Source: Candidatus Woesearchaeota archaeon (GTDB lineage Archaea; Nanobdellota; Nanobdellia; SCGC-AAA011-G17; UBA489). Taken from it: a DNA stretch of 62,737 nucleotides. The notes beneath the pieces are model-generated. The model did not search any database. It was not told the origin of the DNA and saw nothing but the letters and a program-made list of their open reading frames with translations. Position 1 is the first letter of the stretch. Every line of letters begins with the position of its first letter. Both the position numbers and the translations under genes were made by a program. Location of the stretch: NCBI GenBank assembly GCA_018658265.1, contig JABHVN010000002.1, forward strand, positions 1 through 62,737. The letters run 5' to 3'. Below, one piece after another: positions 1 to 62,737 of the stretch.

Positions 1-2
1 CC

Positions 3-10
3 TTAAAAGA
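3..10 (+). promoter_or_regulatory. TATA-like box (TTAAAAGA) about 26 nt upstream of the tRNA 5' end
   Basis: A/T box at the spacing expected for an archaeal TATA element relative to tRNA position 1 at nt 32; no other support. Confidence 0.3.
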
Positions 11-31
11 GAACTATCAGTCCTATAGCGT

Positions 32-106
32 AGCGAGGTAGGACAGTTAGGAGTGTCCGTCGGGCTCATAACCCGGAGGTCGCTGGTTCAAATCCAGCCC
101 TCGCTA
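32..106 (+). tRNA. tRNA-Met (anticodon CAT), initiator-like
   Basis: Manual cloverleaf: acceptor AGCGAGG/CCTCGCT, D stem GGAC/GTCC, anticodon stem TCGGG/CCCGG with loop CTCATAA, T arm GCTGG-TTCAAAT-CCAGC, discriminator A, 75 nt, no encoded CCA, no intron. The A1:U72 pair and three G:C pairs closing the anticodon stem are archaeal initiator hallmarks. Confidence 0.9.
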
Positions 107-115
107 CTTCTCAAA

Positions 116-1033
116 ATGGAGTTCCCAAAACTAGAAAACAAATTAATCCTAGCCCCTATGGCCGAAGTTTCAACACTTCCATTTAGAATTCTCTGTAAAA
201 AATATGGGGCTTCAATGACATTCACAGAACAAATATCTGCATTAGCAGTTACAAGAGGTTCTGAAAAGACTATTGAAATGGCTTCAACTTCAAAAGAAGA
301 TTCTCCAGTAGGGTTACAATTGTTCGGAAGAAATCCAAAAATATTAGTAGACGCTGCTAAAAAACTTCATAAAAAATTTGACACAGTTGATCTCAATTTG
401 GGATGTCCTTCAAAAAAAATAGTAAAAGAAGGTTATGGTTCAGCATTATTAAAAGAAAAAGATAAAATAAAAGAAATAATAACTGCTTTAGTAAAACATA
501 TTCCCAAACCAATAACAGTTAAGATGCGTTCTGGATTCAAAAAAGAAGAAGCATTAGAAATTGCAAAGGTTATTGAATCTGCAGGATGTTCTGCAATAAC
601 AATTCATGCAAGAACCCAAGAACAGGGTTATTCTGGACATGCAGATTGGAACTTAATAAAAAAATTAAAAGATAATCTATCAATTCCCATAATAGGCAAT
701 GGTGATGTAACAGATCCAATTTCTGCTGAAAAAATGTTAAAAGAAACTGGTTGTGATTACATCATGATTGGACGTGCAGCAAGAAATAATCCTTGGATCT
801 TTAAACAAATTTTACACTATTTTGAAACGGGAGAAATAATTCAACAAAGCATTCAAGAAAAAATAGATTTATTCGATGAATATAAAAAATTAGAAAAAGA
901 TTTTAAACTACTCAAGATGAGATCATTAGACTTCACAAAGGGCATTCCTAATAGTCATCATTTAAGAGATGAGTTAAGTAGAACAAAAAATATTCAAGAA
1001 ATAGAAGAACTATTAAACAAATTAAACAATTGA
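116..1033 (+). CDS. tRNA-dihydrouridine synthase (Dus family, FMN TIM barrel)
   Basis: ORF track 53..1033 (GTG start) trimmed to the first ATG at 116 because 53..106 is the tRNA. Dus motifs LAPMAEVS..PFR, DLNLGCPS (catalytic Cys), ITIHARTQEQ. Confidence 0.85.
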   Translation: MEFPKLENKLILAPMAEVSTLPFRILCKKYGASMTFTEQISALAVTRGSEKTIEMASTSKEDSPVGLQLFGRNPKILVDAAKKLHKKFDTVDLNLGCPSKKIVKEGYGSALLKEKDKIKEIITALVKHIPKPITVKMRSGFKKEEALEIAKVIESAGCSAITIHARTQEQGYSGHADWNLIKKLKDNLSIPIIGNGDVTDPISAEKMLKETGCDYIMIGRAARNNPWIFKQILHYFETGEIIQQSIQEKIDLFDEYKKLEKDFKLLKMRSLDFTKGIPNSHHLRDELSRTKNIQEIEELLNKLNN

Positions 1034-1039
1034 AATAAA

Positions 1040-1687
1040 ATGAAAGTATGTGGGATTGACGAAGCAGGAAGAGGACCAGTAATTGGACCTTTAGTAATGG
1101 CAGGTGTAATGGTTGAAGAAGAAAATGTTCAACAACTAAAAGACATGGGATGTAAAGATTCTAAGATGTTATCAAGAAAGAAGAGAGAAGATCTTTTTGA
1201 TAAAGTTAAGGCAATTTCTCAATACTGCATTCTAATTGTAGAGCCTGCAGAAATTGACGCAGCATTAAACAATCCAGATTTAAACTTAAACAAATTAGAA
1301 GGATTAAAAATAGCAGATATAATTAATAATTTGAATCCTGACAAAGTAATAATTGATGCACCTAGTAACAACATTGAAGCCTTCAAAGAATTTGTAATTC
1401 AATTTACAGAAGATAAAGAAGTTGATATGATTCTAGAACATAAAGCAGATGAAAATTATGCAGTATGTTCAGCAGCCTCAATTCTCGCAAAGGTTACAAG
1501 AGATAGAGAAATTGAAGGATTACAAGATAAACATGGCGACTGCGGTTCAGGTTACCCTAGTGACCCAAAAACAAAACTATTTCTAAAAGAAAATTGGGAT
1601 AAATGTCCAGAAATATTCAGAAAAACTTGGTCAACATATGAAAAAGTTGCTAACACTAAAAAACAAAAAAGTTTAGCAGACTATTAG
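1040..1687 (+). CDS. rnhB: Ribonuclease HII
   Basis: N-terminal GIDEAGRGPVIGPLV motif, DSK, typical ~215 aa length; ends in TAG. Confidence 0.92.
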   Translation: MKVCGIDEAGRGPVIGPLVMAGVMVEEENVQQLKDMGCKDSKMLSRKKREDLFDKVKAISQYCILIVEPAEIDAALNNPDLNLNKLEGLKIADIINNLNPDKVIIDAPSNNIEAFKEFVIQFTEDKEVDMILEHKADENYAVCSAASILAKVTRDREIEGLQDKHGDCGSGYPSDPKTKLFLKENWDKCPEIFRKTWSTYEKVANTKKQKSLADY

Positions 1688-2634
1688 GCTGCAGAAAGAT
1701 CCATTATACCTTCTTGTTTATCCCTTACATAGGAGATTATGTCATGTAGTGGCATTGCATTAACTATTCCTGTAAAATTTCCTTGTGTTTCTCTAAGTTC
1801 TAAACTAGAAGACAACCTTCTAAGATCAGCTTCAGCATTAGAATAACAACTTCTCCAAAAATCTATAGCTTTTGGACTGTCCATAAAATCAAATAATGTA
1901 ACTTTATCTTTATCTTGACCTGTAGGTTTGCCACCCTTATCTGCATTTCCAAAAACATCATAAACATCGTCTCCCATTTGATATGCAATTCCCAAGTTAT
2001 GTCCGAATGATCTTAAAATTTCAATTTCATTTTCGGGCGCACTTCCTGCAATTCCGCCTATAACTGCGGCCGCAGCAAATAAATCTCCAGTTTTTTTACG
2101 ATGTAATTCGATAACCTCATCTAAACTATGGGGGGCGTTGTGTAAATCATCAAATTGTCCAACACACAATCCATCAGCCGCTCTAGCAAATTCAGATTGT
2201 ATGTTAGTTCTCATTTCAGGAGTAAGATATAAATTAGTTGAATTTAATTTTGGAGCAATAGAATTAGTTAGTTCCAATGCAACTAAAACTGCCTTATCAG
2301 TACCATATTTAACATGAAAACTTGCTTCACCATTCCTTGTATTGGAATTGTCCATAAATGGAGCATCATCAAAAATTAAGGAAGCTGCATGAACTAATTC
2401 TGTCCCTGCTGCTGCAGGCATAATATGATTTCTAGGCTCACCATAAACTTCTCCAGACCTAATTGCAATTTGTGGCCTCAATAGTCCGCCTTTTCTTAAG
2501 GCAACCATTTTAATCATTTCGCCCATTTCGCCATCTAAACCAGATAGTTCATTTGTTAAATAACTTCTAATTTCAGTTTTAAGATCTACAGCATTCATCT
2601 GTTTGTCAACCCCCAAAGCGACATATAAGCTCAA
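1684..2634 (-). CDS. trans-polyprenyl diphosphate synthase (GGPP/FPP synthase family)
   Basis: First Asp-rich motif HAASLIFDDAPFMDNSNTRNG and second motif YQMGDDVYDV; the start could instead be the Met at 2598. Confidence 0.85.
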   Translation of the reverse strand: MSLYVALGVDKQMNAVDLKTEIRSYLTNELSGLDGEMGEMIKMVALRKGGLLRPQIAIRSGEVYGEPRNHIMPAAAGTELVHAASLIFDDAPFMDNSNTRNGEASFHVKYGTDKAVLVALELTNSIAPKLNSTNLYLTPEMRTNIQSEFARAADGLCVGQFDDLHNAPHSLDEVIELHRKKTGDLFAAAAVIGGIAGSAPENEIEILRSFGHNLGIAYQMGDDVYDVFGNADKGGKPTGQDKDKVTLFDFMDSPKAIDFWRSCYSNAEADLRRLSSSLELRETQGNFTGIVNAMPLHDIISYVRDKQEGIMDLSAA

Positions 2635-2753
2635 ATATATACGTTTAAAAAGTAGTATGTAGCAATATACTGCTGACTAAGAGCCTAAAACATCAAGATA
2701 GAACAACATTTATAAAAGAAGAAAACTATTCAAAGAAAAAGAAGTGACATATC

Positions 2754-5700
2754 ATGGCTATAATTAAATCTATGAACCTTAAGGGGTTCAAAAGTTTCGC
2801 TAAACCATTAGACTTGCAATTTGGTAAAGGTTTCAACTGCATTATAGGTCCTAACGGTTCAGGTAAATCTAACGTAATGGATGCACTTTGTTTTGTTCTT
2901 GGAAAACTTTCAGCTAAATCAATGCGTGCAGAAAAAAGTTCTAACTTAATTTTTAATGGTGGTAAAAAGGGTTCGCCTCAAAAAGAAGCAGAAGTTTCAA
3001 TAGTTTTTTCAAATGATGATAATGAATTTCCAATTGATGCAGACGAACTAAAAATTACAAGGGTTATAAAAAACACAGGTAATTCTGTTTACAAAATTAA
3101 TGATCAAATATTAACAAGGCAACAAATTCTAGAAGTTTTAGCGGCAGGAAAGATTGATCCAGACGGACATAACATTATCCTTCAAGGAGACATTGTAAGG
3201 TTCATGGAAATGAAGCCATTACAAAGAAAAGAACTCATTGAAGAAATAGCAGGAATTTCAATTTATGAAGATAAAAAAAACAAAGCAATGAATTCATTAA
3301 CAAGGGTCGAATCACAAATAAATGATGTTAGTTTAATTCTAAAAGAACGTGAAGCATACTTAAGAGAACTAAAAAAAGAAAAAGAACAAGCAGAAAAATA
3401 CAGAAAATTAGAAAAAAATATCAAATCGAATAAGGCTACGTACCTTCATGTACAAATAACCGAAAAAGAGAAGAAATTAGATGACGTTAAATCAAAAATA
3501 GCTAAACAAGAGTCCCAATTAAGTAAATTTACTGAAAATGAAAAAGATATTCGTGAAAAAATCTCCACTAAGAAAAAAGAACTACAAGATCTAAATGATG
3601 ATATTGAAGAAAAGGGAGAAAAAGATGCCATTGTCCTTCAAGATGACATAGAGAAGCTTAAAACAGACACTGCTAAAAATACAGAAAGACTTTCTTCATG
3701 TAAATCCGAAGTAAATAAAATATCTGAAAGAAAAAAGCAATTAGAAGTTTCTATAGACGACACTACCAAAACTATCAAGGGCCTTGAAGAAAGTAAAAAA
3801 GAACTTTTAGAAGAAATTAAACTACTAAAAGAAAAAGAAATCAAACAATCTCAAAAAATTAATCAAATTAAGTCCAAATTAGGATATTCTGACAACACTG
3901 AACTAGAAAAAGTAGAAACTATCCTTGATGAAAAATTAAAGAGTTATGAAGACTTCCAATTAAAAAACCAAGAATTACTTCAAAAGAAATTCAAATTAGA
4001 TGCAGAAATAAGTACATTAAATGAAAAAATAAGTTCTGTTGAAAAATTAGAAAAAGATACTAGTTTGCAACAAACTAAGAAAGAAGTTGAAAAGATAGCA
4101 AAAGAACTAGACAAAAGATTAACCGAAGATACTGTTTTATTCTCCCAATTAAAAAAAGTAAAAGAAGATTATTCGATTCTAAATGAAAGGCTTTTCAAAA
4201 TTCAAACTCAAAAAAGCAGCATGAGGGCTTCTGCATCAGTAGATTTGGCAATTAGAAAAATTAAGGAATTAAAAAACCCACAAATATTTGGAACTGTAAG
4301 TGAACTAGGTGAAGTAGAAAAGAAATTCTCAACAGCATTAGAAGTTGCAGCAGGACCAAGAACAAGATCCTTAGTTGTTCAGGATGATAAAGTTGCTGCC
4401 GAATGTATCCGAACATTAAAAGCATCCAGAACAGGTATTGCAACATTCCTTCCAATGAATAAAATAAGAGGAAGACAAGTTACAAGAATAAAAGGTCCAG
4501 GAGTATATGGTTCTGCAATTGAATTAATTGATTTTGACCCAAGATTCAAAGAAATATTCTCCTACGTTTTTTCAAATACCTTAGTTGTAGAAAACATCGA
4601 AACTGCGAGAAAAGTAGGAATAGGCAAGGTTAGAATGGTAACTCTCGAAGGAGACCTTGTAGAAGTTTCAGGTGCAATGAATGGAGGATACAGAACTAAA
4701 AGAATAGGTCTTGGATTCCAAGAAAAGAATTTATCTTCAGATTTAGACAAATTAAGTGAAAAAATTGACAAGGCAGCTGCATTAAAAACTACTTTCGAAA
4801 ACAGAAAATTAGAAAACGAAAATAAAATATCCGAATTAAGAAACCTAAAAGCGCAATTAGAAGCAGAGGTAATCAAACACGAAAGAACTTCTTCAGGAAT
4901 AAGTCTAACAGAATTAAAGAAAGAAAGAGACTCAAATAAAATCAACCCCGTATACCAAGAATTCTCAGAACTTGGAAAGATTATGAGTACATTAAATAAT
5001 GAAATTCAAAAATTAAAAGCGGAAAGAATCAAACTAAAGGGAGATTCAAGTCCTTCCGAAGGAAAAGATGAGTTAGAATCCTCAGAAAGTAGAAGATTAA
5101 AAACAAGAGAAGAAGTTGTTGAAAAGAATACTCAAATAAAAAACATTGAAATACAAATAGCAAATATTTACATTCCAGAAAAAGAAAAAATACACCAGTT
5201 AATAAAAAATTGTGATAAGGAAAAAGAAGAGTTCAAGAAAGAAGTAAAAACATTGGAAGAGCTTCTAAAAGACCAAAGTTCTAGATTAAATAAAAAAGAA
5301 TCAGAAAAATCTAAATTCCAAAAATTATACAAAGATTTATTCTCAAAAAGAAACAAAATAAGTGAAAACATTCAAAAATTAGAGGCAAGTATACTTCTAG
5401 AAGCAAGTAAGGAAAAAACAATCAAAGACAGAATAAATGATCATGCAATCATCAAGGCTAAAGTAACTGCTGAGGTAGAAGCCCTAAACAGTGAATTTGA
5501 AGAGTTTAAGGGTGTACAACTAAGAAGAAGTCACTCCGTAGAAGAACTTAAACTTGAAATTAAGAACTTTGAATCAATGTTAAGCAAAATTGGAAATGTT
5601 AATATGCGTGCTTTAGAAGTATATGAAGAAATATTAAACGAATATACTAAATTAGTTGAAAAAAGAGATAAATTGAGCACAGAAAGAGAAGATGTTCTAA

Positions 5701-6179
5701 CTATGATTACAGAAATTGAAAAAAATAAAAAATCAATTTTCATGAAAACATTCAAAATATTAAACAATAATTTCAGTAGAATATTTTTAACGCTATCAAA
5801 AAAAGGAAATGCTTCTATGGAACTTGAAAACAAAGAAGACCCATTAAGCGGAGGAATAGATATTAGAGTTAGAATAACTGGCAATAAATTCCTAGACATT
5901 AAATCTCTTTCAGGCGGAGAAAAAACAATGGCAGCGTTAGCATTTATTTTTGCAATTCAAGAACATCAACCAATGGCATTTTACCTATTAGATGAAGTAG
6001 ATGCAGCATTGGATAAAAGAAATTCAGAATTACTTTCAGAACTAGTTTCTAAGTATTCAGAAACGGCACAATATATTATGATTTCCCATAATGACAATGT
6101 AATCTCTGAAGCAGACTGTGTATATGGAGTAAGTATGCACGAAACAGGAATCTCTAAAGTAGTAAGTTTAAAATTATAA
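2754..6179 (+). CDS. smc: SMC chromosome segregation ATPase
   Basis: Walker A GPNGSGKSN, two long K/E-rich coiled-coil arms, central hinge, signature LSGGEKT, Walker B LLDEVDAALD, 1141 aa. Confidence 0.95.
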   Translation: MAIIKSMNLKGFKSFAKPLDLQFGKGFNCIIGPNGSGKSNVMDALCFVLGKLSAKSMRAEKSSNLIFNGGKKGSPQKEAEVSIVFSNDDNEFPIDADELKITRVIKNTGNSVYKINDQILTRQQILEVLAAGKIDPDGHNIILQGDIVRFMEMKPLQRKELIEEIAGISIYEDKKNKAMNSLTRVESQINDVSLILKEREAYLRELKKEKEQAEKYRKLEKNIKSNKATYLHVQITEKEKKLDDVKSKIAKQESQLSKFTENEKDIREKISTKKKELQDLNDDIEEKGEKDAIVLQDDIEKLKTDTAKNTERLSSCKSEVNKISERKKQLEVSIDDTTKTIKGLEESKKELLEEIKLLKEKEIKQSQKINQIKSKLGYSDNTELEKVETILDEKLKSYEDFQLKNQELLQKKFKLDAEISTLNEKISSVEKLEKDTSLQQTKKEVEKIAKELDKRLTEDTVLFSQLKKVKEDYSILNERLFKIQTQKSSMRASASVDLAIRKIKELKNPQIFGTVSELGEVEKKFSTALEVAAGPRTRSLVVQDDKVAAECIRTLKASRTGIATFLPMNKIRGRQVTRIKGPGVYGSAIELIDFDPRFKEIFSYVFSNTLVVENIETARKVGIGKVRMVTLEGDLVEVSGAMNGGYRTKRIGLGFQEKNLSSDLDKLSEKIDKAAALKTTFENRKLENENKISELRNLKAQLEAEVIKHERTSSGISLTELKKERDSNKINPVYQEFSELGKIMSTLNNEIQKLKAERIKLKGDSSPSEGKDELESSESRRLKTREEVVEKNTQIKNIEIQIANIYIPEKEKIHQLIKNCDKEKEEFKKEVKTLEELLKDQSSRLNKKESEKSKFQKLYKDLFSKRNKISENIQKLEASILLEASKEKTIKDRINDHAIIKAKVTAEVEALNSEFEEFKGVQLRRSHSVEELKLEIKNFESMLSKIGNVNMRALEVYEEILNEYTKLVEKRDKLSTEREDVLTMITEIEKNKKSIFMKTFKILNNNFSRIFLTLSKKGNASMELENKEDPLSGGIDIRVRITGNKFLDIKSLSGGEKTMAALAFIFAIQEHQPMAFYLLDEVDAALDKRNSELLSELVSKYSETAQYIMISHNDNVISEADCVYGVSMHETGISKVVSLKL

Positions 6180-7244
6180 ATTTTCTTCCACTTTTCTCAT
6201 ATTACCTATTTCTTTAGAATATACTGCAAATAATATGATAATCATTATAATAATTGATAACAAGATGATCTTAAACTTGACAGGGCTCAATCCATAATTA
6301 CTAACTATTGCAGGTTTCTCAGTAAATGGCTCATAGCGTCCAACCACCAATATTTCTGAGTCAACCAGTACATTATTTGCATATCTTACTTCAACACCTA
6401 CAACGTACAATCCATCCCTCACAGGAGGCATAGTCAAAGTCTTATCAAAACTAGATTTATCTCGAATAGTCATAAACTGGGAAGTCCTAATTAATTCATT
6501 ATTTTCAGAATCTTTGATAAAATATATTATTTCCACAACATCTCCGTCAAATCCTGAAAGGTCAACAGAAATCAATATATCTCCCCCAGAATTAATCTGT
6601 TTAAATTCTTCAGGAATACTTAATTCTAAATTTCCTCTTGCATTAATTGAACCAACATTCAGGATGATAGGAACATAACTTTTTAGGCCACTACCACTAG
6701 CAGATAAATAACCCGTTATAACTCCTAAATCCTTACCCATAAATCTAACAGTTACTATTTCTGATTCACCAATAGCAATAGTAATATTTGAAGGATCAAC
6801 AACAATATAATCACTAAGACTTGTACCGAAACTTAATTCAATATCATAATTAGCATTATTTCTCACAACTAACTCTCTTTCAACAATCCCTTTGTAAATC
6901 ATATCTAATTCTAATCTACCTGGATTAAATCCTAGTTTTCCACCTGAAGTCAAAACTTCTCCATCAGTTGTTGCAGCAGCCACTACCTCTGAAGTTGTGT
7001 CATTTGTATCTTCAGTTTCAGCATTGGGATCTTCAGTAACAGTGATATTCAAACTTCCAGCAACATTACCAGTAACATAAGATCTTTCTATTTCATTTTC
7101 GCCAACAACTGCTAAAATCTTAGAAAAATTAATTAACAATAAAATTAATATTACTAAAAATAGAAGAGTAAATGTATTGGTTTTTCTGTAAAAATCATCA
7201 GAATTAAATTTCAAACGTTTACCCCTTCTTTTTGACACACCCAT
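6174..7244 (-). CDS. Envelope protein with N-terminal basic segment plus TM, two beta-rich domains and a C-terminal TM (last gene of the surface island)
   Basis: MGVSKRRGKRLK..LLFLVILILLLINF anchor; beta-sandwich-like segments (LELDMIYKGIVERELVVRNNANYDIELSF; GLYVVGVEVRY); C-terminal IILLSIIIMIIILFAVY helix. No family recognised. Confidence 0.65.
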   Translation of the reverse strand: MGVSKRRGKRLKFNSDDFYRKTNTFTLLFLVILILLLINFSKILAVVGENEIERSYVTGNVAGSLNITVTEDPNAETEDTNDTTSEVVAAATTDGEVLTSGGKLGFNPGRLELDMIYKGIVERELVVRNNANYDIELSFGTSLSDYIVVDPSNITIAIGESEIVTVRFMGKDLGVITGYLSASGSGLKSYVPIILNVGSINARGNLELSIPEEFKQINSGGDILISVDLSGFDGDVVEIIYFIKDSENNELIRTSQFMTIRDKSSFDKTLTMPPVRDGLYVVGVEVRYANNVLVDSEILVVGRYEPFTEKPAIVSNYGLSPVKFKIILLSIIIMIIILFAVYSKEIGNMRKVEENL

Positions 7245-7283
7245 TATAAAAAAATATAGAAATAGATATTAAATACTTTTCTC

Positions 7284-7688
7284 CTAAGGTTTTAGGTATA
7301 TTACCTTTAAATTTCCAGAATAAGTTCCTTTTTCGACACCTGGAGGAAGTTTAAGAACTAATTCTAAATTCTTTTTTTCACCAGCCAAAACCATAAAATC
7401 TGTATCTTCAACATACATATAATCTATCCCAGTAAGCTTAACTTTTACAGATATATCCACATCAGAACTAATAACTATGTCTCTTCTAAGCACCATATCC
7501 CCTCTTGCAGTACCAAAATGTATTGCATCTTCATCAAGATTAATTCCTATATGATCCCCTACAATATAATCCACATCATAAGTTTTGTACCCAATAATTT
7601 TAACATTAATATAAATAAAGAACAATAAAAAAATTAACAAAACAGAAACCAAAATGCCCAAGAGAGTTATTTTATAATTAAATTTCAT
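7284..7688 (-). CDS. Small membrane-anchored protein carrying one copy of the shared beta-sandwich module
   Basis: N-terminal TM (ITLLGILVSVLLIFLLFFIYI). Module motifs AIHFGTARGD, DISVKVKLTG and GTYSGNLKVIY are collinear with 8921..9571 and with the C-terminus of the giant protein; 4-nt overlap with the upstream gene. Confidence 0.65.
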   Translation of the reverse strand: MKFNYKITLLGILVSVLLIFLLFFIYINVKIIGYKTYDVDYIVGDHIGINLDEDAIHFGTARGDMVLRRDIVISSDVDISVKVKLTGIDYMYVEDTDFMVLAGEKKNLELVLKLPPGVEKGTYSGNLKVIYLKP

Positions 7689-8896
7689 TTTCCCAATTTA
7701 TCTTGTAATTGATCCATCTTATTGGAATAATCTTCTTTTTTATCGGATATATGGCCTTTTTTCCTTAAGGTTAACCAAAGAAAATTTGCAAAAATCAAAC
7801 ATACAATTAGAATTCCTGCAACCATTTCTTTTGTAAAGAATTTCTTATCACTGATAACTGAAAAATCAAATTTCTGTATTTTTTCAGAGCCGTTATACTT
7901 TATTGTAACAACCAATTGATAAGCTCCTTGATTAACATTGGAAATATCTAAATAAACAGGTACATTCTTTTCACCAAGAGCTTTCAAATCAAATCCATTT
8001 GAAATAGATCTTTCTGTAATAGGTACGCCATTTTTTTCAATATACGTTTCAATAACTACATCGTTAATAGCAATATTCCATTTATTATCCACAACAAACA
8101 TTAATTTCCTAATTCCTCCAAAAGTTGCATTAAAAGGATATTCAATAACTTCTACATCTTCATATCCAACTTTAAAAGTTATATTTCTATGGTCTGTTTC
8201 AATTCCGTCATAAGTTACAAAAGAGTCTGCAACAAATGTTCCACCGCCAATTTCAGAACTATCTACATTAATTGTCTTTGTAACTTTTACACCTGAAATT
8301 AAAGACGAAGCACTATCTTCAACTTCAAAAAGTTTCTCTTCGGTTGAAGGATCATAGATTATTAAATTAGATTTAAGTCCAAAAATATTTCCTTCTCCCT
8401 TGTTAGCTATATTGAAATTAAAATTCAATTCTTCCCCTTCATTTACATCTTCAACACTCAAACCATATTCTAAATACCTCTCAGGATACGGAACATCAAC
8501 AACAACTCTTGCAACTACCACCAATGAAGCAGATATACCTTCTTTTCTTTCAGTTATTTCTTGATTAACATTTAAATCATGATTAACTGGGCCATGGAGA
8601 TCTAAGCTAGCAGGAAAAGAATATTCTACAATATACTTTGTTGAAGACCCAGCCTTAACTTCTTGTACACCATTAACCATATTAAAATACTCAGAAAAGG
8701 GGCCTCCCAAATTAACTGAAGCATTAACAGATTCATCTCCGTTGTTTATTAGCATAATCTCAAAACTTCCTGCACCGTATGGTTCAAAGGAGATGTAGGT
8801 ATCACTTGGTGCAATTCCCAATGCATTAACTGTAGAAGTAAGAACTAATAAGAAAATTAAATAATTCAACACCTTCTTCATAGTTTTATTAAACAA
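7685..8896 (-). CDS. Secreted multi-domain beta-rich protein with C-terminal TM anchor (paralog of 9836..11041)
   Basis: Signal peptide ending NALGIAP, CARDB-like NIANKGEGNIFGLKSNLIIYDP, C-terminal helix GILIVCLIFANFLWLTL followed by RKKGH. Confidence 0.7.
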   Translation of the reverse strand: MFNKTMKKVLNYLIFLLVLTSTVNALGIAPSDTYISFEPYGAGSFEIMLINNGDESVNASVNLGGPFSEYFNMVNGVQEVKAGSSTKYIVEYSFPASLDLHGPVNHDLNVNQEITERKEGISASLVVVARVVVDVPYPERYLEYGLSVEDVNEGEELNFNFNIANKGEGNIFGLKSNLIIYDPSTEEKLFEVEDSASSLISGVKVTKTINVDSSEIGGGTFVADSFVTYDGIETDHRNITFKVGYEDVEVIEYPFNATFGGIRKLMFVVDNKWNIAINDVVIETYIEKNGVPITERSISNGFDLKALGEKNVPVYLDISNVNQGAYQLVVTIKYNGSEKIQKFDFSVISDKKFFTKEMVAGILIVCLIFANFLWLTLRKKGHISDKKEDYSNKMDQLQDKLGK

Positions 8897-8920
8897 AAAT
8901 AGTTTATAAATTTAACTAGA

Positions 8921-9571
8921 TTAAGCACCTAACGACCTTGCCGTGAACTGTATAAAGTCTCCAGCAGTACCATTAACTGTACTATTCAATGCAATAAGTA
9001 TGGAGATATTAATTTCGTCTGTGAATCCTCCAGCACTAGCATACGAAAAATTAGGACATACTGTTTTTTCTCCAGTGTCCAAATCCTGAGCAATTAATGC
9101 AAAAGCCATGTCTACTGATGCAGCACTATAACAAGACGAATTAGTCCATTTAGTTAAACTTGTATTCTCTAATCGATATTGATAACTTGGAGTGGGAGTG
9201 GAAAATAAATCTAAAGCTGTTTTTGTACTATTTATAGTTAGATTAACATAAACATTTCCATCATTTCTTAACCAAAAAGAAGTTGGACTTGAGAAACCAT
9301 TAGGATTAGCATTAGGTTCAGTGGAATTAATCAGAGTATTACCAGTAGTACTTACATACCCAGTTCCAAAATTAACATTTGAAGCCAATAATGCCACATC
9401 AACAGTTGTAGATACTGTTACATTAACAGATCCAGTTGTTTCATTAATAATATTAAATCCTGTTAATCCGCTAATTCCACCTGTAACAAATAAGATGGTA
9501 GAAATAGATCCAAGAACTACTAATAACGTAAGTAATCCTGTAAAATTTAAAACTCTGTCAGTAATTTTCAT
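8921..9571 (-). CDS. Small N-anchored or secreted, sequon-rich protein consisting of the shared beta-sandwich module
   Basis: N-terminal hydrophobic helix, more than 10 N-x-S/T sequons. Motifs NVNFGTGYV, FWLRNDGNVYVNLTINS and EINISILIAL..GDFIQFTA are collinear with the last ~160 aa of the 2,626-aa protein. Confidence 0.7.
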   Translation of the reverse strand: MKITDRVLNFTGLLTLLVVLGSISTILFVTGGISGLTGFNIINETTGSVNVTVSTTVDVALLASNVNFGTGYVSTTGNTLINSTEPNANPNGFSSPTSFWLRNDGNVYVNLTINSTKTALDLFSTPTPSYQYRLENTSLTKWTNSSCYSAASVDMAFALIAQDLDTGEKTVCPNFSYASAGGFTDEINISILIALNSTVNGTAGDFIQFTARSLGA

Positions 9572-9789
9572 GTGCTTCCCTCTTCAGTTTCAGGATTAGG
9601 TAAAATTTCTATATTAACTTTTGCACCTGTGTTATCTTCATATGATTCTTCTTCTTGATCAACAGTAACAGTATCCTCTTCAACATTACTAACAACTGTC
9701 CAAGTAATTAATAAACTAATAAATATAACTAAAACTAATAATGCAAAAACAAGTTCTCTCTTAACTACCGTCTTTTTCGCCCTAACCAT
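9568..9789 (-). CDS. Small single-pass membrane protein with acidic tail
   Basis: MVRAKKTVVKRE + LVFALLVLVIFISLLITWTV + Glu/Asp-rich tail; 4-nt overlap with the downstream gene suggests translational coupling. Confidence 0.5.
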   Translation of the reverse strand: MVRAKKTVVKRELVFALLVLVIFISLLITWTVVSNVEEDTVTVDQEEESYEDNTGAKVNIEILPNPETEEGST

Positions 9790-9835
9790 TGAACAAAACC
9801 TATTATAATGAATATATAAACTTTGCCATAGTTCT

Positions 9836-11041
9836 CTAATCTCTCCTTTTAAACCAATGCATCCAAACCAGATTAATCATAATTAAAATAATCAATATGC
9901 TTAATAATATCCAAGAAAGATTGCTAGTAAATTTATCCTCATAACCTTGTTTTACTCCTTCAACAACAAATTTATTTTCGTAAAACGTCGTTTCTATATT
10001 TTGTTCGATATCTTTGTTTCCATAATGCACTCTTAATTTAGTGATATATTCTCCTTCCTCTAAGTCTCCAACATCAATATGTCCTGTAAATTTTCCTTCT
10101 TTTCGTTTGGAAATGCTTTCCTTAGATGTGACAAATGAGCTTATTAATAAATTATTCAGATCATAAACACTTATTTCTGCATAAACATTATTTAATTCTT
10201 CATTCCAAATATTTTTAACAGTCACTTCGAATTTCACAGCATCTCCCAAAACTTCTCCCACAATTAAGTCATTAATACTCATTTTTCTTCCTTCAACAAT
10301 AAACTTATCTTCAAATTCATTAATTTTAGAATCGTATTCTAGAATAACATTAACAAAATACTCTCCAGGATTAACTTCAGTTGACCAAACTAATCTAATC
10401 TCTTTTCTTTCTCCAGTAACTATAGAAATAGATTTACTTTTTAGTTCATCAATAGTATTTTGTCCATCATGAATATTCAAAGCAACGCTAACTTTTGAAA
10501 GATTTTCTACACCCAAATTCTCAACAGGAATTACAAAAATAGTATTTGATCCTACGTCCCCCTCATAAATGTAAAAATCAGAAGAAATATATTTGGTATC
10601 ATGAGGTACTTTGACCCTCAGTAAACTAATCAAACCAACACTGGTACCTATTAAATTCTCTTTTAGATCTACAATTTCCCTAGCAGTAAAATAGATATCA
10701 TTATTTCCCTGAGAGATATCATTTTTTGAAAGAGTTTTTGGAATATTCAATGAATATTTGACAATAGTTTCTTTATTGGCCTCCAACGACAGAATATTTC
10801 CTTTTTCTAAAACTACATATTTAGACAATTCTCCTTCTACACCTATTGAAACCTTAGTAAACCTGTCTAAAGTATTAACTACTTTAAATTCCGATTCAAA
10901 ATTTAAGCCATCTTCAAAATCAACAATTTTTTTGGCAGGAGAAATGCCTAAAGCACTAACCAATGAAACAGTTAAAACTAACAAAGTAAAAACACTTAAC
11001 AAATTAAAAATAAATTTCTTACCCTCCATTGATTTCACCAT
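9836..11041 (-). CDS. Secreted multi-domain beta-rich protein with C-terminal TM anchor (paralog of 7685..8896)
   Basis: Signal peptide ending SALGISPA, CARDB-like VENLGVENLSKVSVALNI, C-terminal helix WILLSILIILIMINLVWMHW followed by FKRRD. The start overlaps the end of the giant ORF by 23 nt (alternative ATG at 11029). Confidence 0.7.
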   Translation of the reverse strand: MVKSMEGKKFIFNLLSVFTLLVLTVSLVSALGISPAKKIVDFEDGLNFESEFKVVNTLDRFTKVSIGVEGELSKYVVLEKGNILSLEANKETIVKYSLNIPKTLSKNDISQGNNDIYFTAREIVDLKENLIGTSVGLISLLRVKVPHDTKYISSDFYIYEGDVGSNTIFVIPVENLGVENLSKVSVALNIHDGQNTIDELKSKSISIVTGERKEIRLVWSTEVNPGEYFVNVILEYDSKINEFEDKFIVEGRKMSINDLIVGEVLGDAVKFEVTVKNIWNEELNNVYAEISVYDLNNLLISSFVTSKESISKRKEGKFTGHIDVGDLEEGEYITKLRVHYGNKDIEQNIETTFYENKFVVEGVKQGYEDKFTSNLSWILLSILIILIMINLVWMHWFKRRD

Positions 11042-14000
11042 ACCATGTTGTTAATTCCAAAATCATGCCCTTTGCGCCAGCCAATTCACCTACAGGGACA
11101 GATATATTAAAATCAATTCTAGCTTCATCAGAAGAATCATCTTTGCTTAAATTATTAATAAACTTTTCAGTAACTCCTGAGGCAGGCATAATTCTGTAAG
11201 TAATATTTGAATCTGCAGAATCAAAAGAAGATCCTTCTGTACCATCTCCAACTTTCACACTAAAATAATCTATACTATGAGGTAAACTTTGTGTATCCCA
11301 AAATGCAACAGTTGGCCCAGTAATATTAACATCCGCTAGAACATTTCCAGAGTTTTCAATCCAAATCGGACAAGGTGTAGGAGTTTGTGTTGATAAATCG
11401 CATCCAGAAGTTTCCGATCTAACCCCAACACCCAAACTACCAAAATCAACAACTTGATCTAAAATGTCTAATGCAATATAAGTAGACAAATTATAATTAA
11501 ATACTGTAGGTAAATCTTCTTCTTGTACATATGGATCTTCAGATTTTACTGTCCACCTATAAAAATTATTATCGTCATAAAATCTAGTTAATTCTGTAGG
11601 TAATGTAAAAGTACAATTATCTTCATTATCAAGATAACCATTAGCATTAGCATCACAATTCGTTGAATTTTCAACAACTAAATATTCTCTTTCGTCATCA
11701 CAAGTTCCACCTGCCACAACAAAACAACTAATGTTCAATGTATGGTTAACCTGATCTTGATCTGGATCAGATGTTCTACCTTGACAAAAGAAATTTCCTT
11801 CTGAAACGCAAGAAGTATTACTTACACTTGGCAACCTATCGAAAATATCAGAGGGAGTCCAATTAAACGTAGGTGTTCTGTTTGTGTAAGTTATTGTTTC
11901 ATCAGGGCCATTTAGTACTGCCGTGCCAGGTTCATAATTTTCAATAAAGATATATGATGAATTTTCTTGATCTGAAACACTGGACCTGGTATCGGTTGTA
12001 GTAATATTACAACTATAATTTTCAAAATGATTATATGTAAATGCCGAAAGATTATCCGTATATGGATATCCTGAAGTTAAACCTGTAGGAGTTTTAGTAG
12101 CGAACAAATCAGTACCATTGTAATACTTAATCGTTACATCTAATGTTGAATCCCAATCATCTAATGGTGTAAATGTACAATTAATACCTGTGGTTCTATT
12201 AACTCCTGTAGGGCCTATTGAGAGGGAATTAATTTCGGGTTTCCTATCTATTGTAAACATCCAAGAATCACTTTCATTTGAAAGTTTAGGTACATATTCT
12301 TCAGTATCGTAATCATCAACTTCAACAAACCAAGAATGATCTCCAGAAGGTAATCTATACATATCTAAAACTTCCGAAGCATTTAAACTTTTATTTAAAA
12401 TTGCAAATTCATCTATAGATCCATTAAATTCATAATCAATTAAACCTACGGCTGTTCTACCTACACCTATTAAAACAGCTGCATTATTGTTAGGCATTGA
12501 AGGAACTGTAAATGTACTATTAAAAACGCCATCTATGTAGATTGTTACTTGATCACTCTCATTAAAACTAACAACAATATGAGTCCATTCGTCTTTTTGA
12601 AAGACCCCATCAATAATGGGTGTACTCCCCTCTATTTTCAACCCAAAATCATCACCAACCTGTCTAATTGCAAAACCTGAAGAAACAGCAGCCCTTTTAT
12701 CAAATATTCCTCTTGTGTCACTTAAAATTCTTGGTTTGGCCCAGAAAGAATAAGAAATATTATTTTCACTTACCCAATTATCTTGATCCCCAAAGTTTAC
12801 AAGGTTATCTATAGATGTAGCCGTACTAAAAAATGTCCCCCCAAGTCTTCCCCCAGTTTTATTAATTCTTGCAGCACCCCCCATAGTTCCATTTTGAACA
12901 CCGTCAGAATCAGCAAAATCAAAAACATGTGTACTATTTTCCCCATATTTAGTATTATTATCAAAATGTGCCAACAATAAATAATTACTATCTGGAACTA
13001 AAACTGGAGCTGTCCAATTATAGGTAAGATATGTATTGTTTTGCCAACTAATGTTTTGATACAGCATATCTGAATATGAAACGTCAGATTTAGTTTGTCC
13101 ACTTGACCCATAAATCTTAACAAACATTAATGGATCTTCTGCATCTAACACAGTTGAATTCAATAAAATTTCTCCTACATCTGTGTAATTAGTAGTATTA
13201 ATTGGTGCAATTACAGTTGCATTGGGATGAGTATTCGTCACAACAGCACCTATGTCAAATTGAAATAAATCCGAATTATTAACTAACTGACTATCATCAC
13301 CAGAAGCATTCCAATAATAAGTTGTATCTGTTAATTTTAATGTTTGATTTATTTCTTCACTAGTTAAAGTTCTGTTTATTACAATAAAATCATCAATACC
13401 CCCATTCCAAGGAAGGGGATTACCACCATTATTAGAATTACTAGCTCCAATCCTAAAATTAAGAATTGCTGCAGTGTAAATTGCATGAGTATTTGTAAAT
13501 GTGTTATTCAATACACCATTCCTATATACTGCATATGACCCATTTTGAAATCTTGTAATGGCCATATGAACCCACTCGCCATTATTAAGAAAAAAACCTG
13601 GAGTAAGAGAAGTTGTATCACTTGCACCATTTCCTTGAATAACTGCCATATTTTTGCCATTTTGTCCAACAAAAAAACCAACATATTGTCCAGGAGCACC
13701 AGCAGGATCAAACACTCCCTGGGCAGCAAACATTCTTGATTGAGTTATATCGTCCGACCTAAGCCAACCCATAATAGTTAAATTCCACCTATGTTGAATT
13801 TCGGTATATCCAGGGGCAACTGTAACCCAGTCTCCTGTACCATCAAACTCAAAGTTTCCACCAAAAATATCATTACTATAATCTACTGCTGCATCGCCCC
13901 CCGGAGTACCATTTTTAACATCTGCCCAATCATAAACCTTTGTTGAAGATTCACCTTTAGATAAAATTTGATCAAAATGGAATCCAAATAATGTATCACT

Positions 14001-17000
14001 TACAATATCGAAAGGACGTTTACTAAAATTATAGCTTACTTTCGTACCATTGGTTACATTCGCCTTGTAAACTAAATCATCCAATTCAGGATTGCTATCA
14101 TTAGAAGCATAAATCTTCAAAGTAACATTATCCACAGGCAACAGGTCGTCAACAACTGTTACATTAAGCTCAACACCTGCAGTACCAGAATCATGATTAG
14201 TTGTATTTGCAGGAGCAGTAATTGTCACATTAGGTATTTCATTTGGATCTATAATGTGATCAAACTCTAAAAACGCAGTATTTAATCCATCATCATTAAT
14301 AACTTTCAAATCAAATGTATCATTCTCTCCAGACATAGCCGTCAAATAGGCCTTATAATACCCTTCAGAACTAATGTTATCAAATGTAGTAATTAAATTT
14401 GAAGTATTCTCTTCGTAAACCTTCACATGAGTATTCGCACTTTGATTATTCCTTACATAAATTTTAATGTGGTGTGCAGGAGTTAAATTTTGTTCAAAAG
14501 TTACCCTAACAATCTCAGTATTATTAATCATTTCAGTCCAATTACCATCCAAAGCATTAGTTTGATTATACACATCTGAAATAAAAGAATAATTTTCATC
14601 CAAATGTTGTGCAGCAGTTATATTTATTTCACCAAAACCTGGGTCATTAGGCGTGATAGTTATATTGTAATCTTGACCCGGAATCATCCCTTCTTTTAAT
14701 AACGTCCATGACCCTCCGCAAGATTGATCAGTATAATTCCAATCCGCACATTTATACAAAGTATTGGAAGTTGCAGTAACGGTTACCGTTGCATTTACAA
14801 AATTTTGTAGTTTGGGATTAATTGCAAATGTTTTTTGAAATTTATCTATTGGAACTGCTTTATCCAAATCAATAATTTGATTTACCCCATTAGACATGTT
14901 ATAATCTTCAAAAAGGATTTGTTTGATAGTTCCATCAATGGGTTTAAGAATAATATCATAAATTCCAGAAGATAAGCTCAAGTTGTGAATAGTTCCGTTT
15001 TGAGAATATACATTTCCTCCCCCATCACTATTAATTTCTAACGACACATTAACTGGAACACCATTTCCATCAACAACAGTTTCATTAACTGTCACATTAG
15101 AAGATTCTCCGCCACCAGAATAAGCTGGCCATTCAATTGTTTGAAAAGTATAATCTTGTATCTGTCCACTGTCAGATTGCCATAAATTTGCAGTAGAAGT
15201 ATCGGTTAGTTGAACTGCAACATATCCCCTTGGCCATGCCGTTCCAGTTCCACCGGACTGTGAACTAACACCTGCAATAGAAGTTTCTCCTAATCCGTAA
15301 GTTAAACCTGTAAGTGTTACTTGCCAATTATCTTCTTCCTCACCACCAGTTGGACGCGCAGTAGGATTATAATGAGTGACTTTCATAGGATAGTTTTCGG
15401 TTTGAGTATTAGAAATAACCCATGTTACCGCATTCATATTTGATCCCCAATTCGTAGTGCCCCTAGGCAAACTATAAGTAACTGTATTTGTTGCAGTCAA
15501 TTCAACTTCTGCACCACCTTGGATCAAACCATCATAATTATTTCCTGCTTCATTTCTCTGTTGAGTATGGAAAAATGCACGACTAATGGCACCAACATCA
15601 GTGATAGTATCATATTGGATTGCAGATGCATTAAAGGCATGCGCTACTCTTTGAACATTCCAATTTGAACCCTTATATTCTACAATTGCATAACTAATAT
15701 CGCAATTATCGCTTGCAGCTTCTCCCCTTGTAAATCTGGGTAAATCTGAAACGGCAACCCATGCAGAAGTTACCATACAAGATTGATGATCGTTTCTCCC
15801 TACATCAGAATTACTGGCGCCTGTCAAAAATACAACAACATCTGCATCATCAGTGGGAGCAATAATTGCTCCATCACAAGTTAAACTAGATGTTCCAAAA
15901 GAACAAGTTCCAGTATCAATAACATCCATTTCATTAGGATCTCCAATTGTTCCACTATACTCCCAGATTTCCCAAGAAATTCTATTGTTTGTTGCAGACC
16001 CACGTCTTGTAAATGTAATTGTCCCACTTCCAGCTGTAAGTCCTGTATCATCAGAAATGTAAGTAGTATAATCATCCACATTTTGGTTTCCTCCACCAGA
16101 TGTGCTTCCAACAGCATTGTTTCTTGAAGAAACCTGTTTAATAAAACAACTTCCAGTACATTGATTAAAGTCTACACCCTCTGTCAATATTCCAGTTAGG
16201 GATGCAGAACCCATGATCAATGAACCCCTTTGAATAGTAAAGTCGCTTGTACCACTAGGATCTACAATATAATCAAATTTTACTTTACCGTCAATTATTT
16301 TCAAATCAAATGTATCTTGTACACCTGCAAGTCCAGATAAATAAACTTTGTTAAATTCATCATTTCTAATAGCAACAAACTCAGCTATAATTTCTTTCCC
16401 ATCGACAGTATAAATTTCAATTTTTGGAGACCCTTCAATAATTTGAGGATAAATTGTTATATCGTTATCAGATCTTAAGTTTTTTTCAAAAGTTACTCTT
16501 ACATATTCACCATCATTTATTGTCTCACTCCAAATTCCATCTAATTTACTTACATTACTGTAAATATCTGACATAAATGTCCTATTTACATCTAAATGCA
16601 ATGCATTAGTAATTACAATTATTTCATAAGTTTCATTATTTTCTAAAAGTGGTACAACCCATTCAACATAGTCAACAAGACCATCTTGATTATTATCTTT
16701 TAATGAAAAGTTGTGTTTTTGTTTAATTTCTTTCCCAGTAAATGTGTCTAAAATTATTCTATAAAGATTAACTTTATCAGCCTCGCTTTCAGGAATGTTA
16801 ACAAAAGATAATACATTTTCATAAGTTAAATCTGATTTTAATACTACCCTCACACCTTCGGAGATATTTTCTACCTCTAATGTGGGACCAGGCGTTTCAT
16901 ATTCAATCTCAACAGTTTCAACTAGATCATCAACTTTAACTATATCTACCTCTGCACTAAGATTTGAATCATTCACAATTGTTTCTTGTAAAGGTAGGGT

Positions 17001-18899
17001 CTCTATCAAAGGAACTTCAGAAACGACCATCCCTGTTATTGAATTTCCGGTTATTGAATTCAAAATTCCTTTTGTAAATCCTTCTGAAGAATCTCCAGTT
17101 AAATTAATAATCGTCCCATTACCTTCATCCAAACTAGCAGAAACAATAGGGGCAGTTTTTCCATTAACTATTTTATTCAAAGTTATATTCTCAGCTACAT
17201 CAGGAAGTTCAAACTCAACCTTCTCTTTAGCAGCATCAAGCATTATTTTTTTCTTCCATTTTACAGGTTGACCTATAATCGCACCGTACTGTATTGTTTC
17301 TTCAGTAACATTTCCAACAGTAGAAACTATGGTAGTTGTTTTGGTAACATTTATCAAAGTTTCAACAATAATCTCTGGTTGAATATGTTCAACTCCAAGG
17401 ATAATTTTTCCTTGTCCATCATTAAAAGATAAAGAATAGTTAACTCCTTCTAAAGATTCATACTCACTTTTAATCAAACTTAAATCCAAAACTGAATCTT
17501 TAATATAAAATTTCAAAATAAAATTATTACTTAATACATTCTTTAATTTACAAGTATCTTCGCATCCAGAATCAAATGAATTTATAGTATAATCGCTAAC
17601 ATTCATAATATCTAATAGGTTAACCAAAAAATCTTCTTTCCCTACTTCAATTTCTTCTTCAGATTCAATTTCTAGATCTTCTTCAATATCTTCTAATTCA
17701 AATACTCCTTCTGCAAATGCCATAACCTCTCTAGCTAAATCTGCAGTATAATTTTCAGAATTGTTAATATCGAACAAATATATCCAATCAGTTAAACAAA
17801 TACCAAATTCAAAATCCCAGTAACTACAACCATACAAAAAGTCTCCTTCAGATTGTGCACTAAAAGAAGTATTAGTTTCATTAAAGGCAGTAAGGTTCAA
17901 TCCACTAAAATCAAACCCAAATACTCTTTCAAAAGATATGTTATTTGGTTCAATTAATCCCTTAGAAGAATACTCTTCATATGCAAACCACCCTTCTTTT
18001 TCAGGATATTCTATTTCAATAAAATCATCAAGTTCAACAACAGCAGTACCATTGCTCCCATTCAAAGATTCATACTTAACTTTTTTACCTCGTGAATCAA
18101 TTACATTAAAACCAGTTAATAATGATGCAATTTCCTTGTAATTCTTAATATTTTCAACAGGGTCTTCAAGAACAGCATTACCAGTTATACCTATTGAATC
18201 AAAAAAACTTTCATCATTAGATTCACTATCATAAACTAAATATGTATCTCCTGAATCAACATCAGATAAAAATATTTTAGCTACACCTTCTTCGAAAGAA
18301 GCAGTTCTTCCAGATAGCTTCAAACTCTTTAGTTTTTCAATTCCATTAAAATTTAAACTATACTCAGAACTTTCACTAACTAATAATGAGATCTTATGTT
18401 CTCCTTCTTCAACAGGCTTTGCTTCAGAAAAAATAAAATCTCCAGTTATTTTATTTCCTTCAGAAACTACATTACCAGTTATAGGGATTCCATCTTCGAA
18501 GCCTTCTCTAGCAATATCTGAAAATGTTTTAAATTCAATAGCAAAACCACCACTAATATCGTTACTGTTATCAACATTAAGGATACCTCCAAAATGCATA
18601 AATCCTACTAACATAGTTATCAAAACAAAAGACAAGAATATTCTATCTTTCATATGTACATCATGATCTTTAATTAAGATAAGATGTGTTCGAGGATTTA
18701 ATGTTTTTTTCAGGGTTGCACTACTTCTTTTATGGACCGATTTAGAACTTTCTTTCTTTAATACTTTTAATTTCTGTCCGGCTTTCTTTAAATCACTACC
18801 AAGATAAACAGATTTAACTTTTCCATTTTTCAGTCTAATACTATCGTAATAGTATGGACCTAATTTTTTACCCCTTTTTGTAATATACTTCTTATACAA
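11019..18899 (-). CDS. Giant (2,626 aa) membrane-anchored surface protein: two Ig-like+LamG units, a duplicated ~120-aa module, a Cys-rich region and a C-terminal beta-sandwich module shared with two small neighbours
   Basis: Uninterrupted 7.9-kb ORF. TTG start at 18899 preceded by AGAGGGA. Residues 1-82 are Lys/Arg-rich with GPYYYDS..NGKVKSVYLG. The first ATG (18653) opens the hydrophobic helix MKDRIFLSFVLITMLVGFMHFGG. LamG-type (Laminin_G_3-like) C-terminal signatures are GGIDDFIVINRTLTSEEINQ (~13345..13405) and GSIDEFAILNKSLNASEVLDMY (~12355..12420). Dozens of N-x-S/T sequons. Confidence 0.85.
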   Translation of the reverse strand: MYKKYITKRGKKLGPYYYDSIRLKNGKVKSVYLGSDLKKAGQKLKVLKKESSKSVHKRSSATLKKTLNPRTHLILIKDHDVHMKDRIFLSFVLITMLVGFMHFGGILNVDNSNDISGGFAIEFKTFSDIAREGFEDGIPITGNVVSEGNKITGDFIFSEAKPVEEGEHKISLLVSESSEYSLNFNGIEKLKSLKLSGRTASFEEGVAKIFLSDVDSGDTYLVYDSESNDESFFDSIGITGNAVLEDPVENIKNYKEIASLLTGFNVIDSRGKKVKYESLNGSNGTAVVELDDFIEIEYPEKEGWFAYEEYSSKGLIEPNNISFERVFGFDFSGLNLTAFNETNTSFSAQSEGDFLYGCSYWDFEFGICLTDWIYLFDINNSENYTADLAREVMAFAEGVFELEDIEEDLEIESEEEIEVGKEDFLVNLLDIMNVSDYTINSFDSGCEDTCKLKNVLSNNFILKFYIKDSVLDLSLIKSEYESLEGVNYSLSFNDGQGKIILGVEHIQPEIIVETLINVTKTTTIVSTVGNVTEETIQYGAIIGQPVKWKKKIMLDAAKEKVEFELPDVAENITLNKIVNGKTAPIVSASLDEGNGTIINLTGDSSEGFTKGILNSITGNSITGMVVSEVPLIETLPLQETIVNDSNLSAEVDIVKVDDLVETVEIEYETPGPTLEVENISEGVRVVLKSDLTYENVLSFVNIPESEADKVNLYRIILDTFTGKEIKQKHNFSLKDNNQDGLVDYVEWVVPLLENNETYEIIVITNALHLDVNRTFMSDIYSNVSKLDGIWSETINDGEYVRVTFEKNLRSDNDITIYPQIIEGSPKIEIYTVDGKEIIAEFVAIRNDEFNKVYLSGLAGVQDTFDLKIIDGKVKFDYIVDPSGTSDFTIQRGSLIMGSASLTGILTEGVDFNQCTGSCFIKQVSSRNNAVGSTSGGGNQNVDDYTTYISDDTGLTAGSGTITFTRRGSATNNRISWEIWEYSGTIGDPNEMDVIDTGTCSFGTSSLTCDGAIIAPTDDADVVVFLTGASNSDVGRNDHQSCMVTSAWVAVSDLPRFTRGEAASDNCDISYAIVEYKGSNWNVQRVAHAFNASAIQYDTITDVGAISRAFFHTQQRNEAGNNYDGLIQGGAEVELTATNTVTYSLPRGTTNWGSNMNAVTWVISNTQTENYPMKVTHYNPTARPTGGEEEDNWQVTLTGLTYGLGETSIAGVSSQSGGTGTAWPRGYVAVQLTDTSTANLWQSDSGQIQDYTFQTIEWPAYSGGGESSNVTVNETVVDGNGVPVNVSLEINSDGGGNVYSQNGTIHNLSLSSGIYDIILKPIDGTIKQILFEDYNMSNGVNQIIDLDKAVPIDKFQKTFAINPKLQNFVNATVTVTATSNTLYKCADWNYTDQSCGGSWTLLKEGMIPGQDYNITITPNDPGFGEINITAAQHLDENYSFISDVYNQTNALDGNWTEMINNTEIVRVTFEQNLTPAHHIKIYVRNNQSANTHVKVYEENTSNLITTFDNISSEGYYKAYLTAMSGENDTFDLKVINDDGLNTAFLEFDHIIDPNEIPNVTITAPANTTNHDSGTAGVELNVTVVDDLLPVDNVTLKIYASNDSNPELDDLVYKANVTNGTKVSYNFSKRPFDIVSDTLFGFHFDQILSKGESSTKVYDWADVKNGTPGGDAAVDYSNDIFGGNFEFDGTGDWVTVAPGYTEIQHRWNLTIMGWLRSDDITQSRMFAAQGVFDPAGAPGQYVGFFVGQNGKNMAVIQGNGASDTTSLTPGFFLNNGEWVHMAITRFQNGSYAVYRNGVLNNTFTNTHAIYTAAILNFRIGASNSNNGGNPLPWNGGIDDFIVINRTLTSEEINQTLKLTDTTYYWNASGDDSQLVNNSDLFQFDIGAVVTNTHPNATVIAPINTTNYTDVGEILLNSTVLDAEDPLMFVKIYGSSGQTKSDVSYSDMLYQNISWQNNTYLTYNWTAPVLVPDSNYLLLAHFDNNTKYGENSTHVFDFADSDGVQNGTMGGAARINKTGGRLGGTFFSTATSIDNLVNFGDQDNWVSENNISYSFWAKPRILSDTRGIFDKRAAVSSGFAIRQVGDDFGLKIEGSTPIIDGVFQKDEWTHIVVSFNESDQVTIYIDGVFNSTFTVPSMPNNNAAVLIGVGRTAVGLIDYEFNGSIDEFAILNKSLNASEVLDMYRLPSGDHSWFVEVDDYDTEEYVPKLSNESDSWMFTIDRKPEINSLSIGPTGVNRTTGINCTFTPLDDWDSTLDVTIKYYNGTDLFATKTPTGLTSGYPYTDNLSAFTYNHFENYSCNITTTDTRSSVSDQENSSYIFIENYEPGTAVLNGPDETITYTNRTPTFNWTPSDIFDRLPSVSNTSCVSEGNFFCQGRTSDPDQDQVNHTLNISCFVVAGGTCDDEREYLVVENSTNCDANANGYLDNEDNCTFTLPTELTRFYDDNNFYRWTVKSEDPYVQEEDLPTVFNYNLSTYIALDILDQVVDFGSLGVGVRSETSGCDLSTQTPTPCPIWIENSGNVLADVNITGPTVAFWDTQSLPHSIDYFSVKVGDGTEGSSFDSADSNITYRIMPASGVTEKFINNLSKDDSSDEARIDFNISVPVGELAGAKGMILELTTWYGEINGG

Positions 18900-18974
18900 A
18901 CGTATCCCTCTTCTTAAAAGTAATAAAAAAAGGTTGCACTACGGCATTATAAACATTATGGTTAAAAAAATAAA

Positions 18975-20582
18975 TTAATAAATTGGCAAATTATTAGTTC
19001 CGTTTAACCAAAAGGTATATTCAAAGGCAGTCCTTCCATTAAATGCGCTGTTTAGGTCACTAACAATATATTTTATATCTGCTTTATTATTATCTGTCAC
19101 AATTTCATAGTATCCGGAATCTGCTGAACCCCAAATTCCTTTATTATAATCTGCAACGCCATTATTATCGTAATCCATTACATCTTTGAAGCAATTTAAT
19201 TTTGACCAAGGCGCTCCAACACCAGAAGATTTTCCACCAGAGATATAATACACTCCATCACCTTGATTATTTGCATCTTTTTTTTCACCAATAGTTGCTA
19301 CATGATCATGACTCAAAAAGAAAAATTGGCCATTATACTTTTTCATTAATTTGTGCAATGTTGCTTGCTCTCCTAAAAAGGTACCATTAACTTCTCCATT
19401 ATCCGTAGCCTTCAAACTACTTCGCCCATAAAAATAACAAGATATTGATGAATTTGGATCAGTTACTCCTCCATCTATATGCTCAATAAATACAAACTTC
19501 CATTTTCTATCAGAAGTTTTCAAAACCTCTTCAAACCACGATAATTGTTGGGTACCCAAGGTCCATTCATTAACATTTTGAGGAATATCCTCGGGACCGC
19601 CCATAATATCTAAAACTATTATTTGAACATCGCCAGAAGAAAAAGTATAATACTGACCTTCGGGATTACCAATAAATACTTCGCTAGGATTAGGTAAATA
19701 TTTCATTCGTGCATTATGGCTTAAATTTGCAATTTTATCAGAATGATCACATTGGTCAAGTGCACTATTGGGGTCTCCAAAACTAGTTTCTCCATCATGA
19801 TTTCCTAACTTGTAAATCATTGGTGCAGAATCAGTAATTGCACCATAAACATCCTCGCCAAGGATTAATTCATATCTTAATTCTGCTTCTCTTGCATTTT
19901 CAACAGAGGTATCTCCAGAATCTTCACCATTAATATTACACCTATCACACCCATTACAATGAGTCATAGCTTCATCTCCACCCATTACAAAAAATTCTGC
20001 TTTAGGGGAAATATCAATTATATTATTCAATGTTTGTTTATGTAAATCCATTCCATCTATAGCCCTTTGATTTGGAACTCCAGGAGCACAAACCTCATTC
20101 CTATTTCCCCTGGAATATAATCCATAATAATGGGAGTCTGCCATTGCTACAAAGGTAACTGGATTAGTATCATCCCTATCTCTTAAGGTTCTAAATGTAT
20201 ATTCTTCTCGAACTCCAAAACTAGTTCCATTAGCTTTTTTACATCTAGTTCTATAAAAATATCTTTTTCCAGGATCTAATCTATCTAATTTGAAAGTTAC
20301 TCTTTCTCCTGCTAAAACAGTTTTAATAGAAGTACTCGCTAAATATTTTTCTCTTTTATAACCCTACTCAATGTAAACATCCGCATCTTCTTTTGGAACC
20401 ATACTAACATCCATGGTAGTTAATTGGGGATTAGATAATGTTTCTTCAATAGTAAACTCTACATCGCATAAATACTTTTCAGAACTAACTAAACTTTGTG
20501 CATAAATTGATTGAATAGAAACAACTGCTACAAATAAGAATATTACTACAGAAAAAATAACCGATGCTTTCTTTGAATACAT
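18975..20582 (-). pseudogene. Secreted purple-acid-phosphatase-like metallophosphoesterase interrupted by an in-frame TAG at 20364..20366
   Basis: ORFs 20364..20582 (signal peptide MYSKKASVIFSVVIFLFVAVVSIQSIYA) and 18975..20144 share one frame. The 73 codons between them are open and encode GERVTFKLDRLDPGKRYFYRTR..EYTFRTL (PAP N-terminal Fn3-like domain) running into the metallophosphatase motifs FVAMADSH, GGDE, GNHD, FIEH, LSHDH. Confidence 0.75.
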
Positions 20583-20603
20583 AAATAAAATTAAAATTTA
20601 AAG

Positions 20604-20612
20604 TTTATAAAA
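20604..20612 (-). promoter_or_regulatory. TATA-like box (TTTTATAAA on the minus strand) upstream of the phosphoesterase ATG
   Basis: Sits about 25 nt upstream of the ATG at 20582, implying a leaderless or near-leaderless transcript; sequence only. Confidence 0.3.
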
Positions 20613-20636
20613 CTTTCACTAAGGAATAAAAATAAG

Positions 20637-20659
20637 AAAAAAAGAGGGGTTAACCTCTC
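20637..20659 (-). terminator. Hairpin plus T7 tract directly after the S-layer-like gene
   Basis: Minus strand reads GAGAGG-TTAA-CCCCTC (one mismatch) followed by TTTTTTT, starting 5 nt after the TAA of 20665..21987. Confidence 0.45.
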
Positions 20660-20664
20660 TTTAT

Positions 20665-21987
20665 TTAGTTTCTCGGATAATATTGATAATAGGTTTGACC
20701 TTCAAGAGCGCTTGTCTCTTCATCTTCATCATCATCGCTTCTAACTTTTCTAAAAGCAATAACAATAGCCAAAACTACCAATACTATCAACAAGATAAAG
20801 AATATTGCAGTTAAAACAGATTTAACAGTATCGTTAGATTGTTCTACAGTATTCTCAACTTCCACTTTAGTAGTAAAAACTAGTTCGCTTAGAACATCAG
20901 TTCCTAGCATAACTTTTGCTACCCATGTATGACTTGCAGCATCTACTGAATCATATGGTGTCACAGTAATTGTAACTTCACCAGTTGAATCCGGCATAAT
21001 AGTCAAGAAACTTGGTTGAACTACAGCTTCTCCCCATGCAGATACACCATCTACAGTTACGGAATAAACTCCAGGTTCTAATCCTAAGTTAGCCATCATC
21101 ACCTTATATTCTACTGATTCGCCAGCATTAACTACTTTTGAACTTGAATCACTATTGATTACAGTTTGTGCGCCAGCAGCTTGTGCTGTACCTTCAACAT
21201 TAAGGCTTAGAGTCTTAGTCAAAAAGCTATGACCTCTATTATACTCAATATCTACTTGTACATCATAAGTACCTGTTGCAGCATCAGATGGAATTCTTAA
21301 AAGTAAATCCATTTGCTTACTGTTATCGTTTCTTAAATGATCTTCATTCTCTTCATCAAATTCGGTGTTAAGCTCGTCAAGATAATTAACTGTGCTTATA
21401 CCTAAAGCTGGAATGGATACAGTAACTTTAACATCGTTTTCTTCTGTTTCACCTAAGTTTTCTAATCTAACTGTGGTAAACAAAGAGTTACCTGCAGCGA
21501 TTGTGCTACTTGGGTTCAAAAGAACGTCAAAAATTGCTAAGCCGTGTCTCTGCTCGTCAATAAATAAACCGAATGTTGCAGTTTCTTCATTATTTTGATC
21601 AGATGCTTCAATTCTTAATGTATAATCTTCAGAAGCTTCGATGTCTTCAGGAACATACAAAGTTAGAGTCTTTTTGTAAGTTTTTCCTTCATCAAGATTG
21701 AATAATCCTGTTGAATCTGAAATACTTCCATACTCATAACCATTAATTTTAGCGGTGATTTCAACATCTTCTACAGTTGCATTTGCAATTAACCATACTT
21801 CAATGTCTAATCTCTCTCCCCTTTCTATATCAAGGGCTGTGTTTACGTCAGTTTCTAAGCCGTTTACTTTGATTATATCAAATGAATAATCATTTGTACT
21901 TGCGCTAACAGATACAGCTGTACCTACCAATGCTACCAAAGCTAGAACAAAGAAAGCTATATTTTTCATGTGTCTTGTCATTTTCAT
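20665..21987 (-). CDS. S-layer-like / CARDB-repeat surface protein with C-terminal TM anchor and acidic tail
   Basis: Signal peptide (..VGTAVSVSAS), beta-rich repeats with CARDB-like RLENLGETEENDVKVTVSIPALG, C-terminal helix LTAIFFILLIVLVVLAIVIAF followed by RKVRSDDDEDEE. Has its own TATA box, a GGGGGG Shine-Dalgarno-like element and a terminator. Confidence 0.75.
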   Translation of the reverse strand: MKMTRHMKNIAFFVLALVALVGTAVSVSASTNDYSFDIIKVNGLETDVNTALDIERGERLDIEVWLIANATVEDVEITAKINGYEYGSISDSTGLFNLDEGKTYKKTLTLYVPEDIEASEDYTLRIEASDQNNEETATFGLFIDEQRHGLAIFDVLLNPSSTIAAGNSLFTTVRLENLGETEENDVKVTVSIPALGISTVNYLDELNTEFDEENEDHLRNDNSKQMDLLLRIPSDAATGTYDVQVDIEYNRGHSFLTKTLSLNVEGTAQAAGAQTVINSDSSSKVVNAGESVEYKVMMANLGLEPGVYSVTVDGVSAWGEAVVQPSFLTIMPDSTGEVTITVTPYDSVDAASHTWVAKVMLGTDVLSELVFTTKVEVENTVEQSNDTVKSVLTAIFFILLIVLVVLAIVIAFRKVRSDDDEDEETSALEGQTYYQYYPRN

Positions 21988-22068
21988 CTTTAGTTAACCC
22001 CCCTAAAGGATCGTAATGTCAGTCTCTACATATAGTAGATTCTGTTACTATTGGTCGGTTAAGAATGC

Positions 22069-22076
22069 TATATAAA
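22069..22076 (-). promoter_or_regulatory. Consensus archaeal TATA box (TTTATATA on the minus strand) for the S-layer-like gene
   Basis: Exact TTTATATA about 85 nt upstream of the ATG at 21987, followed by GGGGGG about 10 nt before the ATG. Confidence 0.4.
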
Positions 22077-22181
22077 CCTTTCGATGGTAAATATATATTT
22101 CGTTACTCTCTAATAATCATATATTACAGAGCCTCTATTTACCATACGCTAATACTGCTAATTAAAGTAAATCAAGAAAGC

Positions 22182-22189
22182 TTTTAAAT
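22182..22189 (+). promoter_or_regulatory. TATA-like box (TTTTAAAT) upstream of tRNA-Trp
   Basis: Centre lies about 28 nt upstream of tRNA position 1 at 22214. Confidence 0.35.
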
Positions 22190-22213
22190 CACATGGTCAA
22201 ATAATCACTCGAA

Positions 22214-22287
22214 GGGGATATAGCATAATCTGGTTAGTGTTGCCGCCTCCAGAGCGGCGTGTCCAGGTTCAAATCCTGGTATCCCCA
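22214..22287 (+). tRNA. tRNA-Trp (anticodon CCA)
   Basis: Manual cloverleaf: acceptor GGGGATA/TATCCCC, D stem GCAT/GTGT (two G:U pairs), anticodon stem GCCGC/GCGGC with loop CTCCAGA, T arm CCAGG-TTCAAAT-CCTGG, discriminator A, 74 nt, no intron, no encoded CCA. Confidence 0.88.
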
Positions 22288-22289
22288 GA

Positions 22290-22673
22290 TCATTCTTCTT
22301 CTTTGAATGTTGAGGCAATATCAATGATGTATTTTCCTTCAGATAACTTATACACTAAAGGTTCACCCTTAAACAAATCTACTAAATCAATTTCAAAATG
22401 TCCAGGTTTCAAAACACGGATAGATTCTAAGTCTAAAACTACTGGCAAATCTTTTTTGTTCTCATCGTCACTTTTTTCGCCAACAAGTTCCATGGCATCT
22501 TTTTCCATTTGAACTTTGTCAACAGTACTTAGACTAGTAGTAAGTTTTTTTGCTTCTTCAATGGATTTTTCTTTCATGAAGAAAAAGAATTTTCCACCAC
22601 AAGTACATCCTGTAAGAACTTCTCTAGAACCATCTTCATATAACTTAGAACATCTTACACATTGGTGAGGCAT
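22290..22673 (-). CDS. Zn-ribbon protein (archaeal DUF2072-like)
   Basis: N-terminal CVRC..x14..CTC zinc ribbon (MPHQCVRCSKLYEDGSREVLTGCTCGGKFFFF). Lies in the conserved archaeal neighbourhood with a DUF2073-like protein and a small GTPase. Confidence 0.7.
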   Translation of the reverse strand: MPHQCVRCSKLYEDGSREVLTGCTCGGKFFFFMKEKSIEEAKKLTTSLSTVDKVQMEKDAMELVGEKSDDENKKDLPVVLDLESIRVLKPGHFEIDLVDLFKGEPLVYKLSEGKYIIDIASTFKEEE

Positions 22674-23158
22674 TAGCGTTTCCTCTTAACTGTTCTTGCA
22701 GTTCTTTTCTTAACTGTTTTTCTAGAAGTTTTCTTTGCCGTTTTTTTCTTTGTTACCTTTTTAGGTTTAGCTTTAGACCTCATACCACCCATTCCAGGTA
22801 GAGTAAATAACTCAATCTTATTTGGATTTCTTCTAATTTCCTTAACAACTGTAGAAGGACCTATTATAGTAATACCATCTCTTTGGCCAATCAAGAACTT
22901 GACCATTTCTTTTTTTACTTTGTTAAAAAACTGTAAATTATTTTCTTCAGGGTAAATAGTGCAAATTTCAACACCCCTAAAGCTCTTATTAATTTGAGAC
23001 ATAGTTTCCATAATCAACAATGTTTCCTCTTCAGGTTTTAATCTTCCTTGTAAAAGAACTATCTTCTCTTGTTTAACTATATCTAATAATTTCAAAACTC
23101 TATCCTTTGAGGGGAGATTCTCTATTTCTCCATAAGGTACAAATTGTATTGTTAACAT
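22673..23158 (-). CDS. DUF2073-like archaeal protein with a Lys/Arg-rich C-terminal tail
   Basis: MLTIQFVPYGEIENL..LLQGRLKPEEE core recalled as DUF2073-like; the last ~35 aa are KAKPKKVTKKKTAKKTSRKTVKKRTARTVKRKR. Confidence 0.65.
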   Translation of the reverse strand: MLTIQFVPYGEIENLPSKDRVLKLLDIVKQEKIVLLQGRLKPEEETLLIMETMSQINKSFRGVEICTIYPEENNLQFFNKVKKEMVKFLIGQRDGITIIGPSTVVKEIRRNPNKIELFTLPGMGGMRSKAKPKKVTKKKTAKKTSRKTVKKRTARTVKRKR

Positions 23159-23170
23159 CTAAATCACCTC

Positions 23171-23956
23171 TTAAATAAGTCTAAACAAAGACTCATAAAA
23201 CTCCTCCATATTCTTTCCCTTTTCTGCACTTATTCCAACAACCTCATATTGAGGGAATGCATTTTCAACCCTTCTAATGTTGGACTTTTTCAAATCAGCT
23301 TTATTAGCAACAATTAATACAGGAATATCTCTTGCAGCAAGGTTGCCTATTATAGTAACGTTAACTTGTGAATATGGATTCTCAGTTGAATCTAATACGA
23401 CTAAACAAACATCAACTTCATTCAACCATTTAATTGCTTCAATAACTCCCTTGGTTGCTTCTTTAGCTCTTTCTTTAGCTTGCTTATTCTTCATCTTGTA
23501 AGTCAAAAATTCTTCATAATCAATTTTAGTTGCAATACCTGGAGTGTCTACAATATTAAATGACATTTCCTTGCCATTATATTTGATTGTAACTTGTTCC
23601 TTAACTTGAACATTTCTAGTCTCGTGAGGTATTTTAGAAACGGAACCCATTCTTTCGCCCAACCAGTCCGTACAAATCTTATTTGCAAGGGTAGTTTTTC
23701 CTGCATTAGGTGGACCATAAATTCCCAATTTGATATTTTTCTTCTTAGCAAACATTTTGCCAATCATTCTATTAACAAAATTTCTAATAAATTTGATAAC
23801 TAGTCCCTCTTTAGGCTTAGTTTCTTTTTTATCTGTTTTAACAGCCTTTTTTGTAACCTTTGCAGTCTTCTTTGCTTTAGCTGCCTTAGAATTTCTCGGT
23901 TTAGCTTGACTTCTCTTAGTTGTCTTTGCCCTTTTTCTAGCTTTTTTTGCTGCCAT
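23171..23956 (-). CDS. Small P-loop GTPase with a ~50-aa Lys/Ala-rich N-terminal extension
   Basis: G1 GPPNAGKTTL, G3 DTPG, G4 NKADL; N-terminus MAAKKARKRAKTTKRSQAKPRNSKAAKAKKTAKVTKKAVKTDKKETKPKEG. Confidence 0.85.
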   Translation of the reverse strand: MAAKKARKRAKTTKRSQAKPRNSKAAKAKKTAKVTKKAVKTDKKETKPKEGLVIKFIRNFVNRMIGKMFAKKKNIKLGIYGPPNAGKTTLANKICTDWLGERMGSVSKIPHETRNVQVKEQVTIKYNGKEMSFNIVDTPGIATKIDYEEFLTYKMKNKQAKERAKEATKGVIEAIKWLNEVDVCLVVLDSTENPYSQVNVTIIGNLAARDIPVLIVANKADLKKSNIRRVENAFPQYEVVGISAEKGKNMEEFYESLFRLI

Positions 23957-24040
23957 TAATTAATCATCCCTTTTACGCTTAAAGATACTCTAAAATTATG
24001 TTGGATATTTTTAAGCATTTCGTTGCTAAAAACCTTATAG

Positions 24041-24463
24041 TTAAATATCCAAGACAATAGTAGCCTTGTATCCCTCTTTTTCCTTCTTCAAACTAAACAT
24101 ATGCATTGTAACTGCTTTCACATCAGTGTTTAATTCTTGTTTTTCCTGGTTTATTTTATCTCCCATAAATTTAGCTTTAATTTTATGATTTTCAGTGATT
24201 TTTACATTACATTTTTTGAAAATTAAAGATTCTGTATCTTTCAAATAAACAATTTCTTCTAAAAATTCATACAATAAATCTTCAATATTTTCATTTTCAG
24301 CTGTGTATGTATAGGTTTCTGTATCATTCAAAGTATCTAAATCTGCAATTGTTTCAAAAACAGCATCGCCGCATGCCTCAAAGACTTCATTCAAATTGCT
24401 CCCTGTTGCTTCAAAAGCTACATCAGCAATTGCTACATCTTCTAAAAATTTATGAGATTTCAT
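24041..24463 (-). CDS. Archease (RtcB activator)
   Basis: FLEDVAIADVAFEATGSNLNEVFEACGDAV N-terminus, ~140 aa, overlaps the rtcB stop by 4 nt. Confidence 0.88.
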   Translation of the reverse strand: MKSHKFLEDVAIADVAFEATGSNLNEVFEACGDAVFETIADLDTLNDTETYTYTAENENIEDLLYEFLEEIVYLKDTESLIFKKCNVKITENHKIKAKFMGDKINQEKQELNTDVKAVTMHMFSLKKEKEGYKATIVLDI

Positions 24464-25920
24464 CCTTTAACATTTCCAATTGGATTAAATCCAACAACCT
24501 TTCTTGCAATACCATATGCATCTAATATATCCACTACAGAATTAATATCTTTGTAAGCCTTACCTGCTTCTTCTGCAAGTCCATTCATACTTGAAGATCT
24601 AACATAAATTCCTTTCTTCATCATTTGTTCTTGTAATTCCTTTCCTTTGAATTCTTGTTTAGCTTTTGTTCTTGACATTGTTCTTCCTGAACCATGTGCA
24701 GTACTTCCAAAAGTTTCATCCATTGCCTTTTGAGTTCCAACTAACAAATGTGAACCTGTTTCCATACTTCCACCAAGAATAACTGGTTGCCCAACAGATC
24801 TATATTTAGGACACAACTCTCTATGTTTTGGAGGGAATGCTCTTGTTGCACCCTTTCTATGGACAACAACTTTTTTTATTTTGTTATCAATTTTATGTTC
24901 CTCGACTTTAGCGATATTATGTGCAACATCATAAACTAAATTCATTTCCATTTGTTCTTGAGTTTTTTTGAAAATACTTGAAAAAGCCTCTCTAATTCTA
25001 TGAGTTATCACTTGTCTATTAGCGAAAGCCATATTCGATGCACAAGCCATTGCTTTGTAATAATCTTGCCCTTCATCTGAATTAAATGGTGCACAGGCTA
25101 ATTCTCTATCATTAACTTTAATCCCATATTTATCCATAGACTTGTCAAAAACTTTCAAATAATCGGTTGCAACTTGGTGTCCAAATCCTCTTGAACCACA
25201 ATGAACCATAATAACAACTTGATCATCTCCAATGATTCCAAATTTCTTTGCGACATCCTCATCAAAAACATTCATTGATTTTGCTAATTGAATTTCTAAA
25301 TAATGATTTCCAGAGCCTAAAGTTCCTAATTGATTAATTCCTCTTTTTCTTGCTCTCTCTGAAACTTTCTCCACATCTGCTTGTTCTATTTTACCATAAC
25401 CTTCAGTATTCCACATATCACTTTCTACACCATAACCATTTTCAACACACCATTTAACGCCATCAACCATGATGTCATCAAACTGTTGATTATTTAATTT
25501 CAAAAAACCCTTACACCCTACACCAGAAGGAACCGTTGTAAACAAATTATCAACTAAATTTTTTAATTGAGGTTTAACTTCCTTATAACTCAAATTAGTT
25601 GTAATTAATCTCATACCGCAATTAATATCAAATCCAATTCCACCAGGACTAATAATTCCTTCATTAACATCAAACGCTGCAACGCCACCAATTGGAAAAC
25701 CATATCCCCAATGTCCATCAGGCATACAGAGTGCTTTTTTTTGTATTCCAGGTAAACATGCTATGTTTGTTACTTGATCAAAAACGCCCTTGTCCATTCC
25801 TTTCAAAAGAGCTTCATTAGCAATAATTCTAGCAGGAACATTCATTCCTTTTTTGTAACTAGCGGGCAATTCCCATTCAAATTCAGAAATCTTCTTTATT
25901 TCTTTAGGCACTTCAGACAT
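24460..25920 (-). CDS. rtcB: RtcB RNA 3'-phosphate ligase (tRNA-splicing ligase)
   Basis: 486 aa; motifs PDGHWGYGFPIGG, GFDINCGMR, GSGNHY, HCGSRGFGHQ, HGSGR; normal length, no intein. Confidence 0.95.
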   Translation of the reverse strand: MSEVPKEIKKISEFEWELPASYKKGMNVPARIIANEALLKGMDKGVFDQVTNIACLPGIQKKALCMPDGHWGYGFPIGGVAAFDVNEGIISPGGIGFDINCGMRLITTNLSYKEVKPQLKNLVDNLFTTVPSGVGCKGFLKLNNQQFDDIMVDGVKWCVENGYGVESDMWNTEGYGKIEQADVEKVSERARKRGINQLGTLGSGNHYLEIQLAKSMNVFDEDVAKKFGIIGDDQVVIMVHCGSRGFGHQVATDYLKVFDKSMDKYGIKVNDRELACAPFNSDEGQDYYKAMACASNMAFANRQVITHRIREAFSSIFKKTQEQMEMNLVYDVAHNIAKVEEHKIDNKIKKVVVHRKGATRAFPPKHRELCPKYRSVGQPVILGGSMETGSHLLVGTQKAMDETFGSTAHGSGRTMSRTKAKQEFKGKELQEQMMKKGIYVRSSSMNGLAEEAGKAYKDINSVVDILDAYGIARKVVGFNPIGNVKG

Positions 25921-25999
25921 AATCCAGATTAGTTTAAAACTTATTTAAATGTTCTGTAGAGTTAGTTAAGCTTATTAATATAGAGTAATCCATTAATTT

Positions 26000-26212
26000 A
26001 TGTTCCATAGAATAAAAAAGTTAAAACCTTTCAATCAAGCAATGTTTACTTTGATGATTGGTTTTGCAGTTGTTGCTTTTTGGAGAGGTACTTGGGGTTT
26101 GATGGATGTATACCTTCTTCCAGACAACTATGAATTAAGTTCTTGGGTTTCTGTAATAATTGGATTATTTGTACTTTGGATAACACACCATTGGACAAAA
26201 GAATTAGCTTAA
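26000..26212 (+). CDS. Small two-TM membrane protein
   Basis: Two hydrophobic helices (FTLMIGFAVVAFW; WVSVIIGLFVLWI); no recognised family. Confidence 0.45.
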   Translation: MFHRIKKLKPFNQAMFTLMIGFAVVAFWRGTWGLMDVYLLPDNYELSSWVSVIIGLFVLWITHHWTKELA

Positions 26213-26231
26213 TTAAAAAAAGTTAACCCTA

Positions 26232-26575
26232 TTAACCATAAATTAAAGCGCCTACAATTATGAAAATATAACAAATTTCCCAAAGAATATATGTTATAAC
26301 CAAAGGCTTTTCTTTATGTACAATTCCATAAAAGATCATTACCAAAGCTACAAAAAATAAGATATCCAAGAAACTACAGAAATTCCTGCCACATTTTTTT
26401 CAACCCATATTTTTAAGATTTGGGGAATAGTCATAACCAAACCAAAAAAACCAGCAGCATAAACCAGTTTATCCAAATTATTTTTTAGTTTATTTGGATG
26501 AGGATACTTTTCAAATTTTGTATGTACCCGTTTTCTAATATGTTGATGACTCTTTACATGCGTATCATGAACCAT
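26232..26575 (-). pseudogene. PQ-loop / SemiSWEET-like 3-TM transporter split by a -1 frame change at T6 (T TTT TTG TAG)
   Basis: The 0-frame ORF 26348..26575 carries TM1 with the PQILK motif and half of TM2, then stops at TAG 26348..26350. The -1 frame continues FFVALVMIFYGIVHKEKPLVITYILWEICYIFIIVGALIYG to TAA at 26232, completing TM2 and TM3. Confidence 0.65.
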
Positions 26576-26645
26576 ATTCAGAATTCAAAATAAAAACTAT
26601 ATAAAACTACCCATAAACGAAATTAAAAAATAAAAATTGAGGTTA

Positions 26646-27227
26646 CTATAACCTCTTTTCAACTTCTTCCCAATTAATTATTTTGAAGAAATTTTCGATC
26701 CATTCAGCTCTTCTGTTTTGATATTTCAAATAATATGCATGTTCCCATACATCGCAAACTAAAAGAATTTTGTATCCGGGAATGAAAACTTTTTGATGAT
26801 TCTCAACAGAGAATATTTTCAAATCTCCACTAGGACCTTTTGCTAAAACTCCCCAACCTGAACCTTCAACAGTCAAAGTCACTTTAGAAAATTCTTCTTT
26901 AAATTTATCAAAACTTCCAAAAGATTCTTCAATAGCTTCAAAAGTAGCACCTGTTGCAATATTATCTTCACTTCCAGATCTTAAATTGTTCCAGAAATAG
27001 CTATGTAATACATGTCCTGCACCATGAAATGCCAATTCCTTTTCCCAATGCTTAACTAAAGTATAGTCTCCTTTTTCACGACATTCTTTTAATTTAGCTA
27101 CAGCATTGTTCAAACCAGCAACATATCCTGCATGATGTTTAGTATGATGCAATTCCAAGGTTTCCTTATCATAATAAGGTTCCAAGGAATCATAACCATA
27201 ATTTAATTCTGGTAATTTATATTCCAT
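26646..27227 (-). CDS. sod: Fe/Mn superoxide dismutase
   Basis: LPELNYGYDSLEPY..ELHHTKHH, DVWEHAYYLKYQNRR; 193 aa; ends in TAG at the expected C-terminus. Confidence 0.95.
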   Translation of the reverse strand: MEYKLPELNYGYDSLEPYYDKETLELHHTKHHAGYVAGLNNAVAKLKECREKGDYTLVKHWEKELAFHGAGHVLHSYFWNNLRSGSEDNIATGATFEAIEESFGSFDKFKEEFSKVTLTVEGSGWGVLAKGPSGDLKIFSVENHQKVFIPGYKILLVCDVWEHAYYLKYQNRRAEWIENFFKIINWEEVEKRL

Positions 27228-27228
27228 T

Positions 27229-27807
27229 TTATATTTTACCTACTAAATCCATTCCAGGTTTTAATGTATCATTTCCAGGTTCCCAATTAACAGGGCAAAC
27301 TTGATCGCCATGCTCTTCAACAAATTGTGCAGCCTTAATTTTTCTTAACAATTCATTAGTACTTCTACCAATAGAATTATCATGTAATTCGTAAGCTTTC
27401 AAATTTCCTTCAGGATCAATAACAAAAGTTCCTCTTAATGATAAACCTTCATCACGGATGTAAGTTCCATAATTTCTACACATTCTTCCAGTTGGATCAG
27501 CAATCATTGGAAAATTTATTTTCTTAATTGTTTCAGAATTATCTTTCCAAGCCTTGTGTACAAATGCAGTATCTGTGCTTACACTTAAAATTTCTGTATT
27601 CAGTGCCTTAAATTCTTCATACTTGTCTGCTAAGTCTCCAAGTTCTGTTGGACAGATAAATGTAAAGTCTGCAGGATAGAAAAATAGTACTACCCATTTA
27701 CCCTTGTAATCACTAAGACTTACTTTTTTAGTATCATTTCCAACTAAAGCTTCAGCTGTAAAAGCCGGAGCCATTGTACCTATTTCTAATTTAATTTCAT
27801 CAGTCAT
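27229..27807 (-). CDS. Typical 2-Cys peroxiredoxin (AhpC/Prx1 family)
   Basis: Peroxidatic Cys in FYPADFTFICPTEL, resolving Cys in DQVCPVNW. Confidence 0.93.
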   Translation of the reverse strand: MTDEIKLEIGTMAPAFTAEALVGNDTKKVSLSDYKGKWVVLFFYPADFTFICPTELGDLADKYEEFKALNTEILSVSTDTAFVHKAWKDNSETIKKINFPMIADPTGRMCRNYGTYIRDEGLSLRGTFVIDPEGNLKAYELHDNSIGRSTNELLRKIKAAQFVEEHGDQVCPVNWEPGNDTLKPGMDLVGKI

Positions 27808-27909
27808 TTTATTCCTCCAAGAATGTAATGTGCCTAAAAAAGGCGTGTAATCGTCGATTTAAGCAGCAATTTACATTTATTAAGATTTATATGCTTCAGT
27901 AAACAATTG

Positions 27910-28509
27910 TTAATTTTTACTTACAAAATAGGCCAAAACTACACCTACAAGAGATCCAAAGAAGTTAAAGATCAAATCAAACATTGTATTGAACCATTCC
28001 CCATTAACAAATTCAGTATTAATATCTCCCAATCCATGGCCTAAAACACCTGCACCTTCACCTACAAAGAAATAACCTCCAAATTCTAAGAATTCTACAA
28101 AAACACCAAAGCCCATTGCAGCTAATACGGCAATAGTACATAAGTAAAATGTGGATAATTTTCCATTAACAAAGAAATTAGATTTATTCAAATAATTAAA
28201 AACAAACACTCCCATTCCCAATTCCCCAAAGAAATGTGTTACATGGTCCCACTGTATGAATACTGGCGAAACATTGTAAAATCCAAATACTCCAAAATTA
28301 TGTAATAAAAATCCAAATGCAATTAACAAATAACTCCAAACATTTAATTTCAAAGAAGATCTACCTAAATAAAGAAGAGTTAATAAAAAAATTAAGATAA
28401 CTCCATCATTAACATAATCCTTAACATTAGTAATAAATGCTATAATTATCAAAGATAAAAATACAATTAAAGATAAAAAATAACTTTTGTCTAAACTACT
28501 CAATTTCAT
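27910..28509 (-). CDS. Integral membrane protein (about 6 TM; possibly YjdF/DUF2238-like)
   Basis: Six hydrophobic segments and the motif WDHVTHFFGE; the family assignment is weak. Confidence 0.55.
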   Translation of the reverse strand: MKLSSLDKSYFLSLIVFLSLIIIAFITNVKDYVNDGVILIFLLTLLYLGRSSLKLNVWSYLLIAFGFLLHNFGVFGFYNVSPVFIQWDHVTHFFGELGMGVFVFNYLNKSNFFVNGKLSTFYLCTIAVLAAMGFGVFVEFLEFGGYFFVGEGAGVLGHGLGDINTEFVNGEWFNTMFDLIFNFFGSLVGVVLAYFVSKN

Positions 28510-28524
28510 ATAAAAATAAGAGGA

Positions 28525-28800
28525 TTACTTCCTCTTAAATTTACTTATTGACTTGCTTAAACTAACAAAAGGAAATGGTCTTTCATTACTTACAAAGGTT
28601 ATATATCTCAAAAAGACATATGTCTGTGTATTCCATATTTCACTAAATTGAGCTAATTCTTTATTTCTTCTATTAGTGAATAAAGTTATAACAAAATTAA
28701 CTGCAGTGAAAACCATTATTAGTGCCTTCCAAACATGTAAAATTATGCCGGAAACAAAACAAACAACAATACGCATTAAAGTTTCAGTTCTTTCACTCAT
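28525..28800 (-). CDS. Small membrane protein, DUF4389-like
   Basis: RIVVCFVSGIILHVWKALIMVFTAVNFVITLFTNRRNKELAQF..YVFLRYITFVSNERPFPF resembles the DUF4389 pattern as I recall it. Confidence 0.5.
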   Translation of the reverse strand: MSERTETLMRIVVCFVSGIILHVWKALIMVFTAVNFVITLFTNRRNKELAQFSEIWNTQTYVFLRYITFVSNERPFPFVSLSKSISKFKRK

Positions 28801-28909
28801 ATTAAATCCCCCTAAATTGTGATGTTCCCATTAAAACGTTGGAATATTATAAATCTTTCCAAGACTGAAAAACTTTATAAACCTTCTAAAAAGAAGTTAG
28901 ATCACTAAA

Positions 28910-29440
28910 ATGGGCATCCAAAACAAGATCAGAAATATCAAGATGTTCGGCTTCAGCAGCATTATGCCAAAAAAAAGCCATCAATTTGTAATAGGCATTA
29001 TTCTAGTTGCAGTATTCTTTTCTCTTGGATTTTTCTTTAATGGAGAAAACTCACCAACAATTACTGGAAGAGTAATAGAAGATACTATTCAAGACAATAC
29101 TGCCAACAATCCTTCTTTAAGCAATGAAGATACTCAAAATCAAGAAGAATCTACTGAAGAAGATCCATATGAGGTTTATGAATATTATGAATATGGCGGA
29201 GAATGTTCTTTCGATATTAAACAAGCAGAAGATGACGTTAATGACATTCTTTCGTATCTAGGTGAGAACGATGATGAATACCAAAAAATCAAAGAAGAAT
29301 ATGATAACAAATTAGAAAGCTTAAAAAACGAATATGAACCTAAATTAGAATACGCTAGAGAAGATACAGATCAAGATCAAGAAAATCTTCACGAAGCACA
29401 ATCAAAATTGCGCGAACTTCAAGAAGTTTGTTCATTTTAA
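28910..29440 (+). CDS. Membrane-anchored acidic coiled-coil protein
   Basis: TM FVIGIILVAVFFSLGFFF followed by a D/E/Y-rich coiled-coil-like region; start ambiguous (Met at residues 1, 12 or 19). Confidence 0.5.
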   Translation: MGIQNKIRNIKMFGFSSIMPKKSHQFVIGIILVAVFFSLGFFFNGENSPTITGRVIEDTIQDNTANNPSLSNEDTQNQEESTEEDPYEVYEYYEYGGECSFDIKQAEDDVNDILSYLGENDDEYQKIKEEYDNKLESLKNEYEPKLEYAREDTDQDQENLHEAQSKLRELQEVCSF

Positions 29441-29468
29441 AAAAAAGGTGGTCTAACGGAGGAATAAT

Positions 29469-29903
29469 ATGGACCAAAACAAACAATTACACATTGCATT
29501 AGGCATTGTAGTCACACTCATTTTACTTTTGAGCATTTTTACATTTGGATGGGTTATTGGAGATTCAGACGAATCAACAAATACAAATCAACTACTTGTA
29601 GTGAATAGCCTAAGAACAGTTAACACAGCAACTCAACCAGTTGTACAAGAAACTAAGTTACCTAATTTAGGACAATCATTAACTGATCAAAGTAGACAAA
29701 ATGTTGAAACAACGAACAATAATATAGAAATTAATATTCACAATTCTGGATATTATGGCAGAGGATACAACTATTATCCTAGAAGTTCGCACACTTACAG
29801 CCCATACAGAACCAGATACTACAGTGGATACCATCCTTACTACAATCATGGATTTTCATACCAAACAAGTTATGGTAATGGATTTAACTATAAATATTAT
29901 TAA
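29469..29903 (+). CDS. Membrane-anchored protein with a Tyr/Gly/Asn-rich low-complexity C-terminus
   Basis: GGAGG 8 nt upstream of the ATG; TM LHIALGIVVTLILLLSIFTFGWVI; last ~55 aa SGYYGRGYNYYPRSSHTYSPYRTRYYSGYHPYYNHGFSYQTSYGNGFNYKYY. Confidence 0.6.
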   Translation: MDQNKQLHIALGIVVTLILLLSIFTFGWVIGDSDESTNTNQLLVVNSLRTVNTATQPVVQETKLPNLGQSLTDQSRQNVETTNNNIEINIHNSGYYGRGYNYYPRSSHTYSPYRTRYYSGYHPYYNHGFSYQTSYGNGFNYKYY

Positions 29904-29934
29904 AGTATATAAATAGAAAATTCTTAACAAAGAT

Positions 29935-30879
29935 ATGCTAAAAAGAGGTGAGAAAATAGTTATCGCACTAGGTGGTAACTCCTTAATTAAGAAAGGTGAA
30001 AAACCCACTATTTCTAATCAATTCAAAAACGCTAAAAAAACAATGGAATACTTAGTTCCATTAATTAAAAACCATAAAGTTGTAATTACTCATGGAAATG
30101 GTTTCCAAGTGGGAAATATTCTCATCCGTGTTGAAGAATCTTTAGGCAAGGCTTACTCTATTCCTCTTGAAGTCTGTGTGGCAGAATCTCAAGGTGAACT
30201 GGGTTACATGATTGAACAAAGTTTACAAAACACATTAGCAAAAAACAAAATTAAAACTCCTGTTGTAAGCATTTTAACACAAGTACTTGTTGACAAAAAA
30301 GACCCTGCATTCAAAGATCCTACAAAACCAATTGGTCCATTCTATACTAAATCTCAAGCTCAAAAACTAATGAAGAAAGGTTTCAAGTTAGTTGAACAAA
30401 TTGGAAGGGGTTGGAGAAAAGTTGTAGCATCCCCTAAACCTATAAGCATAGATGATATAAAAATAATTGACTTATTATTGAAAAATAAAACAATTGTAAT
30501 TGCAGCTGGCGGAGGAGGAGTTCCAATAATCAAAGAAAAAGGTAAAATAACTCATGGAGTTCCAGCAGTTATTGACAAAGATCTTGCATCTGCATGTTTA
30601 GCCAATTCAATTAAGGCTAAAACATTAATAATTTTAATGAGTGAACCTTCTGCATATCTTAATTATAAGAAAAAAAATCAAAAGCCAATAAGAAGTTTAA
30701 ACATAAAAGAAGCTTCTAAATTGCTAAAAGAAGGTCATTTCCCAAAGGGTTCAATGGGCCCTAAGATTGAAGCCGCAATACAATTTATAAAAAATGGCGG
30801 AAACAATGTAATAATTACTTCCTCAAACAACATACAGAAAGCATTAATAGGAAAAAGTGGAACAGTAATAAGAAGGTAG
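29935..30879 (+). CDS. arcC: Carbamate kinase
   Basis: IVIALGGNSL, VITHGNGFQVGN, IAAGGGGVPI, VIDKDLASA; 314 aa. Confidence 0.92.
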   Translation: MLKRGEKIVIALGGNSLIKKGEKPTISNQFKNAKKTMEYLVPLIKNHKVVITHGNGFQVGNILIRVEESLGKAYSIPLEVCVAESQGELGYMIEQSLQNTLAKNKIKTPVVSILTQVLVDKKDPAFKDPTKPIGPFYTKSQAQKLMKKGFKLVEQIGRGWRKVVASPKPISIDDIKIIDLLLKNKTIVIAAGGGGVPIIKEKGKITHGVPAVIDKDLASACLANSIKAKTLIILMSEPSAYLNYKKKNQKPIRSLNIKEASKLLKEGHFPKGSMGPKIEAAIQFIKNGGNNVIITSSNNIQKALIGKSGTVIRR

Positions 30880-30887
30880 GTGAAAAG

Positions 30888-32222
30888 ATGGTGAAAAAGA
30901 ACGTAATTATAATGGGTGCAGCTGGAAGAGACTTCCACAATTTTTTAGTTTATTTCAAAGATAATCCTTATTACAAAGTTATAGGATTTACTGCAGAACA
31001 AATTCCTGGAATTGTTGACAGAAAATTCCCTGCTAAACTTGCAGGAAAGTATTACAAAAAAGGAGTTCCAATTTATCCAGAATCACAATTAACAAATTTA
31101 ATTAAAAAGAATAAAGTAAGCAAAGTATATTTATCTTACTCCGATCTACCGCACTTAGATGTAATGAACAAGGCTTCAACAGTTTTGGCTGCAGGGGCAA
31201 ACTTTTGTCTACTAGGTACTGATGAAACTCAAATAAAATCTAAAGTTCCGTTAATTTCAGTTACAGCAGTAAGAACTGGTGCAGGAAAATCTCAAACATC
31301 TAGAAGAGTTGCAGAAATTCTAAGAAAACAGGGTTACAAAGTAGTTGCAATTAGACATCCAATGCCCTATGGAGATTTAGTAAAACAAGAAGTTCAAAGA
31401 TTTACTACTTATGAAGACATGATCAAACACAAATGCACTATTGAAGAAAGAGAAGAATATGATCCATGGGTAAAATTAGGAATTCCTATTTATGCAGGAG
31501 TTAATTATGGTAAAATTCTAAAAGAAGCTGAAAAAGAAGCTGATGTAATCATATGGGATGGAGGAAACAATGACATGTGTTTCTACAAACCAGATCTAAA
31601 TATTGTAGTCTTAGACCCTCACAGAGCAGGACACGAGATGTTATACTATCCTGGAGAAGTTAATTTCAAAGCTGCAGACGTAGTAGTTATCAACAAAATG
31701 GATTCTGCACCTAAGGAAGGTGTAAAACAATTATTAATTAATTTAAAGAAATTCAACCCAAAAGCCAAACTAATCAAAGCTAATTCTCAATTAGTAATTG
31801 AAAACCCTAAATTGATGAAAGGTAAAAAGGTTCTAATTGTTGGAGACGGACCAACCTTAACTCATGGAGGAATGAGTTTTGGGGCAGGAACAATTGCCGC
31901 AAAGAAATATGGTGCTAAGATTATTAAACCACATAAATTTATCGTGGGAACATTAAAAGACACTTACAAAAAGTATCCTCATTTGTTACAAGGGAATGAA
32001 CTTCCTGCAATGGGATATACTCCTAAACAAAACAAAGAATTGGAACAAACAATCAATAAATCCAATGTGGATTTGGTTCTTGACGGTACACCTGTTAGTC
32101 TTAAAAGACAAATAAAAATAAAAAAACCTTTGATGGAAGTTAACTATGTCTTAAGAGAAATAGGAAGGCCCAACTTAATGGATGTAATCAAAAAAATAAA
32201 AATAAAAAAGAGGAAACGATGA
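30888..32222 (+). CDS. COG2403-type predicted P-loop GTPase (cyclic 2,3-diphosphoglycerate synthetase-like family)
   Basis: N-terminus VIIMGAAGRDFHNFLVYFKDNPYYKVIGFTAEQIPGI and P-loop TAVRTGAGKSQTSR match my recollection of COG2403; function unknown. Confidence 0.7.
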   Translation: MVKKNVIIMGAAGRDFHNFLVYFKDNPYYKVIGFTAEQIPGIVDRKFPAKLAGKYYKKGVPIYPESQLTNLIKKNKVSKVYLSYSDLPHLDVMNKASTVLAAGANFCLLGTDETQIKSKVPLISVTAVRTGAGKSQTSRRVAEILRKQGYKVVAIRHPMPYGDLVKQEVQRFTTYEDMIKHKCTIEEREEYDPWVKLGIPIYAGVNYGKILKEAEKEADVIIWDGGNNDMCFYKPDLNIVVLDPHRAGHEMLYYPGEVNFKAADVVVINKMDSAPKEGVKQLLINLKKFNPKAKLIKANSQLVIENPKLMKGKKVLIVGDGPTLTHGGMSFGAGTIAAKKYGAKIIKPHKFIVGTLKDTYKKYPHLLQGNELPAMGYTPKQNKELEQTINKSNVDLVLDGTPVSLKRQIKIKKPLMEVNYVLREIGRPNLMDVIKKIKIKKRKR

Positions 32223-33151
32223 AGAATTTAGTAAGCTTAAGCAACATAAGTCCAAAAGATTTTCAAGGATTAATAGACAAGGCAATTGAAATAAAAAGTA
32301 GAAAATCTATGTACACTAGAAGTTTATTTGAAAAGTCTCTAATTATGATTTTTCAAGCACCTTCTCTAAGAACAAGAGTCTCATTTGAAGTTGCAATGAC
32401 TCAACTACATGGAAGCGCTATAAACTATTATTCTGAAAACTCCCCCTGGGGCCTAGGAAAGGAATCTATGGAAGATGTAGCTAGAACTCTAAGTCAATAT
32501 TGCGATGTAATATCCGCTAGAATATATTCTCATTCAGAACTAAAAAAACTAGCAAAAAATGCTTCAGTACCCGTAATCAATATGATGACTAACGATGGAC
32601 ATCCTTGTCAAATCTTAGGTGACTTCTTAACAATTCAAGAAAAATTAGGAAAAACCAAGGGACTCAAAATTGCTTATTTAGGAGATGCTGAAAATAATGT
32701 TACTTATTCACTAATGCGGGCATGTGCACTAACAGGAAATAGCTTAACAATTGCATGTCCAAAAAACAAAGAATATTCTCCAAAAGAAAGAGTGGTTACT
32801 GAAACTAAAAAACTAGCTAAAAAATACAAAAATAAAGCTGCAGTAATTACAACGGACCCATTAAAGGCAGCAAAAAATGCAGATGTAATTTACACAGATT
32901 CTTGGATGTCTTATAGAATTCCTCAAGAAGAAAAGAATAGAAGACTAAAAGACCTTAAACCATTCCAAGTTAATAAAAAAGTATTTTCACAAGCTAAAAA
33001 AACAGCAGTATTTATGCATTGTCTTCCTGCAATGAGGGGACACGAAGTTACAGAAGAAATAATAGATGGTAAAAAATCAATAGTTTTCCCGCAAGCACAA
33101 AATAGACTCCATATTCAAAAAGCAATTCTTATGAAATTACTTAATAAATAA
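32219..33151 (+). CDS. Ornithine-carbamoyltransferase-family transcarbamylase with an atypical substrate loop
   Basis: SLRTR (canonical STRTR), HPCQILGD and HCLPAMRGHEV are present, but the OTC ornithine-binding DxxxSMG is replaced by DSWMSYR; 4-nt overlap with the upstream gene. Confidence 0.8.
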   Translation: MKNLVSLSNISPKDFQGLIDKAIEIKSRKSMYTRSLFEKSLIMIFQAPSLRTRVSFEVAMTQLHGSAINYYSENSPWGLGKESMEDVARTLSQYCDVISARIYSHSELKKLAKNASVPVINMMTNDGHPCQILGDFLTIQEKLGKTKGLKIAYLGDAENNVTYSLMRACALTGNSLTIACPKNKEYSPKERVVTETKKLAKKYKNKAAVITTDPLKAAKNADVIYTDSWMSYRIPQEEKNRRLKDLKPFQVNKKVFSQAKKTAVFMHCLPAMRGHEVTEEIIDGKKSIVFPQAQNRLHIQKAILMKLLNK

Positions 33152-33152
33152 A

Positions 33153-34499
33153 ATGGCAAATAAACAAGCAGTTGAATATGCAAAAGAGTTAGCCAACAGA
33201 GGTTTTACAGCTGATGCAGCTAGAGAAATCATGCTTTCTAGAGGATTTAACCAAAAAGACACTGATGAAGCTATGGTTCTTGCTTCAAAACCTGAAAAAC
33301 AAACTAGCGTTAATAGCCTATTAGTCATAGCACTTGTTTTTGTTATTCTTTTAATTCCCATCATGTTTTTATTGACTAGTGGAGATAGTTCAGTTGATTC
33401 AAGTTCAGATGAAACTTCTTACGTACCTCAGGCACAAGATAGTTATGAAGAACAAGAATTAAACGAAGAATTTGCTTACGGCTGTTATTCTGATGAAGAA
33501 TGTTTATTCAATGAAAACTGTTTAAACAATGAATGTTCCCCACTATACTGTACTTCTTGCGAAGAAGCATTTAACCACGAATGTACACCTTTAGTTTGTA
33601 ATGACAATGAAACAAATACTTGGGATTACTGTTCTGAAGGAACATGTTTTAACGAGATTATAACTTCTTGTATCAACGAAGATGCTTTCTGTCCAGAAGG
33701 GTGTAATGAAACTACTGACTTAGACTGTTCAATTCAAATAGAATGTACTTCAGAACTAGATTGTGGAGATGGTGACCCAGAAACAATAGATACTTGTGAA
33801 TCTCCCTTCGAAGGCGCTCCAAAAGAATGCATCCATACATTTCCACTTTGCGTAGACTTAGATGGTTACTGTCCTTCAAATTGTACAACCTTAACAGATA
33901 GCGATTGTGAATCTATTTGTGGTAACGATGTTAAAGAAGACCCTGAAGAATGTGATGGTGATTGTCCTGTAACATTTTCGGATTGTAATGATAACAACAC
34001 TTGTACAACTAACACTCTCTTAGGCTCATCAGCCCTATGTACTGCAGAATGTGTTTATACAGAGATTACAATGTGTAACTCCAATGATGGATGCTGTCCA
34101 TCTTCATGCACTTATTCATTAGACAATGACTGTGCCCCTAGTTCAAATTTACTTGCTACTGGAAGTTTTACTTCAGTACAAAGAATAGCCTCTGGAGATA
34201 TTGAGCTACTCTACTATGAAAGTGGAGTCCATAAAGTAACATTTAGTGAATTATTTTCAATAACCAATACAAATTTAAATCCAGACTTAAACATATATTT
34301 GGCAGTTAAACAACAAGTTACAACTAAAGAAGATTTAGATTCGGGAAATTTACTACTTGAACCATTACAATCCATTTCAGGCGGACAAGAATACGAAATT
34401 GCAAGTTATATTTCTAACATACAAACTTACAACAGCATAGTAATCTTCCAAGATAACTTAAATGCGGTTTACGCATATTCAACAATAAATTATAATTAA
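33153..34499 (+). CDS. Membrane-anchored Cys-rich surface protein with a C-terminal DM13-like domain
   Basis: Helical N-terminal domain, TM LLVIALVFVILLIPIMFLL, repeated CP..C..(T/L)xDxDC units (FCPEGCNETTDLDCS, YCPSNCTTLTDSDCES, CCPSSCTYSLDNDCAP). The C-terminus GSFTSVQ..SGDIELLY..VTFSELFSITN..NPDLNIYLA resembles DM13. Confidence 0.65.
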   Translation: MANKQAVEYAKELANRGFTADAAREIMLSRGFNQKDTDEAMVLASKPEKQTSVNSLLVIALVFVILLIPIMFLLTSGDSSVDSSSDETSYVPQAQDSYEEQELNEEFAYGCYSDEECLFNENCLNNECSPLYCTSCEEAFNHECTPLVCNDNETNTWDYCSEGTCFNEIITSCINEDAFCPEGCNETTDLDCSIQIECTSELDCGDGDPETIDTCESPFEGAPKECIHTFPLCVDLDGYCPSNCTTLTDSDCESICGNDVKEDPEECDGDCPVTFSDCNDNNTCTTNTLLGSSALCTAECVYTEITMCNSNDGCCPSSCTYSLDNDCAPSSNLLATGSFTSVQRIASGDIELLYYESGVHKVTFSELFSITNTNLNPDLNIYLAVKQQVTTKEDLDSGNLLLEPLQSISGGQEYEIASYISNIQTYNSIVIFQDNLNAVYAYSTINYN

Positions 34500-34500
34500 G

Positions 34501-35214
34501 ATGATAGGCAGAACAACAGTACTAACAGCAATATTCTTAGTAGTAGTTGCATTTATGTTTTATCAACCTTCCGAGAATGTAGGAGAAGTTATTCAACAGA
34601 AAGTTACACTTCAAGTTTCCGAAGAAATTTCACTATATGGAGATTTTTACCCAGAAAAGTCCAATAAAGGAATAATTCTAATTCACATGTATGGGGAAGA
34701 TAGAACTTCTTGGGATTTTTTAATACATGAACTTAGAGAGAAAGAATACAATGTACTTACTTTAGACTTAAGGGGCCATGGTGAAAGTAAACCTAACAGA
34801 GAATTAACGCAAGATGATTTTGATAGTATGTCTTCAGATCTAACTTCTGCAACAGATTATTTAATTGAGAAAAAAATTAATGAAATATCTATAATGGGTG
34901 CATCTCTTGGAGCCAATGTAGGTCTTAATTTCATTTTAAACGAGCCCAAAGCCCATAGATTAGTTCTTTTATCCCCAGGAATAGAATATCGAGGAATAAA
35001 TGTTCTTGAAAGTGCAAAATACTACGATAGACCATTATTGATTCTTTCCAGTATAGGGGATGAATATTCTTGGGACTCCTCAAATCAAATATTTAATTTA
35101 TCTCCTAGCAGAGTTAGATTAGAACCTTATGAAGGAAATATCCATGGAATTAATATTCTTAAACAAATTCCAAAATCAAAAGAATTATTATTTAAATGGC
35201 TAGAAGAGAATTGA
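34501..35214 (+). CDS. Alpha/beta hydrolase with N-terminal anchor
   Basis: Nucleophile elbow GASLGAN, HGES, C-terminal His in NIHGI; N-terminal TM. Confidence 0.75.
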   Translation: MIGRTTVLTAIFLVVVAFMFYQPSENVGEVIQQKVTLQVSEEISLYGDFYPEKSNKGIILIHMYGEDRTSWDFLIHELREKEYNVLTLDLRGHGESKPNRELTQDDFDSMSSDLTSATDYLIEKKINEISIMGASLGANVGLNFILNEPKAHRLVLLSPGIEYRGINVLESAKYYDRPLLILSSIGDEYSWDSSNQIFNLSPSRVRLEPYEGNIHGINILKQIPKSKELLFKWLEEN

Positions 35215-36048
35215 TTATTTAGACTCCAAAAGGCTATACAAATAATCGATAAAATCACAAGCACTCTTTCTTAAAAGACTTATTTCTTTAGGAGCAAGAT
35301 CATTCCCATTTCTTAAAAAAGATTTAAGTTCATAAATCTCTACCATAAAATCAGAATATTTTTTTGAGAGATGCAAAACTCCATTCTCAAGCAGGACCTC
35401 TTTTTGTTTGATTATAGAGGGATCTATATAACGCAAATAATTTAAAAAAGATACTAAAACATTGTATATTATGCCTTCAGCATATTCTTCTTTTGAAAGG
35501 GGAAGAGATTTCTTTTTGTAGACCATCATTCCAGAATCTTCAAAATAAACTCTAGAAAATGCAGACCTATTTAATATATTGGACTTGTTAATATCCCAGT
35601 CTTGGATCAAATCTTCTTTTTTTAATTCTTTTAGTGGAGTGAGATCTTTAAGAGGGGTTCCAAAAAAGAATTTACAAAAATTTACCCAATCAAAAGATAC
35701 AGTTTTACGTTTTCTATTTTTCCAAGTTTCTAGATCATATATCAATAAATGAAGTTGTACAACTTTTCCAGAACAAGGGATTTGTGGCTTTAGTGGCCCT
35801 ATCCTATTCTCGACAATGATATTAATTTCGTCAGTTGTAAGTGATTCGGCAAGAGTAATAAATTTTGAATTTATTTTAGAATAAATTTCAGAAGTGAGTT
35901 GGTTCACAATAATTATGATATCTACATCATTTACAACATTAAGAGAATTAGCATATTGAAAAGATCCCACCAAAGAAAGATTGATCAGATCATCCATTTT
36001 TAAATTATTAATTTCAGATATTAGTTTTTCCTTAAATTTAAATACCAT
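35215..36048 (-). CDS. Nucleotidyltransferase-fold protein (Pol-beta/MNT-like N-terminus)
   Basis: GSFQY..x12..DVDIIIIV (GS...DxD NTase signature) with a ~170-aa helical C-terminal region. Confidence 0.65.
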   Translation of the reverse strand: MVFKFKEKLISEINNLKMDDLINLSLVGSFQYANSLNVVNDVDIIIIVNQLTSEIYSKINSKFITLAESLTTDEINIIVENRIGPLKPQIPCSGKVVQLHLLIYDLETWKNRKRKTVSFDWVNFCKFFFGTPLKDLTPLKELKKEDLIQDWDINKSNILNRSAFSRVYFEDSGMMVYKKKSLPLSKEEYAEGIIYNVLVSFLNYLRYIDPSIIKQKEVLLENGVLHLSKKYSDFMVEIYELKSFLRNGNDLAPKEISLLRKSACDFIDYLYSLLESK

Positions 36049-36103
36049 GTTAAATCAACATATTAATTAAGTATTTAAAATATCTTCCAATTTAGGTTAA
36101 AAT

Positions 36104-36412
36104 ATGAACTTCCAAGAAAAATGCTACAAAGTACTAAAAACAGTGCCTAAAGGTAAAATAACAACATACAAAGAAATAGCTAAAGCACTTAATTCTAAAG
36201 CTTATAGGGCAGTAGGAACTGCAATGAACAAAAACCCTTACGCTCCAAAAGTACCATGTCACAGAGTAATAAATTCGAATGGAAACGTTGGAAACTTTGA
36301 TTCAGGAACAAAAAATAAAATAAAACTTCTAAAAAAAGAAGGAATTGAAATAAAAAATAATAAAATTGATCTAAATAAATATTTATTTAGACCTTACAAA
36401 CATCGCATTTAG
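36104..36412 (+). CDS. ogt: Methylated-DNA-protein-cysteine methyltransferase, catalytic domain only
   Basis: TYKEIAK..AVGTAMNKNP..VPCHRVI with the active-site PCHR; 102 aa; 3' end overlaps the convergent dehydrogenase gene by 26 nt. Confidence 0.85.
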   Translation: MNFQEKCYKVLKTVPKGKITTYKEIAKALNSKAYRAVGTAMNKNPYAPKVPCHRVINSNGNVGNFDSGTKNKIKLLKKEGIEIKNNKIDLNKYLFRPYKHRI

Positions 36413-37493
36413 CAAGAACTCTTTCTTTAGCAATATCCATACCGTATTTACGTGGAGAAATACCTTTCTCTTTAGCCCCATCAAGAACTAATTTAGTATT
36501 AACAATTATTTTTTCTTCAACCATCTTCCACATATCTTCTACAGAACCTTTAGTATACTCTACATAGCTACTAATAACTCCTCCAGAATTTGCAACAAAA
36601 TCAGGAACAATTAATACTCCTTTTTTATGGAATGATTCTTCGACCTCATGAATCATAGGAATATTACTCCCTTCAACAATTAACTTATATTTCATTTCAT
36701 CAACATCCCCAGCATTAATTAAGTCTGGAACTGCTGCAGTAATTAAAATATCTGCATTAACTGTTTTGATGTCATGACCAGGTAAAACTTTTCCACCTTC
36801 GTATTCAGTAACAGTTTTTTTATCTTTCTTAGCACTAGCTAGTTTTTCAAAGTCTAATCCATTTTCATCAAAGATAACTCCTCTTGAATCAGAAGCAGCA
36901 ACTAACTTAGCGCCAGCTTCGGTCATAAACTTGGATACAAACCATCCAACGTTTCCAAAGCCTTCAACAGCAAAAGTAACATCTTTCAAATCCATTCCTA
37001 AATGTTCAACTGCAACCTTAGTTGCATGGAATACTCCAAAACCAGTACTACCTAACTCATGAGGTATTCCTCCCATATCTGCAGGTTTTCCTGTACAAGA
37101 TTTCATATCTCCAATAGTTTCAGCAAATATTCTCATCTCAGGTTCAGCCATATTCATATCGGGAGCAGAAACATAATGTTCCGGACAGATAACTTTCAAA
37201 CCTTCCGCAAAAGCCTTAACGAATTCAGCTTTTTCTTCTGGACTCATATCTTTATCATTTCCAATAATTCCGCCTTTTCCCCCACCAAATGGCAAATCTG
37301 CCAAAGCATTCTTCCAAGTCATTGCTCTAGCCAATCTAGAAACTTCATGAGCTGTAACTGTTGGAGTCATTCTAACTCCACCTTTAGCAGGACCTAAGGC
37401 AGTACTATCAATTACTACAAATCCTCTCATCCCAGATTTAGGATGGTAAACTTCCAGAACTTTTTCTGGACCATAACTATCATATTCAATCAT
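36387..37493 (-). CDS. Glu/Leu/Phe/Val-family amino-acid dehydrogenase (short form)
   Basis: GPAKGGVRM, LPFGGGKGGI (catalytic Lys), Rossmann VEGFGNVG; 368 aa. Confidence 0.88.
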   Translation of the reverse strand: MIEYDSYGPEKVLEVYHPKSGMRGFVVIDSTALGPAKGGVRMTPTVTAHEVSRLARAMTWKNALADLPFGGGKGGIIGNDKDMSPEEKAEFVKAFAEGLKVICPEHYVSAPDMNMAEPEMRIFAETIGDMKSCTGKPADMGGIPHELGSTGFGVFHATKVAVEHLGMDLKDVTFAVEGFGNVGWFVSKFMTEAGAKLVAASDSRGVIFDENGLDFEKLASAKKDKKTVTEYEGGKVLPGHDIKTVNADILITAAVPDLINAGDVDEMKYKLIVEGSNIPMIHEVEESFHKKGVLIVPDFVANSGGVISSYVEYTKGSVEDMWKMVEEKIIVNTKLVLDGAKEKGISPRKYGMDIAKERVLAKCDVCKV

Positions 37494-38392
37494 TTTTTTA
37501 ACCTCGTAATATAATTGTAAACACCTTGTGCTGCAATACTTCCTTCTGATGCAGATGTAATAAACTGTTTAAGTTTAGTTGAATCTGTTATATCTCCTGC
37601 TGCAAAGAAACCTTCAACATTAGTTGCACCTTCTTTGTTAACTTCTATGAATCCATGTGAATCCAATTTAACTCCCACATTAACTGCAAGTTCATTCAAG
37701 GGAATATGCCCAATCTCAATAAACAAACCATCAAGTTCTAATTCATTGCCATTATCTAACTTAACTTTAGTCATCATCTTATCGCCAAGTACTTCAACAA
37801 CATTAGCATTATGAATAACTTCAGTTTTGTCATCAGCATAAACCTGTTCAGAATTAAATGGTTCTGCTCTTAATTTATCTCCCCTATAAACAACATATAC
37901 TTTCTTAGCATAGTCTTTCATGAATATTGCTCCTAATGCTGCAGAATCGCTTCCACCAACAACAGCAACAGTACTATCTTTATACAAAGGACCATCACAA
38001 GTATAACAATAATGAACACCCTTTCCTGAAAATTCTTTTTCACCAGGAATTCCTAATTCCCTATGTTTCATCCCCATTGCAAAAATAACGGATCTTCCTT
38101 GATAACTTTCCTTTTCACAAATTACTTCAAAGCCACCTTCAATTTTTTTTATCTCTTTAACAGTATCCGTAATTAGGGGAACTTTGTACTCTTTAACATG
38201 TGCAATAAATTTATCCATTAATGCCATTCCACCTATTCCAGGTTCTCCAATCCAATTATCAACCTTATGGGCAATATTTCCAGTCCCGCCCATCTCTTTT
38301 GCAATACAAATAGTATCCAAACTAAATCTTGCAGAGTACAATGCTGCACCTAATCCAGCTGCTCCGCCTCCAAGAATAATAACATCTTTCAT
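37490..38392 (-). CDS. trxB: Thioredoxin-disulfide reductase
   Basis: FAD motif IILGGGAAGLGAA, redox-active CYTCDG, NADPH motif VVGGSDSA, GDIT. Confidence 0.9.
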   Translation of the reverse strand: MKDVIILGGGAAGLGAALYSARFSLDTICIAKEMGGTGNIAHKVDNWIGEPGIGGMALMDKFIAHVKEYKVPLITDTVKEIKKIEGGFEVICEKESYQGRSVIFAMGMKHRELGIPGEKEFSGKGVHYCYTCDGPLYKDSTVAVVGGSDSAALGAIFMKDYAKKVYVVYRGDKLRAEPFNSEQVYADDKTEVIHNANVVEVLGDKMMTKVKLDNGNELELDGLFIEIGHIPLNELAVNVGVKLDSHGFIEVNKEGATNVEGFFAAGDITDSTKLKQFITSASEGSIAAQGVYNYITRLKK

Positions 38393-38479
38393 ATATTTTC
38401 AAAATCCAAATATCTATTTAAGGATTATGTTGATGTGAATTAATAAAATGCATTAGAAGAAGATAAAACTAGTTTTAAT

Positions 38480-38809
38480 CTATTTTGCATAAATCGGATC
38501 TACAAAACTCTTTTTGAAAAATCTTAAGAAAATTCCAAATCCAACAAATACTAAGATAAATGCTACATGATCTAGAACTATATGACTCATTGCTCCTTCA
38601 GGAGGCAGTATTGTATAAATTCCTAATACTTCAATTGCTTCCAACAAGTGATATATTGCTGCAGGAACCATACTAAAGAATAACCATCTCAATGCACTAA
38701 GAAGTCCATCTTTATGGCCATTGTAAATTTTAAATGAATAGTATAAGGGAAATAATATTGCTAAAAAAGTAATTCCATGTACGATTGCTTCTAAAATTGT
38801 ATCTTCCAT
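38480..38809 (-). CDS. Small 3-TM membrane protein
   Basis: Three hydrophobic helices; no recognised family. Confidence 0.5.
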   Translation of the reverse strand: MEDTILEAIVHGITFLAILFPLYYSFKIYNGHKDGLLSALRWLFFSMVPAAIYHLLEAIEVLGIYTILPPEGAMSHIVLDHVAFILVFVGFGIFLRFFKKSFVDPIYAK

Positions 38810-38856
38810 TCACCTCAACTCCATATTAAAGAAATTTATTCAATATTTAAACTTAT

Positions 38857-39519
38857 TTATTCTTCAACAACTCTTTTTTCATGATGTTTCTCTTCAGAAC
38901 CATAGTAAGGTTCATTTTTATCAAAACCTTCATCCGTTTTCTCTTGACTTCCACCATTAGAAGGATAATACTCTTTTGTTTCTGTAACTATTTCTTCTTC
39001 TCTTTCAGGACCATTCAAAATTTCAGCAATCTTCTTACCAAATTCATTAGAAGCTTGAGGACCATCAGCAGTAACGATTTGTCCATCTACAACAACATGA
39101 CTATCTGAAGTAATTGCTCCAGCTTCATCCAAAGTACTTAGCTCAGACTCAAAAGAAGTTGCATCTTTTCCAGCTAAAACTCCTGCCCTTGCTAAAATTC
39201 CAGGAGCAATACAAATTGCACCCAATAATTTACCTTGTTCAATAGTTTGATAACACATCTCTAATACTTTTTCATTCTCAAAATACACACTTGCACCCGC
39301 ACCACCTACAAAGACAAGAGCATCATAATCTGCAACATCAGCTTCGTCAATTAACACATCTGTAACAACCTGCTTACCTTCAACAGAAGTAGCTGTATCT
39401 TGTAAACTAGAAACTAAAACTTTATGACCTGCTTTTTCAAGCTCTTCTCTAACCAAAAAGTATTCCTCATCTTTGAAATCTTGAGGTGCAATAACGATTA
39501 AAATGTCTGCCATTAGCAA
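38857..39519 (-). CDS. DJ-1/PfpI family protein with an acidic ~50-aa C-terminal extension
   Basis: LVFVGGAGA and nucleophile elbow AICIAPGILA; start may be the Met at 39513. Confidence 0.85.
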   Translation of the reverse strand: MLMADILIVIAPQDFKDEEYFLVREELEKAGHKVLVSSLQDTATSVEGKQVVTDVLIDEADVADYDALVFVGGAGASVYFENEKVLEMCYQTIEQGKLLGAICIAPGILARAGVLAGKDATSFESELSTLDEAGAITSDSHVVVDGQIVTADGPQASNEFGKKIAEILNGPEREEEIVTETKEYYPSNGGSQEKTDEGFDKNEPYYGSEEKHHEKRVVEE

Positions 39520-39566
39520 TCAATGCTAAAAACAGTCTTTTTAATATTTTTGTTTATAAAGAAATA

Positions 39567-39812
39567 CTAATTCTTTCTTTTTTGGATTCTAAGAGAGCCA
39601 CCGCGCTTGTAAGGACTTCCCCCACCGCCTTTTGCAACCCTTTCATTGGGATCTGCTTCATATTCTAGACTTTCATCAAATCCACATTCCATACAAACAA
39701 CATAACTAAAAAAATCATCCCCTTCTACTTCCACATGGGAACTTTTACACCTAGGACACTTTTTATTATCTTTAGAACAAACTTTTCCTTCAGTCATAAG
39801 ACATCTTTCCAA
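39567..39812 (-). CDS. Zinc-ribbon protein with a Gly/basic tail
   Basis: CPRC..x19..CMEC ribbon and C-terminal GGGGSPYKRGGSLRIQKRKN; 23-nt overlap with the upstream gene. Confidence 0.55.
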   Translation of the reverse strand: MERCLMTEGKVCSKDNKKCPRCKSSHVEVEGDDFFSYVVCMECGFDESLEYEADPNERVAKGGGGSPYKRGGSLRIQKRKN

Positions 39813-40236
39813 TTTTCTCAGATAAAACGGAAGCTTCTTTTCCAGAAAGAATTTTTCTTTCGAAGTTAGAATCTAGATTGACATCTGCACCACAAGCACA
39901 CTCAATAGATAATGATTGGTTTACCTTAACCTCAAACTTAGAAGCTATTGAAAAATTATCGGATTTAAGAATTTCAGATTTCTTCATAAAAATTTCACGA
40001 TTCCCATTAAGCATTAGTTGAGATTTTGCTTCTAAACCACTTCTCCAAAGTTTATCATCTAATAATTTGTTTTTCACATCATTTACAACAATTTTATTTC
40101 CATCAATACTCAAAAAATTAACTTGAGCATTATCACAATTAGAAATATGATTCTTCCAGTTAGTACTTAAATTCATTGCATCAGATAATGCAGTTCCATG
40201 TGTAAATTCTTGTTTAATAGTCATTTTAATCTTCAT
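39790..40236 (-). CDS. Hypothetical protein
   Basis: 148-aa ORF overlapping both neighbours on the same strand; no recognised motifs. Confidence 0.5.
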   Translation of the reverse strand: MKIKMTIKQEFTHGTALSDAMNLSTNWKNHISNCDNAQVNFLSIDGNKIVVNDVKNKLLDDKLWRSGLEAKSQLMLNGNREIFMKKSEILKSDNFSIASKFEVKVNQSLSIECACGADVNLDSNFERKILSGKEASVLSEKIGKMSYD

Positions 40237-40414
40237 GATAGAATGGACTTAAAGTATCGTCCACTTCATATCCCTCATAATAATCTAAAAGCATATTAAA
40301 TGCATCATCAAAAGCAACATCTTCAATAGACTTAGCAGTATTAATTACTTCACTATCCTCATTGTTTTTTATTGCCATTTTCAACAATTCTTCGTTAAGA
40401 TCTGCATCTTTCAT
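40226..40414 (-). CDS. Small highly acidic hypothetical protein
   Basis: 62 aa, D/E-rich; 11-nt overlap with the downstream gene. Confidence 0.45.
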   Translation of the reverse strand: MKDADLNEELLKMAIKNNEDSEVINTAKSIEDVAFDDAFNMLLDYYEGYEVDDTLSPFYHED

Positions 40415-40450
40415 ATATACTCAAAAGGTATTGTTCTATTAAAAGGTTTA

Positions 40451-40711
40451 CTAGACGATTTTATTACCTTCTTCATCATAAATATGTATTACATTCACTG
40501 GACATGCCTCAGCAGACTCTAAAACTCTCTCCAGCTCCTCTTCAGTGAACTCATATTCAAAAACGCCAGGTTTAGTTTCCACGCCACCAAGTAAATTTGC
40601 TTTCCCATCCATATCAGAAATTTTCCATCTTTCTTCCAATAATGCTGCACATGCACCTGCACCAATACAAGCATTTCTTTCATAAACTACTTTAAATTTT
40701 GCCATTATCAT
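40451..40711 (-). CDS. Single-cluster ferredoxin-like protein (three-Cys variant)
   Basis: CIGAGAC...CPVNVIHI; paralog of 41553..41795 but the middle Cys of CxxCxxC is Ala. Confidence 0.75.
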   Translation of the reverse strand: MIMAKFKVVYERNACIGAGACAALLEERWKISDMDGKANLLGGVETKPGVFEYEFTEEELERVLESAEACPVNVIHIYDEEGNKIV

Positions 40712-40739
40712 TAAAACTAAAAAGACAATATAAGGATAT

Positions 40740-41504
40740 CTAAACTAAATAAGATACAATTCCACTTAATAGATGTCCTGCATAATAAGCCACTGTTGTT
40801 GCCAATGCACCAATCAATACCATTTCGACACCACTCTTAACCCAATTTCTTCCAGTAAAATGTGTTTTGGCAGCACCTGCTAAAAATAAAATTCCTAATG
40901 AAGAAAAAATTGCAAATTTTAATGCAATGTCTAAAGGTAATAAGAAAAAGGAAGACAGAGGAATTAAAGATCCAAAAATAAAAGCAAAAAACATTACTGT
41001 TCCTGCAGTAAATGCATTCTCCATTTTAGAGCTACTTAGTCCCAATTCTTCATTAACTAAAACGTCTAACCAAATACTTTTATTAGATGTTAATTTATTA
41101 ACAACTTTATCCAGTTGCACACCGCTAAACCCCTTGTCCTTGTAAATTTCTCTAACATGACTCTTTTCTAAATTAGGTAATCTTTCCATATCTTCTTTTT
41201 CACGCTTAACTTCTCTTTTGTAAAATTCAATTTGACTTTTGGTACTAATGTAAGTTCCTAATGACATTGAAATTGCACCTGCAATCATTTCAGTAACGCC
41301 TGCAATGAGAACGATATTTTTTGATAAGTAGGCCCCAGTTAAACCTGCAGTCAATGCCAAGACACTAACCAGTCCATCATTCATTCCAAAAATAGCATGC
41401 CTCAAAAACTTTCCAGCAGGAACGTGAAGTTCCCTATGTTCTTCCAAAGTCATATCTTTAGAAGATCTCGAATAAGTTTTAAAAAAATCCATACCTCTTA
41501 CCAT
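40740..41504 (-). CDS. VIT1/CCC1-family Fe/Mn transporter
   Basis: FGMNDGLVSVLALTAG, central metal-binding helical region (EKEDMERLPNLEKSHVREIY), 5 TM. Confidence 0.85.
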   Translation of the reverse strand: MVRGMDFFKTYSRSSKDMTLEEHRELHVPAGKFLRHAIFGMNDGLVSVLALTAGLTGAYLSKNIVLIAGVTEMIAGAISMSLGTYISTKSQIEFYKREVKREKEDMERLPNLEKSHVREIYKDKGFSGVQLDKVVNKLTSNKSIWLDVLVNEELGLSSSKMENAFTAGTVMFFAFIFGSLIPLSSFFLLPLDIALKFAIFSSLGILFLAGAAKTHFTGRNWVKSGVEMVLIGALATTVAYYAGHLLSGIVSYLV

Positions 41505-41552
41505 ATCACACCTTCAAATAAAACAAAGCAACTACCTATTAAAGGATAGCGA

Positions 41553-41795
41553 TTAAATTAACTTTTTATCTTTTTCATATAAATGAATACAATTCACTGG
41601 ACAAGCCTCAGCAGCTTCCATATCACTACCTAACTCTTCAATTTCTAATACTTCGTTAGTACCATCCATTTCGCATCCAACTACATCTGACTTACCGTCT
41701 TCTGTTGACATAACCCAATGTTTAGGATTAATTGCAGCACATACGCCACAACCTATACAAGTGGGCCTATCGTGAATTATCTTAAAATCTGACAT
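41553..41795 (-). CDS. Single [4Fe-4S]-type ferredoxin
   Basis: CIGCGVCAA...CPVNCIHL, 80 aa. Confidence 0.8.
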   Translation of the reverse strand: MSDFKIIHDRPTCIGCGVCAAINPKHWVMSTEDGKSDVVGCEMDGTNEVLEIEELGSDMEAAEACPVNCIHLYEKDKKLI

Positions 41796-41802
41796 AGAAT
41801 TC

Positions 41803-42957
41803 TCATTTCTTAATTTTACTTATAAATTTATCCATACGTCTCAATGCTTCTTCTATTTTATTATACTCTGTAGCATAACTACAACGAATATATCCTTCAC
41901 CAAATCTTCCAAACTCCCTTCCAGGAACAACTCCAACCTTTGCTTTTTTTAGCATATCAAACGCAAACTTAAAACTATCATCTGACAAATGACTAATGTC
42001 TGACAAAGTATAGAATGCACCATTAGGAGTAACTGTATTCAAACCAATTTGATTTAATCCCTTTACAATCATTTTTCTTCTTCGATCATATTCCCTTACC
42101 ATCTTATCCAAATAAGATTTTTTTAATTTCAATGCGTCCACAGCCACTTTCTGAGATAATGTCGGAGCGCAAGAAGTAGTATAAACATGAGTCTTATTCA
42201 TAGCCTCAATTAAAGGAGTTGGACCTACAGCATAACCGACCCTATATCCGCACATAGCATAAGTTTTACTGAAGGTATGCATAGTCACAACATTTTTACT
42301 CATACCATTAAATGAACCCATGCTGTGATGCTTTTTACCATAAACTAATTTTTCATAAGCTTCATCACTAAACACATAAAGATCATTATCCACTGCTATG
42401 TCTGCAACCTCTTCCAATATTTTCTTAGGTAAAACATTTCCAGTCGGATTTCCAGGAGAGTTAATCAGAATTGCTTTTGTTTTTTTATTAATTAATTTCT
42501 TCAGTTCATCAGGATTAACATGCCACCCATCTTCTGCTTTCAATTCTAATGCTACAGGAAATGCATTAAACAATTCAAACATAGGCAAATAACCTAAATA
42601 ACTAGGATTAGGAATAATTACTTGTTCGCTTACATCCAATGTACAGGCAGTGGCCAATAATAATGCCTCTTGACTTCCATTTGTTACAATTACATTATCC
42701 GGATGAGCATCAATATTATTTTCTTTTTTTAATTTCTTAACTAATGCTTCTCTAAGCTCAACTATTCCGCCAGGAGGACTATAATGATTACTTGTTGCTG
42801 CATGCTTCTTTACAGATGCAACTAAGGGTGCTGCCAAATCAAAATCAGGTTCACCAGGACCTAAAGAAACTACATTCTTATCTTCTACAGCAGCCTTCAT
42901 TAGTTTACCAATTACTGCGTTGGGCAAATCAAACTCTCTTTCAGATATATGTGTCAA
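41803..42957 (-). CDS. Class I/II PLP aminotransferase (aspartate aminotransferase-like)
   Basis: GPGEPDF, NSPGNPTG, PLP-lysine motif FSKTYAMCGYRVGY, C-terminal R in GYIRCSY. Confidence 0.9.
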   Translation of the reverse strand: MTHISEREFDLPNAVIGKLMKAAVEDKNVVSLGPGEPDFDLAAPLVASVKKHAATSNHYSPPGGIVELREALVKKLKKENNIDAHPDNVIVTNGSQEALLLATACTLDVSEQVIIPNPSYLGYLPMFELFNAFPVALELKAEDGWHVNPDELKKLINKKTKAILINSPGNPTGNVLPKKILEEVADIAVDNDLYVFSDEAYEKLVYGKKHHSMGSFNGMSKNVVTMHTFSKTYAMCGYRVGYAVGPTPLIEAMNKTHVYTTSCAPTLSQKVAVDALKLKKSYLDKMVREYDRRRKMIVKGLNQIGLNTVTPNGAFYTLSDISHLSDDSFKFAFDMLKKAKVGVVPGREFGRFGEGYIRCSYATEYNKIEEALRRMDKFISKIKK

Positions 42958-43189
42958 ATGCTAACCTCTCAATCTTAATAAACAAATTAAACTTATATAA
43001 ATTCTTGCTTAAATAATAAAAGTTTATTACCACTTTACAATTAAAAATTCTCTAGTGCAGATAACTATAAATATAAGTTTCACTTTCAATATCTTCCGAG
43101 AGAAAAAACAAAAAGAGAAGTGATTTTTTACATCCTTCTAGGCAAAAGCAAACATCTGCAACGCCAAAAACATCATAGTCATGGACGCA

Positions 43190-43235
43190 GGCAGGGGGTT
43201 CCTATCTTTCCCTAACACCTCTTTTTCCCTCTGCC
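43190..43235. other. GC-rich hairpin in an unusually long intergenic region (candidate structured RNA or regulatory element; strand unknown)
   Basis: GGCAGGGGG (43190..43198) pairs with CCCTCTGCC (43227..43235): 9 bp including one G:U, 28-nt loop. Local GC is far above the surrounding AT-rich spacer. Confidence 0.2.
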
Positions 43236-43315
43236 TCCTCCAAGACAAACACCAAAATTAAATTCTATTTTACATAAAACAAATCTTTAAAAATATACCA
43301 AAGTAACTTTCTGGC

Positions 43316-43612
43316 ATGAGTGAATACACAAAAGAGGAACAAGAACGAAACGCCGATAACGAAAACGTGGGCATCTATTCCAGCAAAGGCCGAGAGGAAT
43401 TAATGGAAAAAGATGACGAAATAACCGACGTTGACGAAGGCTTCATGAAAGGATACAATGAATATGGCAGTGGAACATCACGCTGTAAAAATTGTAAAAC
43501 AATCCTTGAAGGGCATGAAACCATTGAGCACGAGTTCAAAGGCACTAGTTGCAAATTCTGTTCCCAACACTGTTTAACAGAATTTGAAATTGACCAATCA
43601 GAAGAAGAATAA
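43316..43612 (+). CDS. TRASH-like (C-x2-C-x21-C-x3-C) metal-binding domain protein with an acidic N-terminus
   Basis: CKNC...x21...CSQHC matches the TRASH spacing C-X2-C-X19-22-C-X3-C. Confidence 0.55.
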   Translation: MSEYTKEEQERNADNENVGIYSSKGREELMEKDDEITDVDEGFMKGYNEYGSGTSRCKNCKTILEGHETIEHEFKGTSCKFCSQHCLTEFEIDQSEEE

Positions 43613-43657
43613 CTAAATTCTATTCTTTTTCATAGACACTTCTACCCAATTTAAGAA

Positions 43658-44419
43658 CTAAAACATATTGTCAATTATATCTTCTAAAGGATTTTCAATA
43701 GGATGTTCTTCCGTAAAGAAGTCTTGAGATTTAGTCCAAATAGATTCATTTATTTTATATTTATCTTTAAATGTACCTAACCTTCTTAACATCTCAGCAC
43801 TAAACTCACCATTATGCAGAACTAATGTTTCGGCATTATATTCTCCAGTTTTTCTAATTACTTCTTGTACATCTTTCAAATCTTTTAATGACTCTACAGG
43901 TTTTGTAACATCAATATTGTTGTCATAATATCTCCATGCGTTTCTTATTCTTTCAAAAGAAAGTGCACCTTCAGATTTTTCTTGAACTGCTAAAAGGCTA
44001 ATTTTCCCATTAGGCCCATAAAATCCAACTAGTGAAAGTGGACTTGTAACTACACCCGTATCTGCAGCCTGATGCATCCTATGAATGTTTAAATCTGCAA
44101 AATCATCTGCTGAAATTGCTCCAGGTGCATTTGAAGCTTTTTTTCCAATTTCTCCATGAAAATGTAAATCTAAAAAAGTAAATGTTCCATCTAAGATTCC
44201 ATAATTTTCTGAAGAAAGATTAATTCCGCCCTCATCGCCAAATTGAACCCCATTAACAACATAATCCCTGTCCTCAGGATACTGTGCATCTCTTCTAAAA
44301 GTATTTCTTGCAACAGTAAATCCTGTTTCGGCATGTGTTTTCTTGCAACTATCTCTTGCTTCGATTAATCTATCTATAAAATCCTGTTCTCTAAATAATT
44401 GTTGATAAGCATTTTTCAT
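43658..44419 (-). CDS. Hypothetical protein (weak JAB/MPN-like HxH...SxxD pattern)
   Basis: HAETGF ... LDLHFHGE ... ISADD; the spacing is non-canonical, so the family call is tentative. Confidence 0.5.
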   Translation of the reverse strand: MKNAYQQLFREQDFIDRLIEARDSCKKTHAETGFTVARNTFRRDAQYPEDRDYVVNGVQFGDEGGINLSSENYGILDGTFTFLDLHFHGEIGKKASNAPGAISADDFADLNIHRMHQAADTGVVTSPLSLVGFYGPNGKISLLAVQEKSEGALSFERIRNAWRYYDNNIDVTKPVESLKDLKDVQEVIRKTGEYNAETLVLHNGEFSAEMLRRLGTFKDKYKINESIWTKSQDFFTEEHPIENPLEDIIDNMF

Positions 44420-44420
44420 C

Positions 44421-44900
44421 TTAAAACACTACTCCAAATAACACACCTTGAATATCTTCGAATCTTCTTACGCCATCATCAATATTAAAATTATTATCTC
44501 CCTTAGTTACAAAATAAATTCCAAATTCGTCTTTTCCAATTTCAACAACCCTATGAATATAAACTTCATCTCCATAACCAAAAGATATTACGTCACCTAA
44601 ATGAATGTCATTAACATCAGTAGGAATAAATTCTAAACCATTATGGCCTTTGTCAATTAAAGGATTCATAGAATTAGTATCTTCAAACTTAGACCATCTT
44701 AAATCATAATTAGTATCAATAAAAACAGAATTTCCGGTCAAAGAGATTCTACTTTCTTCAACATGATCATAAGAGCTTAATTTTTCCGGAACATTTGATG
44801 CATAACTTTCAGCAAATCCCCCAATAAAAACACCTAAAACTAGTCCAAATAGGATAGCTACAAATAATATACTCTTTCCAAAACTTCTGTGATAATGCAT
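44421..44900 (-). CDS. Signal peptidase I (archaeal/eukaryal Sec11-type, S26B)
   Basis: N-terminal TM, catalytic-Ser box TNSMNPLI, GDVISF, IHRVVEI, TKGDNN. Confidence 0.8.
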   Translation of the reverse strand: MHYHRSFGKSILFVAILFGLVLGVFIGGFAESYASNVPEKLSSYDHVEESRISLTGNSVFIDTNYDLRWSKFEDTNSMNPLIDKGHNGLEFIPTDVNDIHLGDVISFGYGDEVYIHRVVEIGKDEFGIYFVTKGDNNFNIDDGVRRFEDIQGVLFGVVF

Positions 44901-44969
44901 TTTTCCACAAAAGTAGACTACAAAAATAGCTTAAAAGTCTTTCTATTTGTCACAACTAATAAGTAACAA

Positions 44970-46871
44970 CTATCTTAACCTAACATTCTCTAAGTTCTTT
45001 GGACAAGTAGTTTCTAATCTGTAACTCTTATGCATGCTAGAAGCTAAATCTAAACATCTGGAGCTCTCTCCATGTTGTACGATTACTTTCTTGGGCCTAG
45101 GGCTTAAATCCTTAACAAAATTCATTAATTCATTCCTACCTGCATGACCAGTAAAGTCGGTAATTGAATGGATGCCCATCTTAATCTCAACTTCTGAAGC
45201 TCTTCCTTCATCAGTAAAGATTATTTTTCTTTCACCATCTTGAATTCTTCTACCTAATGTTCCTTGACCTTGGTATGTAACCATAACTAAACTATTTCTA
45301 GCATTTCCTGCCATCTTTTTGAAATATTCTAAACTTGCACCAGCATTAAGCATTCCAGCAGTTGCTAAAATTATACAAGGTTCTTCATTTTCCATAATTT
45401 TTTCTTGTTCTTTTCTACTTCCAACTTTCTTGAAAACATCACTTAAGAAAGGATTTTCATCCTTATGATAAATCATTCTTCTCAAATCTTTATTCAAAAA
45501 GTCTGGATAAGCTGTATGAATTGCAGTAATGTCCCACACCATTCCTTGAACGTAAATAGGCATTTTCTTAATTTTTCCTTCACGCATTGCTGCTTCTAAA
45601 ACTAATAATAATTCTTGTGCTCTTCCAACACCTAAAACTGGAATCAAAGTTTTACCTTTATTCTTCCTAGTATCTTCAATAATCTTAACTAAATCTTCTT
45701 CAGCTTGTTCTCTAGAACCTAATACACTTTCTTTATTTCCATAAGTACTTTCAATCATTAAGGTTTCTAATCTTGGGAATTTAGTATGTGCTTTGTTCAA
45801 AACTCTAGTATCTAGATATTTCATATCGGCAGTGTACAAGAAATTATGTGCACCATTTCCAATATTCAAATGAGTCATAGAACTTCCTAAAATATGTCCT
45901 GAATTATAGAAAGTCATTCTAATATCCGGTGTAATATCTGTAACTTCTTCCCAATCTAAAGTAATAGTATGTTTAACCATTTCTTTTACATCTTGTATTT
46001 CGAATAAATTCTTCTTTGCTTGTTTAAATGAAACTCCAATTGCATCTAATGAAGATAATGCTGAGATATCTCTTGTAGGTTTAGTTGCATAAACTGGTCC
46101 TCTGAAACCCATCTTATACAAGAAAGGGATAAATCCACAGTGATCCATATGTGCGTGTGATAAAATAACTGCATCTAAATCAGATAACTTAAACTCAGGT
46201 GCATCTAAAAGTGGATAAGATCCAGGTCCTGCATCAATTCCAGGATTAATACCGCAATCTAAAAGCACATTACTTTCATTTGTTTGAAGCAAAATACAAC
46301 TTCTTCCTACTTGTCTACCTGCTCCAAGCATACTAACTCTAATCCAATCTTCTTTTTTCTTATCAGATTTAGCGCCATAAATGCTATGACCTACCTTGTT
46401 TAAGAATTTCTTTCTATAATCATTATTTTGATATAAAACACTTCTAATATTTTCAATAATTTGACTTTTAATAATTGGAGTTCTAATTACAACTGGAACC
46501 CACAAAGTTTTTTCTTTAATTTCTCTTAAAATTTCCCCTTGTTTGCCTATTACAGATCCTGGCTTTTCAGCTTCAATCATTACAATAGATCTTTGAGGAT
46601 CAAAAATAACATTTGTTACAACTGCATCCTTAGGTGCAAGCTTTTTAATTTCTTTTTCTGCCTTTTCTATTTCCATACATAAGCTTGGATCAGGTCTTAA
46701 TTCAATTCTTTTCTTTACTTTTTGAACAACTTTTCTAATGGTATCTCCTTTATTCAAAAAGAAATCCTTACTAGTTGTGTAAATAATAATATTTGCACCT
46801 TCAAAATAGGTGTCACTAACCTTAGCCTCGCTAGGTAGTTCTTTTAATATTTCTGCTATAATGTCTGCCAT
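44970..46871 (-). CDS. aCPSF1 (FttA) beta-CASP ribonuclease with N-terminal KH domains
   Basis: KH-like N-terminus (GSVIGKQG), metallo-beta-lactamase motif HAHMDHCG, beta-CASP region, 633 aa. Confidence 0.93.
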   Translation of the reverse strand: MADIIAEILKELPSEAKVSDTYFEGANIIIYTTSKDFFLNKGDTIRKVVQKVKKRIELRPDPSLCMEIEKAEKEIKKLAPKDAVVTNVIFDPQRSIVMIEAEKPGSVIGKQGEILREIKEKTLWVPVVIRTPIIKSQIIENIRSVLYQNNDYRKKFLNKVGHSIYGAKSDKKKEDWIRVSMLGAGRQVGRSCILLQTNESNVLLDCGINPGIDAGPGSYPLLDAPEFKLSDLDAVILSHAHMDHCGFIPFLYKMGFRGPVYATKPTRDISALSSLDAIGVSFKQAKKNLFEIQDVKEMVKHTITLDWEEVTDITPDIRMTFYNSGHILGSSMTHLNIGNGAHNFLYTADMKYLDTRVLNKAHTKFPRLETLMIESTYGNKESVLGSREQAEEDLVKIIEDTRKNKGKTLIPVLGVGRAQELLLVLEAAMREGKIKKMPIYVQGMVWDITAIHTAYPDFLNKDLRRMIYHKDENPFLSDVFKKVGSRKEQEKIMENEEPCIILATAGMLNAGASLEYFKKMAGNARNSLVMVTYQGQGTLGRRIQDGERKIIFTDEGRASEVEIKMGIHSITDFTGHAGRNELMNFVKDLSPRPKKVIVQHGESSRCLDLASSMHKSYRLETTCPKNLENVRLR

Positions 46872-46922
46872 TTTAATATTTCTTGGGTGTACTCTCGTAC
46901 AATAAAACTAATTAGAATAAAT

Positions 46923-47579
46923 TTAACAAGTGATCTTTGTGTTCAACTTTTCTGCAAATACTTTTTTGACTCCTTGTTTTGTTATGGTGTAAACATCTAT
47001 TCCCTCACCAGTTGCAGTGTCTCTCTGCATTGCCGCGTTAATTGCTTTAACTGCTAGCTTTACTGCATCATTTACTTTCATGTCTTTTTTATGAAGTGTA
47101 TCTAAAACTCCAAAAGCCATCATAAATCCGCTTCCGTCAGTAACGTAATCATCGTGTTCTAAAACACTTCCATCAACACCAATGTCGAATAAGTGGAATC
47201 CGTCTTTATCTGCACCACCTAATAAAAATCCAGTGATACCCATAATTGGACTCATTCTTCTAATATTTTGATAAACTATTGAACCTAGCATGCTGGATGT
47301 TTCGGTTACATTTGCATCTTTTCCAGTTCTATATTTTTTTAATCTTAATTCTGCTGTAATCAATTTTGAAATTAGTTGAGCATCTGAAACAACACCTGCC
47401 ATAGTTACGGCTATATTGTCTGCAATAGGATATACTTTTTCAACTGTCTTGTTACTAATAATTCTTCCACCTAAGGTAGCTCGCTTATCAGCTGCAAGAA
47501 CAATACCATCAGAACATTTAATTCCAACTGTAGTGGTTCCTTTCTTTGTGTGTTCTTTTAAATCGTCATTCACGCTCAT
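46923..47579 (-). CDS. psmB: Proteasome beta subunit
   Basis: Propeptide followed by GTTTVGIK (catalytic Thr), GSG, 218 aa. Confidence 0.93.
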   Translation of the reverse strand: MSVNDDLKEHTKKGTTTVGIKCSDGIVLAADKRATLGGRIISNKTVEKVYPIADNIAVTMAGVVSDAQLISKLITAELRLKKYRTGKDANVTETSSMLGSIVYQNIRRMSPIMGITGFLLGGADKDGFHLFDIGVDGSVLEHDDYVTDGSGFMMAFGVLDTLHKKDMKVNDAVKLAVKAINAAMQRDTATGEGIDVYTITKQGVKKVFAEKLNTKITC

Positions 47580-47662
47580 TAGATTTCACCAAATGTGTAT
47601 TCAGAATAGATTAGTAATCTTTAACCAGTTTATAAAACTTTCTGTACCCATATCCCTCCAAA

Positions 47663-48667
47663 TTATAAAGGTTTTTTGTTTGCCCAGATTTCAAAGTCAT
47701 CCCAATACATCTGAAGGGTTTTGTCGTTTTCAGACATATAATCAATTAAATCATCTGAAGTATATAGTTTCATAGGATTAAATCTATTGAATCCGTCTGG
47801 GCAAGGATCATTTGGATGATAGGTATATCCAGTAATGTCAAAAATAGTTTTCTTATTTCCAGATTCATCAGTAACCTTGAACACAAATCTCCCTTCGGTT
47901 TCGTTTCCCTCTACAAGATAGGTTTCAATTGTTATCCATTGATTATTAGGCACAGCATATTCTTTATTTATAGAATCCCATATATTGTTCCACTTTCCTT
48001 TCTCTTTAGTTTGAGCATGAGTTCCAAAGTACAAATTACCATTTCCTGAAACTGTTTTTCTTAGATTTAATGTTACTCTAAATGGGAATTTTTTGCCAGT
48101 TGCATCATTCCAAAATTCTTGAAGAGTCAACCAATTTATTTTTTTAGGATATGATTCAAGTTGTTCGAAATCATCGGATAAGAACACCCTTTGTTTCATG
48201 TAAAAGGAACGCAAATTGTTATTATTAACTATACTAGCTTGAATTCTTCCTTTTTTCTTAATTACATCATAATTAATATGTGGCTCATTCATCCAAAAGT
48301 GAAGCACTTTATTATTCGAATTAAATGGATCATCAATAATTCTTGCATATCTTTGAGATGCATCTCCTTCTTCATACCATATATTAAAATTACCAAATAA
48401 AGGATGTTCACTAAAGCTTTTTTTCCAGTTATTATGTGATGGAAAACTTGTATCTATGCCAGTTATCTTTTCATGAGCGTTGTTAGGAGATCCAACAGAA
48501 CCACCTTCAAAACCTGATTGGAATACAAGACCTTCTTCTAAAAATTCATTTTCAGTAGAACAGTTATTATTTCCTTTTTTAGAACCTGTATTGAAAAAGA
48601 ATGCAAAAATAACTAACAAAATAATAATGCTTAATATAATTTTAAAACTTGAATTTTTTAAACCCAT
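47663..48667 (-). CDS. Secreted jelly-roll protein, polysaccharide-lyase-like
   Basis: N-terminal anchor or signal. HFWMNEPH, GRIQASI, WLTLQEFW, RVTLNLRK and WITIETYLVEGNETEGRFVFKV resemble the concanavalin-like polysaccharide-lyase pattern; weak. Confidence 0.45.
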   Translation of the reverse strand: MGLKNSSFKIILSIIILLVIFAFFFNTGSKKGNNNCSTENEFLEEGLVFQSGFEGGSVGSPNNAHEKITGIDTSFPSHNNWKKSFSEHPLFGNFNIWYEEGDASQRYARIIDDPFNSNNKVLHFWMNEPHINYDVIKKKGRIQASIVNNNNLRSFYMKQRVFLSDDFEQLESYPKKINWLTLQEFWNDATGKKFPFRVTLNLRKTVSGNGNLYFGTHAQTKEKGKWNNIWDSINKEYAVPNNQWITIETYLVEGNETEGRFVFKVTDESGNKKTIFDITGYTYHPNDPCPDGFNRFNPMKLYTSDDLIDYMSENDKTLQMYWDDFEIWANKKPL

Positions 48668-48762
48668 GTAGAAGATTAACCTTTAATCCCATTTAAAAAT
48701 GTTATCTCTTCTTAGGAGCACATCTTGTAAGTGTACCTGGAATCCTCTTATCACAAGAAATT

Positions 48763-49104
48763 TTAACTCAAGTTCTCAAATGCATCTTTGGCAAATATAA
48801 CTGCAACAAGAACACATACGGCAAAAAGAGGTAATAAAGCAACTTGCGCAACTGTAACCATTCCGCCAACATAAGCTTCTAAACCAGTACTAGCAAAGAA
48901 ATTTGGAGCTGCTTCTTTAGACAAAGATAGAACATCGATACCCTTGATAATTGCCATCATCAATAATCCAAAAATAAGTGCGTTAACACTATTCTCAAAA
49001 GCACTTCGCTCATACTCTCTATTTCTAACTAATAATATTAAAGATAAAACTACTAATGCTAGTGTTAACACGTCCAACATAAATACTGTATTACTTACGG
49101 CCAT
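48763..49104 (-). CDS. Small 3-TM membrane protein
   Basis: Three hydrophobic helices; 14-nt overlap with the upstream gene. Confidence 0.5.
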   Translation of the reverse strand: MAVSNTVFMLDVLTLALVVLSLILLVRNREYERSAFENSVNALIFGLLMMAIIKGIDVLSLSKEAAPNFFASTGLEAYVGGMVTVAQVALLPLFAVCVLVAVIFAKDAFENLS

Positions 49105-50458
49105 TCTTACTCCTTACTTTCTTTTTTGCAGAATAAACTTTTTCGGAAACTATTTCTCCAAAATCTTTATCAGACCTATCTTTAGTAGGTTCTTCTAATT
49201 GTTTATTTAATCTAACTTGAAGTATACTCACTTCTTTATTCTTTCTTGCTATTCTTCTTTCAAGAGCGTCAATATCTCTTTTCCTTCTAGAAAGTCTTGC
49301 TTCAAAAGTATTTAATTCTGATTCCCTATTAACTAATTCCGCCTTACTTTTCAAATATGAATCTTTTACACGTTCTGTTTTCTTCTCTCTACGAATAATT
49401 TCAGAACTATCCTCTACAAATTCTACTTGGTTCTTCTTCAAAACTCTTTCATCCTTTGCAAATTGTTTCTTTAATATCTGTAAATTATCCATTGATTCAT
49501 TAATCTCTGATTCTTTAATCCTAAGTTTTGAAAATCTTGCTTCAACTTCTTTCTCTCTTTTTTCCATTAATTTAATTCTAGGATTGAAATTTTTCTCTCT
49601 TCTTGTAACATCCCTCTTTAAGCTTCCTAACTCTGTTTTAGCAATATCTAGTTTTCTTTCTCTATCTTCAATTTCCTTAATTGCGTTATCCCTAACTTCG
49701 GACAAAACTTCTTTTGTTTTTTTAGAAATATCTGATTTTTGAGATCTAACTGAAATTTCTAAATCTTTTTTTCTTTTCTTAACTTCTGAAATTTTCAATT
49801 CTAAATATTTTTCACGCTTAGTAATATTATTCCCTTTCTTTTCTAAATCTTTTTTAGAATCAATTATTTTACTTAATTCAACATTAACTGATCTTGATTT
49901 TTCTTCAGAGTTTTTCTGATTTTTCTTAATGAAATCACTTAATTCATTATTTATTTTTAATTTTTCATCAATTGCTTTCTCTTTAGCCTTCAAAACTTTC
50001 ATTTCTTTTAACTTTTCAGAACTAAATTTCTTTTTCTCTTTGGCAATTTTCACTTCTGTTTCTTTTAATTTTTTAATCTCTGGTAAAACAATTTTTTTTG
50101 CAAATTCATACTTAATTGGATGTTTTTGAGCACCCTTCATCATGTCTTTCAAATCCTTAACTCTTTCAGCACTATTTTTTTTATCGAACTTAAACAATAC
50201 AATGAACATTATTAAGAAAATTAATGCTAATAAGAAACTATTTCCTACCCTGGCAATATCTTCAGAGAAAAAAGTGAGATTACCAACAATAAATGGTAAG
50301 ATTGCTAAAACCATTATAGTATAGACCCTATTTATTCTCAAAGAATCCAAACCTTCCTCACCCCTATTCTTTCTTAGTAATAGCCACATAAAGGCTGCAA
50401 CGAATAGTAGTAGAACTGTTACATATCTTTGGACAGGAATTAATACTTCAGGTATCAT
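49091..50458 (-). CDS. Membrane-anchored K/E-rich coiled-coil protein
   Basis: Three N-terminal TM helices followed by ~330 aa of heptad-like K/E/R-rich sequence. Confidence 0.6.
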   Translation of the reverse strand: MIPEVLIPVQRYVTVLLLFVAAFMWLLLRKNRGEEGLDSLRINRVYTIMVLAILPFIVGNLTFFSEDIARVGNSFLLALIFLIMFIVLFKFDKKNSAERVKDLKDMMKGAQKHPIKYEFAKKIVLPEIKKLKETEVKIAKEKKKFSSEKLKEMKVLKAKEKAIDEKLKINNELSDFIKKNQKNSEEKSRSVNVELSKIIDSKKDLEKKGNNITKREKYLELKISEVKKRKKDLEISVRSQKSDISKKTKEVLSEVRDNAIKEIEDRERKLDIAKTELGSLKRDVTRREKNFNPRIKLMEKREKEVEARFSKLRIKESEINESMDNLQILKKQFAKDERVLKKNQVEFVEDSSEIIRREKKTERVKDSYLKSKAELVNRESELNTFEARLSRRKRDIDALERRIARKNKEVSILQVRLNKQLEEPTKDRSDKDFGEIVSEKVYSAKKKVRSKNGRK

Positions 50459-50591
50459 GTTTTTTTATCACCACTATAAAGTGTTATCAAATTTACATCT
50501 AAGAATATATAAAAGTATCTGAGATTTGTTTATAAAACAGTTAGTTTCAATCAACATATTTAAAAGTGGACTAAAAAGCAAATTTGTTAAA

Positions 50592-51299
50592 ATGTCTGAA
50601 GAAGTAACATTTCCAAACCATATAGGAATTATTATTGACGGAAATAGAAGATTTGCTAAAAAACTTATGTTAAAACCTTGGCAAGGTCATGAGATGGGTG
50701 CAAAAAAATTAGAAAAAGTTCTAGAATGGTGCCAAGAAAGCAACATAAAACAATTAACAATTTATGGTCTTTCTGTTGAAAATCTTAGCAGACCTAAAGA
50801 AGAACTAAGCCATTTAATGAAGATCTTTAAAGATACATTTGAGAAATATATAAATGATCCAAAAATAGAAGAAAATGAAGTACAAATAAATTTTGTAGGT
50901 AATCTCCATTTACTTCCAGAAGATTTACAAGAATCAATTAAGATTTTAGAGTTAAAAACAAAAAATCATTCAAAATACATCCTTAACATTGCAATGGCTT
51001 ATGGAGGAAGAGATGAAATAATCAACGCTACTAAAAATATTTCTAAAGATATCGAAGAAAATAAAATAAAATCTTCAGATATAACCAAAGAATTATTCGA
51101 ATCATATCTTTCTATCAAGGGAGAACCAGACTTCATTATAAGAACTGGGGGAGATATCAGATCTTCTAATTTCCTATGTTATCAGTCAGCTTATTCTGAA
51201 TGGTTTTATTTGGAAAAAACTTGGCCAGAGTTTGAAAAAGAAGACCTCACCAAGTGCATAGAAGAATTCTCTAAACGAAAACGTAGATTTGGCAAATAG
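50592..51299 (+). CDS. uppS: cis-prenyltransferase (undecaprenyl/dolichyl diphosphate synthase family)
   Basis: HIGIIIDGNRRFAKK, AMAYGGRDEI, RTGG..RSSNFL. Start moved from the TTG at 50526 to the ATG at 50592, which gives the canonical N-terminus. Confidence 0.9.
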   Translation: MSEEVTFPNHIGIIIDGNRRFAKKLMLKPWQGHEMGAKKLEKVLEWCQESNIKQLTIYGLSVENLSRPKEELSHLMKIFKDTFEKYINDPKIEENEVQINFVGNLHLLPEDLQESIKILELKTKNHSKYILNIAMAYGGRDEIINATKNISKDIEENKIKSSDITKELFESYLSIKGEPDFIIRTGGDIRSSNFLCYQSAYSEWFYLEKTWPEFEKEDLTKCIEEFSKRKRRFGK

Positions 51300-51338
51300 C
51301 ATCAAAAACTATATATAGACAACATCTACAATCTAATT

Positions 51339-53033
51339 ATGACAAAAGAGATATTTAGCGACCATACACTAAACTTAATGAAAGGTTTTGTTCTAGAAAA
51401 TTTAGAAAAGTATGGCGAAGCTAATGCAAAAGCAATTTTAGGCAGATTACTGGGTTCAAATCCAGACCTTAAAACAAAAATAAAAGAATTAAATCAAGAA
51501 ATAAATGAAGTAATAATTAATTTCTCAGGATTATCTAAAGAAGAATTCAAAGAGTTACATTCGAAATACACTGCACATCTAACAAAGATGCCCGCTAAAG
51601 AAAAGAGAAAAGGTCTACCAAAACTAAAAGAAACAGATAGAGATTATTGTCTTAGATTTTCACCTTCTCCCTCTGGCCCATTGCATATTGGACACTCCAT
51701 GCCGTTATTGTTAAACAGTGAATATGCAAAAAAGTACAATGGCAAGTGCATTCTTAGGCTAGAAGATACAAACCCTTCAGGAATTTCATTAGAAGCATAC
51801 AAAACATTACAAGAAGATGCTAAGTGGCTCACACAAAATAACATTACAGAAGTAATTGTTCAATCTGAAAGAATAGATCTATATTACAAATACGCAAACG
51901 AACTAATCTCTAAAGGTCATGCATATGTTTGTCAATGTCCTTCAGAAGAATGGAAAGAAACTGTTTCAAACAAAGAAGATTGTCCATGTAGAAATTTAAC
52001 AATTGATCAACAAAAAGAAAGATGGCAAGGAATGTTAACAGATTTTGAAGAAGGTTCATCTGTACTTAGAATTAAAACAAATATGCAACATAAGAACCCT
52101 GCAATAAGAGATTGGCCAGCATTTAGAATAACGGAAGAAGAACATCCACTAGTAGGTAAAAAGTATAGGGTATGGCCTCTAATGAACTTTTCAGTAGCAA
52201 TAGACGACCATGAATCTGAATTAACACATGTTATTCGTGGAAAAGATCATTTAACCAATGCGGAAAGACAGGCATACATTTTCAAATATTTCAATTGGTT
52301 TATTCCCGAATATATTCACACAGGTAGAATTAATTTTGAAGGAATAAAAGTTTCGGCATCACAATTTTGTAAAGATATTGAAGATAAAAAATACACTGGA
52401 AGAGATGACTCCAAACTCCCAACAGTTGCAGCTTTCAAAAGAAGAGGAATCAATGCAGAAGCATTCATACAATATACTCATGAAGTTGGACCTTCAAAGG
52501 TAGACAAAACAGTTTCCTATGAAGAGTTCATGAAAGCAATTTATGCATACAACAGAACAATTATCGAACCCAAAGCAAACAGATATTTTATTATTGAAGA
52601 TCCAATTGAAATTGAAGTAAATAATATTCCTGATAACATCAAGGCAGAAATTCCATTACATCCAAACTTTCCAGAAAGGGGAGTAAGAAAATTCAAAAAA
52701 TCAAGTAAATTCTTTGTAGAAAAGAAAGAGGATATCCAAGACAAAAATTACAGATTGATGCATTTATGTAATTTCTCAGGAAAAGATTTCAATTTCATAT
52801 CTCAGAATCCAGATAAAGAACTAAAGACAAAAACAGTTCACTGGCTTCCAACAAATGAAGAAAATATCAAAGTTCTAGTAAAGACCCCTCATGGGAATGA
52901 CATTAAAGCCATTGGAGAACCAGCTTTAAAGCATATTAAAGAAAATGACATAGTTCAATTCGAAAGAAAATTCTTCGCAAAATTCGATTCTATGGAAGGA
53001 GACACATATGTCTTCTATGAGACCCATAAATAA
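51339..53033 (+). CDS. gltX: Glutamyl-tRNA synthetase (archaeal type)
   Basis: RFSPSPSGPLHIGH (HIGH), KVSAS (KMSKS-like), 564 aa. Confidence 0.92.
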   Translation: MTKEIFSDHTLNLMKGFVLENLEKYGEANAKAILGRLLGSNPDLKTKIKELNQEINEVIINFSGLSKEEFKELHSKYTAHLTKMPAKEKRKGLPKLKETDRDYCLRFSPSPSGPLHIGHSMPLLLNSEYAKKYNGKCILRLEDTNPSGISLEAYKTLQEDAKWLTQNNITEVIVQSERIDLYYKYANELISKGHAYVCQCPSEEWKETVSNKEDCPCRNLTIDQQKERWQGMLTDFEEGSSVLRIKTNMQHKNPAIRDWPAFRITEEEHPLVGKKYRVWPLMNFSVAIDDHESELTHVIRGKDHLTNAERQAYIFKYFNWFIPEYIHTGRINFEGIKVSASQFCKDIEDKKYTGRDDSKLPTVAAFKRRGINAEAFIQYTHEVGPSKVDKTVSYEEFMKAIYAYNRTIIEPKANRYFIIEDPIEIEVNNIPDNIKAEIPLHPNFPERGVRKFKKSSKFFVEKKEDIQDKNYRLMHLCNFSGKDFNFISQNPDKELKTKTVHWLPTNEENIKVLVKTPHGNDIKAIGEPALKHIKENDIVQFERKFFAKFDSMEGDTYVFYETHK

Positions 53034-53654
53034 CTAAACATCTTTAATTTTTTTAGCCCTTACAATTAAAATTTCTCCAAATGATACAGGAGTAAGAGAT
53101 AATGGCCAGATTTTTTTACTATGGAATATTATCCCATTTGTTTTTTTACCTGTAATTTCAAAACCACTAACTGCTAGAAGTTTTTTTAAATAACCAAAAT
53201 TAAAATCTTTAACATGTGTTTGAAAATCTTCACATCCATCTTCTCTTGCCATTGCGCAATATTCGGGCATCAATCCCAATAAAACACGAAATCTATTTTT
53301 TAATGAAGCTACATTTGGTGTAGAGATAATAACTTCGCCACCAATTTTTAAAACCGAATTACACTTCTTTAGAAAACTAACAGGGCTAATCATATGTTCA
53401 ATTAATTCTCCCGCAATAACTGTATCCACAGCATTACTCTTTAAGGGAATTTTATCTTTATTTAAATCGCAAACGATAGTTGGCTTAAGATGTTTGAAGC
53501 CATCAAGAGTAATAAGTTTGCCAATATTCAATCCATTAGATATTGCATTTTCACCAACACCCATATCTAAAACAGTTTTTTTAGAAACGTCATCAATTAA
53601 TTCCCTCATTTTCAAAAATCTAAGACGGGTCTGTATATTGAATTCATCTTCCAT
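53034..53654 (-). CDS. Class I SAM-dependent methyltransferase
   Basis: Motif I VLDMGVGEN and post-I acidic residue; 206 aa. Confidence 0.75.
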   Translation of the reverse strand: MEDEFNIQTRLRFLKMRELIDDVSKKTVLDMGVGENAISNGLNIGKLITLDGFKHLKPTIVCDLNKDKIPLKSNAVDTVIAGELIEHMISPVSFLKKCNSVLKIGGEVIISTPNVASLKNRFRVLLGLMPEYCAMAREDGCEDFQTHVKDFNFGYLKKLLAVSGFEITGKKTNGIIFHSKKIWPLSLTPVSFGEILIVRAKKIKDV

Positions 53655-53787
53655 TTATCCAAAACCACCAAATTCATTTAAATAAGTTTCTTATACTTCC
53701 AAATCCGATAAAAACACCTACCCAAATCTTTAAAAACCTAAATCGAACGATTTAGTCTATTAACAATCCTATCAGGAGGAAAAACCA

Positions 53788-54297
53788 ATGACTGACGAAA
53801 ATATAACAAATAAAGCATATGAAGCTATTGAATTAGCAGCAAAAACAGGTAAAATAAAGAAAGGTACCAATGAAGTTACCAAAGCAATCGAAAGAGGAGT
53901 TGCAAAATTAGTTCTAGCAGCAGCAGACGTAAATCCTGCAGAAGTTATTCTTCACTTAGAACCTCTTTGTAAAGAAAAAGGAACTCCTTTTGTAAAAGTT
54001 CCAAGCAGAGAAGAGCTAGGAGCAGCAGCCGGTTTAGGAATAACCACTTCAAGTGTTGCAATTATAGAACCTGGAGAGTCTACAGGAGTAATTAAAGAAA
54101 TTACAAAAGAATTAGCTCCAAAGGAAAAGCCTAAGGAAGAAGCTCCTAAAGAAAAAGTAGCTGAAAAGAAAGCACCTAAGGAAGAAGTTAAGGCTGAAAA
54201 GAAAGAAGAGCCTAAAGCTGAAGCAACTCCAAAGGAAGAGCCAGAAGCTAAAGAAGAAAAGGCAGCGGAAGAAGCACCTGTAGAAAAGAAGGAATAA
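53788..54297 (+). CDS. rpl7ae: Ribosomal protein L7Ae with a ~60-aa Lys/Glu/Pro/Ala-rich C-terminal extension
   Basis: GGAGG 8 nt upstream; core [23 protein letters not shown]; tail from about 54109 with reiterated PKE units. Confidence 0.92.
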
Positions 54298-54301
54298 TCA
54301 A

Positions 54302-54574
54302 ATGGCCGAAGATAAAAAACAAACTGAAAAGAAGAAAACCTCGGGAGTAGCATTCACAAATGCTTATCCAGCAGAAGTACAAGAAATTGTAGGAAGAACT
54401 GGAACAAGAGGAGGAATTACTCAAGTTAGAGCTAAGGTTCTAGATGGTAATGACAAAAATAAAATCTTAAGAAGAAATGTTAAAGGCGCTATTGCAGTTA
54501 AAGACATTATTATGCTAAGAGAAACTGAAATTGAAGCAAGATCATTAAGAGTTTCTAAAAGAGGAAAGAGATAA
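54302..54574 (+). CDS. rps28e: Ribosomal protein S28e with an N-terminal extension
   Basis: [32 protein letters not shown] core preceded by ~25 extra residues. Confidence 0.9.
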
Positions 54575-54744
54575 TGGCTAAATGTACTTTTTGTGGAAAA
54601 GAAATTGAAATCGGTACAGGAACATTATACATTAAAGACGATTCTAAGATGTTTAATTTTTGCACATTAAAGTGTAAGAAAAACCATTTAAAATTAAAGA
54701 GAAACCCGGTTCATACTAGATGGACATTAAGATTCAAAAAATGA
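54574..54744 (+). CDS. rpl24e: Ribosomal protein L24e (56 aa; absent from the ORF track, probably because it is under 60 aa)
   Basis: My translation: [57 protein letters not shown]-x2-C..C-x3-C zinc-ribbon pattern; the ATG overlaps the S28e TAA (TAATG). Confidence 0.88.
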   Translation: MAKCTFCGKEIEIGTGTLYIKDDSKMFNFCTLKCKKNHLKLKRNPVHTRWTLRFKK

Positions 54745-55235
54745 TTGAAAGAACTCTAGTCCTAATCAAACCTGATGGAGTAGAGAGAGGTCTAATCGGT
54801 GAATGTATCAAAAGATTTGAACAAAGGGGTTTCAAAATAATTGGTATGAAAATGGTCTGGACAGACAAAGATCATGCAATGAGGCATTACACCGAAGACA
54901 TTGCAAAAAGAAATGGTGAACACGTTAGAAATTATCTTTTAGAGTTTATTACTTCTGGACCAGTTGTAGCAATGGTAATTGAAGGAGTTAATGCTATTGA
55001 AAACATTAGAAAATTAGTAGGTTCAACAGAACCAAAATCAGCAATCCCTGGAACAATTAGAGGCGACTTTACACATGTAAGTTATGAATATGCAGACTCT
55101 AAAAAAATTGTTGTTAAAAATTTAATTCATGCTTCATCTGATAAAACTGATGCAGATACTGAAGTACATTTATGGTTCAACGATAATGAGCTTCATGGAT
55201 ATGATCTAACCCACGATAAGCATATAAAGGAATAA
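54741..55235 (+). CDS. ndk: Nucleoside diphosphate kinase
   Basis: MIERTLVLIKPDGVERGLIGE, catalytic His in NLIHASD. Start placed at the ATG at 54741 (ATGA overlap with the L24e stop), not at 54720. Confidence 0.92.
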   Translation: MIERTLVLIKPDGVERGLIGECIKRFEQRGFKIIGMKMVWTDKDHAMRHYTEDIAKRNGEHVRNYLLEFITSGPVVAMVIEGVNAIENIRKLVGSTEPKSAIPGTIRGDFTHVSYEYADSKKIVVKNLIHASSDKTDADTEVHLWFNDNELHGYDLTHDKHIKE

Positions 55236-55249
55236 TTTCTAATACATTT

Positions 55250-55657
55250 ATGGCAAAAAGGGGTGCTAAGAGAGACATTAAGTTCTCTGTCGAAATTAAT
55301 ACTGAAGGTATCAACAGTTTTCTAAAAAAAATTAAGAAAAAGAAAGATAAAACTATTAGAAAATTAAGCAACATAACCAAAAGATTTTCCAAATACGAAG
55401 AACCATTCTGTGAAATAAGACAAAATCACAAAAGAATGAAAATTGTAATAAAACTTCCGGATGTTAAAAAGAAAGACATTCTTCTAAATGTTTCTGATGG
55501 AAAGATTGAAATTAAAGCAGAAGCAAGAGAAAGAAATGGTAAAATAATAAAAACATTCCATAGGATAATTGATATTCCAAAATGTAGCGTACCTAAAAGA
55601 ATGAATGCTAACATCAAAAATGAAACTTTAAAATTAGATTTGCCATTTAAACTGTAA
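55250..55657 (+). CDS. Small heat-shock protein (Hsp20/alpha-crystallin domain)
   Basis: Alpha-crystallin core IVIKLPDVKKKDILLNVSDGKIEIKAE..FHRIIDIP..ANIKNETLKLDLP. Confidence 0.8.
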   Translation: MAKRGAKRDIKFSVEINTEGINSFLKKIKKKKDKTIRKLSNITKRFSKYEEPFCEIRQNHKRMKIVIKLPDVKKKDILLNVSDGKIEIKAEARERNGKIIKTFHRIIDIPKCSVPKRMNANIKNETLKLDLPFKL

Positions 55658-55659
55658 AA

Positions 55660-55673
55660 AGGCCAGTTGGCCT
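55660..55673. terminator. Perfect palindrome AGGCCA-GT-TGGCCT between convergent genes
   Basis: 6-bp GC-rich stem starting 3 nt after the hsp20 stop and overlapping the stop of the small minus-strand ORF. Confidence 0.35.
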
Positions 55674-55830
55674 AAGAACAATCTATTACTTTATCTTTGT
55701 CAATGGCAATAATCACTGCCTTATCTTTAATCCTTTTTCTAATCAATTCATTTGATAAGAATTTACGCTTATCAAAATTCCAGTTTTCACTAAGTTCAGA
55801 CTCAGACTGTATACTAATATTGTACACCAT
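55672..55830 (-). CDS. Small hypothetical protein (52 aa; absent from the ORF track, probably because it is under 60 aa)
   Basis: My translation: MVYNISIQSESELSENWNFDKRKFLSNELIRKRIKDKAVIIAIDKDKVIDCS. Strong GGGGGTGA Shine-Dalgarno-like element 5 nt upstream of the ATG; competes with the plus-strand ORF 55697..55879. Confidence 0.4.
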   Translation of the reverse strand: MVYNISIQSESELSENWNFDKRKFLSNELIRKRIKDKAVIIAIDKDKVIDCS

Positions 55831-55976
55831 AATCTTCACCCCCATGAAAGATTCGATATTTTTAGCTAAATTCTACTAAAAGTAATGTTTATATACCAAT
55901 ATATACTTATTCAATATAGAAAATATACTCTATATTTTCCCACTAAATCAGTTAAAAACATAATGGAGTTTTTCTC

Positions 55977-56957
55977 ATGGAATACAGAAAATTAATCAAA
56001 TTTGGAAATAGTTCCCATGTAATCTCCATTCCAAAGGATTGGCTAAAAAGAAACAATATGAGTAAAGGAGATGTTGTTTACTTTGAAGAAGATGACAAAG
56101 GAGATATTGTTATTTCATCAAAAAACCCTGAAGAAAGAGAAGAAAAAAAGATTGTAAACATAAACATTGATGACCTTTCTACAAAGGAAATTGAGCTTGA
56201 AATAGTTGCAAGTTATATGAAAGAATTCAACACAATAAACATCAAGGGGAAAGAAATCAAAAAGAGAGAAAAGGAAATTAGAGAAATTCTAAAAAGATTA
56301 GTTGCAATTGAAGTTATTGAACAAACTGATAAAAAAGTAGTTGCAAAAGACTTCTTAAACATTAAAGAAATAAGGCTTGAAGATCTTAGAAAAAGATTAG
56401 ACATTGTAATTAAAAGCATGCTCCATGATTCCAAACTAGGCAATGGTAAGGGACAATTTGAAAGTGTTATTACTAGAGATTTAGATGCAAATAGATTCGC
56501 ATATTTACTATTCAGAGTACTTAGAAGATGTATTGAAAAACCTGGAATAAAAAAAGAAGTAGGTTTAACATCATTAGAAGTAGTAAATGAACAAACATTA
56601 GTTCTTACAATGGAAAGAATTGGAGATTTAGCTAAAAGAGTTTCTAGAGAAGACAGTAGGGCAAAACTATCCTCTTCAGAAATAAAAGAACTTAATGGAC
56701 TATATGATAAGATAACTGAAAATTACAATAACGCAATAAATGCATATCAGAAAAAGGATTATGACATATCTAGAAAAGTTTATTCAGAGAATAAACTAAT
56801 TCAAAAATCGTGCGACAAATCAAAAGATAAGATAAAATCTCCAAATGCATTCAAAGTACTCAACCTCATAAGGGAAATGTCAAATAACATCTCACTTATC
56901 GGAGAAGTAGGTATAATGAATTCTCAAAGTACATTAACCAATGTTTCTTTTGAATAA
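55977..56957 (+). CDS. AbrB/SpoVT-domain plus PhoU-domain regulator
   Basis: N-terminal swapped-hairpin motif LIKFGNSSHVISIPKDWLKRNNMSKGDVV; helical PhoU-like C-terminal repeats. Confidence 0.8.
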   Translation: MEYRKLIKFGNSSHVISIPKDWLKRNNMSKGDVVYFEEDDKGDIVISSKNPEEREEKKIVNINIDDLSTKEIELEIVASYMKEFNTINIKGKEIKKREKEIREILKRLVAIEVIEQTDKKVVAKDFLNIKEIRLEDLRKRLDIVIKSMLHDSKLGNGKGQFESVITRDLDANRFAYLLFRVLRRCIEKPGIKKEVGLTSLEVVNEQTLVLTMERIGDLAKRVSREDSRAKLSSSEIKELNGLYDKITENYNNAINAYQKKDYDISRKVYSENKLIQKSCDKSKDKIKSPNAFKVLNLIREMSNNISLIGEVGIMNSQSTLTNVSFE

Positions 56958-57010
56958 GAAGATTTATAATATCTCAAAAAGAGCTTGCCACATGACTAAG
57001 GGTAAAAAAA

Positions 57011-58732
57011 ATGATCAGACAACCAATTGTAGTAATAGCAGGGCATATTGACCACGGTAAATCAAGTATTCTAGAAAGAGTTAAAGGCATTTCCATCACA
57101 AAAGGTGAATCTGGAGGAATAACCCAATCAATTAAATCATATAACATTCCAATCCAATCCATAGAAAAATGCTGTGGATCCCTTCTAAAAAGCCTTAATC
57201 AAGAAATTACAATACCTGGATTACTTTTCTTAGACAGTCCAGGTCACGCCGCATTCAATAATATGAGGAAACGTGGCGGAAACCTTGCAGATTTAGCAAT
57301 TCTTACAATAGATATCAATGAAGGAGTAAAAGATCAAACAATCGAATGTATTCAAATCTTAAAGGAATATAAAACGCCATTCATAATTGCATTAAATAAA
57401 ATTGACCTAGTTCATGGATGGAGATCCAATGACAAAAAAAACATTCTAGATAATATTAATTCCCAAGCCGAAACTGTTAGGCAGCAAATGGATACTAAAC
57501 TATACGAAGTTCTAGGAGTTTTAGCAGAACATGGAATTAATTCAGAAAGATTCGATAGAGTGACAGATTATACTTCTCAAGTTGCAATGGTGCCTGTTTC
57601 AGCAAAAACAAATGAAGGCATTCCAGAATTATTTATGGTATTAACTGGATTAGCACAAAAATATTTGGAAAAATCCCTTAACATTTCTGAAGAAGGTGAA
57701 GGGAAAGCAACAGTTTTAGAAATCCAAGAAGATGTGGGCGTTGGAACTACTTTAGATGTAATATTATATGACGGTCAACTAAAAAAAGGAGACCAAATAC
57801 TTGTAGGAACTTTAGACGGTCCAGTTGTTACAAAAATTAAAGGATTATTTGAACCTGAAGGTAAGAAACTAAAAAATGTTGATAAGATCCATGCAGCTTA
57901 TGGAGTTAGAATTTCAGCTCAAGACGTTAAAGGCGTTGTTGGTGGTATGCCATTGATTGTTGCAAACACAAATTTAGAACAAAAAGCAGCAGAACTTCAA
58001 ACTGAACTTGAAGGCGTAATGATTGACACTGAAAAAGAAGGTGTAATCGTAAAAGCAGATACATTAGGAAGTTTAGAAGCACTTACAGCATTGTTAAAAA
58101 AAGAAGATATCAAAATAAAAAAAGCATCCATAGGAAATATATCTAAAAAAGATTTAGCAGAAGCATCTTCAGAAAATGAAGTTGCAAATAAGGTAATTCT
58201 TGGATTTAACATTAAATCTTGTGAAACTGACCCTCAAGTAAAAACAATTCTTAATGGAGTTATTTACAAAATAATTGAAGATTACACTGAATGGAAAGAA
58301 CAGTTAAGCAAAGCTGCAGAAACAAAAAACTTAGAAGAACTTACAAGACCCTTCAAAATAACAATTCTAAAAGGATGCATATTTAGACAATGTGGACCTT
58401 GTGTGGTAGGTGTAGGTATTGAAGGCGGAATTCTAAAAACAAATTCAAAACTAATGAAAAAAGATGGATCAAAGGCATCCTATGTAAAAAGTATTCAACA
58501 TGAAAAAGAAAACATCCGTCAAGTTGAAGCAGGAAAGGAAGTAGCAGTATCTATTCCAGATTTAACTGCAGGAAGACAAATCAATGAGAATGAAGTTCTT
58601 TATTCTAACTTAACAGAAAACGAATTCCTCGAACTTAAGAAAATGAAGAAATTACTAAAGCCTCAAGAAATTGAAATTCTTAAAGAAATTGCAGTAATCA
58701 AAAGAAAAGATAAGCCCTTATGGGGAATCTAA
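57011..58732 (+). CDS. infB: Translation initiation factor aIF5B (IF-2)
   Basis: RQPIVVIAGHIDHGKSSILE, DSPGH, NKID, 573 aa, no intein. Confidence 0.93.
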   Translation: MIRQPIVVIAGHIDHGKSSILERVKGISITKGESGGITQSIKSYNIPIQSIEKCCGSLLKSLNQEITIPGLLFLDSPGHAAFNNMRKRGGNLADLAILTIDINEGVKDQTIECIQILKEYKTPFIIALNKIDLVHGWRSNDKKNILDNINSQAETVRQQMDTKLYEVLGVLAEHGINSERFDRVTDYTSQVAMVPVSAKTNEGIPELFMVLTGLAQKYLEKSLNISEEGEGKATVLEIQEDVGVGTTLDVILYDGQLKKGDQILVGTLDGPVVTKIKGLFEPEGKKLKNVDKIHAAYGVRISAQDVKGVVGGMPLIVANTNLEQKAAELQTELEGVMIDTEKEGVIVKADTLGSLEALTALLKKEDIKIKKASIGNISKKDLAEASSENEVANKVILGFNIKSCETDPQVKTILNGVIYKIIEDYTEWKEQLSKAAETKNLEELTRPFKITILKGCIFRQCGPCVVGVGIEGGILKTNSKLMKKDGSKASYVKSIQHEKENIRQVEAGKEVAVSIPDLTAGRQINENEVLYSNLTENEFLELKKMKKLLKPQEIEILKEIAVIKRKDKPLWGI

Positions 58733-59614
58733 ATCATCTAAATAATATTTTAGAGAATAAATTATATCTGAAGAGCTAGTTACAATTCCCATATTATTCA
58801 CCGTACCATCATCGATATCATATGTTCCAGTTGCAAGACCAAAAAAAATGGGATTTTCTTCAAGGGGATTGATAAAGCTTGGAGTTCCACTATCCCCATG
58901 ATTTATTTTGAGAGATATAAAACTAAAACCTCTCTTTGTAGAATCATCTAAGGAAGGACCCTTATGTTTTTTAGGAAAATCATCTTGAAGATTAAACAGT
59001 GCATGTTCTGAACAAATCACTGTACCGCCTTCATGAACAACAGATTCATAGGGCGAAACTAAAGAATACGTAAAAAAACCAACAATTTCCCCACATAAAG
59101 ATTTAGAAGTATTTACAAATTTTAAAGGATGAGTTTTAGGATCTTTTCCCGTTTCAGCAACTAAGACTGCATAGTCTAAAGATTCACTGATAAGTTCTGT
59201 TCTTCTAATGGGATAAACATTTCCTTGATAATCAATAATTGACCCATTGACAATACCTTCACGATTAACATGACGAGCCATATGTTCAACAGTTAAAACA
59301 AGCCCACTATCATCGATTAAATATCCGTGGGCAATCTGTCCTGAAGCCTTAATCAAAACTAAATTATCCCTAACATTGTTTTCAAATATATTTTCATCCA
59401 ATGAATCATCAAAAAAATTTCTTAATGCATCTAATCTAATGGGATCATCGGCCAAAGAATATTTATCTCTACTCATCAAACCTTCCAATTTACTTGATTC
59501 TTTAGATTCAATAACGGGAGGAATTAATTGAGAATCCAATATTTCCAATCCAGGATTAGCACAGCTAAGCCCTGCCAATAACCCTCCAGCTAAAAAAAGT
59601 CTGTTCATACTCAA
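58718..59614 (-). CDS. Secreted trypsin-like (S1/chymotrypsin-fold) serine protease
   Basis: Candidate triad TVEHMA / DYAVLV / NHGDSGTP; N-terminal signal LFLAGGLLAGLSCANP with a lipobox-like Cys. Confidence 0.65.
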   Translation of the reverse strand: MSMNRLFLAGGLLAGLSCANPGLEILDSQLIPPVIESKESSKLEGLMSRDKYSLADDPIRLDALRNFFDDSLDENIFENNVRDNLVLIKASGQIAHGYLIDDSGLVLTVEHMARHVNREGIVNGSIIDYQGNVYPIRRTELISESLDYAVLVAETGKDPKTHPLKFVNTSKSLCGEIVGFFTYSLVSPYESVVHEGGTVICSEHALFNLQDDFPKKHKGPSLDDSTKRGFSFISLKINHGDSGTPSFINPLEENPIFFGLATGTYDIDDGTVNNMGIVTSSSDIIYSLKYYLDDLDSP

Positions 59615-59699
59615 ATCACTAAACTATCCAAGATTAGTCGATTTATAAAAATTTCCCGTAGTAACCTTTAAAAACCCAAAATAACCTGCTTTTGAAACA

Positions 59700-60110
59700 A
59701 TGGCAGAAGAAATCAAATGTAATATCAGTAGCCCTAAAGATGGTAAAACCTATTCTAAACCAGTAGAACAAACACTTCTATCAGGTAGAAAAGTTGGAGA
59801 AACTATTCCAGGAAACTTATTTGGTTTAACAGGTTACGAATTAAAAGTTACAGGCGGTTCAGACTCTGCAGGTTTCCCAATGAGACCAGAAATAGAAACA
59901 ACTCACAGAAAAAGAATTTTAGTTCAAACAAGTGTTGGCGTTAAAGTAAAGAAGAAAGGCGAATACAGAAGAAAAACAGTTAGAGGAAATATTATTAGTG
60001 AAGCAACTGCTCAATTAAATTTATTAGTTTCTAAGTACGGAACAAAGCCAATTCCAGAACTTCTAAATCCCGAAGTTAAAGAGGAAGCTCCTGAAGAGAA
60101 AAAAGAATAA
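59700..60110 (+). CDS. rps6e: Ribosomal protein S6e
   Basis: GYELKVTGGSDSAGFPMRPE, RKTVRGN; short acidic C-terminal extension. Confidence 0.92.
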   Translation: MAEEIKCNISSPKDGKTYSKPVEQTLLSGRKVGETIPGNLFGLTGYELKVTGGSDSAGFPMRPEIETTHRKRILVQTSVGVKVKKKGEYRRKTVRGNIISEATAQLNLLVSKYGTKPIPELLNPEVKEEAPEEKKE

Positions 60111-60112
60111 TT

Positions 60113-60609
60113 CTAAGGATATGGATGTTTTTCTTTAGCATACATTATCAATTCACAAACTTCCCTAACTGCACCATTACCACCTTTTCTCTGAGTAACG
60201 TAATCTGCAACTTTCTTGACTTGATCAAATGCATTACCCGTAGCAATACCTAATCCTGATTTGTTTATAACTCCAATATCATTTAAATCATCTCCGACAA
60301 AACAAACTTCATCAAATTTCTACTTTTTATCTCTTCTAAAAAGTTTCCTAATTTATCATTCAGTCCATGAGTGCAAGGTATCTTTAATTTTTTAGCTCTT
60401 GTGGCAACAACTTTATTAGTTTCTCTTGATAGAATTACAACATCGATCCCACAATATTTTCTAACAAATTCTAAGCCCAATCCATCAGCCCTATCACATT
60501 TAACAGATTCTAAATTATCTTCACCAACATAAACACCTCTGTCTGTCAAAGTACCATCAAAATCTAAGCAAAGAAGTTTAATCTTTGCAAACTTCTCCTT
60601 AATCCCCAT
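60113..60609 (-). pseudogene. KdsC-like HAD phosphatase (subfamily IIIA) split by a -1 frame change at A AAT TTG
   Basis: The 0 frame (ORF 60283..60681; likely start at the ATG at 60609) gives LCLDFDGTLTD...SRNL and then runs out of frame to TAA at 60283. The -1 frame from 60319 gives KFDEVCFVGDDLNDIGV..GGNGAVREVCELI ending in TAG at 60113, which is the missing HAD motifs III/IV. Confidence 0.7.
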
Positions 60610-60716
60610 TTCCAATCCATCGAATAATGCTTTCATAAAATAAAAGTAATCTAAATCCCTTTTAAAAGTTGTCAAAATCAAAAACCCTTATAAACAGCCA
60701 ATTGAAGTATCTAAAT

Positions 60717-61970
60717 ATGCCTACAGCTAAAAAAACAACAAAGAAAGTAACTCAACCAGAGATAAGTATAGGACTTGTAGGTCATGTAGATCACGGAAAA
60801 ACAACTTTAACAGAACGATTCTCAGGTAAATGGACAGATACTCATTTTGAAGAAATCAAAAGAGGAATTACCATTAAATTAGGTTACGCAAATTCATCAT
60901 TCTATAAATTCAAAAATAAGGAAACAGGAAAAATAGATTATTCTTCTAAAGAAATTGGCCCTAACAAAGAAAAAGGCGAACTAACAAGAACTGTTTCTTT
61001 CATCGACGCTCCTGGACACGAGTCCTTAATGGCAACAATGATTTCTGGAGCAGCAATTATGGATGGAGCTGTTTTACTAGTTGCAGCAAATGAAAAATGT
61101 CCACAACCTCAAACTGAAGAACATCTAATGGCATTAGAAATAATTGGTTGTAAAAACATAGTAATCGCACAAAATAAAATTGATTTAGTTACAGAAAAAG
61201 AAGCTCAAGAAAACCACAAACAATTGAAAGCATTCCTTAAAGGAACAATTGCAGAAAATGCACCAATAGTTCCAATCTCGGCACAAAGAGATATTAATGT
61301 TAATCACTTAATTAATGCAATCGAAGAAACAATTAAAACTCCAAAAAGAGATACTAAAAAAGATCCTGTGATGTATATTGCAAGAAGTTTTGACGTTAAC
61401 AAACCTGGAACAGAGATTAACACTCTTGTCGGAGGCGTCTTAGGCGGTGCATTAAAAGAAGGTCAATTCAAAAATGGAGAAGAAATTACAATATTACCTG
61501 GAATGCCAATTGACAAAGACGGTAAAAGATTATGGCAACCCATCAAAAGTAAAATCATTGGGCTTCAAACAGGAAGAGATCCAATCGATGCAGCCGGACC
61601 AGGAGGTTCAATTGCAGTTCTAACTTCACTAGATCCTTATTATGTTAAGGGAGATGCATTACGTGGAAACCTTGCGGGTCATGAAGGTAAAATGCCAAAT
61701 GTATGGCATGAATTCACACTTAAAACAAAATTATTAGACAGAGTTGTTGGAGATAAAGAATCAAAAGATGTTCAAGCAATCAAACTATCAGAACCATTAT
61801 TATTAAACGTAAATTCTGCAGCTACTATGGGAATAGTAACTCAACTAAAAAAAGATGCAGTTAATGTTAAACTTAAGCTTCCAGTTTGTTGTACAAAAGA
61901 AGATAGAATAACTATTTCTAGAATGATGGGTAACCGTTGGAGACTTATTGGTTACGGAACCATTGAGTAG
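60717..61970 (+). CDS. eif2g: Translation initiation factor aIF2 gamma subunit
   Basis: GLVGHVDHGKTTL, DAPGH, NKID, a single residual Cys (EKCPQP) where many aIF2-gamma carry a zinc knuckle. Start at the ATG at 60717 with CTTATAAA about 25 nt upstream, not at the TTG at 60669. Confidence 0.93.
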   Translation: MPTAKKTTKKVTQPEISIGLVGHVDHGKTTLTERFSGKWTDTHFEEIKRGITIKLGYANSSFYKFKNKETGKIDYSSKEIGPNKEKGELTRTVSFIDAPGHESLMATMISGAAIMDGAVLLVAANEKCPQPQTEEHLMALEIIGCKNIVIAQNKIDLVTEKEAQENHKQLKAFLKGTIAENAPIVPISAQRDINVNHLINAIEETIKTPKRDTKKDPVMYIARSFDVNKPGTEINTLVGGVLGGALKEGQFKNGEEITILPGMPIDKDGKRLWQPIKSKIIGLQTGRDPIDAAGPGGSIAVLTSLDPYYVKGDALRGNLAGHEGKMPNVWHEFTLKTKLLDRVVGDKESKDVQAIKLSEPLLLNVNSAATMGIVTQLKKDAVNVKLKLPVCCTKEDRITISRMMGNRWRLIGYGTIE

Positions 61971-62034
61971 CTTATAAATTATTATTCCCCAGTATATATT
62001 TCTTTAAATATTAACTTAGCTTAAAACTAGTATA

Positions 62035-62430
62035 GTGACTGAGTCCGAATTTGATGTAAGAGTTGAAGAGTATATTAATTGGCAAGATAGTCCATACAGT
62101 CATTCTATAAGTCCAGCTAATCCGGAAAGAATAAATGGTGTGGGAGACGCATTGAGATCATTGGGCGTTGAACCTACAAAAGAATTATCTCTTGAAAATG
62201 TTGCAGTCATAAGAAACCCTTTGCAAAAATATGCTATGACAGATAATCAAAGAATTGCAATACGATTGGGAGCAAATTTTATGAGAACTCAGGTAACTTT
62301 TGAATGTGTTGCTGATGAAAGTTTAACTACAATACTAGATGCATTAGGCGTAGAAAAAGCTAAACAGGGCGCAAATAATGATTTAGCAGCAATAGATCTT
62401 TGCAGAAAAATATATTTTGGAGATTATTAA
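62035..62430 (+). CDS. Hypothetical protein
   Basis: 131-aa ORF with GTG start; no recognised motifs. Confidence 0.4.
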   Translation: MTESEFDVRVEEYINWQDSPYSHSISPANPERINGVGDALRSLGVEPTKELSLENVAVIRNPLQKYAMTDNQRIAIRLGANFMRTQVTFECVADESLTTILDALGVEKAKQGANNDLAAIDLCRKIYFGDY

Positions 62431-62737
62431 ATTTCTTCAGCTTTTAATCTCGCATTATCTACAAAACCTGTGGGTGTCCAAAATCCTTTAAGGAAAGTTT
62501 CATCAATTTTCTTCCTTCCTTCGCCTTCGTAAACAACACCTTGTCTAAAAAATTCTTCCAATGCTCTTTGAACAGGCTGAGCACAGTACCTGAGTTCTGC
62601 AACAGAGCCAGCATTAAGGTTTCCTTCTGAATCAAAATTACTCCTGTTTCCTTCCACAACATGAAATCCATATGAAGGATCGATAGCCACTTCATTTAAC
62701 AGCCTCACTTTTTCAGCACAAACTTTGGGATCGTTCG
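62427..62737 (-). CDS. Hypothetical protein, 5'-partial (runs off the window end)
   Basis: The frame is open from the window edge to the stop at 62427; no recognised motifs. Confidence 0.4.
   Translation of the reverse strand, partial: NDPKVCAEKVRLLNEVAIDPSYGFHVVEGNRSNFDSEGNLNAGSVAELRYCAQPVQRALEEFFRQGVVYEGEGRKKIDETFLKGFWTPTGFVDNARLKAEEI

Follow-up and report, generated by a model that had tools for sequence, protein, structure and literature searches.

A conserved DPANN gene cluster for a possible archaeal equivalent of the Csc/WxL surface complex

We analyzed a 62,737-nucleotide stretch of DNA (the window) from a Candidatus Woesearchaeota archaeon, a tiny organism of symbiotic type and a member of the DPANN lineage. 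A core of seven genes on its minus strand (6174-18899) encodes a giant LamG protein followed by proteins of 401, 73, 216, 403, 134, and 356 aa, and two further genes lie beyond the giant gene. The features are listed below; the promoter-like and Shine-Dalgarno-like elements of the giant gene were read from the sequence.

22069-22076: TATA-like box 5' of the 440-aa gene
20665..21987, minus strand: 440-aa S-layer-like protein, a separate transcription unit (PF10633, E 7e-11; NF033506)
20639-20662: terminator-like hairpin 3' of the 440-aa gene
18975..20582, minus strand: PhoD/purple-acid-phosphatase-like metallophosphoesterase with a signal peptide, TAG-interrupted (merged frame)
18946..18953, minus strand: TATA-like box TTTATAAT, candidate operon promoter, ~45 nt 5' of the giant gene's TTG start
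18906-18910: GAGGG Shine-Dalgarno-like motif of the giant gene
11019..18899, minus strand: giant 2,626-aa predicted adhesin (ORF, TTG start)
13347..13844, minus strand: LamG (Laminin_G_3) domain 1 of the giant (PF13385, E 3e-18 for the segment)
12369..12800, minus strand: LamG (Laminin_G_3) domain 2 of the giant (PF13385, E 5e-19 for the segment)
11022..11498, minus strand: P-module at the C terminus of the giant (residues ~2468-2626), a homolog of the 216-aa protein by hhalign
9836..11041, minus strand: 401-aa WxLIP-like anchor (ORF; 23-nt overlap with the giant gene)
10607..10708, minus strand: long beta-hairpin in the N-terminal domain of the 401-aa protein, residues 112-145, candidate donor strand (model and conservation)
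9568..9789, minus strand: 73-aa acidic single-pass protein (ORF; 4-nt overlap with the 216-aa gene)
8921..9571, minus strand: 216-aa module-only protein, the P-module (ORF, AF2 model, conservation)
7685..8896, minus strand: 403-aa paralog with the architecture of the 401-aa protein (ORF; 4-nt overlap with the 134-aa gene)
7284..7688, minus strand: 134-aa protein, one Ig domain behind an N-terminal TM anchor (ORF)
6174..7244, minus strand: 356-aa double-anchored protein (ORF, TM segments)

An ORF check of 6174-21987 bore out the ORFs, coordinates, strand, and overlaps given in an earlier, sequence-only reading of this DNA. The packing from the giant gene to the 356-aa gene is as tight as that reading described (-23, +46, -4, +24, -4, and +39 nt in order), and the only promoter-like box within the cluster lies upstream of the giant gene; the spacing, the overlaps, and the position of this box support an operon structure. 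The phosphoesterase gene is 75 nt from the giant gene. The region is not distinctive as a one-strand island, however, since the minus-strand run extends to 28509 through housekeeping genes (OapB/OapC, GTPase, archease, RtcB, SOD, and peroxiredoxin). N-terminal hydrophobic segments are present in all nine of the 440-, 72-, 2626-, 401-, 73-, 216-, 403-, 134-, and 356-aa products, and four of them (440, 401, 403, and 356 aa) carry in addition a TM segment at the C terminus. The proposal that every product carries a signal peptide or TM anchor fits these nine but not the 389-aa phosphoesterase ORF as called, which alone has neither a signal peptide nor a TM segment. As had been stated, a search of the cluster products showed no WxL motifs, sortase signals, or class III signal peptides.

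A synteny search of archaeal and DPANN genomes, which the sequence-only reading had proposed, showed that the gene order is conserved across DPANN orders. The seven-gene order recurs at nine further loci in Woese-, Pace-, and Nanoarchaeota, at identities down to ~25%, in the sequence adhesin, first 400-aa protein, ~73, ~216, second 400-aa protein, ~140, and a variable anchor protein. The full order was listed for the window and for loci L002, L003, L004, L006, L007, L008, L009, and L013, and L001, L005, and L012 are partial. This recurrence indicates that the cluster is more than a chance arrangement. Conservation as a set is limited to the seven genes that run from the giant to the 356-aa protein; the S-layer-like and phosphoesterase genes, which the first delimitation included, lie outside the core. 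We did not find the cluster described in the literature that we searched.

The giant begins with a conserved, basic, predicted cytosolic segment (residues 1-82), a TM helix (89-107), and an ISG motif (115-117), and this N-terminal motif is kept in L002 and L008. Beyond the ISG motif, an unknown 150-aa unit occurs twice, and after it come two units that each combine an Ig and a LamG domain and then the C-terminal P-module. Internal repeats pair residues 738-889 with 1402-1560 (E 3e-24) and 1565-1883 with 1901-2217 (E 3e-22). Two Laminin_G_3 domains (residues 1686-1851 and 2034-2177; E 8.5e-36) confirm its description as a LamG protein; about 85% of its length has no Pfam match. It contains 95 N-glycosylation sequons.

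The suggestion that the giant ends in the module that makes up the 216-aa protein was upheld by hhalign, in which giant C-termini matched the 60-sequence 216-aa family with 98.3% probability (E 1.7e-14, 145 columns); BLASTP gave only E 0.019. The family HMM also matches the large proteins of L009, L003, L007, and L004 (E 5e-13 to 7e-10), and a P-module ends every large protein that could be read to its C terminus (those of L002, L006, L008, and L009 and the 608-aa LamG protein of L007). At E<1e-3, homologs of the 216-aa protein make up 129 representative clusters, with lengths of ~200 to 230 aa throughout, and a search with the protein and its homologs found no Pfam family for the module. By column conservation the family begins M-E-I-S-N-K-T-L. 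The window's protein has a TM helix (residues 5-29), an invariant TG motif (L36-T37-G38), a conserved strand (G47-SVNVTV), and a beta-sandwich with an invariant NDGN motif and Cys147/Cys172.

The AF2 model of the 216-aa protein (pLDDT 87) is lollipop shaped, with a 25-residue hydrophobic helix leading into a beta-rich domain. Its best Foldseek matches in the PDB are all donor-strand-complemented pilins, with Csu (7zl4) first at E 5e-3 and TLP-1, the Sulfolobus thread 7pnb, FimA, CfaB, FimG/FimI, and CanA among the others, at probabilities of <=0.98, target-normalized TM-scores of <=0.56, and query-normalized TM-scores of 0.3 to 0.4. The predicted fold is thus nearest, weakly, to these pilins. 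The P-module has no sequence likeness to WxL (hhalign probability 0.3%), and no WxL chain is among the model's top 50 fold matches. The 216-aa protein has 12 sequons; relative to expectation, sequons are 2.5-fold in excess in its family and in the giants, 0.8- to 1.3-fold in the 400-aa proteins, and 0.3- to 0.4-fold in the 73-aa protein and x160. The predicted glycosylation potential is therefore complementary, with module proteins rich and anchors not.

In the 401-aa protein, a signal peptide (site ...SALG/ISP) is followed by three Ig-like beta-sandwich domains and, at the C-terminal end, by a TM helix and a basic tail; its AF2 model (pLDDT 81.7) places the domains at 31-145, 152-250, and 254-360 and the TM helix at 370-399. 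The 403-aa protein is its paralog, as first proposed (BLASTP E 4e-12; hhalign E 2e-56). Positional orthologs account for 56 of the 78 cross-locus best hits, and judged by sequence, the two lines split before the sampled lineages did. Foldseek, another of the proposed checks, matched the 401-aa model to 9i1y ("WxLIP from E. faecium"; E 5e-9) and 9i25 ("WxLIP bound to long WxL"; E 1.6e-8), which have the highest target-normalized TM-score (0.42) among its top 50. WxLIP is not an exclusive match: at E<=1e-3 the model hits 438 PDB chains, mostly unrelated tandem-Ig proteins, among them Hydin, integrins, and complement C3. By hhalign, the 400-aa family matches Enterococcus WxLIP with 94.8% probability (E 5e-8) over the last Ig domain and the TM helix, and the helix inflates this score. 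PF11797 (WxLIP_HBD) scores 37.9 bits in the homolog P0014 (cut-off 28.9), exceeds the gathering cut-off in 2 of 12 family members, and is faint in L006. PF06030 (DUF916) is not significant (E 0.45), and a sequence search of the PDB with the family profile did not recover WxLIP. By fold, profile, and PF11797, the 401- and 403-aa proteins look like distant WxLIP/CscA relatives. Together with the shared module, these matches agree with and strengthen the WxL/Csc-like logic of the sequence-only reading; its further claim of a distinct system is only half right, because the anchors resemble distant kin of WxLIP.

The N-terminal domain of the 401-aa model carries a long hairpin whose second arm is conserved in 25 sequences (I131-G-[TA]-S-V-G-V...V145-P-Y-P), and residues 121-140 have low pLDDT (65-69) despite their conserved columns. 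According to an AF2 prediction (PMC10599100), the beta-sandwich of WxL is completed by a hairpin of WxLIP, and a complex of WxLIP with long WxL is deposited as 9i25. The hairpin of the 401-aa protein lies at the corresponding end of its first domain and, by this likeness, is a candidate donor strand.

The 73-aa protein is acidic and single pass, as described (pI 4.26), with an N-terminal TM helix, an acidic spacer, and a conserved C-terminal strand (NTG-AKVNIEILP) whose motif is kept in seven loci; it matches the N terminus of the 216-aa family (hhalign 93%, E 3e-7). The 134-aa protein had been assigned the same module as the 216-aa protein but instead matches the first (N-terminal Ig) domain of the 403-aa protein (85%, E 6e-6) and of the 401-aa protein (77%, E 2e-5); its L006 ortholog has a weak ASH (PapD-like clan) match. 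The 356-aa protein does have two TM segments: a basic cytosolic N terminus, a TM helix, the signature 'YVTGNVAGSLNITV', and an acidic linker precede HYDIN/ASH-type Ig-like domains (weak Cep192_D3 and HYDIN-like Ig matches) and a second TM helix. Its orthologs are matched by the 134-aa HMM (E 7e-6), and it occupies the cluster's most variable position (214 to 674 aa in other loci). An N-terminal signature of TM helix, TG, and beta-strand is common to the giant and the 73-, 216-, and 356-aa products.

We favor, with moderate confidence, the interpretation that this operon encodes a surface adhesin complex assembled by beta-strand complementation, an archaeal counterpart of Csc/WxL that probably holds the giant sugar-binding adhesin at the cell surface. 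It would share with the Csc/WxL system of Firmicutes the WxLIP/CscA-type anchors (signal peptide, Ig-like domains, and C-terminal TM helix) and differ in that the P-module lacks WxL sequence likeness. After Sec export, the 401- and 403-aa proteins would stand in the membrane, and each would capture a P-module by inserting the conserved hairpin strand, following the example of WxLIP and WxL; from the pairing of the genes, the 401-aa protein might take the giant and the 403-aa protein the 216-aa protein. The glycosylated giant would thereby be displayed outward, where its lectin-type LamG domains could bind host-cell or substrate glycans. With its own N-terminal TM helix, the giant may need no docking anchor. 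TG-strand segments could serve as processed or tethered donor strands, conceivably cleaved at the TG motif, that join P-modules mutually or to the membrane. In this scheme the 73-aa protein would be a membrane-tethered strand of minimal size, and the 134-aa protein would provide a spare acceptor domain. TM helices would take the place of WxL's wall binding in a cell free of peptidoglycan. The 216-aa module could be either a 1:1 docking partner or the subunit of a polymeric fiber, and the complex may serve in host attachment.

A true donor-strand-exchange pilus is possible, but we regard it as doubtful. The 216-aa protein would be the major subunit and, once cleaved at the TG motif, would polymerize by way of its N-terminal strand. 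The giant would be a tip adhesin comparable to FimH or TafC, with LamG domains and a pilin domain at its C terminus; the 401- and 403-aa proteins would be membrane-anchored chaperones or an assembly platform; and the 73-aa protein would be a membrane-tethered terminal donor strand that fixes the base. The pilin fold matches are what such a pilus would predict, although their E values are weak, and an adhesin with a C-terminal pilin-like domain has the layout of a chaperone-usher tip adhesin. The N-terminal strand signature recalls the N-terminal extension of pilus subunits, but the giant's module also contains the would-be donated strand in cis, so this strand may simply be an ordinary first one. 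The 73-aa protein is little more than a TM helix and a strand, and its gene is coupled in translation to the 216-aa gene, which is duplicated in L003, L007 (with identical N termini), and L013, as is common for major pilins; its very dense sequons are comparable to those of glycosylated archaeal threads (PMC9715654). However, its 25-residue N-terminal helix is nearer to a signal anchor than to a typical signal peptide, no dedicated signal peptidase gene was found near the cluster, and one fiber would not need two conserved chaperone paralogs.

It is unlikely that the products are ordinary envelope or S-layer-associated Ig-domain proteins, co-transcribed without forming a specific complex, whose WxLIP and pilin likeness reflects a common beta-sandwich. 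The mostly unrelated tandem-Ig matches of the 401-aa model, the generic Pfam matches of the cluster proteins (CARDB, Wzt_C, and DUF11, below cut-offs), and the adjoining S-layer-like Ig protein are in keeping with this explanation, but gene order and content are strictly kept at ~25% identity in ten loci, which argues for functional coupling. The 4- to 23-nt gene overlaps, the module common to a small protein and every large adhesin, the N-terminal signature in four products, and the complementary glycosylation potential also speak against it. A type IV pilus-like filament, with the 216-aa protein as a pilin of hydrophobic core helix and beta-sandwich head, has the lollipop-shaped model and a heavy N-glycosylation potential like that of archaeal pilins and archaellins in its favor but is largely refuted and very improbable, as the protein has no [KR][GAS] ahead of its helix and hence no class III signal motif, its top 50 fold matches include no type IV pilin or archaellin, and genes for an assembly ATPase, a platform protein, or a prepilin peptidase are absent from the cluster and its surroundings at every locus examined.

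To our knowledge, the WxL/Csc surface complex has so far been known from gut Gram-positive bacteria only; if the strand-complementation complex that we favor is real, it would be an archaeal version.

Outside the core, an in-frame TAG at 20364-20366 splits a 72-aa signal-peptide ORF from the 389-aa phosphoesterase ORF. The merged product, which has weak PhoD matches, aligns with a 688-aa PhoD-like protein upstream of the L008 giant (E 7e-28), and the TAG stands opposite a Tyr codon of that homolog. The two ORFs are one interrupted frame, so the region holds nine genes and not the ten envelope proteins first counted. The description of a secreted PAP-like phosphoesterase holds for the merged, signal peptide-bearing frame but not for membership in the core: the gene occurs at one other locus, L008, is absent from L002, and is an accessory gene. 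Between its signal peptide and C-terminal TM helix, the 440-aa protein carries NPCBM_assoc/CARDB-type Ig repeats; it matches the putative S-layer protein model NF033506 (E 5e-20, below that model's cut-off); the TATA-like box and hairpin that flank its gene agree with the promoter and terminator proposed for it. This gene adjoins the cluster in close relatives only; L002 and L004 have a homolog 5' of the giant gene.

All ten open reading frames (ORFs) of the envelope cluster lie on the minus strand, and their placement by the sequence-only reading was exact. The host is a Candidatus Woesearchaeota archaeon, and the 401-aa protein corresponds to NCBI HOB91_00085 on the 62,737-bp contig. The ORFs are as follows.

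6174-7244, minus strand, ORF for the 356-aa product
7284-7688, minus strand, ORF for the 134-aa product
7685-8896, minus strand, ORF for the 403-aa product
8921-9571, minus strand, ORF for the 216-aa product
9568-9789, minus strand, ORF for the 73-aa product
9836-11041, minus strand, ORF for the 401-aa product
11019-18899, minus strand, ORF for the 2626-aa product (the giant), TTG start
18975-20144, minus strand, ORF for a 389-aa product
20364-20582, minus strand, ORF for a 72-aa product
20665-21987, minus strand, ORF for the 440-aa product

From the giant gene onward, the intergenic spacing is -23, +46, -4, +24, -4, and +39 nt. A TATA-like box and a GAGGG motif lie upstream of the TTG start of the giant, and together with the gene overlaps these elements fit a single operon running from the giant gene to the 356-aa gene. 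The 440-aa S-layer-like gene has its own terminator-like hairpin and TATA-like box. The earlier claim that every product carries a signal peptide or transmembrane (TM) anchor held except for the 389-aa ORF: a hydropathy scan found no such segment there, N-terminal hydrophobic segments on the other products, and C-terminal TM segments in the 440-, 401-, 403-, and 356-aa proteins. The locus had also been described as a one-strand island ending at 21987, but the minus-strand run reaches 28509 and takes in the genes for OapC, OapB, a GTPase, archease, RtcB, superoxide dismutase, and peroxiredoxin, so strand coherence is not a feature of the island. The opposite flank encodes SMC, a polyprenyl synthase, and RNase HII.

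The 72-aa and 389-aa ORFs had been counted as separate proteins and are instead a single frame split by a TAG codon. The frame (18975-20582, minus strand) consists of the 72-aa ORF with its signal peptide, the TAG at 20364-20366, 73 codons, and the 389-aa ORF. The merged product aligned over its full length with a 688-aa PhoD-like protein encoded upstream of the giant in the related DPANN locus L008 (E 7e-28), which has Tyr at the TAG position (VYIE*G in the window versus VYVEYG). TAG is an ordinary stop in the window, where it ends 13 of 56 ORFs, and this usage rules out TAG recoding in the PhoD/purple-acid-phosphatase-like gene. Therefore, the two ORFs represent one secreted phosphoesterase gene, interrupted by either a nonsense mutation or a sequencing error.

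To locate relatives of the cluster, we traced homologs of the 401- and 216-aa proteins to their contigs, which added nine loci in Woesearchaeota, Pacearchaeota, and Nanoarchaeota. The contigs originate from marine, Tara, and groundwater sampling. Conserved synteny, to which the sequence-only reading had looked for support, was found: the seven-gene order recurs in related DPANN loci, with identity to the window proteins dropping to 22-28%.

Gene order in the window and in related DPANN loci (product lengths in aa)
Window: 2626, 401, 73, 216, 403, 134, 356
L004: gene order as in the window
L002: 2184, 399, 78, 216, 397, 134, 354
L003: as L002, with the 73/216 pair doubled
L008: 2140, 156, 405, 73, 225, 401, 142, 364
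L006: >2797, 163, 409, 70, 233, 378, 143, 674
L009: >794, 172, 390, 80, 202, 387, 144, 426
L007: LamG 608, 327, 73, 213, 387, 150, 214
L013: LamG 706, 360, 226, 79, 226, 412, 153, 657

Partial versions of the window gene order were found in L001, L005, and L012. From the order kept across loci, we define the core as seven genes, the giant gene being the first and the 356-aa gene the last. The 440-aa S-layer-like gene lies beside the cluster only in close relatives (L002 and L004), and outside the window the phosphoesterase gene does so only in L008. A scan of genome contigs yielded one close relative, and a protein profile search added only 403-type paralogs. Between the adhesin and the first anchor gene, three loci carry an additional conserved gene (L006:6848-7339, L008:8056-8526, and L009:2387-2905) that is missing from the window; its 156- to 172-aa product has a TM helix at the N terminus. 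The family matched no other cluster family (hhalign ≤17%). That it might correspond to the C-terminal module of the window giant was rejected, since in L008 and L006 the giant already has that module at its own C terminus.

Several relatives carry two copies of the 216-aa gene. The duplication in L003 (2033-3789) is in tandem and includes the 73-aa gene, and L013 has copies at 8987-9667 and 10001-10681. The two copies in L007 (10001-10642 and 12625-13269) are identical over their first 60 residues and divergent in their C-terminal parts, a pattern that suggests variation of an exposed subunit. One partial cluster (L012; GCA_039801425.1) lies on a 6.5-kb contig binned as "candidate division WOR-3 bacterium"; it is of the Pacearchaeota type, with genes for a NosD/beta-helix/LamG adhesin, a 333-aa protein, and a 214-aa protein, and the WOR-3 label is probably a binning error.

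The proposal that the giant ends in the module of the 216-aa protein was borne out: its last ~150 residues are homologous to that protein (hhalign 98.3%, E 1.7e-14), and the shared domain, the P-module, terminates every large protein of the related loci that was read to its C terminus. An exhaustive phmmer search collected 129 representative clusters of the 216-aa family, all of ~200 to 230 aa, for which there is no Pfam family. The named members are from Woesearchaeota and Pacearchaeota, except for the one on the WOR-3-binned contig with its archaeal gene order. A conserved N terminus (M-E-I-S-N-K-T-L) is followed by a TM helix of ~25 residues, an [IL]-T-G-[FY] motif whose Gly is invariant in 60 of 60 members, and a conserved strand (G-T-V-N-[VLI]-T-I); an N-D-G-N motif and two cysteines are also invariant. 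When the AF2 model of the 216-aa protein (pLDDT 87.1) was compared with the PDB, the leading matches were mostly donor-strand-complemented filament subunits. The best was the archaic Csu pilus (7zl4; E 5e-3, probability 0.97), and query-normalised TM-scores were 0.3 to 0.4 among the top matches. Further fold matches were pond fibrils TLP-1a/b, Sulfolobus thread 7pnb, FimA, CfaB, CsuE, PapE, FimG, and FimI, and the cannula protein CanA reached a target-normalised TM-score of up to 0.56. As judged from this predicted structure, the scores for a pilin-type fold are weak and the enrichment is specific. The TLP-1 pond fibrils were rejected as relatives of the 216-aa protein, with which they have the fold alone in common; the predicted structures closest to the fibrils are bacterial, e.g., from Flavobacteriales.

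The giant begins with 82 conserved, basic, cytosolic residues followed by a TM helix. In its body, an unknown 150-aa unit and an [Ig + LamG] unit each occur twice, with Laminin_G_3 domains at residues 1686-1851 and 2034-2177. The N-terminal motif (YKKYI-x-K/R-KGKK-x-GPYYYDS-x-RL-x-NGKVKS-x-YLGSDL) is encoded at 18654-18899 on the minus strand of the window, at L002:3457-3700, and at L008:1644-1890. It had no Pfam match, and a database search returned three short fragments only; given these few fragments, gene callers probably miss the motif. It might be a targeting or insertion signal.

The 401-aa and 403-aa proteins are paralogs (BLASTP E 4e-12; hhalign E 2e-56). Among the 400-aa proteins, best hits between loci pair positional orthologs in 56 of 78 cases, and the duplication is therefore older than the sampled lineages. 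The AF2 model of the 401-aa protein, built from 17 sequences (pLDDT 81.7), has a signal helix, beta-sandwiches at residues 31-145, 152-250, and 254-360, and a C-terminal TM helix. Compared with the PDB, it matched Hydin-type ASH arrays at the top of the list and then two WxLIP entries, 9i1y ("WxLIP from Enterococcus faecium"; E 5e-9) and 9i25 ("WxLIP from locus A bound to long WxL"; E 1.6e-8). By target-normalised TM-score, the WxLIP entries were the highest in the list (0.42 over 259/267 residues); many unrelated tandem-Ig proteins likewise match the model.

Sequence profiles pointed in the same direction. PF11797 (WxLIP_HBD/DUF3324) scored 37.9 bits in an anchor-family homolog, P0014, against a gathering cut-off of 28.9; it matched 2 of 12 anchor-family members, was faint in the L006 ortholog, and did not match the 401- and 403-aa proteins of the window itself. 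PF06030 (DUF916) was not significant in the anchor family (E 0.45). We took two Enterococcus WxLIPs from plasmid records (L010 and L011), in which the clusters were located via a published WxLIP peptide, and hhalign aligned them with the archaeal anchor family (94.8%, E 5e-8); the match takes in the TM helix, which partly drives the score. Searches of PDB sequences with the anchor and 216-aa families gave nothing useful. Homology of the anchors to WxLIP, as suggested by profiles and models, rests on moderate scores. A hairpin at the end of domain 1 of the 401-aa protein is conserved, yet low-confidence in the model, and by analogy with WxLIP it is a candidate donor strand.

The 134-aa protein had been taken for another copy of the 216-aa module, which sequence and profile comparison ruled out; its match is instead to Ig domain 1 of the 400-aa proteins (85% and 77%). 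In the 73-aa family, an acidic spacer separates the TM helix from a conserved C-terminal strand (e.g., NTG-AKVNIEILP); the 216-family HMM detects this family, and its alignment with the 216-aa proteins (93%, E 3e-7) covers their N-terminal part. Inspection revealed a signature common to the giant and the 73-, 216-, and 356-aa proteins: a TM helix, [ILV]-[TS]-G, at most 10 residues, and G-x-[VI]-N-[VI]-x-[VI]. This TG-strand signature could mark a site at which all four are processed or a donor strand that they have in common; the genes near the cluster include none for a dedicated peptidase. N-glycosylation sequons are 2.5-fold above the shuffle expectation in the 216-aa family and the giants, compared with 0.8- to 1.3-fold in the 400-aa proteins, 0.4-fold in the 73-aa family, and 0.3-fold in the ~160-aa extra family.

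This composition resembles the Csc/WxL clusters described in Firmicutes (PMC1534035, PMC9772566, PMC10599100; structures PDB 9i1y and 9i25), which account for >91% of known WxL sequences (PMC9772566). Three components define a WxL/Csc cluster: WxLIP, a small WxL protein, and a large one that has a WxL domain at its end (PMC9772566, PMC10599100). The corresponding arrangement in the window, with a small module protein, a large protein that ends in this module, and an anchor in one cluster, is kept in the related loci. Both systems have an acidic small protein made of the module only and often duplicated, a large multidomain adhesin whose last domain is that module, and a protein of ~340 to 400 aa in which Ig-like domains lie between a signal peptide and a C-terminal TM helix. 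The large proteins of both carry beta-helix/pectate-lyase-like and lectin-type domains (L007 and L012 versus the Enterococcus record L010). In AF2 predictions, a disordered WxLIP hairpin turns into a strand that completes the WxL beta-sandwich (PMC10599100), and a complex of WxLIP with long WxL has now been deposited (PDB 9i25). By analogy, completion of the module by an anchor strand is likely the mechanism common to both.

The differences are also clear. The P-module lacks W-x-L motifs and a Pfam match; the WxL Pfam models (PF13731) matched none of the ten products or 60 members of the 216-aa family. Against eight WxL domains from two Enterococcus clusters, hhalign gave 0.3% for the 216-aa family and 0.2% for the giant C termini, and homology of the P-module to WxL was rejected. 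The archaeal anchors have three Ig domains rather than two and always occur as two ancient paralogs, and the 73-aa TM-plus-strand, 134-aa single-domain, and double-anchored proteins are conserved extras. The archaeal adhesin, which reaches 2,800 aa, carries a TM helix and a cytosolic motif of its own at the N terminus, and the cluster has no LPXTG protein or sortase. Murein is absent from archaea, and the host has none of the peptidoglycan that is the reported WxL ligand. Without a WxL domain, the locus falls outside the formal definition of a WxL cluster; it may work like one and be distantly related through the anchor.

From the WxLIP-like anchors, the pilin-like module, and the candidate hairpin donor, we read the locus as probably encoding a strand-complementation surface complex. 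We infer that the membrane-anchored 401- and 403-aa proteins would hold the P-modules of the giant and the 216-aa protein, and that the glycosylated giant would project outward, its LamG domains binding glycans. The TG-strand segments and the 73-, 134-, and 356-aa proteins would serve as further strand donors, acceptors, and anchors, with TG cleavage and polymerisation as possible additional steps.

The main rival, which we consider less likely, is a true fibre built by donor-strand exchange, in which the 216-aa protein would be the major subunit and the giant the tip adhesin. In fold, the 216-aa module came closest to chaperone-usher pili (archaic Csu, type 1, and CFA/I; 7zl4, 8psv, 4y2l, and 6fjy), their tip adhesins are laid out alike, with binding domains before a C-terminal pilin-type domain, and the Ig-fold partners here could donate a strand. 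However, there is no sequence similarity, the fold scores are weak, and the partners are membrane-anchored three-domain proteins, whereas PapD-type chaperones are soluble with two domains. Archaea lack an outer membrane, and the archaeal system has neither outer membrane nor usher. PF00345, PF02753, and PF00577 were unmatched in the cluster, with just a weak ASH match (PapD-like clan) on the 143-aa ortholog in L006. We also compared archaeal donor-strand filaments: Sulfolobus threads (Saci_0406), Pyrobaculum/haloarchaeal bundling pili (TasA-like), tafi (TafA/C/E/F with TafD peptidase and the DUF5305 protein TafG), and Pyrodictium cannulae (CanA). Their subunits are likewise Sec- or Tat-exported, glycosylated beta-sandwiches with an N-terminal strand, and 7pnb (E 1.3e-2, TM 0.27-0.30) and 9h8b are among the 216-aa fold matches. 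In TafC, the tip protein of tafi, a LamG domain is joined to a pilin-like domain (PMC11821415). The pilin-like domain of TafC is N-terminal, whereas that of the giant is C-terminal, and NCBIfam TafC matched the giant over the LamG domain alone (45 bits; cut-off 410). No sequence similarity to archaeal filament subunits, including DUF1102 and TasA/camelysin, was found, and neither the cluster nor its flanks encode TafA/DUF1102, a TafD (SipW-like S26) peptidase, or TafG. The 216-aa N-terminal consensus differs from that of Saci_0406 threads (N-terminal Asp, YYY motif), without a PDB sequence match, and these filament systems lack WxLIP-like anchors and belong to lineages other than DPANN.

A chaperone-assisted version of such a fibre, in which glycosylated 216-aa proteins polymerise under the giant as LamG-bearing tip, membrane-anchored WxLIP homologs act as chaperones, and the 73-aa TM-plus-strand protein is the basal anchor, appears rather unlikely to us. 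If true, the Firmicute WxL/Csc and DPANN systems would form a "chaperone without usher" pathway of single-membrane cells, and the operon would be a host-attachment organelle of Woese-, Pace-, and Nanoarchaeota. A type IV pilin reading was rejected, as the 216-aa N terminus (M-E-I-S-N-K-T-L) has no [KR][GAS], and no locus has genes for an assembly ATPase or platform protein. By these comparisons, the locus belongs to neither the type IV nor the chaperone-usher, tafi, or thread systems.

Giant LamG surface proteins of DPANN have been published, for example SPEARE proteins in Nanohaloarchaeota and LamG proteins in ARMAN and Undinarchaeota genomes. They are likewise very large, secreted or anchored, and LamG-bearing, come from small-genome symbiotic archaea, and are generally assumed to make host contact. 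In the literature found, they are described as single genes, whereas the window giant is part of a seven-gene operon and, unlike them, has a specific C-terminal docking module in common with a small protein. Our literature search returned WxL work, archaeal donor-strand filaments, and DPANN LamG giants and did not return the seven-gene operon.

The Woesearchaeota and Pacearchaeota groups of DPANN are abundant archaea, most of them uncultured, whose presumed lifestyle is attachment to other cells; we know of no defined attachment machinery for them. The operon offers a concrete, conserved, and testable attachment candidate of seven genes, each with a predicted role. Read as a strand-complementation complex, it extends WxL/Csc-type surface complexes past Firmicutes to a wall-less archaeal setting and suggests that a strand-donating WxLIP-type anchor is an old, portable way of holding large adhesins on single-membrane cells. 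The 216-aa family and the "TM, TG, strand" signature are unannotated, and profile models of them could find such loci in metagenomes.

Three observations concern neighboring genes. The OapC/OapB genes (22290-23158, minus strand), next to tRNA-Trp (22214-22287), flank the island, as they also do in L002, and a replication origin may lie close by; a 2-kb GC-skew profile had no sign change near them. The first listed ORF (53-1033, plus strand, 326 aa, GTG start) overlaps tRNA-Met (32-107) by ~55 nt, and its true start probably lies further downstream. The SMC gene of the window (2754-6179) encodes an intein-free protein of 1,141 aa, and the SMC gene adjoining the cluster in L008 (13870-18930) encodes 1,686 aa that, by precomputed Pfam annotation, include an intein with a LAGLIDADG endonuclease.

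Follow-up and report, generated by a model that had tools for sequence, protein, structure and literature searches.

A β-sandwich module shared by a small protein and a giant LamG protein in a conserved archaeal gene cluster

The WxL (Csc) gene clusters of Firmicutes, adhesin clusters of Gram-positive gut bacteria, encode a small WxL protein (CscB/Swp), a large WxL protein (CscC/Lwp), a WxLIP composed of DUF916, DUF3324 and a transmembrane (TM) segment (CscA/Duf), and a small LPXTG protein (CscD). In the published clusters the small WxL protein consists of the domain only, the large one carries a shorter C-terminal WxL domain behind its adhesin domains, and the WxLIP has a C-terminal TM segment (PMC10599100, PMC9772566). 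An AlphaFold2 (AF2) prediction has a strand of WxLIP filling a gap in the WxL sandwich (PMC10599100), and the WxL/WxLIP complex has been regarded as occurring almost only in Lactobacillales and Bacillales and as relying on binding to peptidoglycan (PMC10599100, PMC9772566). Archaeal strand-complemented fibres are Sec-exported, glycosylated and assembled without an usher (PMC9715654, PMC11821415, PMC12337348); TLP-1 has also been described (PMC11494351).

Here we describe a seven-gene cluster in 62,737 nucleotides of DNA from a Candidatus Woesearchaeota archaeon (positions 1 to 62,737 of contig JABHVN010000002.1, assembly GCA_018658265.1; the whole stretch is called the window). Attachment to other cells is the way of life of DPANN archaea, and to our knowledge the means by which Woese- and Pacearchaeota attach are essentially unknown. 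A conserved locus that pairs a variable giant LamG adhesin with a constant module and fixed anchors is a concrete, testable candidate for attachment machinery.

Positions, strand and supporting evidence of the cluster's features in the window
Feature	Position	Strand	Basis
356-aa protein: N-terminal TM, VTGNVAGSLNITV, Ig-like domains, C-terminal TM	6174..7244	-	TM segments, hhalign
134-aa protein: N-terminal TM anchor and one ~100-aa β-sandwich	7284..7688	-	hhalign to first Ig-like domain of 401/403
403-aa protein: second WxLIP-like membrane-anchored Ig protein	7685..8896	-	hhalign, TM segments
216-aa "small" protein	8921..9571	-	AF2 model, family profile
β-sandwich module in 216-aa protein, residues ~48-214	8930-9430	-	family profile, AF2 model
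73-aa mini-protein: basic N-terminus, TM, acidic linker, one conserved strand (tGakVnIeIlP)	9568..9789	-	conservation
401-aa protein: signal peptide, Ig-like domains, C-terminal TM; WxLIP-like (DUF916/DUF3324-like)	9836..11041	-	hhalign
Giant 2,626-aa "large" protein	11019..18899	-	Pfam, TM and sequon analysis
C-terminal module of giant, residues ~2468-2626	11022..11498	-	hhalign and HMM homology with 216-aa protein
LamG domain of giant, residues 2034-2177	12369-12800	-	Pfam Laminin_G_3, E 8.5e-36

The small protein and the giant C-terminus share a module

Sequence comparison shows that the β-sandwich module of the 216-aa protein is homologous to the C-terminal ~150 residues of the giant. BLASTP relates the 216-aa protein to the giant C-terminus at E 7e-4. 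With hhalign, the 216 family matched one giant tail at E 0.0026, five tails at E 1.1e-10 (Prob 97) and ten at E 5e-14 (Prob 98.2, 145 columns); a profile of 144 family sequences reached E 2.2e-19 against the giant tail, and 3.6e-20 once the TM segment was removed. The real score of 123.8 compares with 12.2 +/- 1.4 for column shuffles and 14.7 for a reversed profile. Independently of the large proteins, an HMM built from small proteins only, with the giants left out, matched giant residues 2468-2617 at 40.0 bits (E 8.7e-13). An earlier note on this DNA proposed a length of ~130 aa for the module; it is in fact ~150 aa long in the giant and reaches ~167 aa in the 216-aa protein. That note was right that the giant ends in the module of its small neighbour, in which the module constitutes the whole mature protein.

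The module family comprises 1,818 representatives (>1,800 at 50% identity) in DPANN archaea, and searches of Pfam and NCBIfam with it found no model. At the N-terminus of the 216-aa protein a conserved hydrophobic segment (residues 7-36) leads into an h-T-G motif (residues 36-38; T 88% and G 98% across the family) and a first strand, G-x-V-N-V-T-V (residues 47-53). The giant begins with a conserved cytoplasmic part of ~85 aa and a TM segment (residues 87-109), followed by an ectodomain of ~2,350 aa that bears two LamG domains and 95 N-glycosylation sequons. Sequons, of which the 216-aa protein has 12, are ~2.3-fold enriched only in these two proteins, as expected of exposed components.

The earlier note had assigned the module to the 134-aa protein as well, envisaging a single PapD-like/ASH module in three proteins and homotypic assembly. 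All nine of its motif strings, three collinear blocks in each of three proteins, are present in the sequence, and the best local hhalign matches of the 134-aa protein sit in the register of block 1 or block 3. Its score of 20.6 against 10.2 +/- 2.0 for column shuffles is also in favor, although such shuffles destroy β-strand periodicity and any β-sandwich would beat them. BLASTP gave the 134-aa protein no significant match to the module, hhalign against the module gave E 0.12-0.15, and the module HMM scored the protein at 3.6 bits. The largest profiles, with TM segments removed, yielded E 0.003 over 29 columns with the 216 family and 6e-4 over 48 columns with the giant tail. These matches are no better than those that unrelated Ig domains give to the module; the 216 family reaches a like level against the Ig domains of the 401- and 403-aa proteins (hhalign scores ~18). 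The pattern xFG...N.G...V.I, which the earlier note called typical of PapD-like/ASH-type β-sandwiches, is generic, and the 216-family profile matches a similar motif in the 401-aa protein. The 134-aa domain fits the first Ig-like domain of the 401/403/356 family better, across its whole length (Prob 89, E 2e-6, 82 columns). By these comparisons, membership of the 134-aa protein in the module family is not demonstrable, and the protein is related instead to the first domain of the WxLIP-like proteins. The three-protein proposal is largely refuted as to the 134-aa protein, and only the shared module of the other two is confirmed; taken whole, with its PapD-like/ASH identity and homotypic assembly, we regard it as very improbable.

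Partner proteins and conservation of the cluster

The gene order giant-401-73-216-403-134-356 is identical in 12 further loci of Woese-, Pace- and Nanoarchaeota. Across loci, the length of the large partner ranges between 456 and 2,626 aa, and its end is always the module; the LamG adhesin is the rapidly varying element, coupled to a module and membrane anchors that stay the same. The start of the 401-aa gene overlaps the end of the giant gene by 23 nt, and the 216-aa gene lies mid-operon, overlapping the 73-aa gene by 4 nt. The cluster adjoins SMC. No chaperone or usher gene was found in the cluster or its flanks, nor a dedicated signal peptidase in the cluster.

The 401- and 403-aa proteins are paralogs (E 1e-42). 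Their hydrophobic segments (residues 9-36 and 370-398 of the former, 13-31 and 355-378 of the latter) give both the signal peptide and C-terminal TM helix characteristic of WxLIP. With TM segments removed, the 401/403/356 family matches Pfam-verified WxLIP by hhalign with Prob 97 and E 5.6e-11 over 206 columns spanning DUF916 and DUF3324 (score 83.6, against 16.7 for the reversed profile and 14.2 +/- 2.0 for shuffles), and the 403-aa protein matches at E 2.7e-7 over 210 columns. As a negative control, an upstream 440-aa Ig/TM protein matches WxLIP only across its signal-peptide region. WxLIP_HBD is the commonest Pfam match within the family (7 of 25), under the gathering cut-off; the best scores are 27.2 for HBD (cut-off 28.9) and 22.4 for PGBD (cut-off 27.3). 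The WxLIP motif NQIDKxxxYFDLK is absent from the 401- and 403-aa proteins, whose mature N-termini are GISPAKKIVDFEDG and GIAPSDTYISFEPYG. The relationship to WxLIP is at the profile level only, and cross-matches are common among families of Ig-like domains.

No test detected the module as a WxL domain. The WxL model PF13731, which gives genuine small WxL proteins 130-244 bits, has no match in the 216-aa protein, in the tail of the giant or among 144 members of the family (ten checked to E <= 10). The two conserved Trp-x-Leu motifs on adjacent strands that mark WxL domains are absent: no Trp is conserved among the 144, a W at position 100 occurring only in the window's lineage. Against verified WxL domains the module reached E 0.045-0.38 by hhalign, the positive control of small against large WxL giving 1.3e-13. 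The architecture is that of WxL clusters: beside genes for WxLIP-like proteins, a single module makes up the entire small protein in its mature form and recurs as the last domain of a large adhesin.

Two further proteins carry a strand motif. The 73-aa mini-protein is present in every locus examined and is similar to the first ~60 residues of the 216 family when the TM segment is included (E 1.5e-7 and 4e-8), but not significantly without it (E 0.0035-0.04), so that the likeness rests largely on the TM segment. In the 356-aa protein, which matches the 73-aa family at E 3e-5 and has weak Pfam matches to Cep192_D3 and HYDIN Ig below cut-off, VTGNVAGSLNITV corresponds to the TG and strand motif of the 216- and 73-aa proteins.

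One alternative gives the module no role in assembly. It might be a ligand- or glycan-binding domain, or a merely structural Ig-like one, of which a duplication left one copy in a small membrane-anchored glycoprotein and another in the giant, with each protein held independently by its own N-terminal TM helix. The N-terminal hydrophobic segments of both proteins are long enough to serve as uncleaved anchors, and the giant, which keeps its conserved cytoplasmic domain and TM segment in most loci, may not need the module as a tether. However, in locus L003 an ordinary signal-peptide-like N-terminus replaces this region and its TM segment in the large partner; if it is cleaved, the module would be the only visible tether of that protein. 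The strict conservation, in distantly related DPANN lineages, of a module-only small protein paired with a variable module-ended large one, in a fixed gene order that includes the same five partners, also argues against a module without an assembly role, as do fold neighbors that are assembly subunits. We consider such a role-free module improbable.

Predicted fold and models of assembly

The AF2 model of the 216-aa protein is confident (pLDDT 86.8). Its nearest solved folds are strand-complemented subunits (TLP-1a/b, FimA/G/I, CsuA/B, CsuE, CS20 and cannulae), which account for ~30 of the first 50 structures matched in the PDB; Foldseek gives the top matches probabilities of 0.85-1.0, but the scores are weak (best E 1.4e-3, TM-scores 0.3-0.54). 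No Pfam PapD, ASH or MSP match was found for the 134-aa protein, the 216-aa protein or the giant, and in the fold search the CEP192 ASH structure 6fvi ranks 24th (E 0.1) and the MSP structure 6tqs 47th, with ~20 pilin or fibre subunits above. The PapD-like/ASH assignment of the earlier note was accordingly abandoned: the modeled fold most resembles donor-strand-complemented pilins, though the E-values are weak.

This resemblance raises the main alternative, a donor-strand-exchange fibre like type 1 and Csu pili, archaeal threads, Tafi, ABP and TasA. The 216-aa protein would polymerize head-to-tail by N-terminal strand donation, with the giant at one end through its C-terminal pilin-like domain (compare FimH and CsuE) and the strand of the 73-aa or 356-aa protein capping and anchoring the other. 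Besides the fold matches, the family keeps an N-terminal extension with the TG motif and an alternating-hydrophobic strand, strand-only proteins exist in the cluster, and the 216-type genes of L003 are tandemly duplicated, as is often seen in major and minor pilins. Sec-dependent, usher-free archaeal precedents are available in threads (PMC9715654) and in Tafi, with its LamG tip protein (PMC11821415). Yet the fold E-values are weak, and the giant's module has a putative first strand of its own (alignments begin at residue ~48 of the 216-aa protein), making it a less than obvious strand-less acceptor. The giant is also anchored at its N-terminus with a conserved cytoplasmic domain, the mid-operon, overlapping 216-aa gene is not placed as one would expect for a strongly expressed major pilin, the cluster encodes neither a chaperone nor an usher nor a signal peptidase of its own, and a WxL-like model fits the cluster's composition better. 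A fibre seems rather unlikely.

The reading we prefer, with chances that we put at about even, is that the module docks the LamG adhesin to membrane-anchored partners, probably through β-strand complementation, and by analogy plays the part that the WxL domain plays in the Firmicute clusters. The cast would be the module-only small protein, the module-ended large adhesin, two WxLIP-like Ig proteins with a C-terminal membrane helix, a 73-aa anchored mini-protein with little beyond one β-strand, and the anchored Ig proteins of 134 and 356 aa. After Sec export the module would be an incompletely closed β-sandwich, to be completed in trans by a strand from a membrane-anchored partner; candidate donors are either of the WxLIP-like proteins, or the 73-aa or 356-aa protein with its strand. 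This would hold the small protein together with the glycosylated giant on the surface of a peptidoglycan-free cell, where the LamG domains of the adhesin would be displayed, plausibly to the cell that hosts this DPANN episymbiont. Archaea have no peptidoglycan, so wall binding in the WxL style is unlikely to be the anchor here. Of the options offered in the earlier note for assembly through the module, docking to a common partner comes near this best explanation; context and fold both point to assembly or docking.

Comparison with known surface systems

Tentatively, the seven-gene locus may represent a new kind of surface-assembly system, present in nearly all Woese-, Pace- and Nanoarchaeota, in which a variable giant LamG adhesin is joined by β-strand complementation to the 216-aa subunit (a platform or short fibre) and to WxLIP-like anchors as an episymbiont's host-attachment apparatus. 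This possible view further holds that the system shares ancestry with WxL/Csc and that strand-only proteins (the 73-aa protein, CscD) are overlooked strand donors in both. The locus would extend the WxL/WxLIP type of surface complex to peptidoglycan-free archaea; if that extension holds, such clusters would serve at their core to dock proteins to one another, probably through insertion of a strand, and not to bind the wall.

With PapD-like, ASH and MSP domains the module has in common a 7-8-stranded Ig-like sandwich and generic FG ... N.G ... V.I strand motifs. Donor-strand fibres (type 1 and Csu pili, TLP-1, Pyrodictium cannulae, Sulfolobus threads, Tafi, TasA/ABP), among which the nearest solved folds occur, likewise have an N-terminal strand extension, and the giant is comparable to the adhesins FimH and CsuE, with their C-terminal pilin-type domain, and to TafC, a LamG-bearing tip subunit. 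They differ in lacking any sequence relationship to the module, and polymerization here is hypothetical. The pilin families of Tafi (TafA/C/E) and TasA/ABP and the cluster-encoded signal peptidase (TafD/SipW) were not matched, save for TafC, whose NCBIfam match covers only the LamG region of the giant (45 bits against a cut-off of 410).

The WxL/Csc clusters differ in several respects. The archaeal cluster has neither sortase nor LPXTG, its strand-only protein being anchored by an N-terminal TM segment rather than a C-terminal LPXTG; it has two WxLIP-like genes and the additional 134- and 356-aa proteins; its large protein is 2-3 times longer and mostly carries a conserved cytoplasmic N-terminus and TM segment; and members of the 216 family share a TG motif and, at the N-terminus, a highly conserved hydrophobic region. 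In both systems the C-terminus of the large adhesin is a shorter version of the small protein's module, with small-versus-large similarity of equal magnitude (E ~1e-13 each), and the Ig-like partners are ~350-400 aa with a signal peptide and C-terminal TM. Both also include a tiny anchored one-strand protein resembling the N-terminus of the small protein; in Firmicutes this is the small LPXTG protein, consisting of a signal peptide, one strand and an anchor, and homologous to the small WxL N-terminus (E 2.3e-6).

The module of the 216-aa protein and the giant

The 216-aa protein and the C-terminus of the giant, a 2,626-aa LamG adhesin encoded in the same cluster, carry homologous copies of a β-sandwich module of about 150 residues. 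Their pairwise similarity is weak (BLASTP E 7e-4), and a protein database search with the last 193 aa of the giant returned no matches; homologous tails were instead gathered from related clusters on other contigs. Comparison of the 216 family with giant tails by hhalign gave E 1.1e-10 with five tails and E 5e-14 with ten (Prob 98.2, 145 columns), and a profile of 144 members of the small-protein family aligned with the giant tail at E 2.2e-19, or 3.6e-20 when the transmembrane (TM) segment was removed. Reversed and column-shuffled controls scored 12-15 against a real score of 124. Column shuffles on their own proved too permissive a test for domains rich in β-strands, so scores were judged against comparisons between families. 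An HMM built from the small proteins alone, with no giants included, matched giant residues 2468-2617 (40 bits, E 8.7e-13) as well as the C-termini of "large" proteins in nine other loci.

The earlier note had placed this module in three proteins, citing motif strings that are all present in the window. The claim holds for the 216-aa protein and the giant and is not supported for the 134-aa protein, for which BLASTP and the first profile comparisons with the module were not significant. Even the largest profiles, compared after removal of its TM segment, aligned the 134-aa protein over no more than 29-48 columns (E 0.003 with the 216 family, 6e-4 with the giant tail), and the small-protein HMM scored it at 3.6 bits. 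The 216-family profile does at least as well on the Ig domains of the 401- and 403-aa proteins, to which it is unrelated. The 134-aa protein aligns best with the first Ig-like domain of the membrane-anchored 401/403/356 family (Prob 89, E 2e-6, 82 columns covering the whole domain; E 3.5e-6 in an earlier comparison), and its own domain is a relative of that domain in the 401- and 403-aa proteins.

Among 1.84 billion representatives searched by profile, 1,818 proteins matched at E <= 1e-3, of which 788 reached E <= 1e-10; nearly all have 200-240 aa, and a few are giants with the module at their end. The named members, all annotated as hypothetical, are Pace-, Woese- or Nanoarchaeota or "DPANN"; the 216-aa protein of the window has an identical counterpart in a "Candidatus Woesearchaeota archaeon". 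No Pfam or NCBIfam family matched any of 144 module-family members, and none of three profiles run against PDB chains found a sequence relative. In the 216 family the hydrophobic N-terminal segment is strongly conserved (consensus M-E-I-S-N-K-T-L-A...S-L-G-G-T), with a nearly invariant T-G directly behind it. Also conserved are a G-x-V-N-V-T-I strand, F-G-x-G, L-x-N-D-G-N with an invariant glycine, two cysteines, and a closing hairpin, "...I-P-x-D-A-x-G-x-K...T-I-T".

The conserved hydrophobic helix prompted a type IV pilin reading, which was rejected: the protein in the window has no K/R-G/A cleavage motif, a linker of 20-30 aa separates helix and domain, genes for an ATPase or a platform are missing from the cluster, and neither type IV pilins nor archaellins are among the fold neighbours. 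TasA/Tafi membership was rejected for lack of NCBIfam support and of a signal peptidase.

AlphaFold2, run on the 144-sequence alignment, predicts an N-terminal helix followed by an eight-stranded β-sandwich (pLDDT 86.8, pTM 0.72); a model from a 12-sequence alignment (pLDDT 49) gave jelly-roll and TNF-like matches that were discarded as meaningless. No PDB structure matched the 144-sequence model strongly in Foldseek (best E 1.4e-3), yet the matches form a consistent set: about 30 of the top 50 were TLP-1a/b, FimA/FimG/FimI of the type 1 pilus, CsuA/B, the tip adhesin CsuE, CS20, PapE, Pyrodictium cannulae and the "Hyper2" tube. Each of these subunits is completed by the β-strand of a neighbouring molecule. 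TLP-1 has been described (PMC11494351). The PapD/ASH label initially given to the module is not supported, the CEP192 ASH/PapD-like domain appearing only at rank 24 and an MSP domain at rank 47. At a best E of 1.4e-3, the model weakly suggests that the module's fold neighbours are strand-accepting subunits rather than the chaperone fold.

Organization and conservation of the cluster

The seven cluster genes lie on the minus strand in a window of about 32% G+C, tightly packed and in several cases overlapping (see table). Their order, giant-401-73-216-403-134-356, is repeated in every related locus read (L001 and L003-L015), and the cluster is conserved. Loci L004-L011 have the same order, as does L015, where SMC is again adjacent; L003, L013 and L014 (Pacearchaeota) show small variations; and in the Nanoarchaeota loci L001 and L012 the 216 homolog is 37% identical. 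The "large" partner ranges from 456 to 2,626 aa across loci, always with the module at its end. The 456-aa partner, in L003, has an ordinary signal-peptide-like N-terminus in place of the conserved N-terminal region and TM segment. This more distant cluster also contains two tandem 211-aa paralogs of the 216-aa protein.

Features of the surface cluster, its flanks and comparison loci
Feature	Position	Strand	Remarks
SMC gene	2754-6179	+	divergent; one flank of cluster
356-aa protein	6174-7244	-	
134-aa protein	7284-7688	-	
403-aa protein	7685-8896	-	
216-aa protein	8921-9571	-	
73-aa protein	9568-9789	-	
401-aa protein	9836-11041	-	
Giant, 2,626 aa	11019-18899	-	
Giant residues 1-109	18573-18899	-	cytoplasmic segment, then TM
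389-aa protein	18975-20144	-	between giant and 440-aa protein; weak PhoD-like/metallophosphoesterase match, E 0.0023
440-aa protein	20665-21987	-	signal peptide, Ig-like domains, C-terminal TM; NPCBM_assoc 42.7 bits, FixG_C
oapC, oapB (origin-associated) and GTPase gene	22290-23956	-	other flank of cluster
440-aa homolog	L001:1631-2941		
440-aa homolog	L005:595-1890		
Tandem 211-aa paralogs	L003:7018-7653, 7671-8306		
Firmicute small LPXTG protein	L019:3603-3953	-	
Firmicute small LPXTG protein	L038:3660-4028	+	

Adjacency to SMC is also seen in L001, L004, L005 and L015, which points to a fixed chromosomal position of the surface cluster, probably near the origin. The 440-aa protein is kept just upstream of the giant in several loci and shows distant similarity to the 401/403 family (E 9.5e-8, signal peptide included); it could belong to the locus as an eighth component. 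The presence of the 389-aa protein is inconsistent among related loci.

The 401-aa protein is a paralog of the 403-aa protein (E 1e-42), and in both a signal peptide precedes Ig-like domains and a TM segment at the C-terminus. Two proteins, the giant with 95 and the 216-aa protein with 12, carry about 2.3-fold more N-glycosylation sequons than expected; none of the other five (401, 403, 356, 134 and 73 aa) exceeds expectation. This pattern fits two exposed components, the giant and the 216-aa protein, and five membrane-proximal proteins.

The giant begins with a highly conserved cytoplasmic segment of about 85 aa (MYKKYITKKGKKxGPYYYDSIRLKNGKVKSVYLGSDLKKA...KRSSATLKK), also present in L001, L005-L008, L010 and L011. 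No Pfam family covers it, the sole match being a weak DUF1678 hit (E 0.0076) in one homolog. For a giant adhesin, such a conserved domain inside the cell may point to coupling from the inside out or to a dedicated signal for targeting. The N-terminal TM region of the giant is not significantly similar to the N-terminus of the 216 family (E 0.23); both have an h-T/S-G motif after the TM segment. Close to the membrane on its outer side, the giant (residues 140 ITGNVV, 151 ITGDFI, 238 ITGNAV and 621 ITGMVV), the 216-aa protein (residues 36-41, LTGFNI) and the 356-aa protein (residues 57-62, VTGNVA) carry a short h-T-G-x-h-h motif. Two copies after the giant's TM segment are conserved in most loci, and in the 216 family T is conserved in 88% and G in 98%. 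The motif may mark a site of processing or the start of a strand.

Strand-bearing anchored partners

In the 73-aa protein a basic N-terminus and a TM segment lead, through an acidic linker, to a single conserved strand, t-G-a-k-V-n-I-e-I-l-P; in certain homologs there are two strands of this kind. The 73-aa protein aligns at E 1.5e-7 and 4e-8 with the N-terminal 60 or so residues of 216-family proteins, a similarity that without the TM segment is only suggestive (E 0.0035-0.04; 19.3 against 7.2 +/- 1.2 for shuffles). The 356-aa protein starts with a TM segment, "TG" and G-x-L-N-I-T-V, as do the proteins of about 650 aa that replace it in L003 and L013.

We propose that the module is a docking domain that would be completed in trans by a strand of a membrane-anchored partner, and that the giant and the small protein would thereby be kept in one surface complex. 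The main rival is a fibre polymerised from the 216-aa protein and carrying the giant at one of its ends. Three points speak against the 216-aa protein as a classical major pilin: its gene lies in the middle of the operon with a 4-nt overlap with the 73-aa gene, the giant has its own conserved cytoplasmic domain and TM segment, and the giant's module contains its own first strand.

Comparison with WxL clusters and pilins

A faint precomputed WxLIP_HBD match in one 401-type homolog was the first pointer to the WxL clusters of Firmicutes. When 25 sequences of the 401/403/356 family were scanned with Pfam, WxLIP_HBD was the most frequent match (in seven; best E 4e-6, 27.2 bits against a cut-off of 28.9), and WxLIP_PGBD appeared in two. 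Twenty-nine Firmicute WxL loci (L016-L044) were collected via the published WxLIP motif NQIDKxxxYFDLK, and representative genes were checked with Pfam (WxL 130-244 bits, WxLIP PGBD and HBD, a sortase). With TM segments removed, the 401/403/356 family aligned with WxLIP across both WxLIP domains (Prob 97, E 5.6e-11, 206 columns), scoring 83.6 against 16.7 for the reversed control and 14.2 +/- 2.0 for shuffles. The 440-aa Ig/TM protein, of NPCBM_assoc/FixG_C type, served as a negative control and matched WxLIP only across the signal peptide. At the level of sequence profiles, the 401- and 403-aa proteins are thus related to WxLIP.

A minimal WxL cluster encodes three proteins: a small one that is the WxL domain alone, a large one whose adhesin domains are followed by a shorter WxL domain at the C-terminus, and a DUF916-DUF3324-TM protein. 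A small LPXTG protein often accompanies them; the N-terminal WxL strand is suspected to rearrange, and an AlphaFold2 prediction has a WxLIP strand filling a gap in the WxL sandwich (PMC9772566, PMC10599100). This description matches the DPANN cluster nearly point for point. CscD, the small LPXTG protein, is made up of a signal peptide, a single strand (s-K-A-G-I-T-F-s-n), a linker of low complexity and the LPXTG anchor. It shows no similarity to the 134-aa protein. Its N-terminus is homologous to that of the small WxL protein (hhalign E 2.3e-6), and on this alignment CscD may give a strand to a WxL domain, an idea not raised in PMC9772566 or PMC10599100. Like CscD, the 73-aa protein is one strand and an anchor; thus both systems include an anchored protein that offers little beyond a copy of the small protein's first strand.

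A literature search found nothing relevant tying DPANN archaea to WxL clusters or to donor-strand assembly or pili. The DPANN module may resemble the donor-strand-exchange pilins in fold, but their machinery is absent from the cluster. The module also fails the defining tests of a WxL domain: it did not match verified WxL domains (E 0.045-0.38, where small against large WxL gave E 1.3e-13 in the same test), and its family has no conserved Trp-x-Leu motifs. Nevertheless, the DPANN system would work like the WxL/Csc clusters and is partly homologous to them.

What the first reader, a model, noticed from the sequence alone, without database searches (positions are those of the whole stretch)
11019..18899. 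Architecture of the 2,626-aa giant protein, including a basic cytoplasmic GPYYY head before the membrane anchor
The ORF opens with TTG preceded by AGAGGGA. Its first 82 residues are Lys/Arg-rich (YITKRGKKLGPYYYDSIRLKNGKVKSVYLGSDLKK...), and the first ATG (18653) starts the hydrophobic helix. If the TTG start is used, the protein has a small basic cytoplasmic domain, one TM helix and about 2,500 extracellular residues. The extracellular part contains an acidic region, a duplicated ~120-aa module, a Gly/Thr/Ser-rich beta region, two Ig-like+LamG units (~12355..14240), a Cys-rich DPDQD-containing segment (~11530..11945) and a terminal beta-sandwich module. It carries very many N-x-S/T sequons, pointing to heavy N-glycosylation. 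LamG lectin-type domains on giant surface proteins are a recurring theme for host-contact proteins of episymbiotic archaea. The cytoplasmic head suggests coupling to something inside the cell.
Basis: partly seen in the sequence, partly recalled or inferred. Interest (0 to 1): 0.72.

Follow-up and report, generated by a model that had tools for sequence, protein, structure and literature searches.

The report
Conserved cytoplasmic head on giant archaeal adhesin
A 2,626-residue sugar-coated surface protein of a tiny symbiotic archaeon starts with a 38-residue, highly conserved basic mini-domain on the cytoplasmic side of its membrane anchor, and the same undescribed "head" opens more than 1,500 other membrane-protein families in this lineage.

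Summary
ORF 11019..18899(-) is an intact 2,626-aa gene. It is identical in length in at least 12 public assemblies and is annotated only as "LamG domain-containing protein", Candidatus Woesearchaeota.

The TTG start is real:
- Orthologs keep the TTG, the AGAGGGA Shine-Dalgarno-like motif and a TTTATA box.
- Codons 1-38 change almost only synonymously.
- The head is the most conserved stretch of the protein (0.87 identity against a mean of 0.42).

The protein has one membrane-spanning (TM) helix at residues 85-107. The N-side carries net charge +18 and the ectodomain about -220. Sequons number 95 against 37 expected, and none lies before residue 280. Two LamG units, the duplicated module and three C-terminal Ig/FN3-like sandwiches are all confirmed.

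The new result is that the head is not specific to giant proteins. A head profile finds 1,539 cluster representatives, almost all at residue 1. In 89 of 94 long enough to judge, a TM helix follows. They occur in Pacearchaeota/Woesearchaeota MAGs, several per genome, and most are over 1,000 aa. AlphaFold2 gives a confident three-stranded beta-meander.

Pfam and NCBIfam matches (DUF6788, DUF1678, UBP) are all below threshold, and I found no literature. The head's function is inferred: a retained cytoplasmic topology and docking tag.

The parts
11019..18899 (-). Whole gene: 2,626-aa type II-anchored, LamG-containing giant surface protein (TTG start, stop at 11019-11021).
   Evidence: The gene model is the same length in at least 12 assemblies. 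NCBI names it 'LamG domain-containing protein [Candidatus Woesearchaeota archaeon]'.
18946..18953 (-). TTTATAAT, a TATA-box-like element at -54 to -47 from the TTG, inside a block conserved in orthologous loci (CATAAT-TTTATA-..GTAGTGCAAC).
   Evidence: upstream sequences of the window, L001 and L002 compared by eye. Promoter function is inferred from the known archaeal BRE/TATA layout.
18905..18911 (-). AGAGGGA Shine-Dalgarno-like motif, 5 nt before the TTG.
   Evidence: It is conserved as AAGAGGGA in L001 and L002.
18786..18899 (-). Head, residues 1-38: (M)YKKYITKRGKKLGPYYYDSIRLKNGKVKSVYLGSDLK. Cationic three-stranded beta-meander, predicted cytoplasmic.
   Evidence: AF2 pLDDT 92 with strands at 2-8, 11-22 and 28-34. 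It is the most conserved 38-aa window of the protein. Against orthologs, codons 1-38 show 14 synonymous and 2 nonsynonymous changes (L001) and 13 and 4 (L002). A head profile finds 1,539 cluster representatives.
18648..18785 (-). Basic linker, residues 39-84. A helix starts at about residue 37. The motif RSSATL (residues 58-63) is invariant.
   Evidence: identity 0.64.
18579..18647 (-). Single transmembrane helix (signal anchor), residues 85-107, ending in the conserved FMHFGG.
   Evidence: It is the only Kyte-Doolittle peak in the protein. Family identity is 0.68, high for a discarded signal peptide.
16689..18578 (-). Membrane-proximal ectodomain, residues 108-737. It contains the ITGxVV motifs (residues 140, 151, 238, 616, 620), acidic stretches and Cys pairs 358/368 and 446/450. 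Residues from about 520 onward are shared with distant head-bearing giants.
   Evidence: No Pfam or PDB match.
16233..16688 (-). Duplicated module, copy 1 (residues 738-889).
   Evidence: 38% identity to residues 1402-1560, E 7e-27.
14697..16232 (-). Insertion cassette, residues 890-1401. The G/S/T-rich, almost sequon-free beta region runs to about residue 1260. An Ig-like stretch follows, with Cys 1384/1394.
   Evidence: It is present only in P0004, P0005 and P0010, while other orthologs join residue 889 directly to 1425.
14220..14696 (-). Duplicated module, copy 2 (residues 1402-1560).
13251..14219 (-). Ig-like + LamG unit 1 (residues 1561-1883).
   Evidence: Internal repeat. One of the two Laminin_G_3 stretches, plus a weak match to the sialidase N-terminal lectin domain at 1758-1853. 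PDB profile hits to LamG-type domains.
12249..13250 (-). Ig-like + LamG unit 2 (residues 1884-2217).
   Evidence: Best Laminin_G_3 stretch at residues 2034-2177. Internal repeat.
11022..12248 (-). Three tandem Ig/FN3-like beta-sandwiches (about 2222-2319, 2328-2471 and 2477-2620). The middle one carries the Cys-rich DPDQD loops. They are conserved in otherwise divergent giants.
   Evidence: AF2 pLDDT 82.8. Foldseek matches to contactin FN1-3, fibronectin and complement MG domains, E 6e-8. Conservation.
8921..9571 (-). 216-aa membrane or secreted protein that is a free-standing copy of the giant's last beta-sandwich. It is also sequon-rich.
   Evidence: hhalign of A5 against A4: probability 97%, E 1.2e-10. 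Sequons 12 against 5.2 expected, z = 3.9. Syntenic in L001-L004.
6174..11041 (-). Conserved downstream block of six small surface or membrane protein genes (401, 73, 216, 403, 134 and 356 aa). The first overlaps the giant's stop by 23 nt.
   Evidence: The same order is found in L001-L004. Signal peptides and C-terminal TM segments were read from the translations. The 401- and 403-aa proteins are paralogs. Weak CARDB and Ig-like matches.
20665..21987 (-). Conserved upstream 440-aa Ig-like surface protein with a signal peptide and a C-terminal TM segment.

Best explanation
The gene encodes a giant, probably heavily N-glycosylated adhesin-like fibre of a Woesearchaeota (DPANN) archaeon, inserted as a type II membrane protein.

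Proposed topology. Translation starts at the TTG. The first 38 residues fold into a small cationic, Tyr-rich three-stranded beta-sheet. A basic linker follows, then a single signal-anchor helix at residues 85-107. About 2,500 acidic residues are exported. They form a chain of beta-sandwich domains: a membrane-proximal stalk, a duplicated module flanking a lineage-specific cassette, two Ig+LamG lectin-type units and three conserved terminal Ig/FN3-like sandwiches.

Proposed role of the head. The head stays in the cytoplasm. It is a class-wide N-terminal tag of this archaeal lineage, shared by many paralogous, mostly very large surface proteins with unrelated ectodomains. I think it does two things. 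First, as a rapidly folding, strongly positive domain it fixes the N-in orientation and acts as a stopper for the single anchor helix. Second, its conserved Tyr/Lys face docks these proteins to one common cytoplasmic partner or anionic surface, so that they are sorted, clustered or retained together.

Shown here: the start and translation of the head (by conservation), the single TM helix and charge asymmetry, the domain content, the recurrence and fixed N-terminal position of the head, and its predicted fold.

Inferred: cytoplasmic retention, actual glycosylation, adhesion, and both proposed roles of the head.
For: Start and translation:
- Orthologous loci keep the TTG, the SD-like motif and a TATA-like box.
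- Codons 1-38 show 14 synonymous and 2 nonsynonymous changes against L001, and 13 and 4 against L002.
- The head is the most conserved window of the protein, 0.87 against a mean of 0.42.

Topology:
- There is only one hydrophobic peak.
- Net charge is +18 before it and about -220 after it.
- No sequon occurs before residue 280, and sequons are 2.6-fold enriched after it.
- The TM helix is itself well conserved (0.68), and it is about 21-23 residues long. This fits an anchor better than a discarded signal peptide.

The head as a class tag:
- 1,539 cluster representatives at E <= 1e-3 and 208 at E <= 1e-10. Nearly all of the 150 best listed start at residue 1.
- 89 of 94 proteins long enough to judge have a TM helix within 250 aa. 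The median gap is 12 aa, with a range of 5-148.
- 290 confirmed loci lie in Pacearchaeota, Woesearchaeota or Nanoarchaeota MAGs, from two narrow search patterns alone. Two or three copies per genome appear among the best 80.
- 36 of 53 ORFs whose length could be determined are at least 1,000 aa.
- The bodies differ between head-bearing giants: LamG, beta-helix, FG-GAP and Big domains.
- Neighbouring surface proteins in the same operon use ordinary Sec signal peptides without a head.

Fold: AF2 pLDDT 92, three antiparallel strands.

Body: Laminin_G_3 twice, PDB profile hits, FN3/Ig tandem, internal duplications.

Background for the topology argument, from my own knowledge and not tested here: the positive-inside rule, and the known effect of a folded N-terminal domain on signal-anchor orientation.
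Against: - There is no experimental evidence for topology, cleavage, glycosylation or any partner.
- TM detection used a hydropathy window, not a trained predictor, and no signal-peptidase predictor was available.
- Linker length varies from 5 to 148 aa. This fits a tethered domain, but a pure topology determinant would not need 35 nearly invariant residues, so the docking half of the proposal rests on conservation alone.
- Weak similarities point to DNA-binding beta-hairpin proteins, which suggests a different partner.
- The conserved C-terminal module and its free-standing paralog could mean that the far end, not the LamG part, does the assembly work.
- About 5% of head proteins show no TM helix.
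Confidence: 0.55

Rival explanations
1. The head plus the hydrophobic segment is an extended, cleavable leader, in the manner of bacterial ESPR, YSIRK or KxYKxGKxW signal peptides on very large adhesins. In this reading the head works only during targeting. It would pace or route export of huge passengers to a dedicated pathway or site, and it would be removed with the signal peptide. The mature fibre would then be held on the surface by other means, for example its conserved C-terminal module binding the 216-aa paralog or the neighbouring anchored proteins.
For: - The head is always at the extreme N-terminus and usually only 5-20 aa from the hydrophobic segment.
- It is strongly enriched on very large exported proteins.
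- A conserved small-residue motif, (I/L/F)TG, often follows the hydrophobic segment.
- The conserved C-terminal module has a free-standing paralog in the operon, which could provide attachment.
- The giant has no C-terminal TM segment.
Against: - No match to ESPR, YSIRK or KxYKxGKxW models in Pfam or NCBIfam at E <= 10.
- The head is a confidently predicted folded domain, not a short linear motif.
- Linkers reach 148 aa.
- Hydrophobic segments are long (about 21-27 aa) and well conserved within the family.
- In this protein the segment ends in FMHFGGIL, with no AxA-like site.
- ITG-type motifs also recur deep inside the ectodomain, so they look structural.
Confidence: 0.2
2. The head is a nucleic-acid-binding beta-hairpin module related to DUF6788, DUF1678, the SSV1-integrase N-terminus and UBP-type modules. 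It would tether DNA or RNA to the cytoplasmic face of the membrane at the sites where these surface proteins sit. Candidates are the proteins' own mRNA during co-translational insertion, or chromosomal or incoming DNA at cell-cell contacts. This would parallel the conserved intracellular nuclease/ATPase part of SPEARE giants.
For: - Matches are repeated but below threshold. Of 40 heads, 17 hit DUF1678 (best E 1e-3), 9 hit DUF6788 and 2 hit SSV1_ORF_D-335. Twelve hit NCBIfam UBP, always over the same profile region 40-75.
- UBP binds double-stranded DNA through beta-hairpins (PMC12141716).
- The head profile aligns with the C-terminal CGPGCDGCPHGPYRYTVYRDLRGKVTSRYAGK of a haloarchaeal plasmid protein at 92.8% probability, E 3.9e-7.
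- The head carries 11 K+R and 7 Tyr in 38 residues.
- SPEARE giants have a conserved cytoplasmic DNA-enzyme-like part (PMC6642349).
Against: - All database matches are far below the curated cut-offs: 12-21 bits against 27.2 for DUF6788, and about 15 against 90 for UBP.
- This protein's own head gives no hit at all.
- The head profile finds no PDB sequence, UBP included, and Foldseek finds nothing significant.
- A K/Y/G-rich composition can produce such weak hits.
- Nothing here shows nucleic-acid binding.
Confidence: 0.15
3. The head is not made. Translation would start at ATG 18653, and the upstream 246 nt would be a conserved 5' leader.
For: TTG is a rare start codon. The first ATG sits exactly at the start of the hydrophobic segment.
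Against: - Differences from orthologs in codons 1-66 are overwhelmingly synonymous.
- The head is the best conserved protein segment.
- The same peptide opens more than 1,500 other proteins. In the genome loci examined, 74 of 75 start it with ATG (one GVG-type GTG), and it sits at residue 1.
- An SD-like motif sits 5 nt before the TTG and a TATA-like box lies further upstream.
- Independent gene callers chose the same start.
Confidence: 0.03

Closest known systems
Giant LamG/Ig-rich surface proteins of DPANN archaea (SPEARE proteins and LamG/PKD proteins of Nanohaloarchaeota; Hamm et al. 2019, PMC6642349; PMC10266531)
   Same: Very large, acidic, membrane-anchored proteins that are mostly extracellular, with LamG and Ig/FN3-like adhesion domains. 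They come from episymbiotic small archaea, and a conserved part lies on the cytoplasmic side of the anchor.
   Different: SPEARE proteins are 3,000-9,400 aa. Most are anchored near the C-terminus and carry a large intracellular enzyme-like (restriction-enzyme or ATPase) region. Here the anchor is N-terminal and the intracellular part is an 84-residue tail with a 38-residue beta-meander. No nuclease, protease or ATPase domain was found.
Pfam DUF6788 (PF20586), DUF1678 (PF07913) and the SSV1 integrase N-terminus (PF07935): uncharacterised 'GPYxY...R..GK...YxG' hairpin modules
   Same: They share the core G-P-Y-x-Y-x3-R-x3-G-x-V-x3-Y-x-G. Heads align to DUF6788 profile positions 44-74. A haloarchaeal plasmid protein with the Cys-knuckle version aligns at 92.8% probability.
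   Different: All scores are below the gathering thresholds, and this protein's head gives no hit. The first strand, YKKYIxKxGK, replaces the Cys-rich knuckle seen in the haloarchaeal example. The fixed position at residue 1, followed by a TM helix on exported proteins, is the specific feature here. No function is known for any of these families, and the held literature does not mention them.
UBP nucleoid-associated protein of Sulfolobales (NCBIfam NF052683; PMC12141716)
   Same: A small, basic, beta-rich protein whose beta-hairpins contact DNA. Twelve of 40 heads weakly match its profile region 40-75.
   Different: Scores are about 15 bits against a cut-off of 90. There is no PDB sequence or fold match. 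UBP is a soluble 100-aa dimer, not a membrane-protein tail.
Extended or specialised bacterial signal peptides on giant adhesins: ESPR (PF13018), YSIRK (PF04650), KxYKxGKxW (TIGR03715)
   Same: A conserved N-terminal extension before the hydrophobic export segment, found on unusually large and often glycosylated surface proteins. The Lys/Tyr/Gly flavour (YKKYIKKNGK) is similar.
   Different: No profile match. These are bacterial and are short linear motifs that abut the h-region and are cleaved off. The head is a predicted folded 35-residue domain with a variable linker, found in archaea. The comparison with these bacterial motifs rests on my own knowledge of them.
Laminin_G_3 / concanavalin A-like lectin domains (PF13385)
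   Same: Two domains pass the curated threshold (123.8 bits against 27.6). The family profile hits LamG-type jelly-rolls in the PDB: an S-layer domain protein (4qvs), an arabinanase CBM (5hon), pentraxins and the sialidase lectin domain.
   Different: The ligand is unknown, and binding-site residues were not compared.

Membership tests
Laminin_G_3 / ConA-like lectin superfamily (PF13385) | Profile match above Pfam's gathering score | tested here: met
   123.8 bits against a cut-off of 27.6, in two stretches. The best covers residues 2034-2177 and profile positions 7-150 of 151.
Laminin_G_3 / ConA-like lectin superfamily (PF13385) | Relatives with a solved jelly-roll lectin fold | tested here: met
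   The family profile A6 hits 4qvs (E 5e-9), 5hon (E 2e-7), neuronal pentraxins and the sialidase lectin domain. The LamG units themselves were not modelled.
Laminin_G_3 / ConA-like lectin superfamily (PF13385) | Carbohydrate or Ca2+ binding site | not tested
   No ligand-site comparison was made.
DUF6788 (PF20586) | Profile match at or above the gathering score (27.2 bits) | tested here: not met
   This protein's head gives no hit at E <= 10. Related heads score 12-21 bits. Nine of 40 heads match at E <= 1.
DUF6788 (PF20586) | Shared GPYxY...R..GK...YxG hairpin core | tested here: met
   Heads align consistently to profile positions 44-74. hhalign against a Cys-knuckle hairpin protein gives 92.8% probability.
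UBP nucleoid-associated protein (NF052683) | Profile match at or above 90 bits | tested here: not met
   Best scores are about 16 bits. Twelve of 40 heads match at E <= 1, and this protein's head does not match.
Specialised bacterial signal peptides (ESPR, YSIRK, KxYKxGKxW) | Match to the family motif or profile | tested here: not met
   No such family appears in the Pfam or NCBIfam scans of residues 1-118 at E <= 10.
Specialised bacterial signal peptides (ESPR, YSIRK, KxYKxGKxW) | Conserved extension N-terminal to the hydrophobic export segment of very large surface proteins | tested here: met
Specialised bacterial signal peptides (ESPR, YSIRK, KxYKxGKxW) | Removal by signal peptidase | not testable with these tools
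   No cleavage predictor or proteomics was available. The segment is long and conserved and lacks an AxA-like site.
Type II (N-in) signal-anchor membrane protein | Single hydrophobic helix near the N-terminus, with the positive charge on the N-side | tested here: met
   One Kyte-Doolittle peak at residues 85-109. Net charge is +18 before it and about -220 after it.
Type II (N-in) signal-anchor membrane protein | Experimentally determined orientation and retention of the anchor | not testable with these tools
   This needs reporter fusions or proteomics.
SPEARE-type giant proteins of Nanohaloarchaeota | Intracellular restriction-enzyme or ATPase-like region, plus protease or toxin-like ectodomain parts | tested here: not met
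   Only Laminin_G_3 and a weak sialidase-N match were found in Pfam. The cytoplasmic part is 84 residues long.
SPEARE-type giant proteins of Nanohaloarchaeota | At least one LamG domain and multiple adhesion-type domains outside the cell | tested here: met
   The feature itself is taken from PMC6642349.
N-glycosylated archaeal surface protein | Excess of N-x-S/T sequons restricted to the exported part | tested here: met
   95 observed against 37 expected, z = 10.6, with none before residue 280. Controls have |z| < 2.
N-glycosylated archaeal surface protein | Glycans actually attached (AglB-dependent) | not testable with these tools
   This needs glycoproteomics. I did not look for AglB in the window.

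The most novel reading that the evidence does not exclude
The YKKY-GPYYY-YLG head may define a previously unrecognised, lineage-wide sorting or docking system of Woesearchaeota/Pacearchaeota. In this reading it is a folded cytoplasmic tag that marks a whole class of type II-anchored, mostly giant surface proteins for recognition by one dedicated intracellular partner. That partner could be a targeting or insertion factor, a cytoskeletal or clustering scaffold at the host-contact site, or nucleic acid. Through the tag the symbiont would organise its cell-cell interface from the inside.
Probability: 0.3. Interest if true: 0.8.

Novelty: new variant of a known kind. Interest (0 to 1): 0.6.

Why it matters
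DPANN archaea live attached to other cells. Their giant surface proteins are the main candidates for that attachment, yet how such proteins are targeted, oriented, anchored and organised is unknown.

This window shows that in one large DPANN lineage these proteins share a short, extremely conserved and so far unannotated N-terminal domain on the cytoplasmic side. It occurs in more than 1,500 protein clusters and several times per genome. That gives three practical things:
- A simple sequence handle for cataloguing the surface proteome of uncultivated Woesearchaeota and Pacearchaeota.
- A reason to correct gene starts. TTG starts and truncated calls such as P0006 hide the head.
- A defined 38-residue object whose binding partner can be sought by pull-down, structure prediction or phylogenetic profiling.

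If the head turns out to be a sorting or docking signal, it would be an archaeal counterpart to the specialised signal peptides of bacterial giant adhesins.

Tried and rejected
1. Pfam and NCBIfam scans of residues 1-118 gave nothing relevant.
2. phmmer of the whole protein against PDB sequences gave nothing. The head profile against the PDB gave only chance-level hits. Foldseek of the 42-residue head model had a best E of 1.7, which is uninformative for so small a fold.
3. The first word-indexed homolog search with the head alone found only three close fragments. The third, with a broad head alignment, was biased to short fragments. The exhaustive representatives search was what showed the true spread.
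4. I first took the database 'M' at position 1 of orthologs as evidence for ATG starts. The DNA of L001 and L002 shows they also use TTG, so that argument was dropped. I replaced it with conservation of the TTG and SD-like motif and with the synonymous/nonsynonymous counts.
A narrow six-sequence alignment worked, but it samples only the GPYYYESY subclass. Taxonomic range and copy number are therefore lower bounds.
6. Whole-protein self-BLAST returned nothing. Segment-wise BLAST was needed to see the duplications.
7. tblastn of the head against the phage collection found no match. Against plasmids it found one marginal haloarchaeal hit. That protein is itself below the DUF6788 threshold.
8. Literature searches for GPYYY, DUF6788, DUF1678, PF20586 and PF07913 found nothing relevant.
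9. I considered a link between the UBP-like similarity and the neighbouring OapB/OapC origin-associated genes. I found no evidence beyond adjacency and treat it as coincidence.
10. No Pfam family was found for the N-terminal 100-790 region, the 216-, 134- or 73-aa neighbours, or the last sandwich.
Full report
**1. The observation**

The minus-strand ORF 11019..18899 is 2,626 codons long and opens with TTG. AGAGGGA sits 5 nt upstream, at 18905..18911. In the first 95 codons the only other in-frame start codons are ATG at codon 83 (18653) and TTG at codons 89 and 93.

The ATG opens the only strongly hydrophobic stretch of the protein. Kyte-Doolittle windows above 1.6 occur only at residues 85-109. 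Residues 1-82 hold 23 K+R against 5 D+E, net +18. The rest holds 143 K+R against 363 D+E.

The window has the same length (62,737 bases) as the longest contig on record for MBT4576723.1, [quoted passage not shown]. Twelve members of the 90% cluster, from NCBI, ENA and JGI assemblies, also have exactly 2,626 residues. The ORF is therefore not an assembly artefact and is not fragmented elsewhere. OapB/OapC, SMC, RtcB, aIF2-gamma, aIF5B and FttA-type genes confirm an archaeal chromosome.

**2. Is the head translated?**

I first read the 'M' that opens the orthologs in the protein database as ATG. The DNA shows otherwise. In the loci of the 74%- and 46%-identical orthologs (L001, L002) the codon is again TTG. 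It is again preceded by AAGAGGGA and, about 50 nt upstream, by a conserved CATAAT-TTTATA-..GTAGTGCAAC block. By the usual archaeal promoter layout this places a TATA box upstream of the head. That reading is an inference, not a mapped transcript start.

Three further lines support translation:
- Against L001, codons 1-38 differ at 16 codons, 14 of them synonymously. Against L002 the count is 13 synonymous and 4 nonsynonymous.
- In an alignment of 13 family members the head is the most conserved 38-residue window of the whole protein, with identity 0.87 against a mean of 0.42. The linker scores 0.64, includes an invariant RSSATL motif, and the TM helix scores 0.68.
- One apparent exception, P0006, starts inside the head. 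It has a cluster sibling 22 residues longer, so it looks like a mis-called start.

The alternative start at ATG 18653 is therefore very unlikely.

**3. The head is a general module**

All 13 orthologs and near-orthologs keep MYKKYIxKKGKKxGPYYYDSIRLKNGKVKSVYLG. Five much more distant giants of 2,100-3,300 aa open with the same pattern, and their bodies include LamG, beta-helix, FG-GAP and Big-type domains.

A 39-column profile of nine heads was searched exhaustively against 1.84 billion cluster representatives. It found 1,539 proteins at E <= 1e-3 and 208 at E <= 1e-10. In nearly all of the 150 listed, the match starts at residue 1. The listed proteins range from 43 to 3,545 aa, and many of the short ones come from short contigs.

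Of 94 proteins long enough to judge, 89 have a hydrophobic helix within 250 residues. The median gap from the YLG motif is 12 residues, with a range of 5-148.

A genome scan using only two narrow peptide patterns confirmed 290 loci. All but one of the best 80 are labelled Pacearchaeota, Woesearchaeota, Nanoarchaeota or 'archaeon' MAGs; the exception is labelled 'bacterium'. Several genomes appear two or three times among the 80, including three copies on one 331-kb contig. In these loci the head ORFs start with ATG at the head (one with GTG), and 36 of the 53 whose length can be determined are at least 1,000 aa.

Within this 62.7-kb window there is only one head, by six-frame hmmsearch. The neighbouring surface proteins of the same operon use ordinary Sec-type signal peptides. 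The head therefore marks a distinct class and is not needed for export in general.

**4. What the head is**

AlphaFold2 on a 40-sequence head alignment gives pLDDT 92. It predicts three antiparallel strands (residues 2-8, 11-22, 28-34) and the start of a helix at residue 37.

Invariant or nearly invariant positions are G10, K11, G14, P15, Y16, Y18, R22, Y32 and G34. These amount to the two turns plus a Tyr/Arg/Lys set.

Database comparisons gave the following:
- Foldseek and a PDB sequence search find nothing significant.
- This protein's own head hits no Pfam or NCBIfam model at E <= 10.
- Across 40 heads there are repeated, consistently placed but sub-threshold matches: Pfam DUF1678 in 17 of 40 (best E 1e-3), DUF6788 in 9 of 40 (12-21 bits against a cut-off of 27.2, profile positions 44-74) and the SSV1 integrase N-terminus in 2 of 40.
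- NCBIfam UBP is hit by 12 of 40 heads, at about 15 bits against a cut-off of 90.
- UBP is a Sulfolobales nucleoid protein whose beta-hairpins bind the DNA major groove (PMC12141716).
- A haloarchaeal plasmid protein ending in CGPGCDGCPHGPYRYTVYRDLRGKVTSRYAGK aligns with the head profile at 92.8% probability.

I read the head as a Cys-free version of a small 'GPYxY-R-GK-YxG' hairpin module that is widespread but has no known function. Its first strand is extended. It does not pass any family's membership threshold. No paper in the held library mentions the motif or these DUFs.

**5. The body**

- Sequons: 95 observed against 37 expected (z = 10.6). None lies before residue 280 and only one lies between residues 800 and 1260. 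Cytoplasmic proteins and even the neighbouring secreted proteins show no excess. The exception is the 216-aa ORF 8921..9571 (z = 3.9).
- Internal duplications: residues 738-889 match 1402-1560 (38% identity, E 7e-27), and 1540-1883 match 1875-2217.
- Insertion cassette: in orthologs P0007, P0008 and P0013, residue 889 joins directly to 1425. The two copies of the duplicated module therefore flank a roughly 535-residue G/S/T-rich, nearly sequon-free cassette. Only P0004, P0005 and P0010 carry all of it, and P0017 carries part.
- LamG units: Pfam finds Laminin_G_3 twice. A family profile finds LamG-type jelly-rolls, a bacterial Ig domain and the sialidase lectin domain in the PDB.
- C-terminus: the last 410 residues model (pLDDT 82.8) as three tandem Ig/FN3-like sandwiches. 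The middle one bears the Cys-rich DPDQD loops.
- Shared parts: these C-terminal domains, the head and the region from about residue 520 to 890 are what distant head-bearing giants have in common. The LamG middle varies.

**6. Genomic context**

The gene order is conserved in L001-L004: OapB, OapC, (variable genes), a 440-aa Ig-like protein, the giant, then ORFs of 401, 73, 216, 403, 134 and 356 aa, with SMC on the opposite strand.

- The giant's stop overlaps the next start by 23 nt.
- The 401- and 403-aa proteins are paralogs. Each has a Sec-type signal peptide and a C-terminal anchor.
- The 216-aa protein is homologous to the giant's last sandwich (hhalign probability 97%, E 1.2e-10).

The conserved far end of the giant and a free-standing copy of it are thus co-encoded. 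This suggests homotypic assembly at the surface and weakens the idea that the C-terminus is a host-specific tip.

**7. Mechanism**

My best-supported reading is a type II-anchored, glycosylated adhesin-like fibre whose LamG units are the likeliest ligand-binding parts. It is co-expressed with a set of smaller surface proteins.

The head most likely remains cytoplasmic, for four reasons: the charge asymmetry, the long and conserved anchor helix, linkers of up to 148 residues, and a confidently folded domain. I propose that it fixes N-in orientation and stops the single helix from being pulled out. I also propose that its conserved face docks all head-bearing proteins to one common intracellular partner. 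Both roles are inferences.

Rivals:
- A cleaved, extended leader working only in targeting (probability 0.2).
- A nucleic-acid-tethering hairpin (0.15), which the weak UBP/DUF6788 similarities hint at.
- An untranslated leader (0.03).

**8. Novelty and verdict**

The giant protein itself is a new member of a known kind, the DPANN LamG surface giants (PMC6642349, PMC10266531), and it is already deposited with the same gene model.

The head is the interesting part. It is an unannotated, extremely conserved module fixed at the N-terminus, and it opens a whole class of mostly giant membrane proteins in one archaeal lineage. Its closest relatives are uncharacterised DUF hairpins, and its closest functional analogues are bacterial specialised signal peptides. 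I rate it a new variant of a known kind, with interest 0.6.

**9. Limits**

- Hydropathy windows stood in for trained topology predictors.
- The genome scan sampled one subclass of heads.
- The AF2 models rest on 13-40 sequences.
- Nothing here tests glycosylation, cleavage, binding or host contact.

Noticed in passing
window 8921..9571 (-): The 216-aa ORF (an N-terminal hydrophobic segment, then GLTGFNI) is a free-standing homolog of the giant's last beta-sandwich: hhalign probability 97%, E 1.2e-10. It is the only other sequon-enriched ORF in the window (12 against 5.2 expected). It is syntenic in all related loci.
   Followed up: yes
window 9836..11041 (-) and 7685..8896 (-): The 401- and 403-aa ORFs are full-length paralogs (22% identity, E 4e-12). 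Both have a Sec-type signal peptide ending in ..(S/N)ALGI(S/A)P, a C-terminal TM anchor and weak CARDB-like matches. The first overlaps the giant's stop codon by 23 nt.
   Followed up: partly
window 18711..18728 (-), residues 58-63 of the giant: An RSSATL motif in the cytoplasmic linker is invariant across 13 family members. Many other head proteins instead carry a (V/I/F)TPT motif just before their TM helix. Possible modification or recognition sites; unexplained.
   Followed up: no
giant residues 140, 151, 238, 616, 620 (window about 17030..18482); also L005-L084 and proteins P0042-P0164: An (I/L/F)TGx(V/A)(V/I) motif recurs in the membrane-proximal ectodomain. In many head proteins it sits directly after the TM helix (for example FTGRVSLDV), and it also occurs in the 216-aa ORF. 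It could be a structural strand motif or a processing site.
   Followed up: no
window about 15120..16500 (-), residues 800-1260: The G/S/T-rich region has one sequon in about 460 residues, while the rest of the ectodomain has about 4 per 100 aa. Residues 890-1424 form an insertion cassette, flanked by the duplicated module, that most orthologs lack.
   Followed up: partly
L002-L004 (SMC gene, for example L002 20719..23803) against window 2754..6179 (+): The SMC ortholog next to the cluster in the P0010 loci is 1,686 aa and carries an intein (Intein_splicing + LAGLIDADG_3). The window's SMC is 1,141 aa without one.
   Followed up: no
window 18975..20144 (-): The 389-aa ORF directly upstream of the giant (weak PhoD-like phosphatase match, no obvious signal peptide) is the variable slot of the cluster. 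It is a 536-aa ORF in L001. In L002-L004 a Metallophos-like gene and a 205-aa ORF lie elsewhere, and this slot is empty there.
   Followed up: no
window 22290..23158 (-) and 22214..22287 (+): OapC and OapB (origin-associated protein families) lie about 3.4 kb upstream of the giant gene, next to tRNA-Trp, and this adjacency is conserved in related loci. No Orc1/Cdc6 gene or origin repeats were looked for.
   Followed up: no
L085 1120..1596 (Haloplanus sp. HW8-1 plasmid NZ_CP098520.1, WP_127341294.1): A haloarchaeal plasmid hypothetical protein ends in CGPGCDGCPHGPYRYTVYRDLRGKVTSRYAGK. This is a Cys-knuckle version of the same hairpin as the head, yet the protein is itself below Pfam's DUF6788 threshold (12.7 bits).
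   Followed up: partly
protein P0006 (2,203 aa) against P0259 (2,225 aa): Public gene calls for some orthologs start inside the head (MKDGKVKSVYLG...), 22 residues short. Heads with TTG starts are likely to be under-called in databases.
   Followed up: partly
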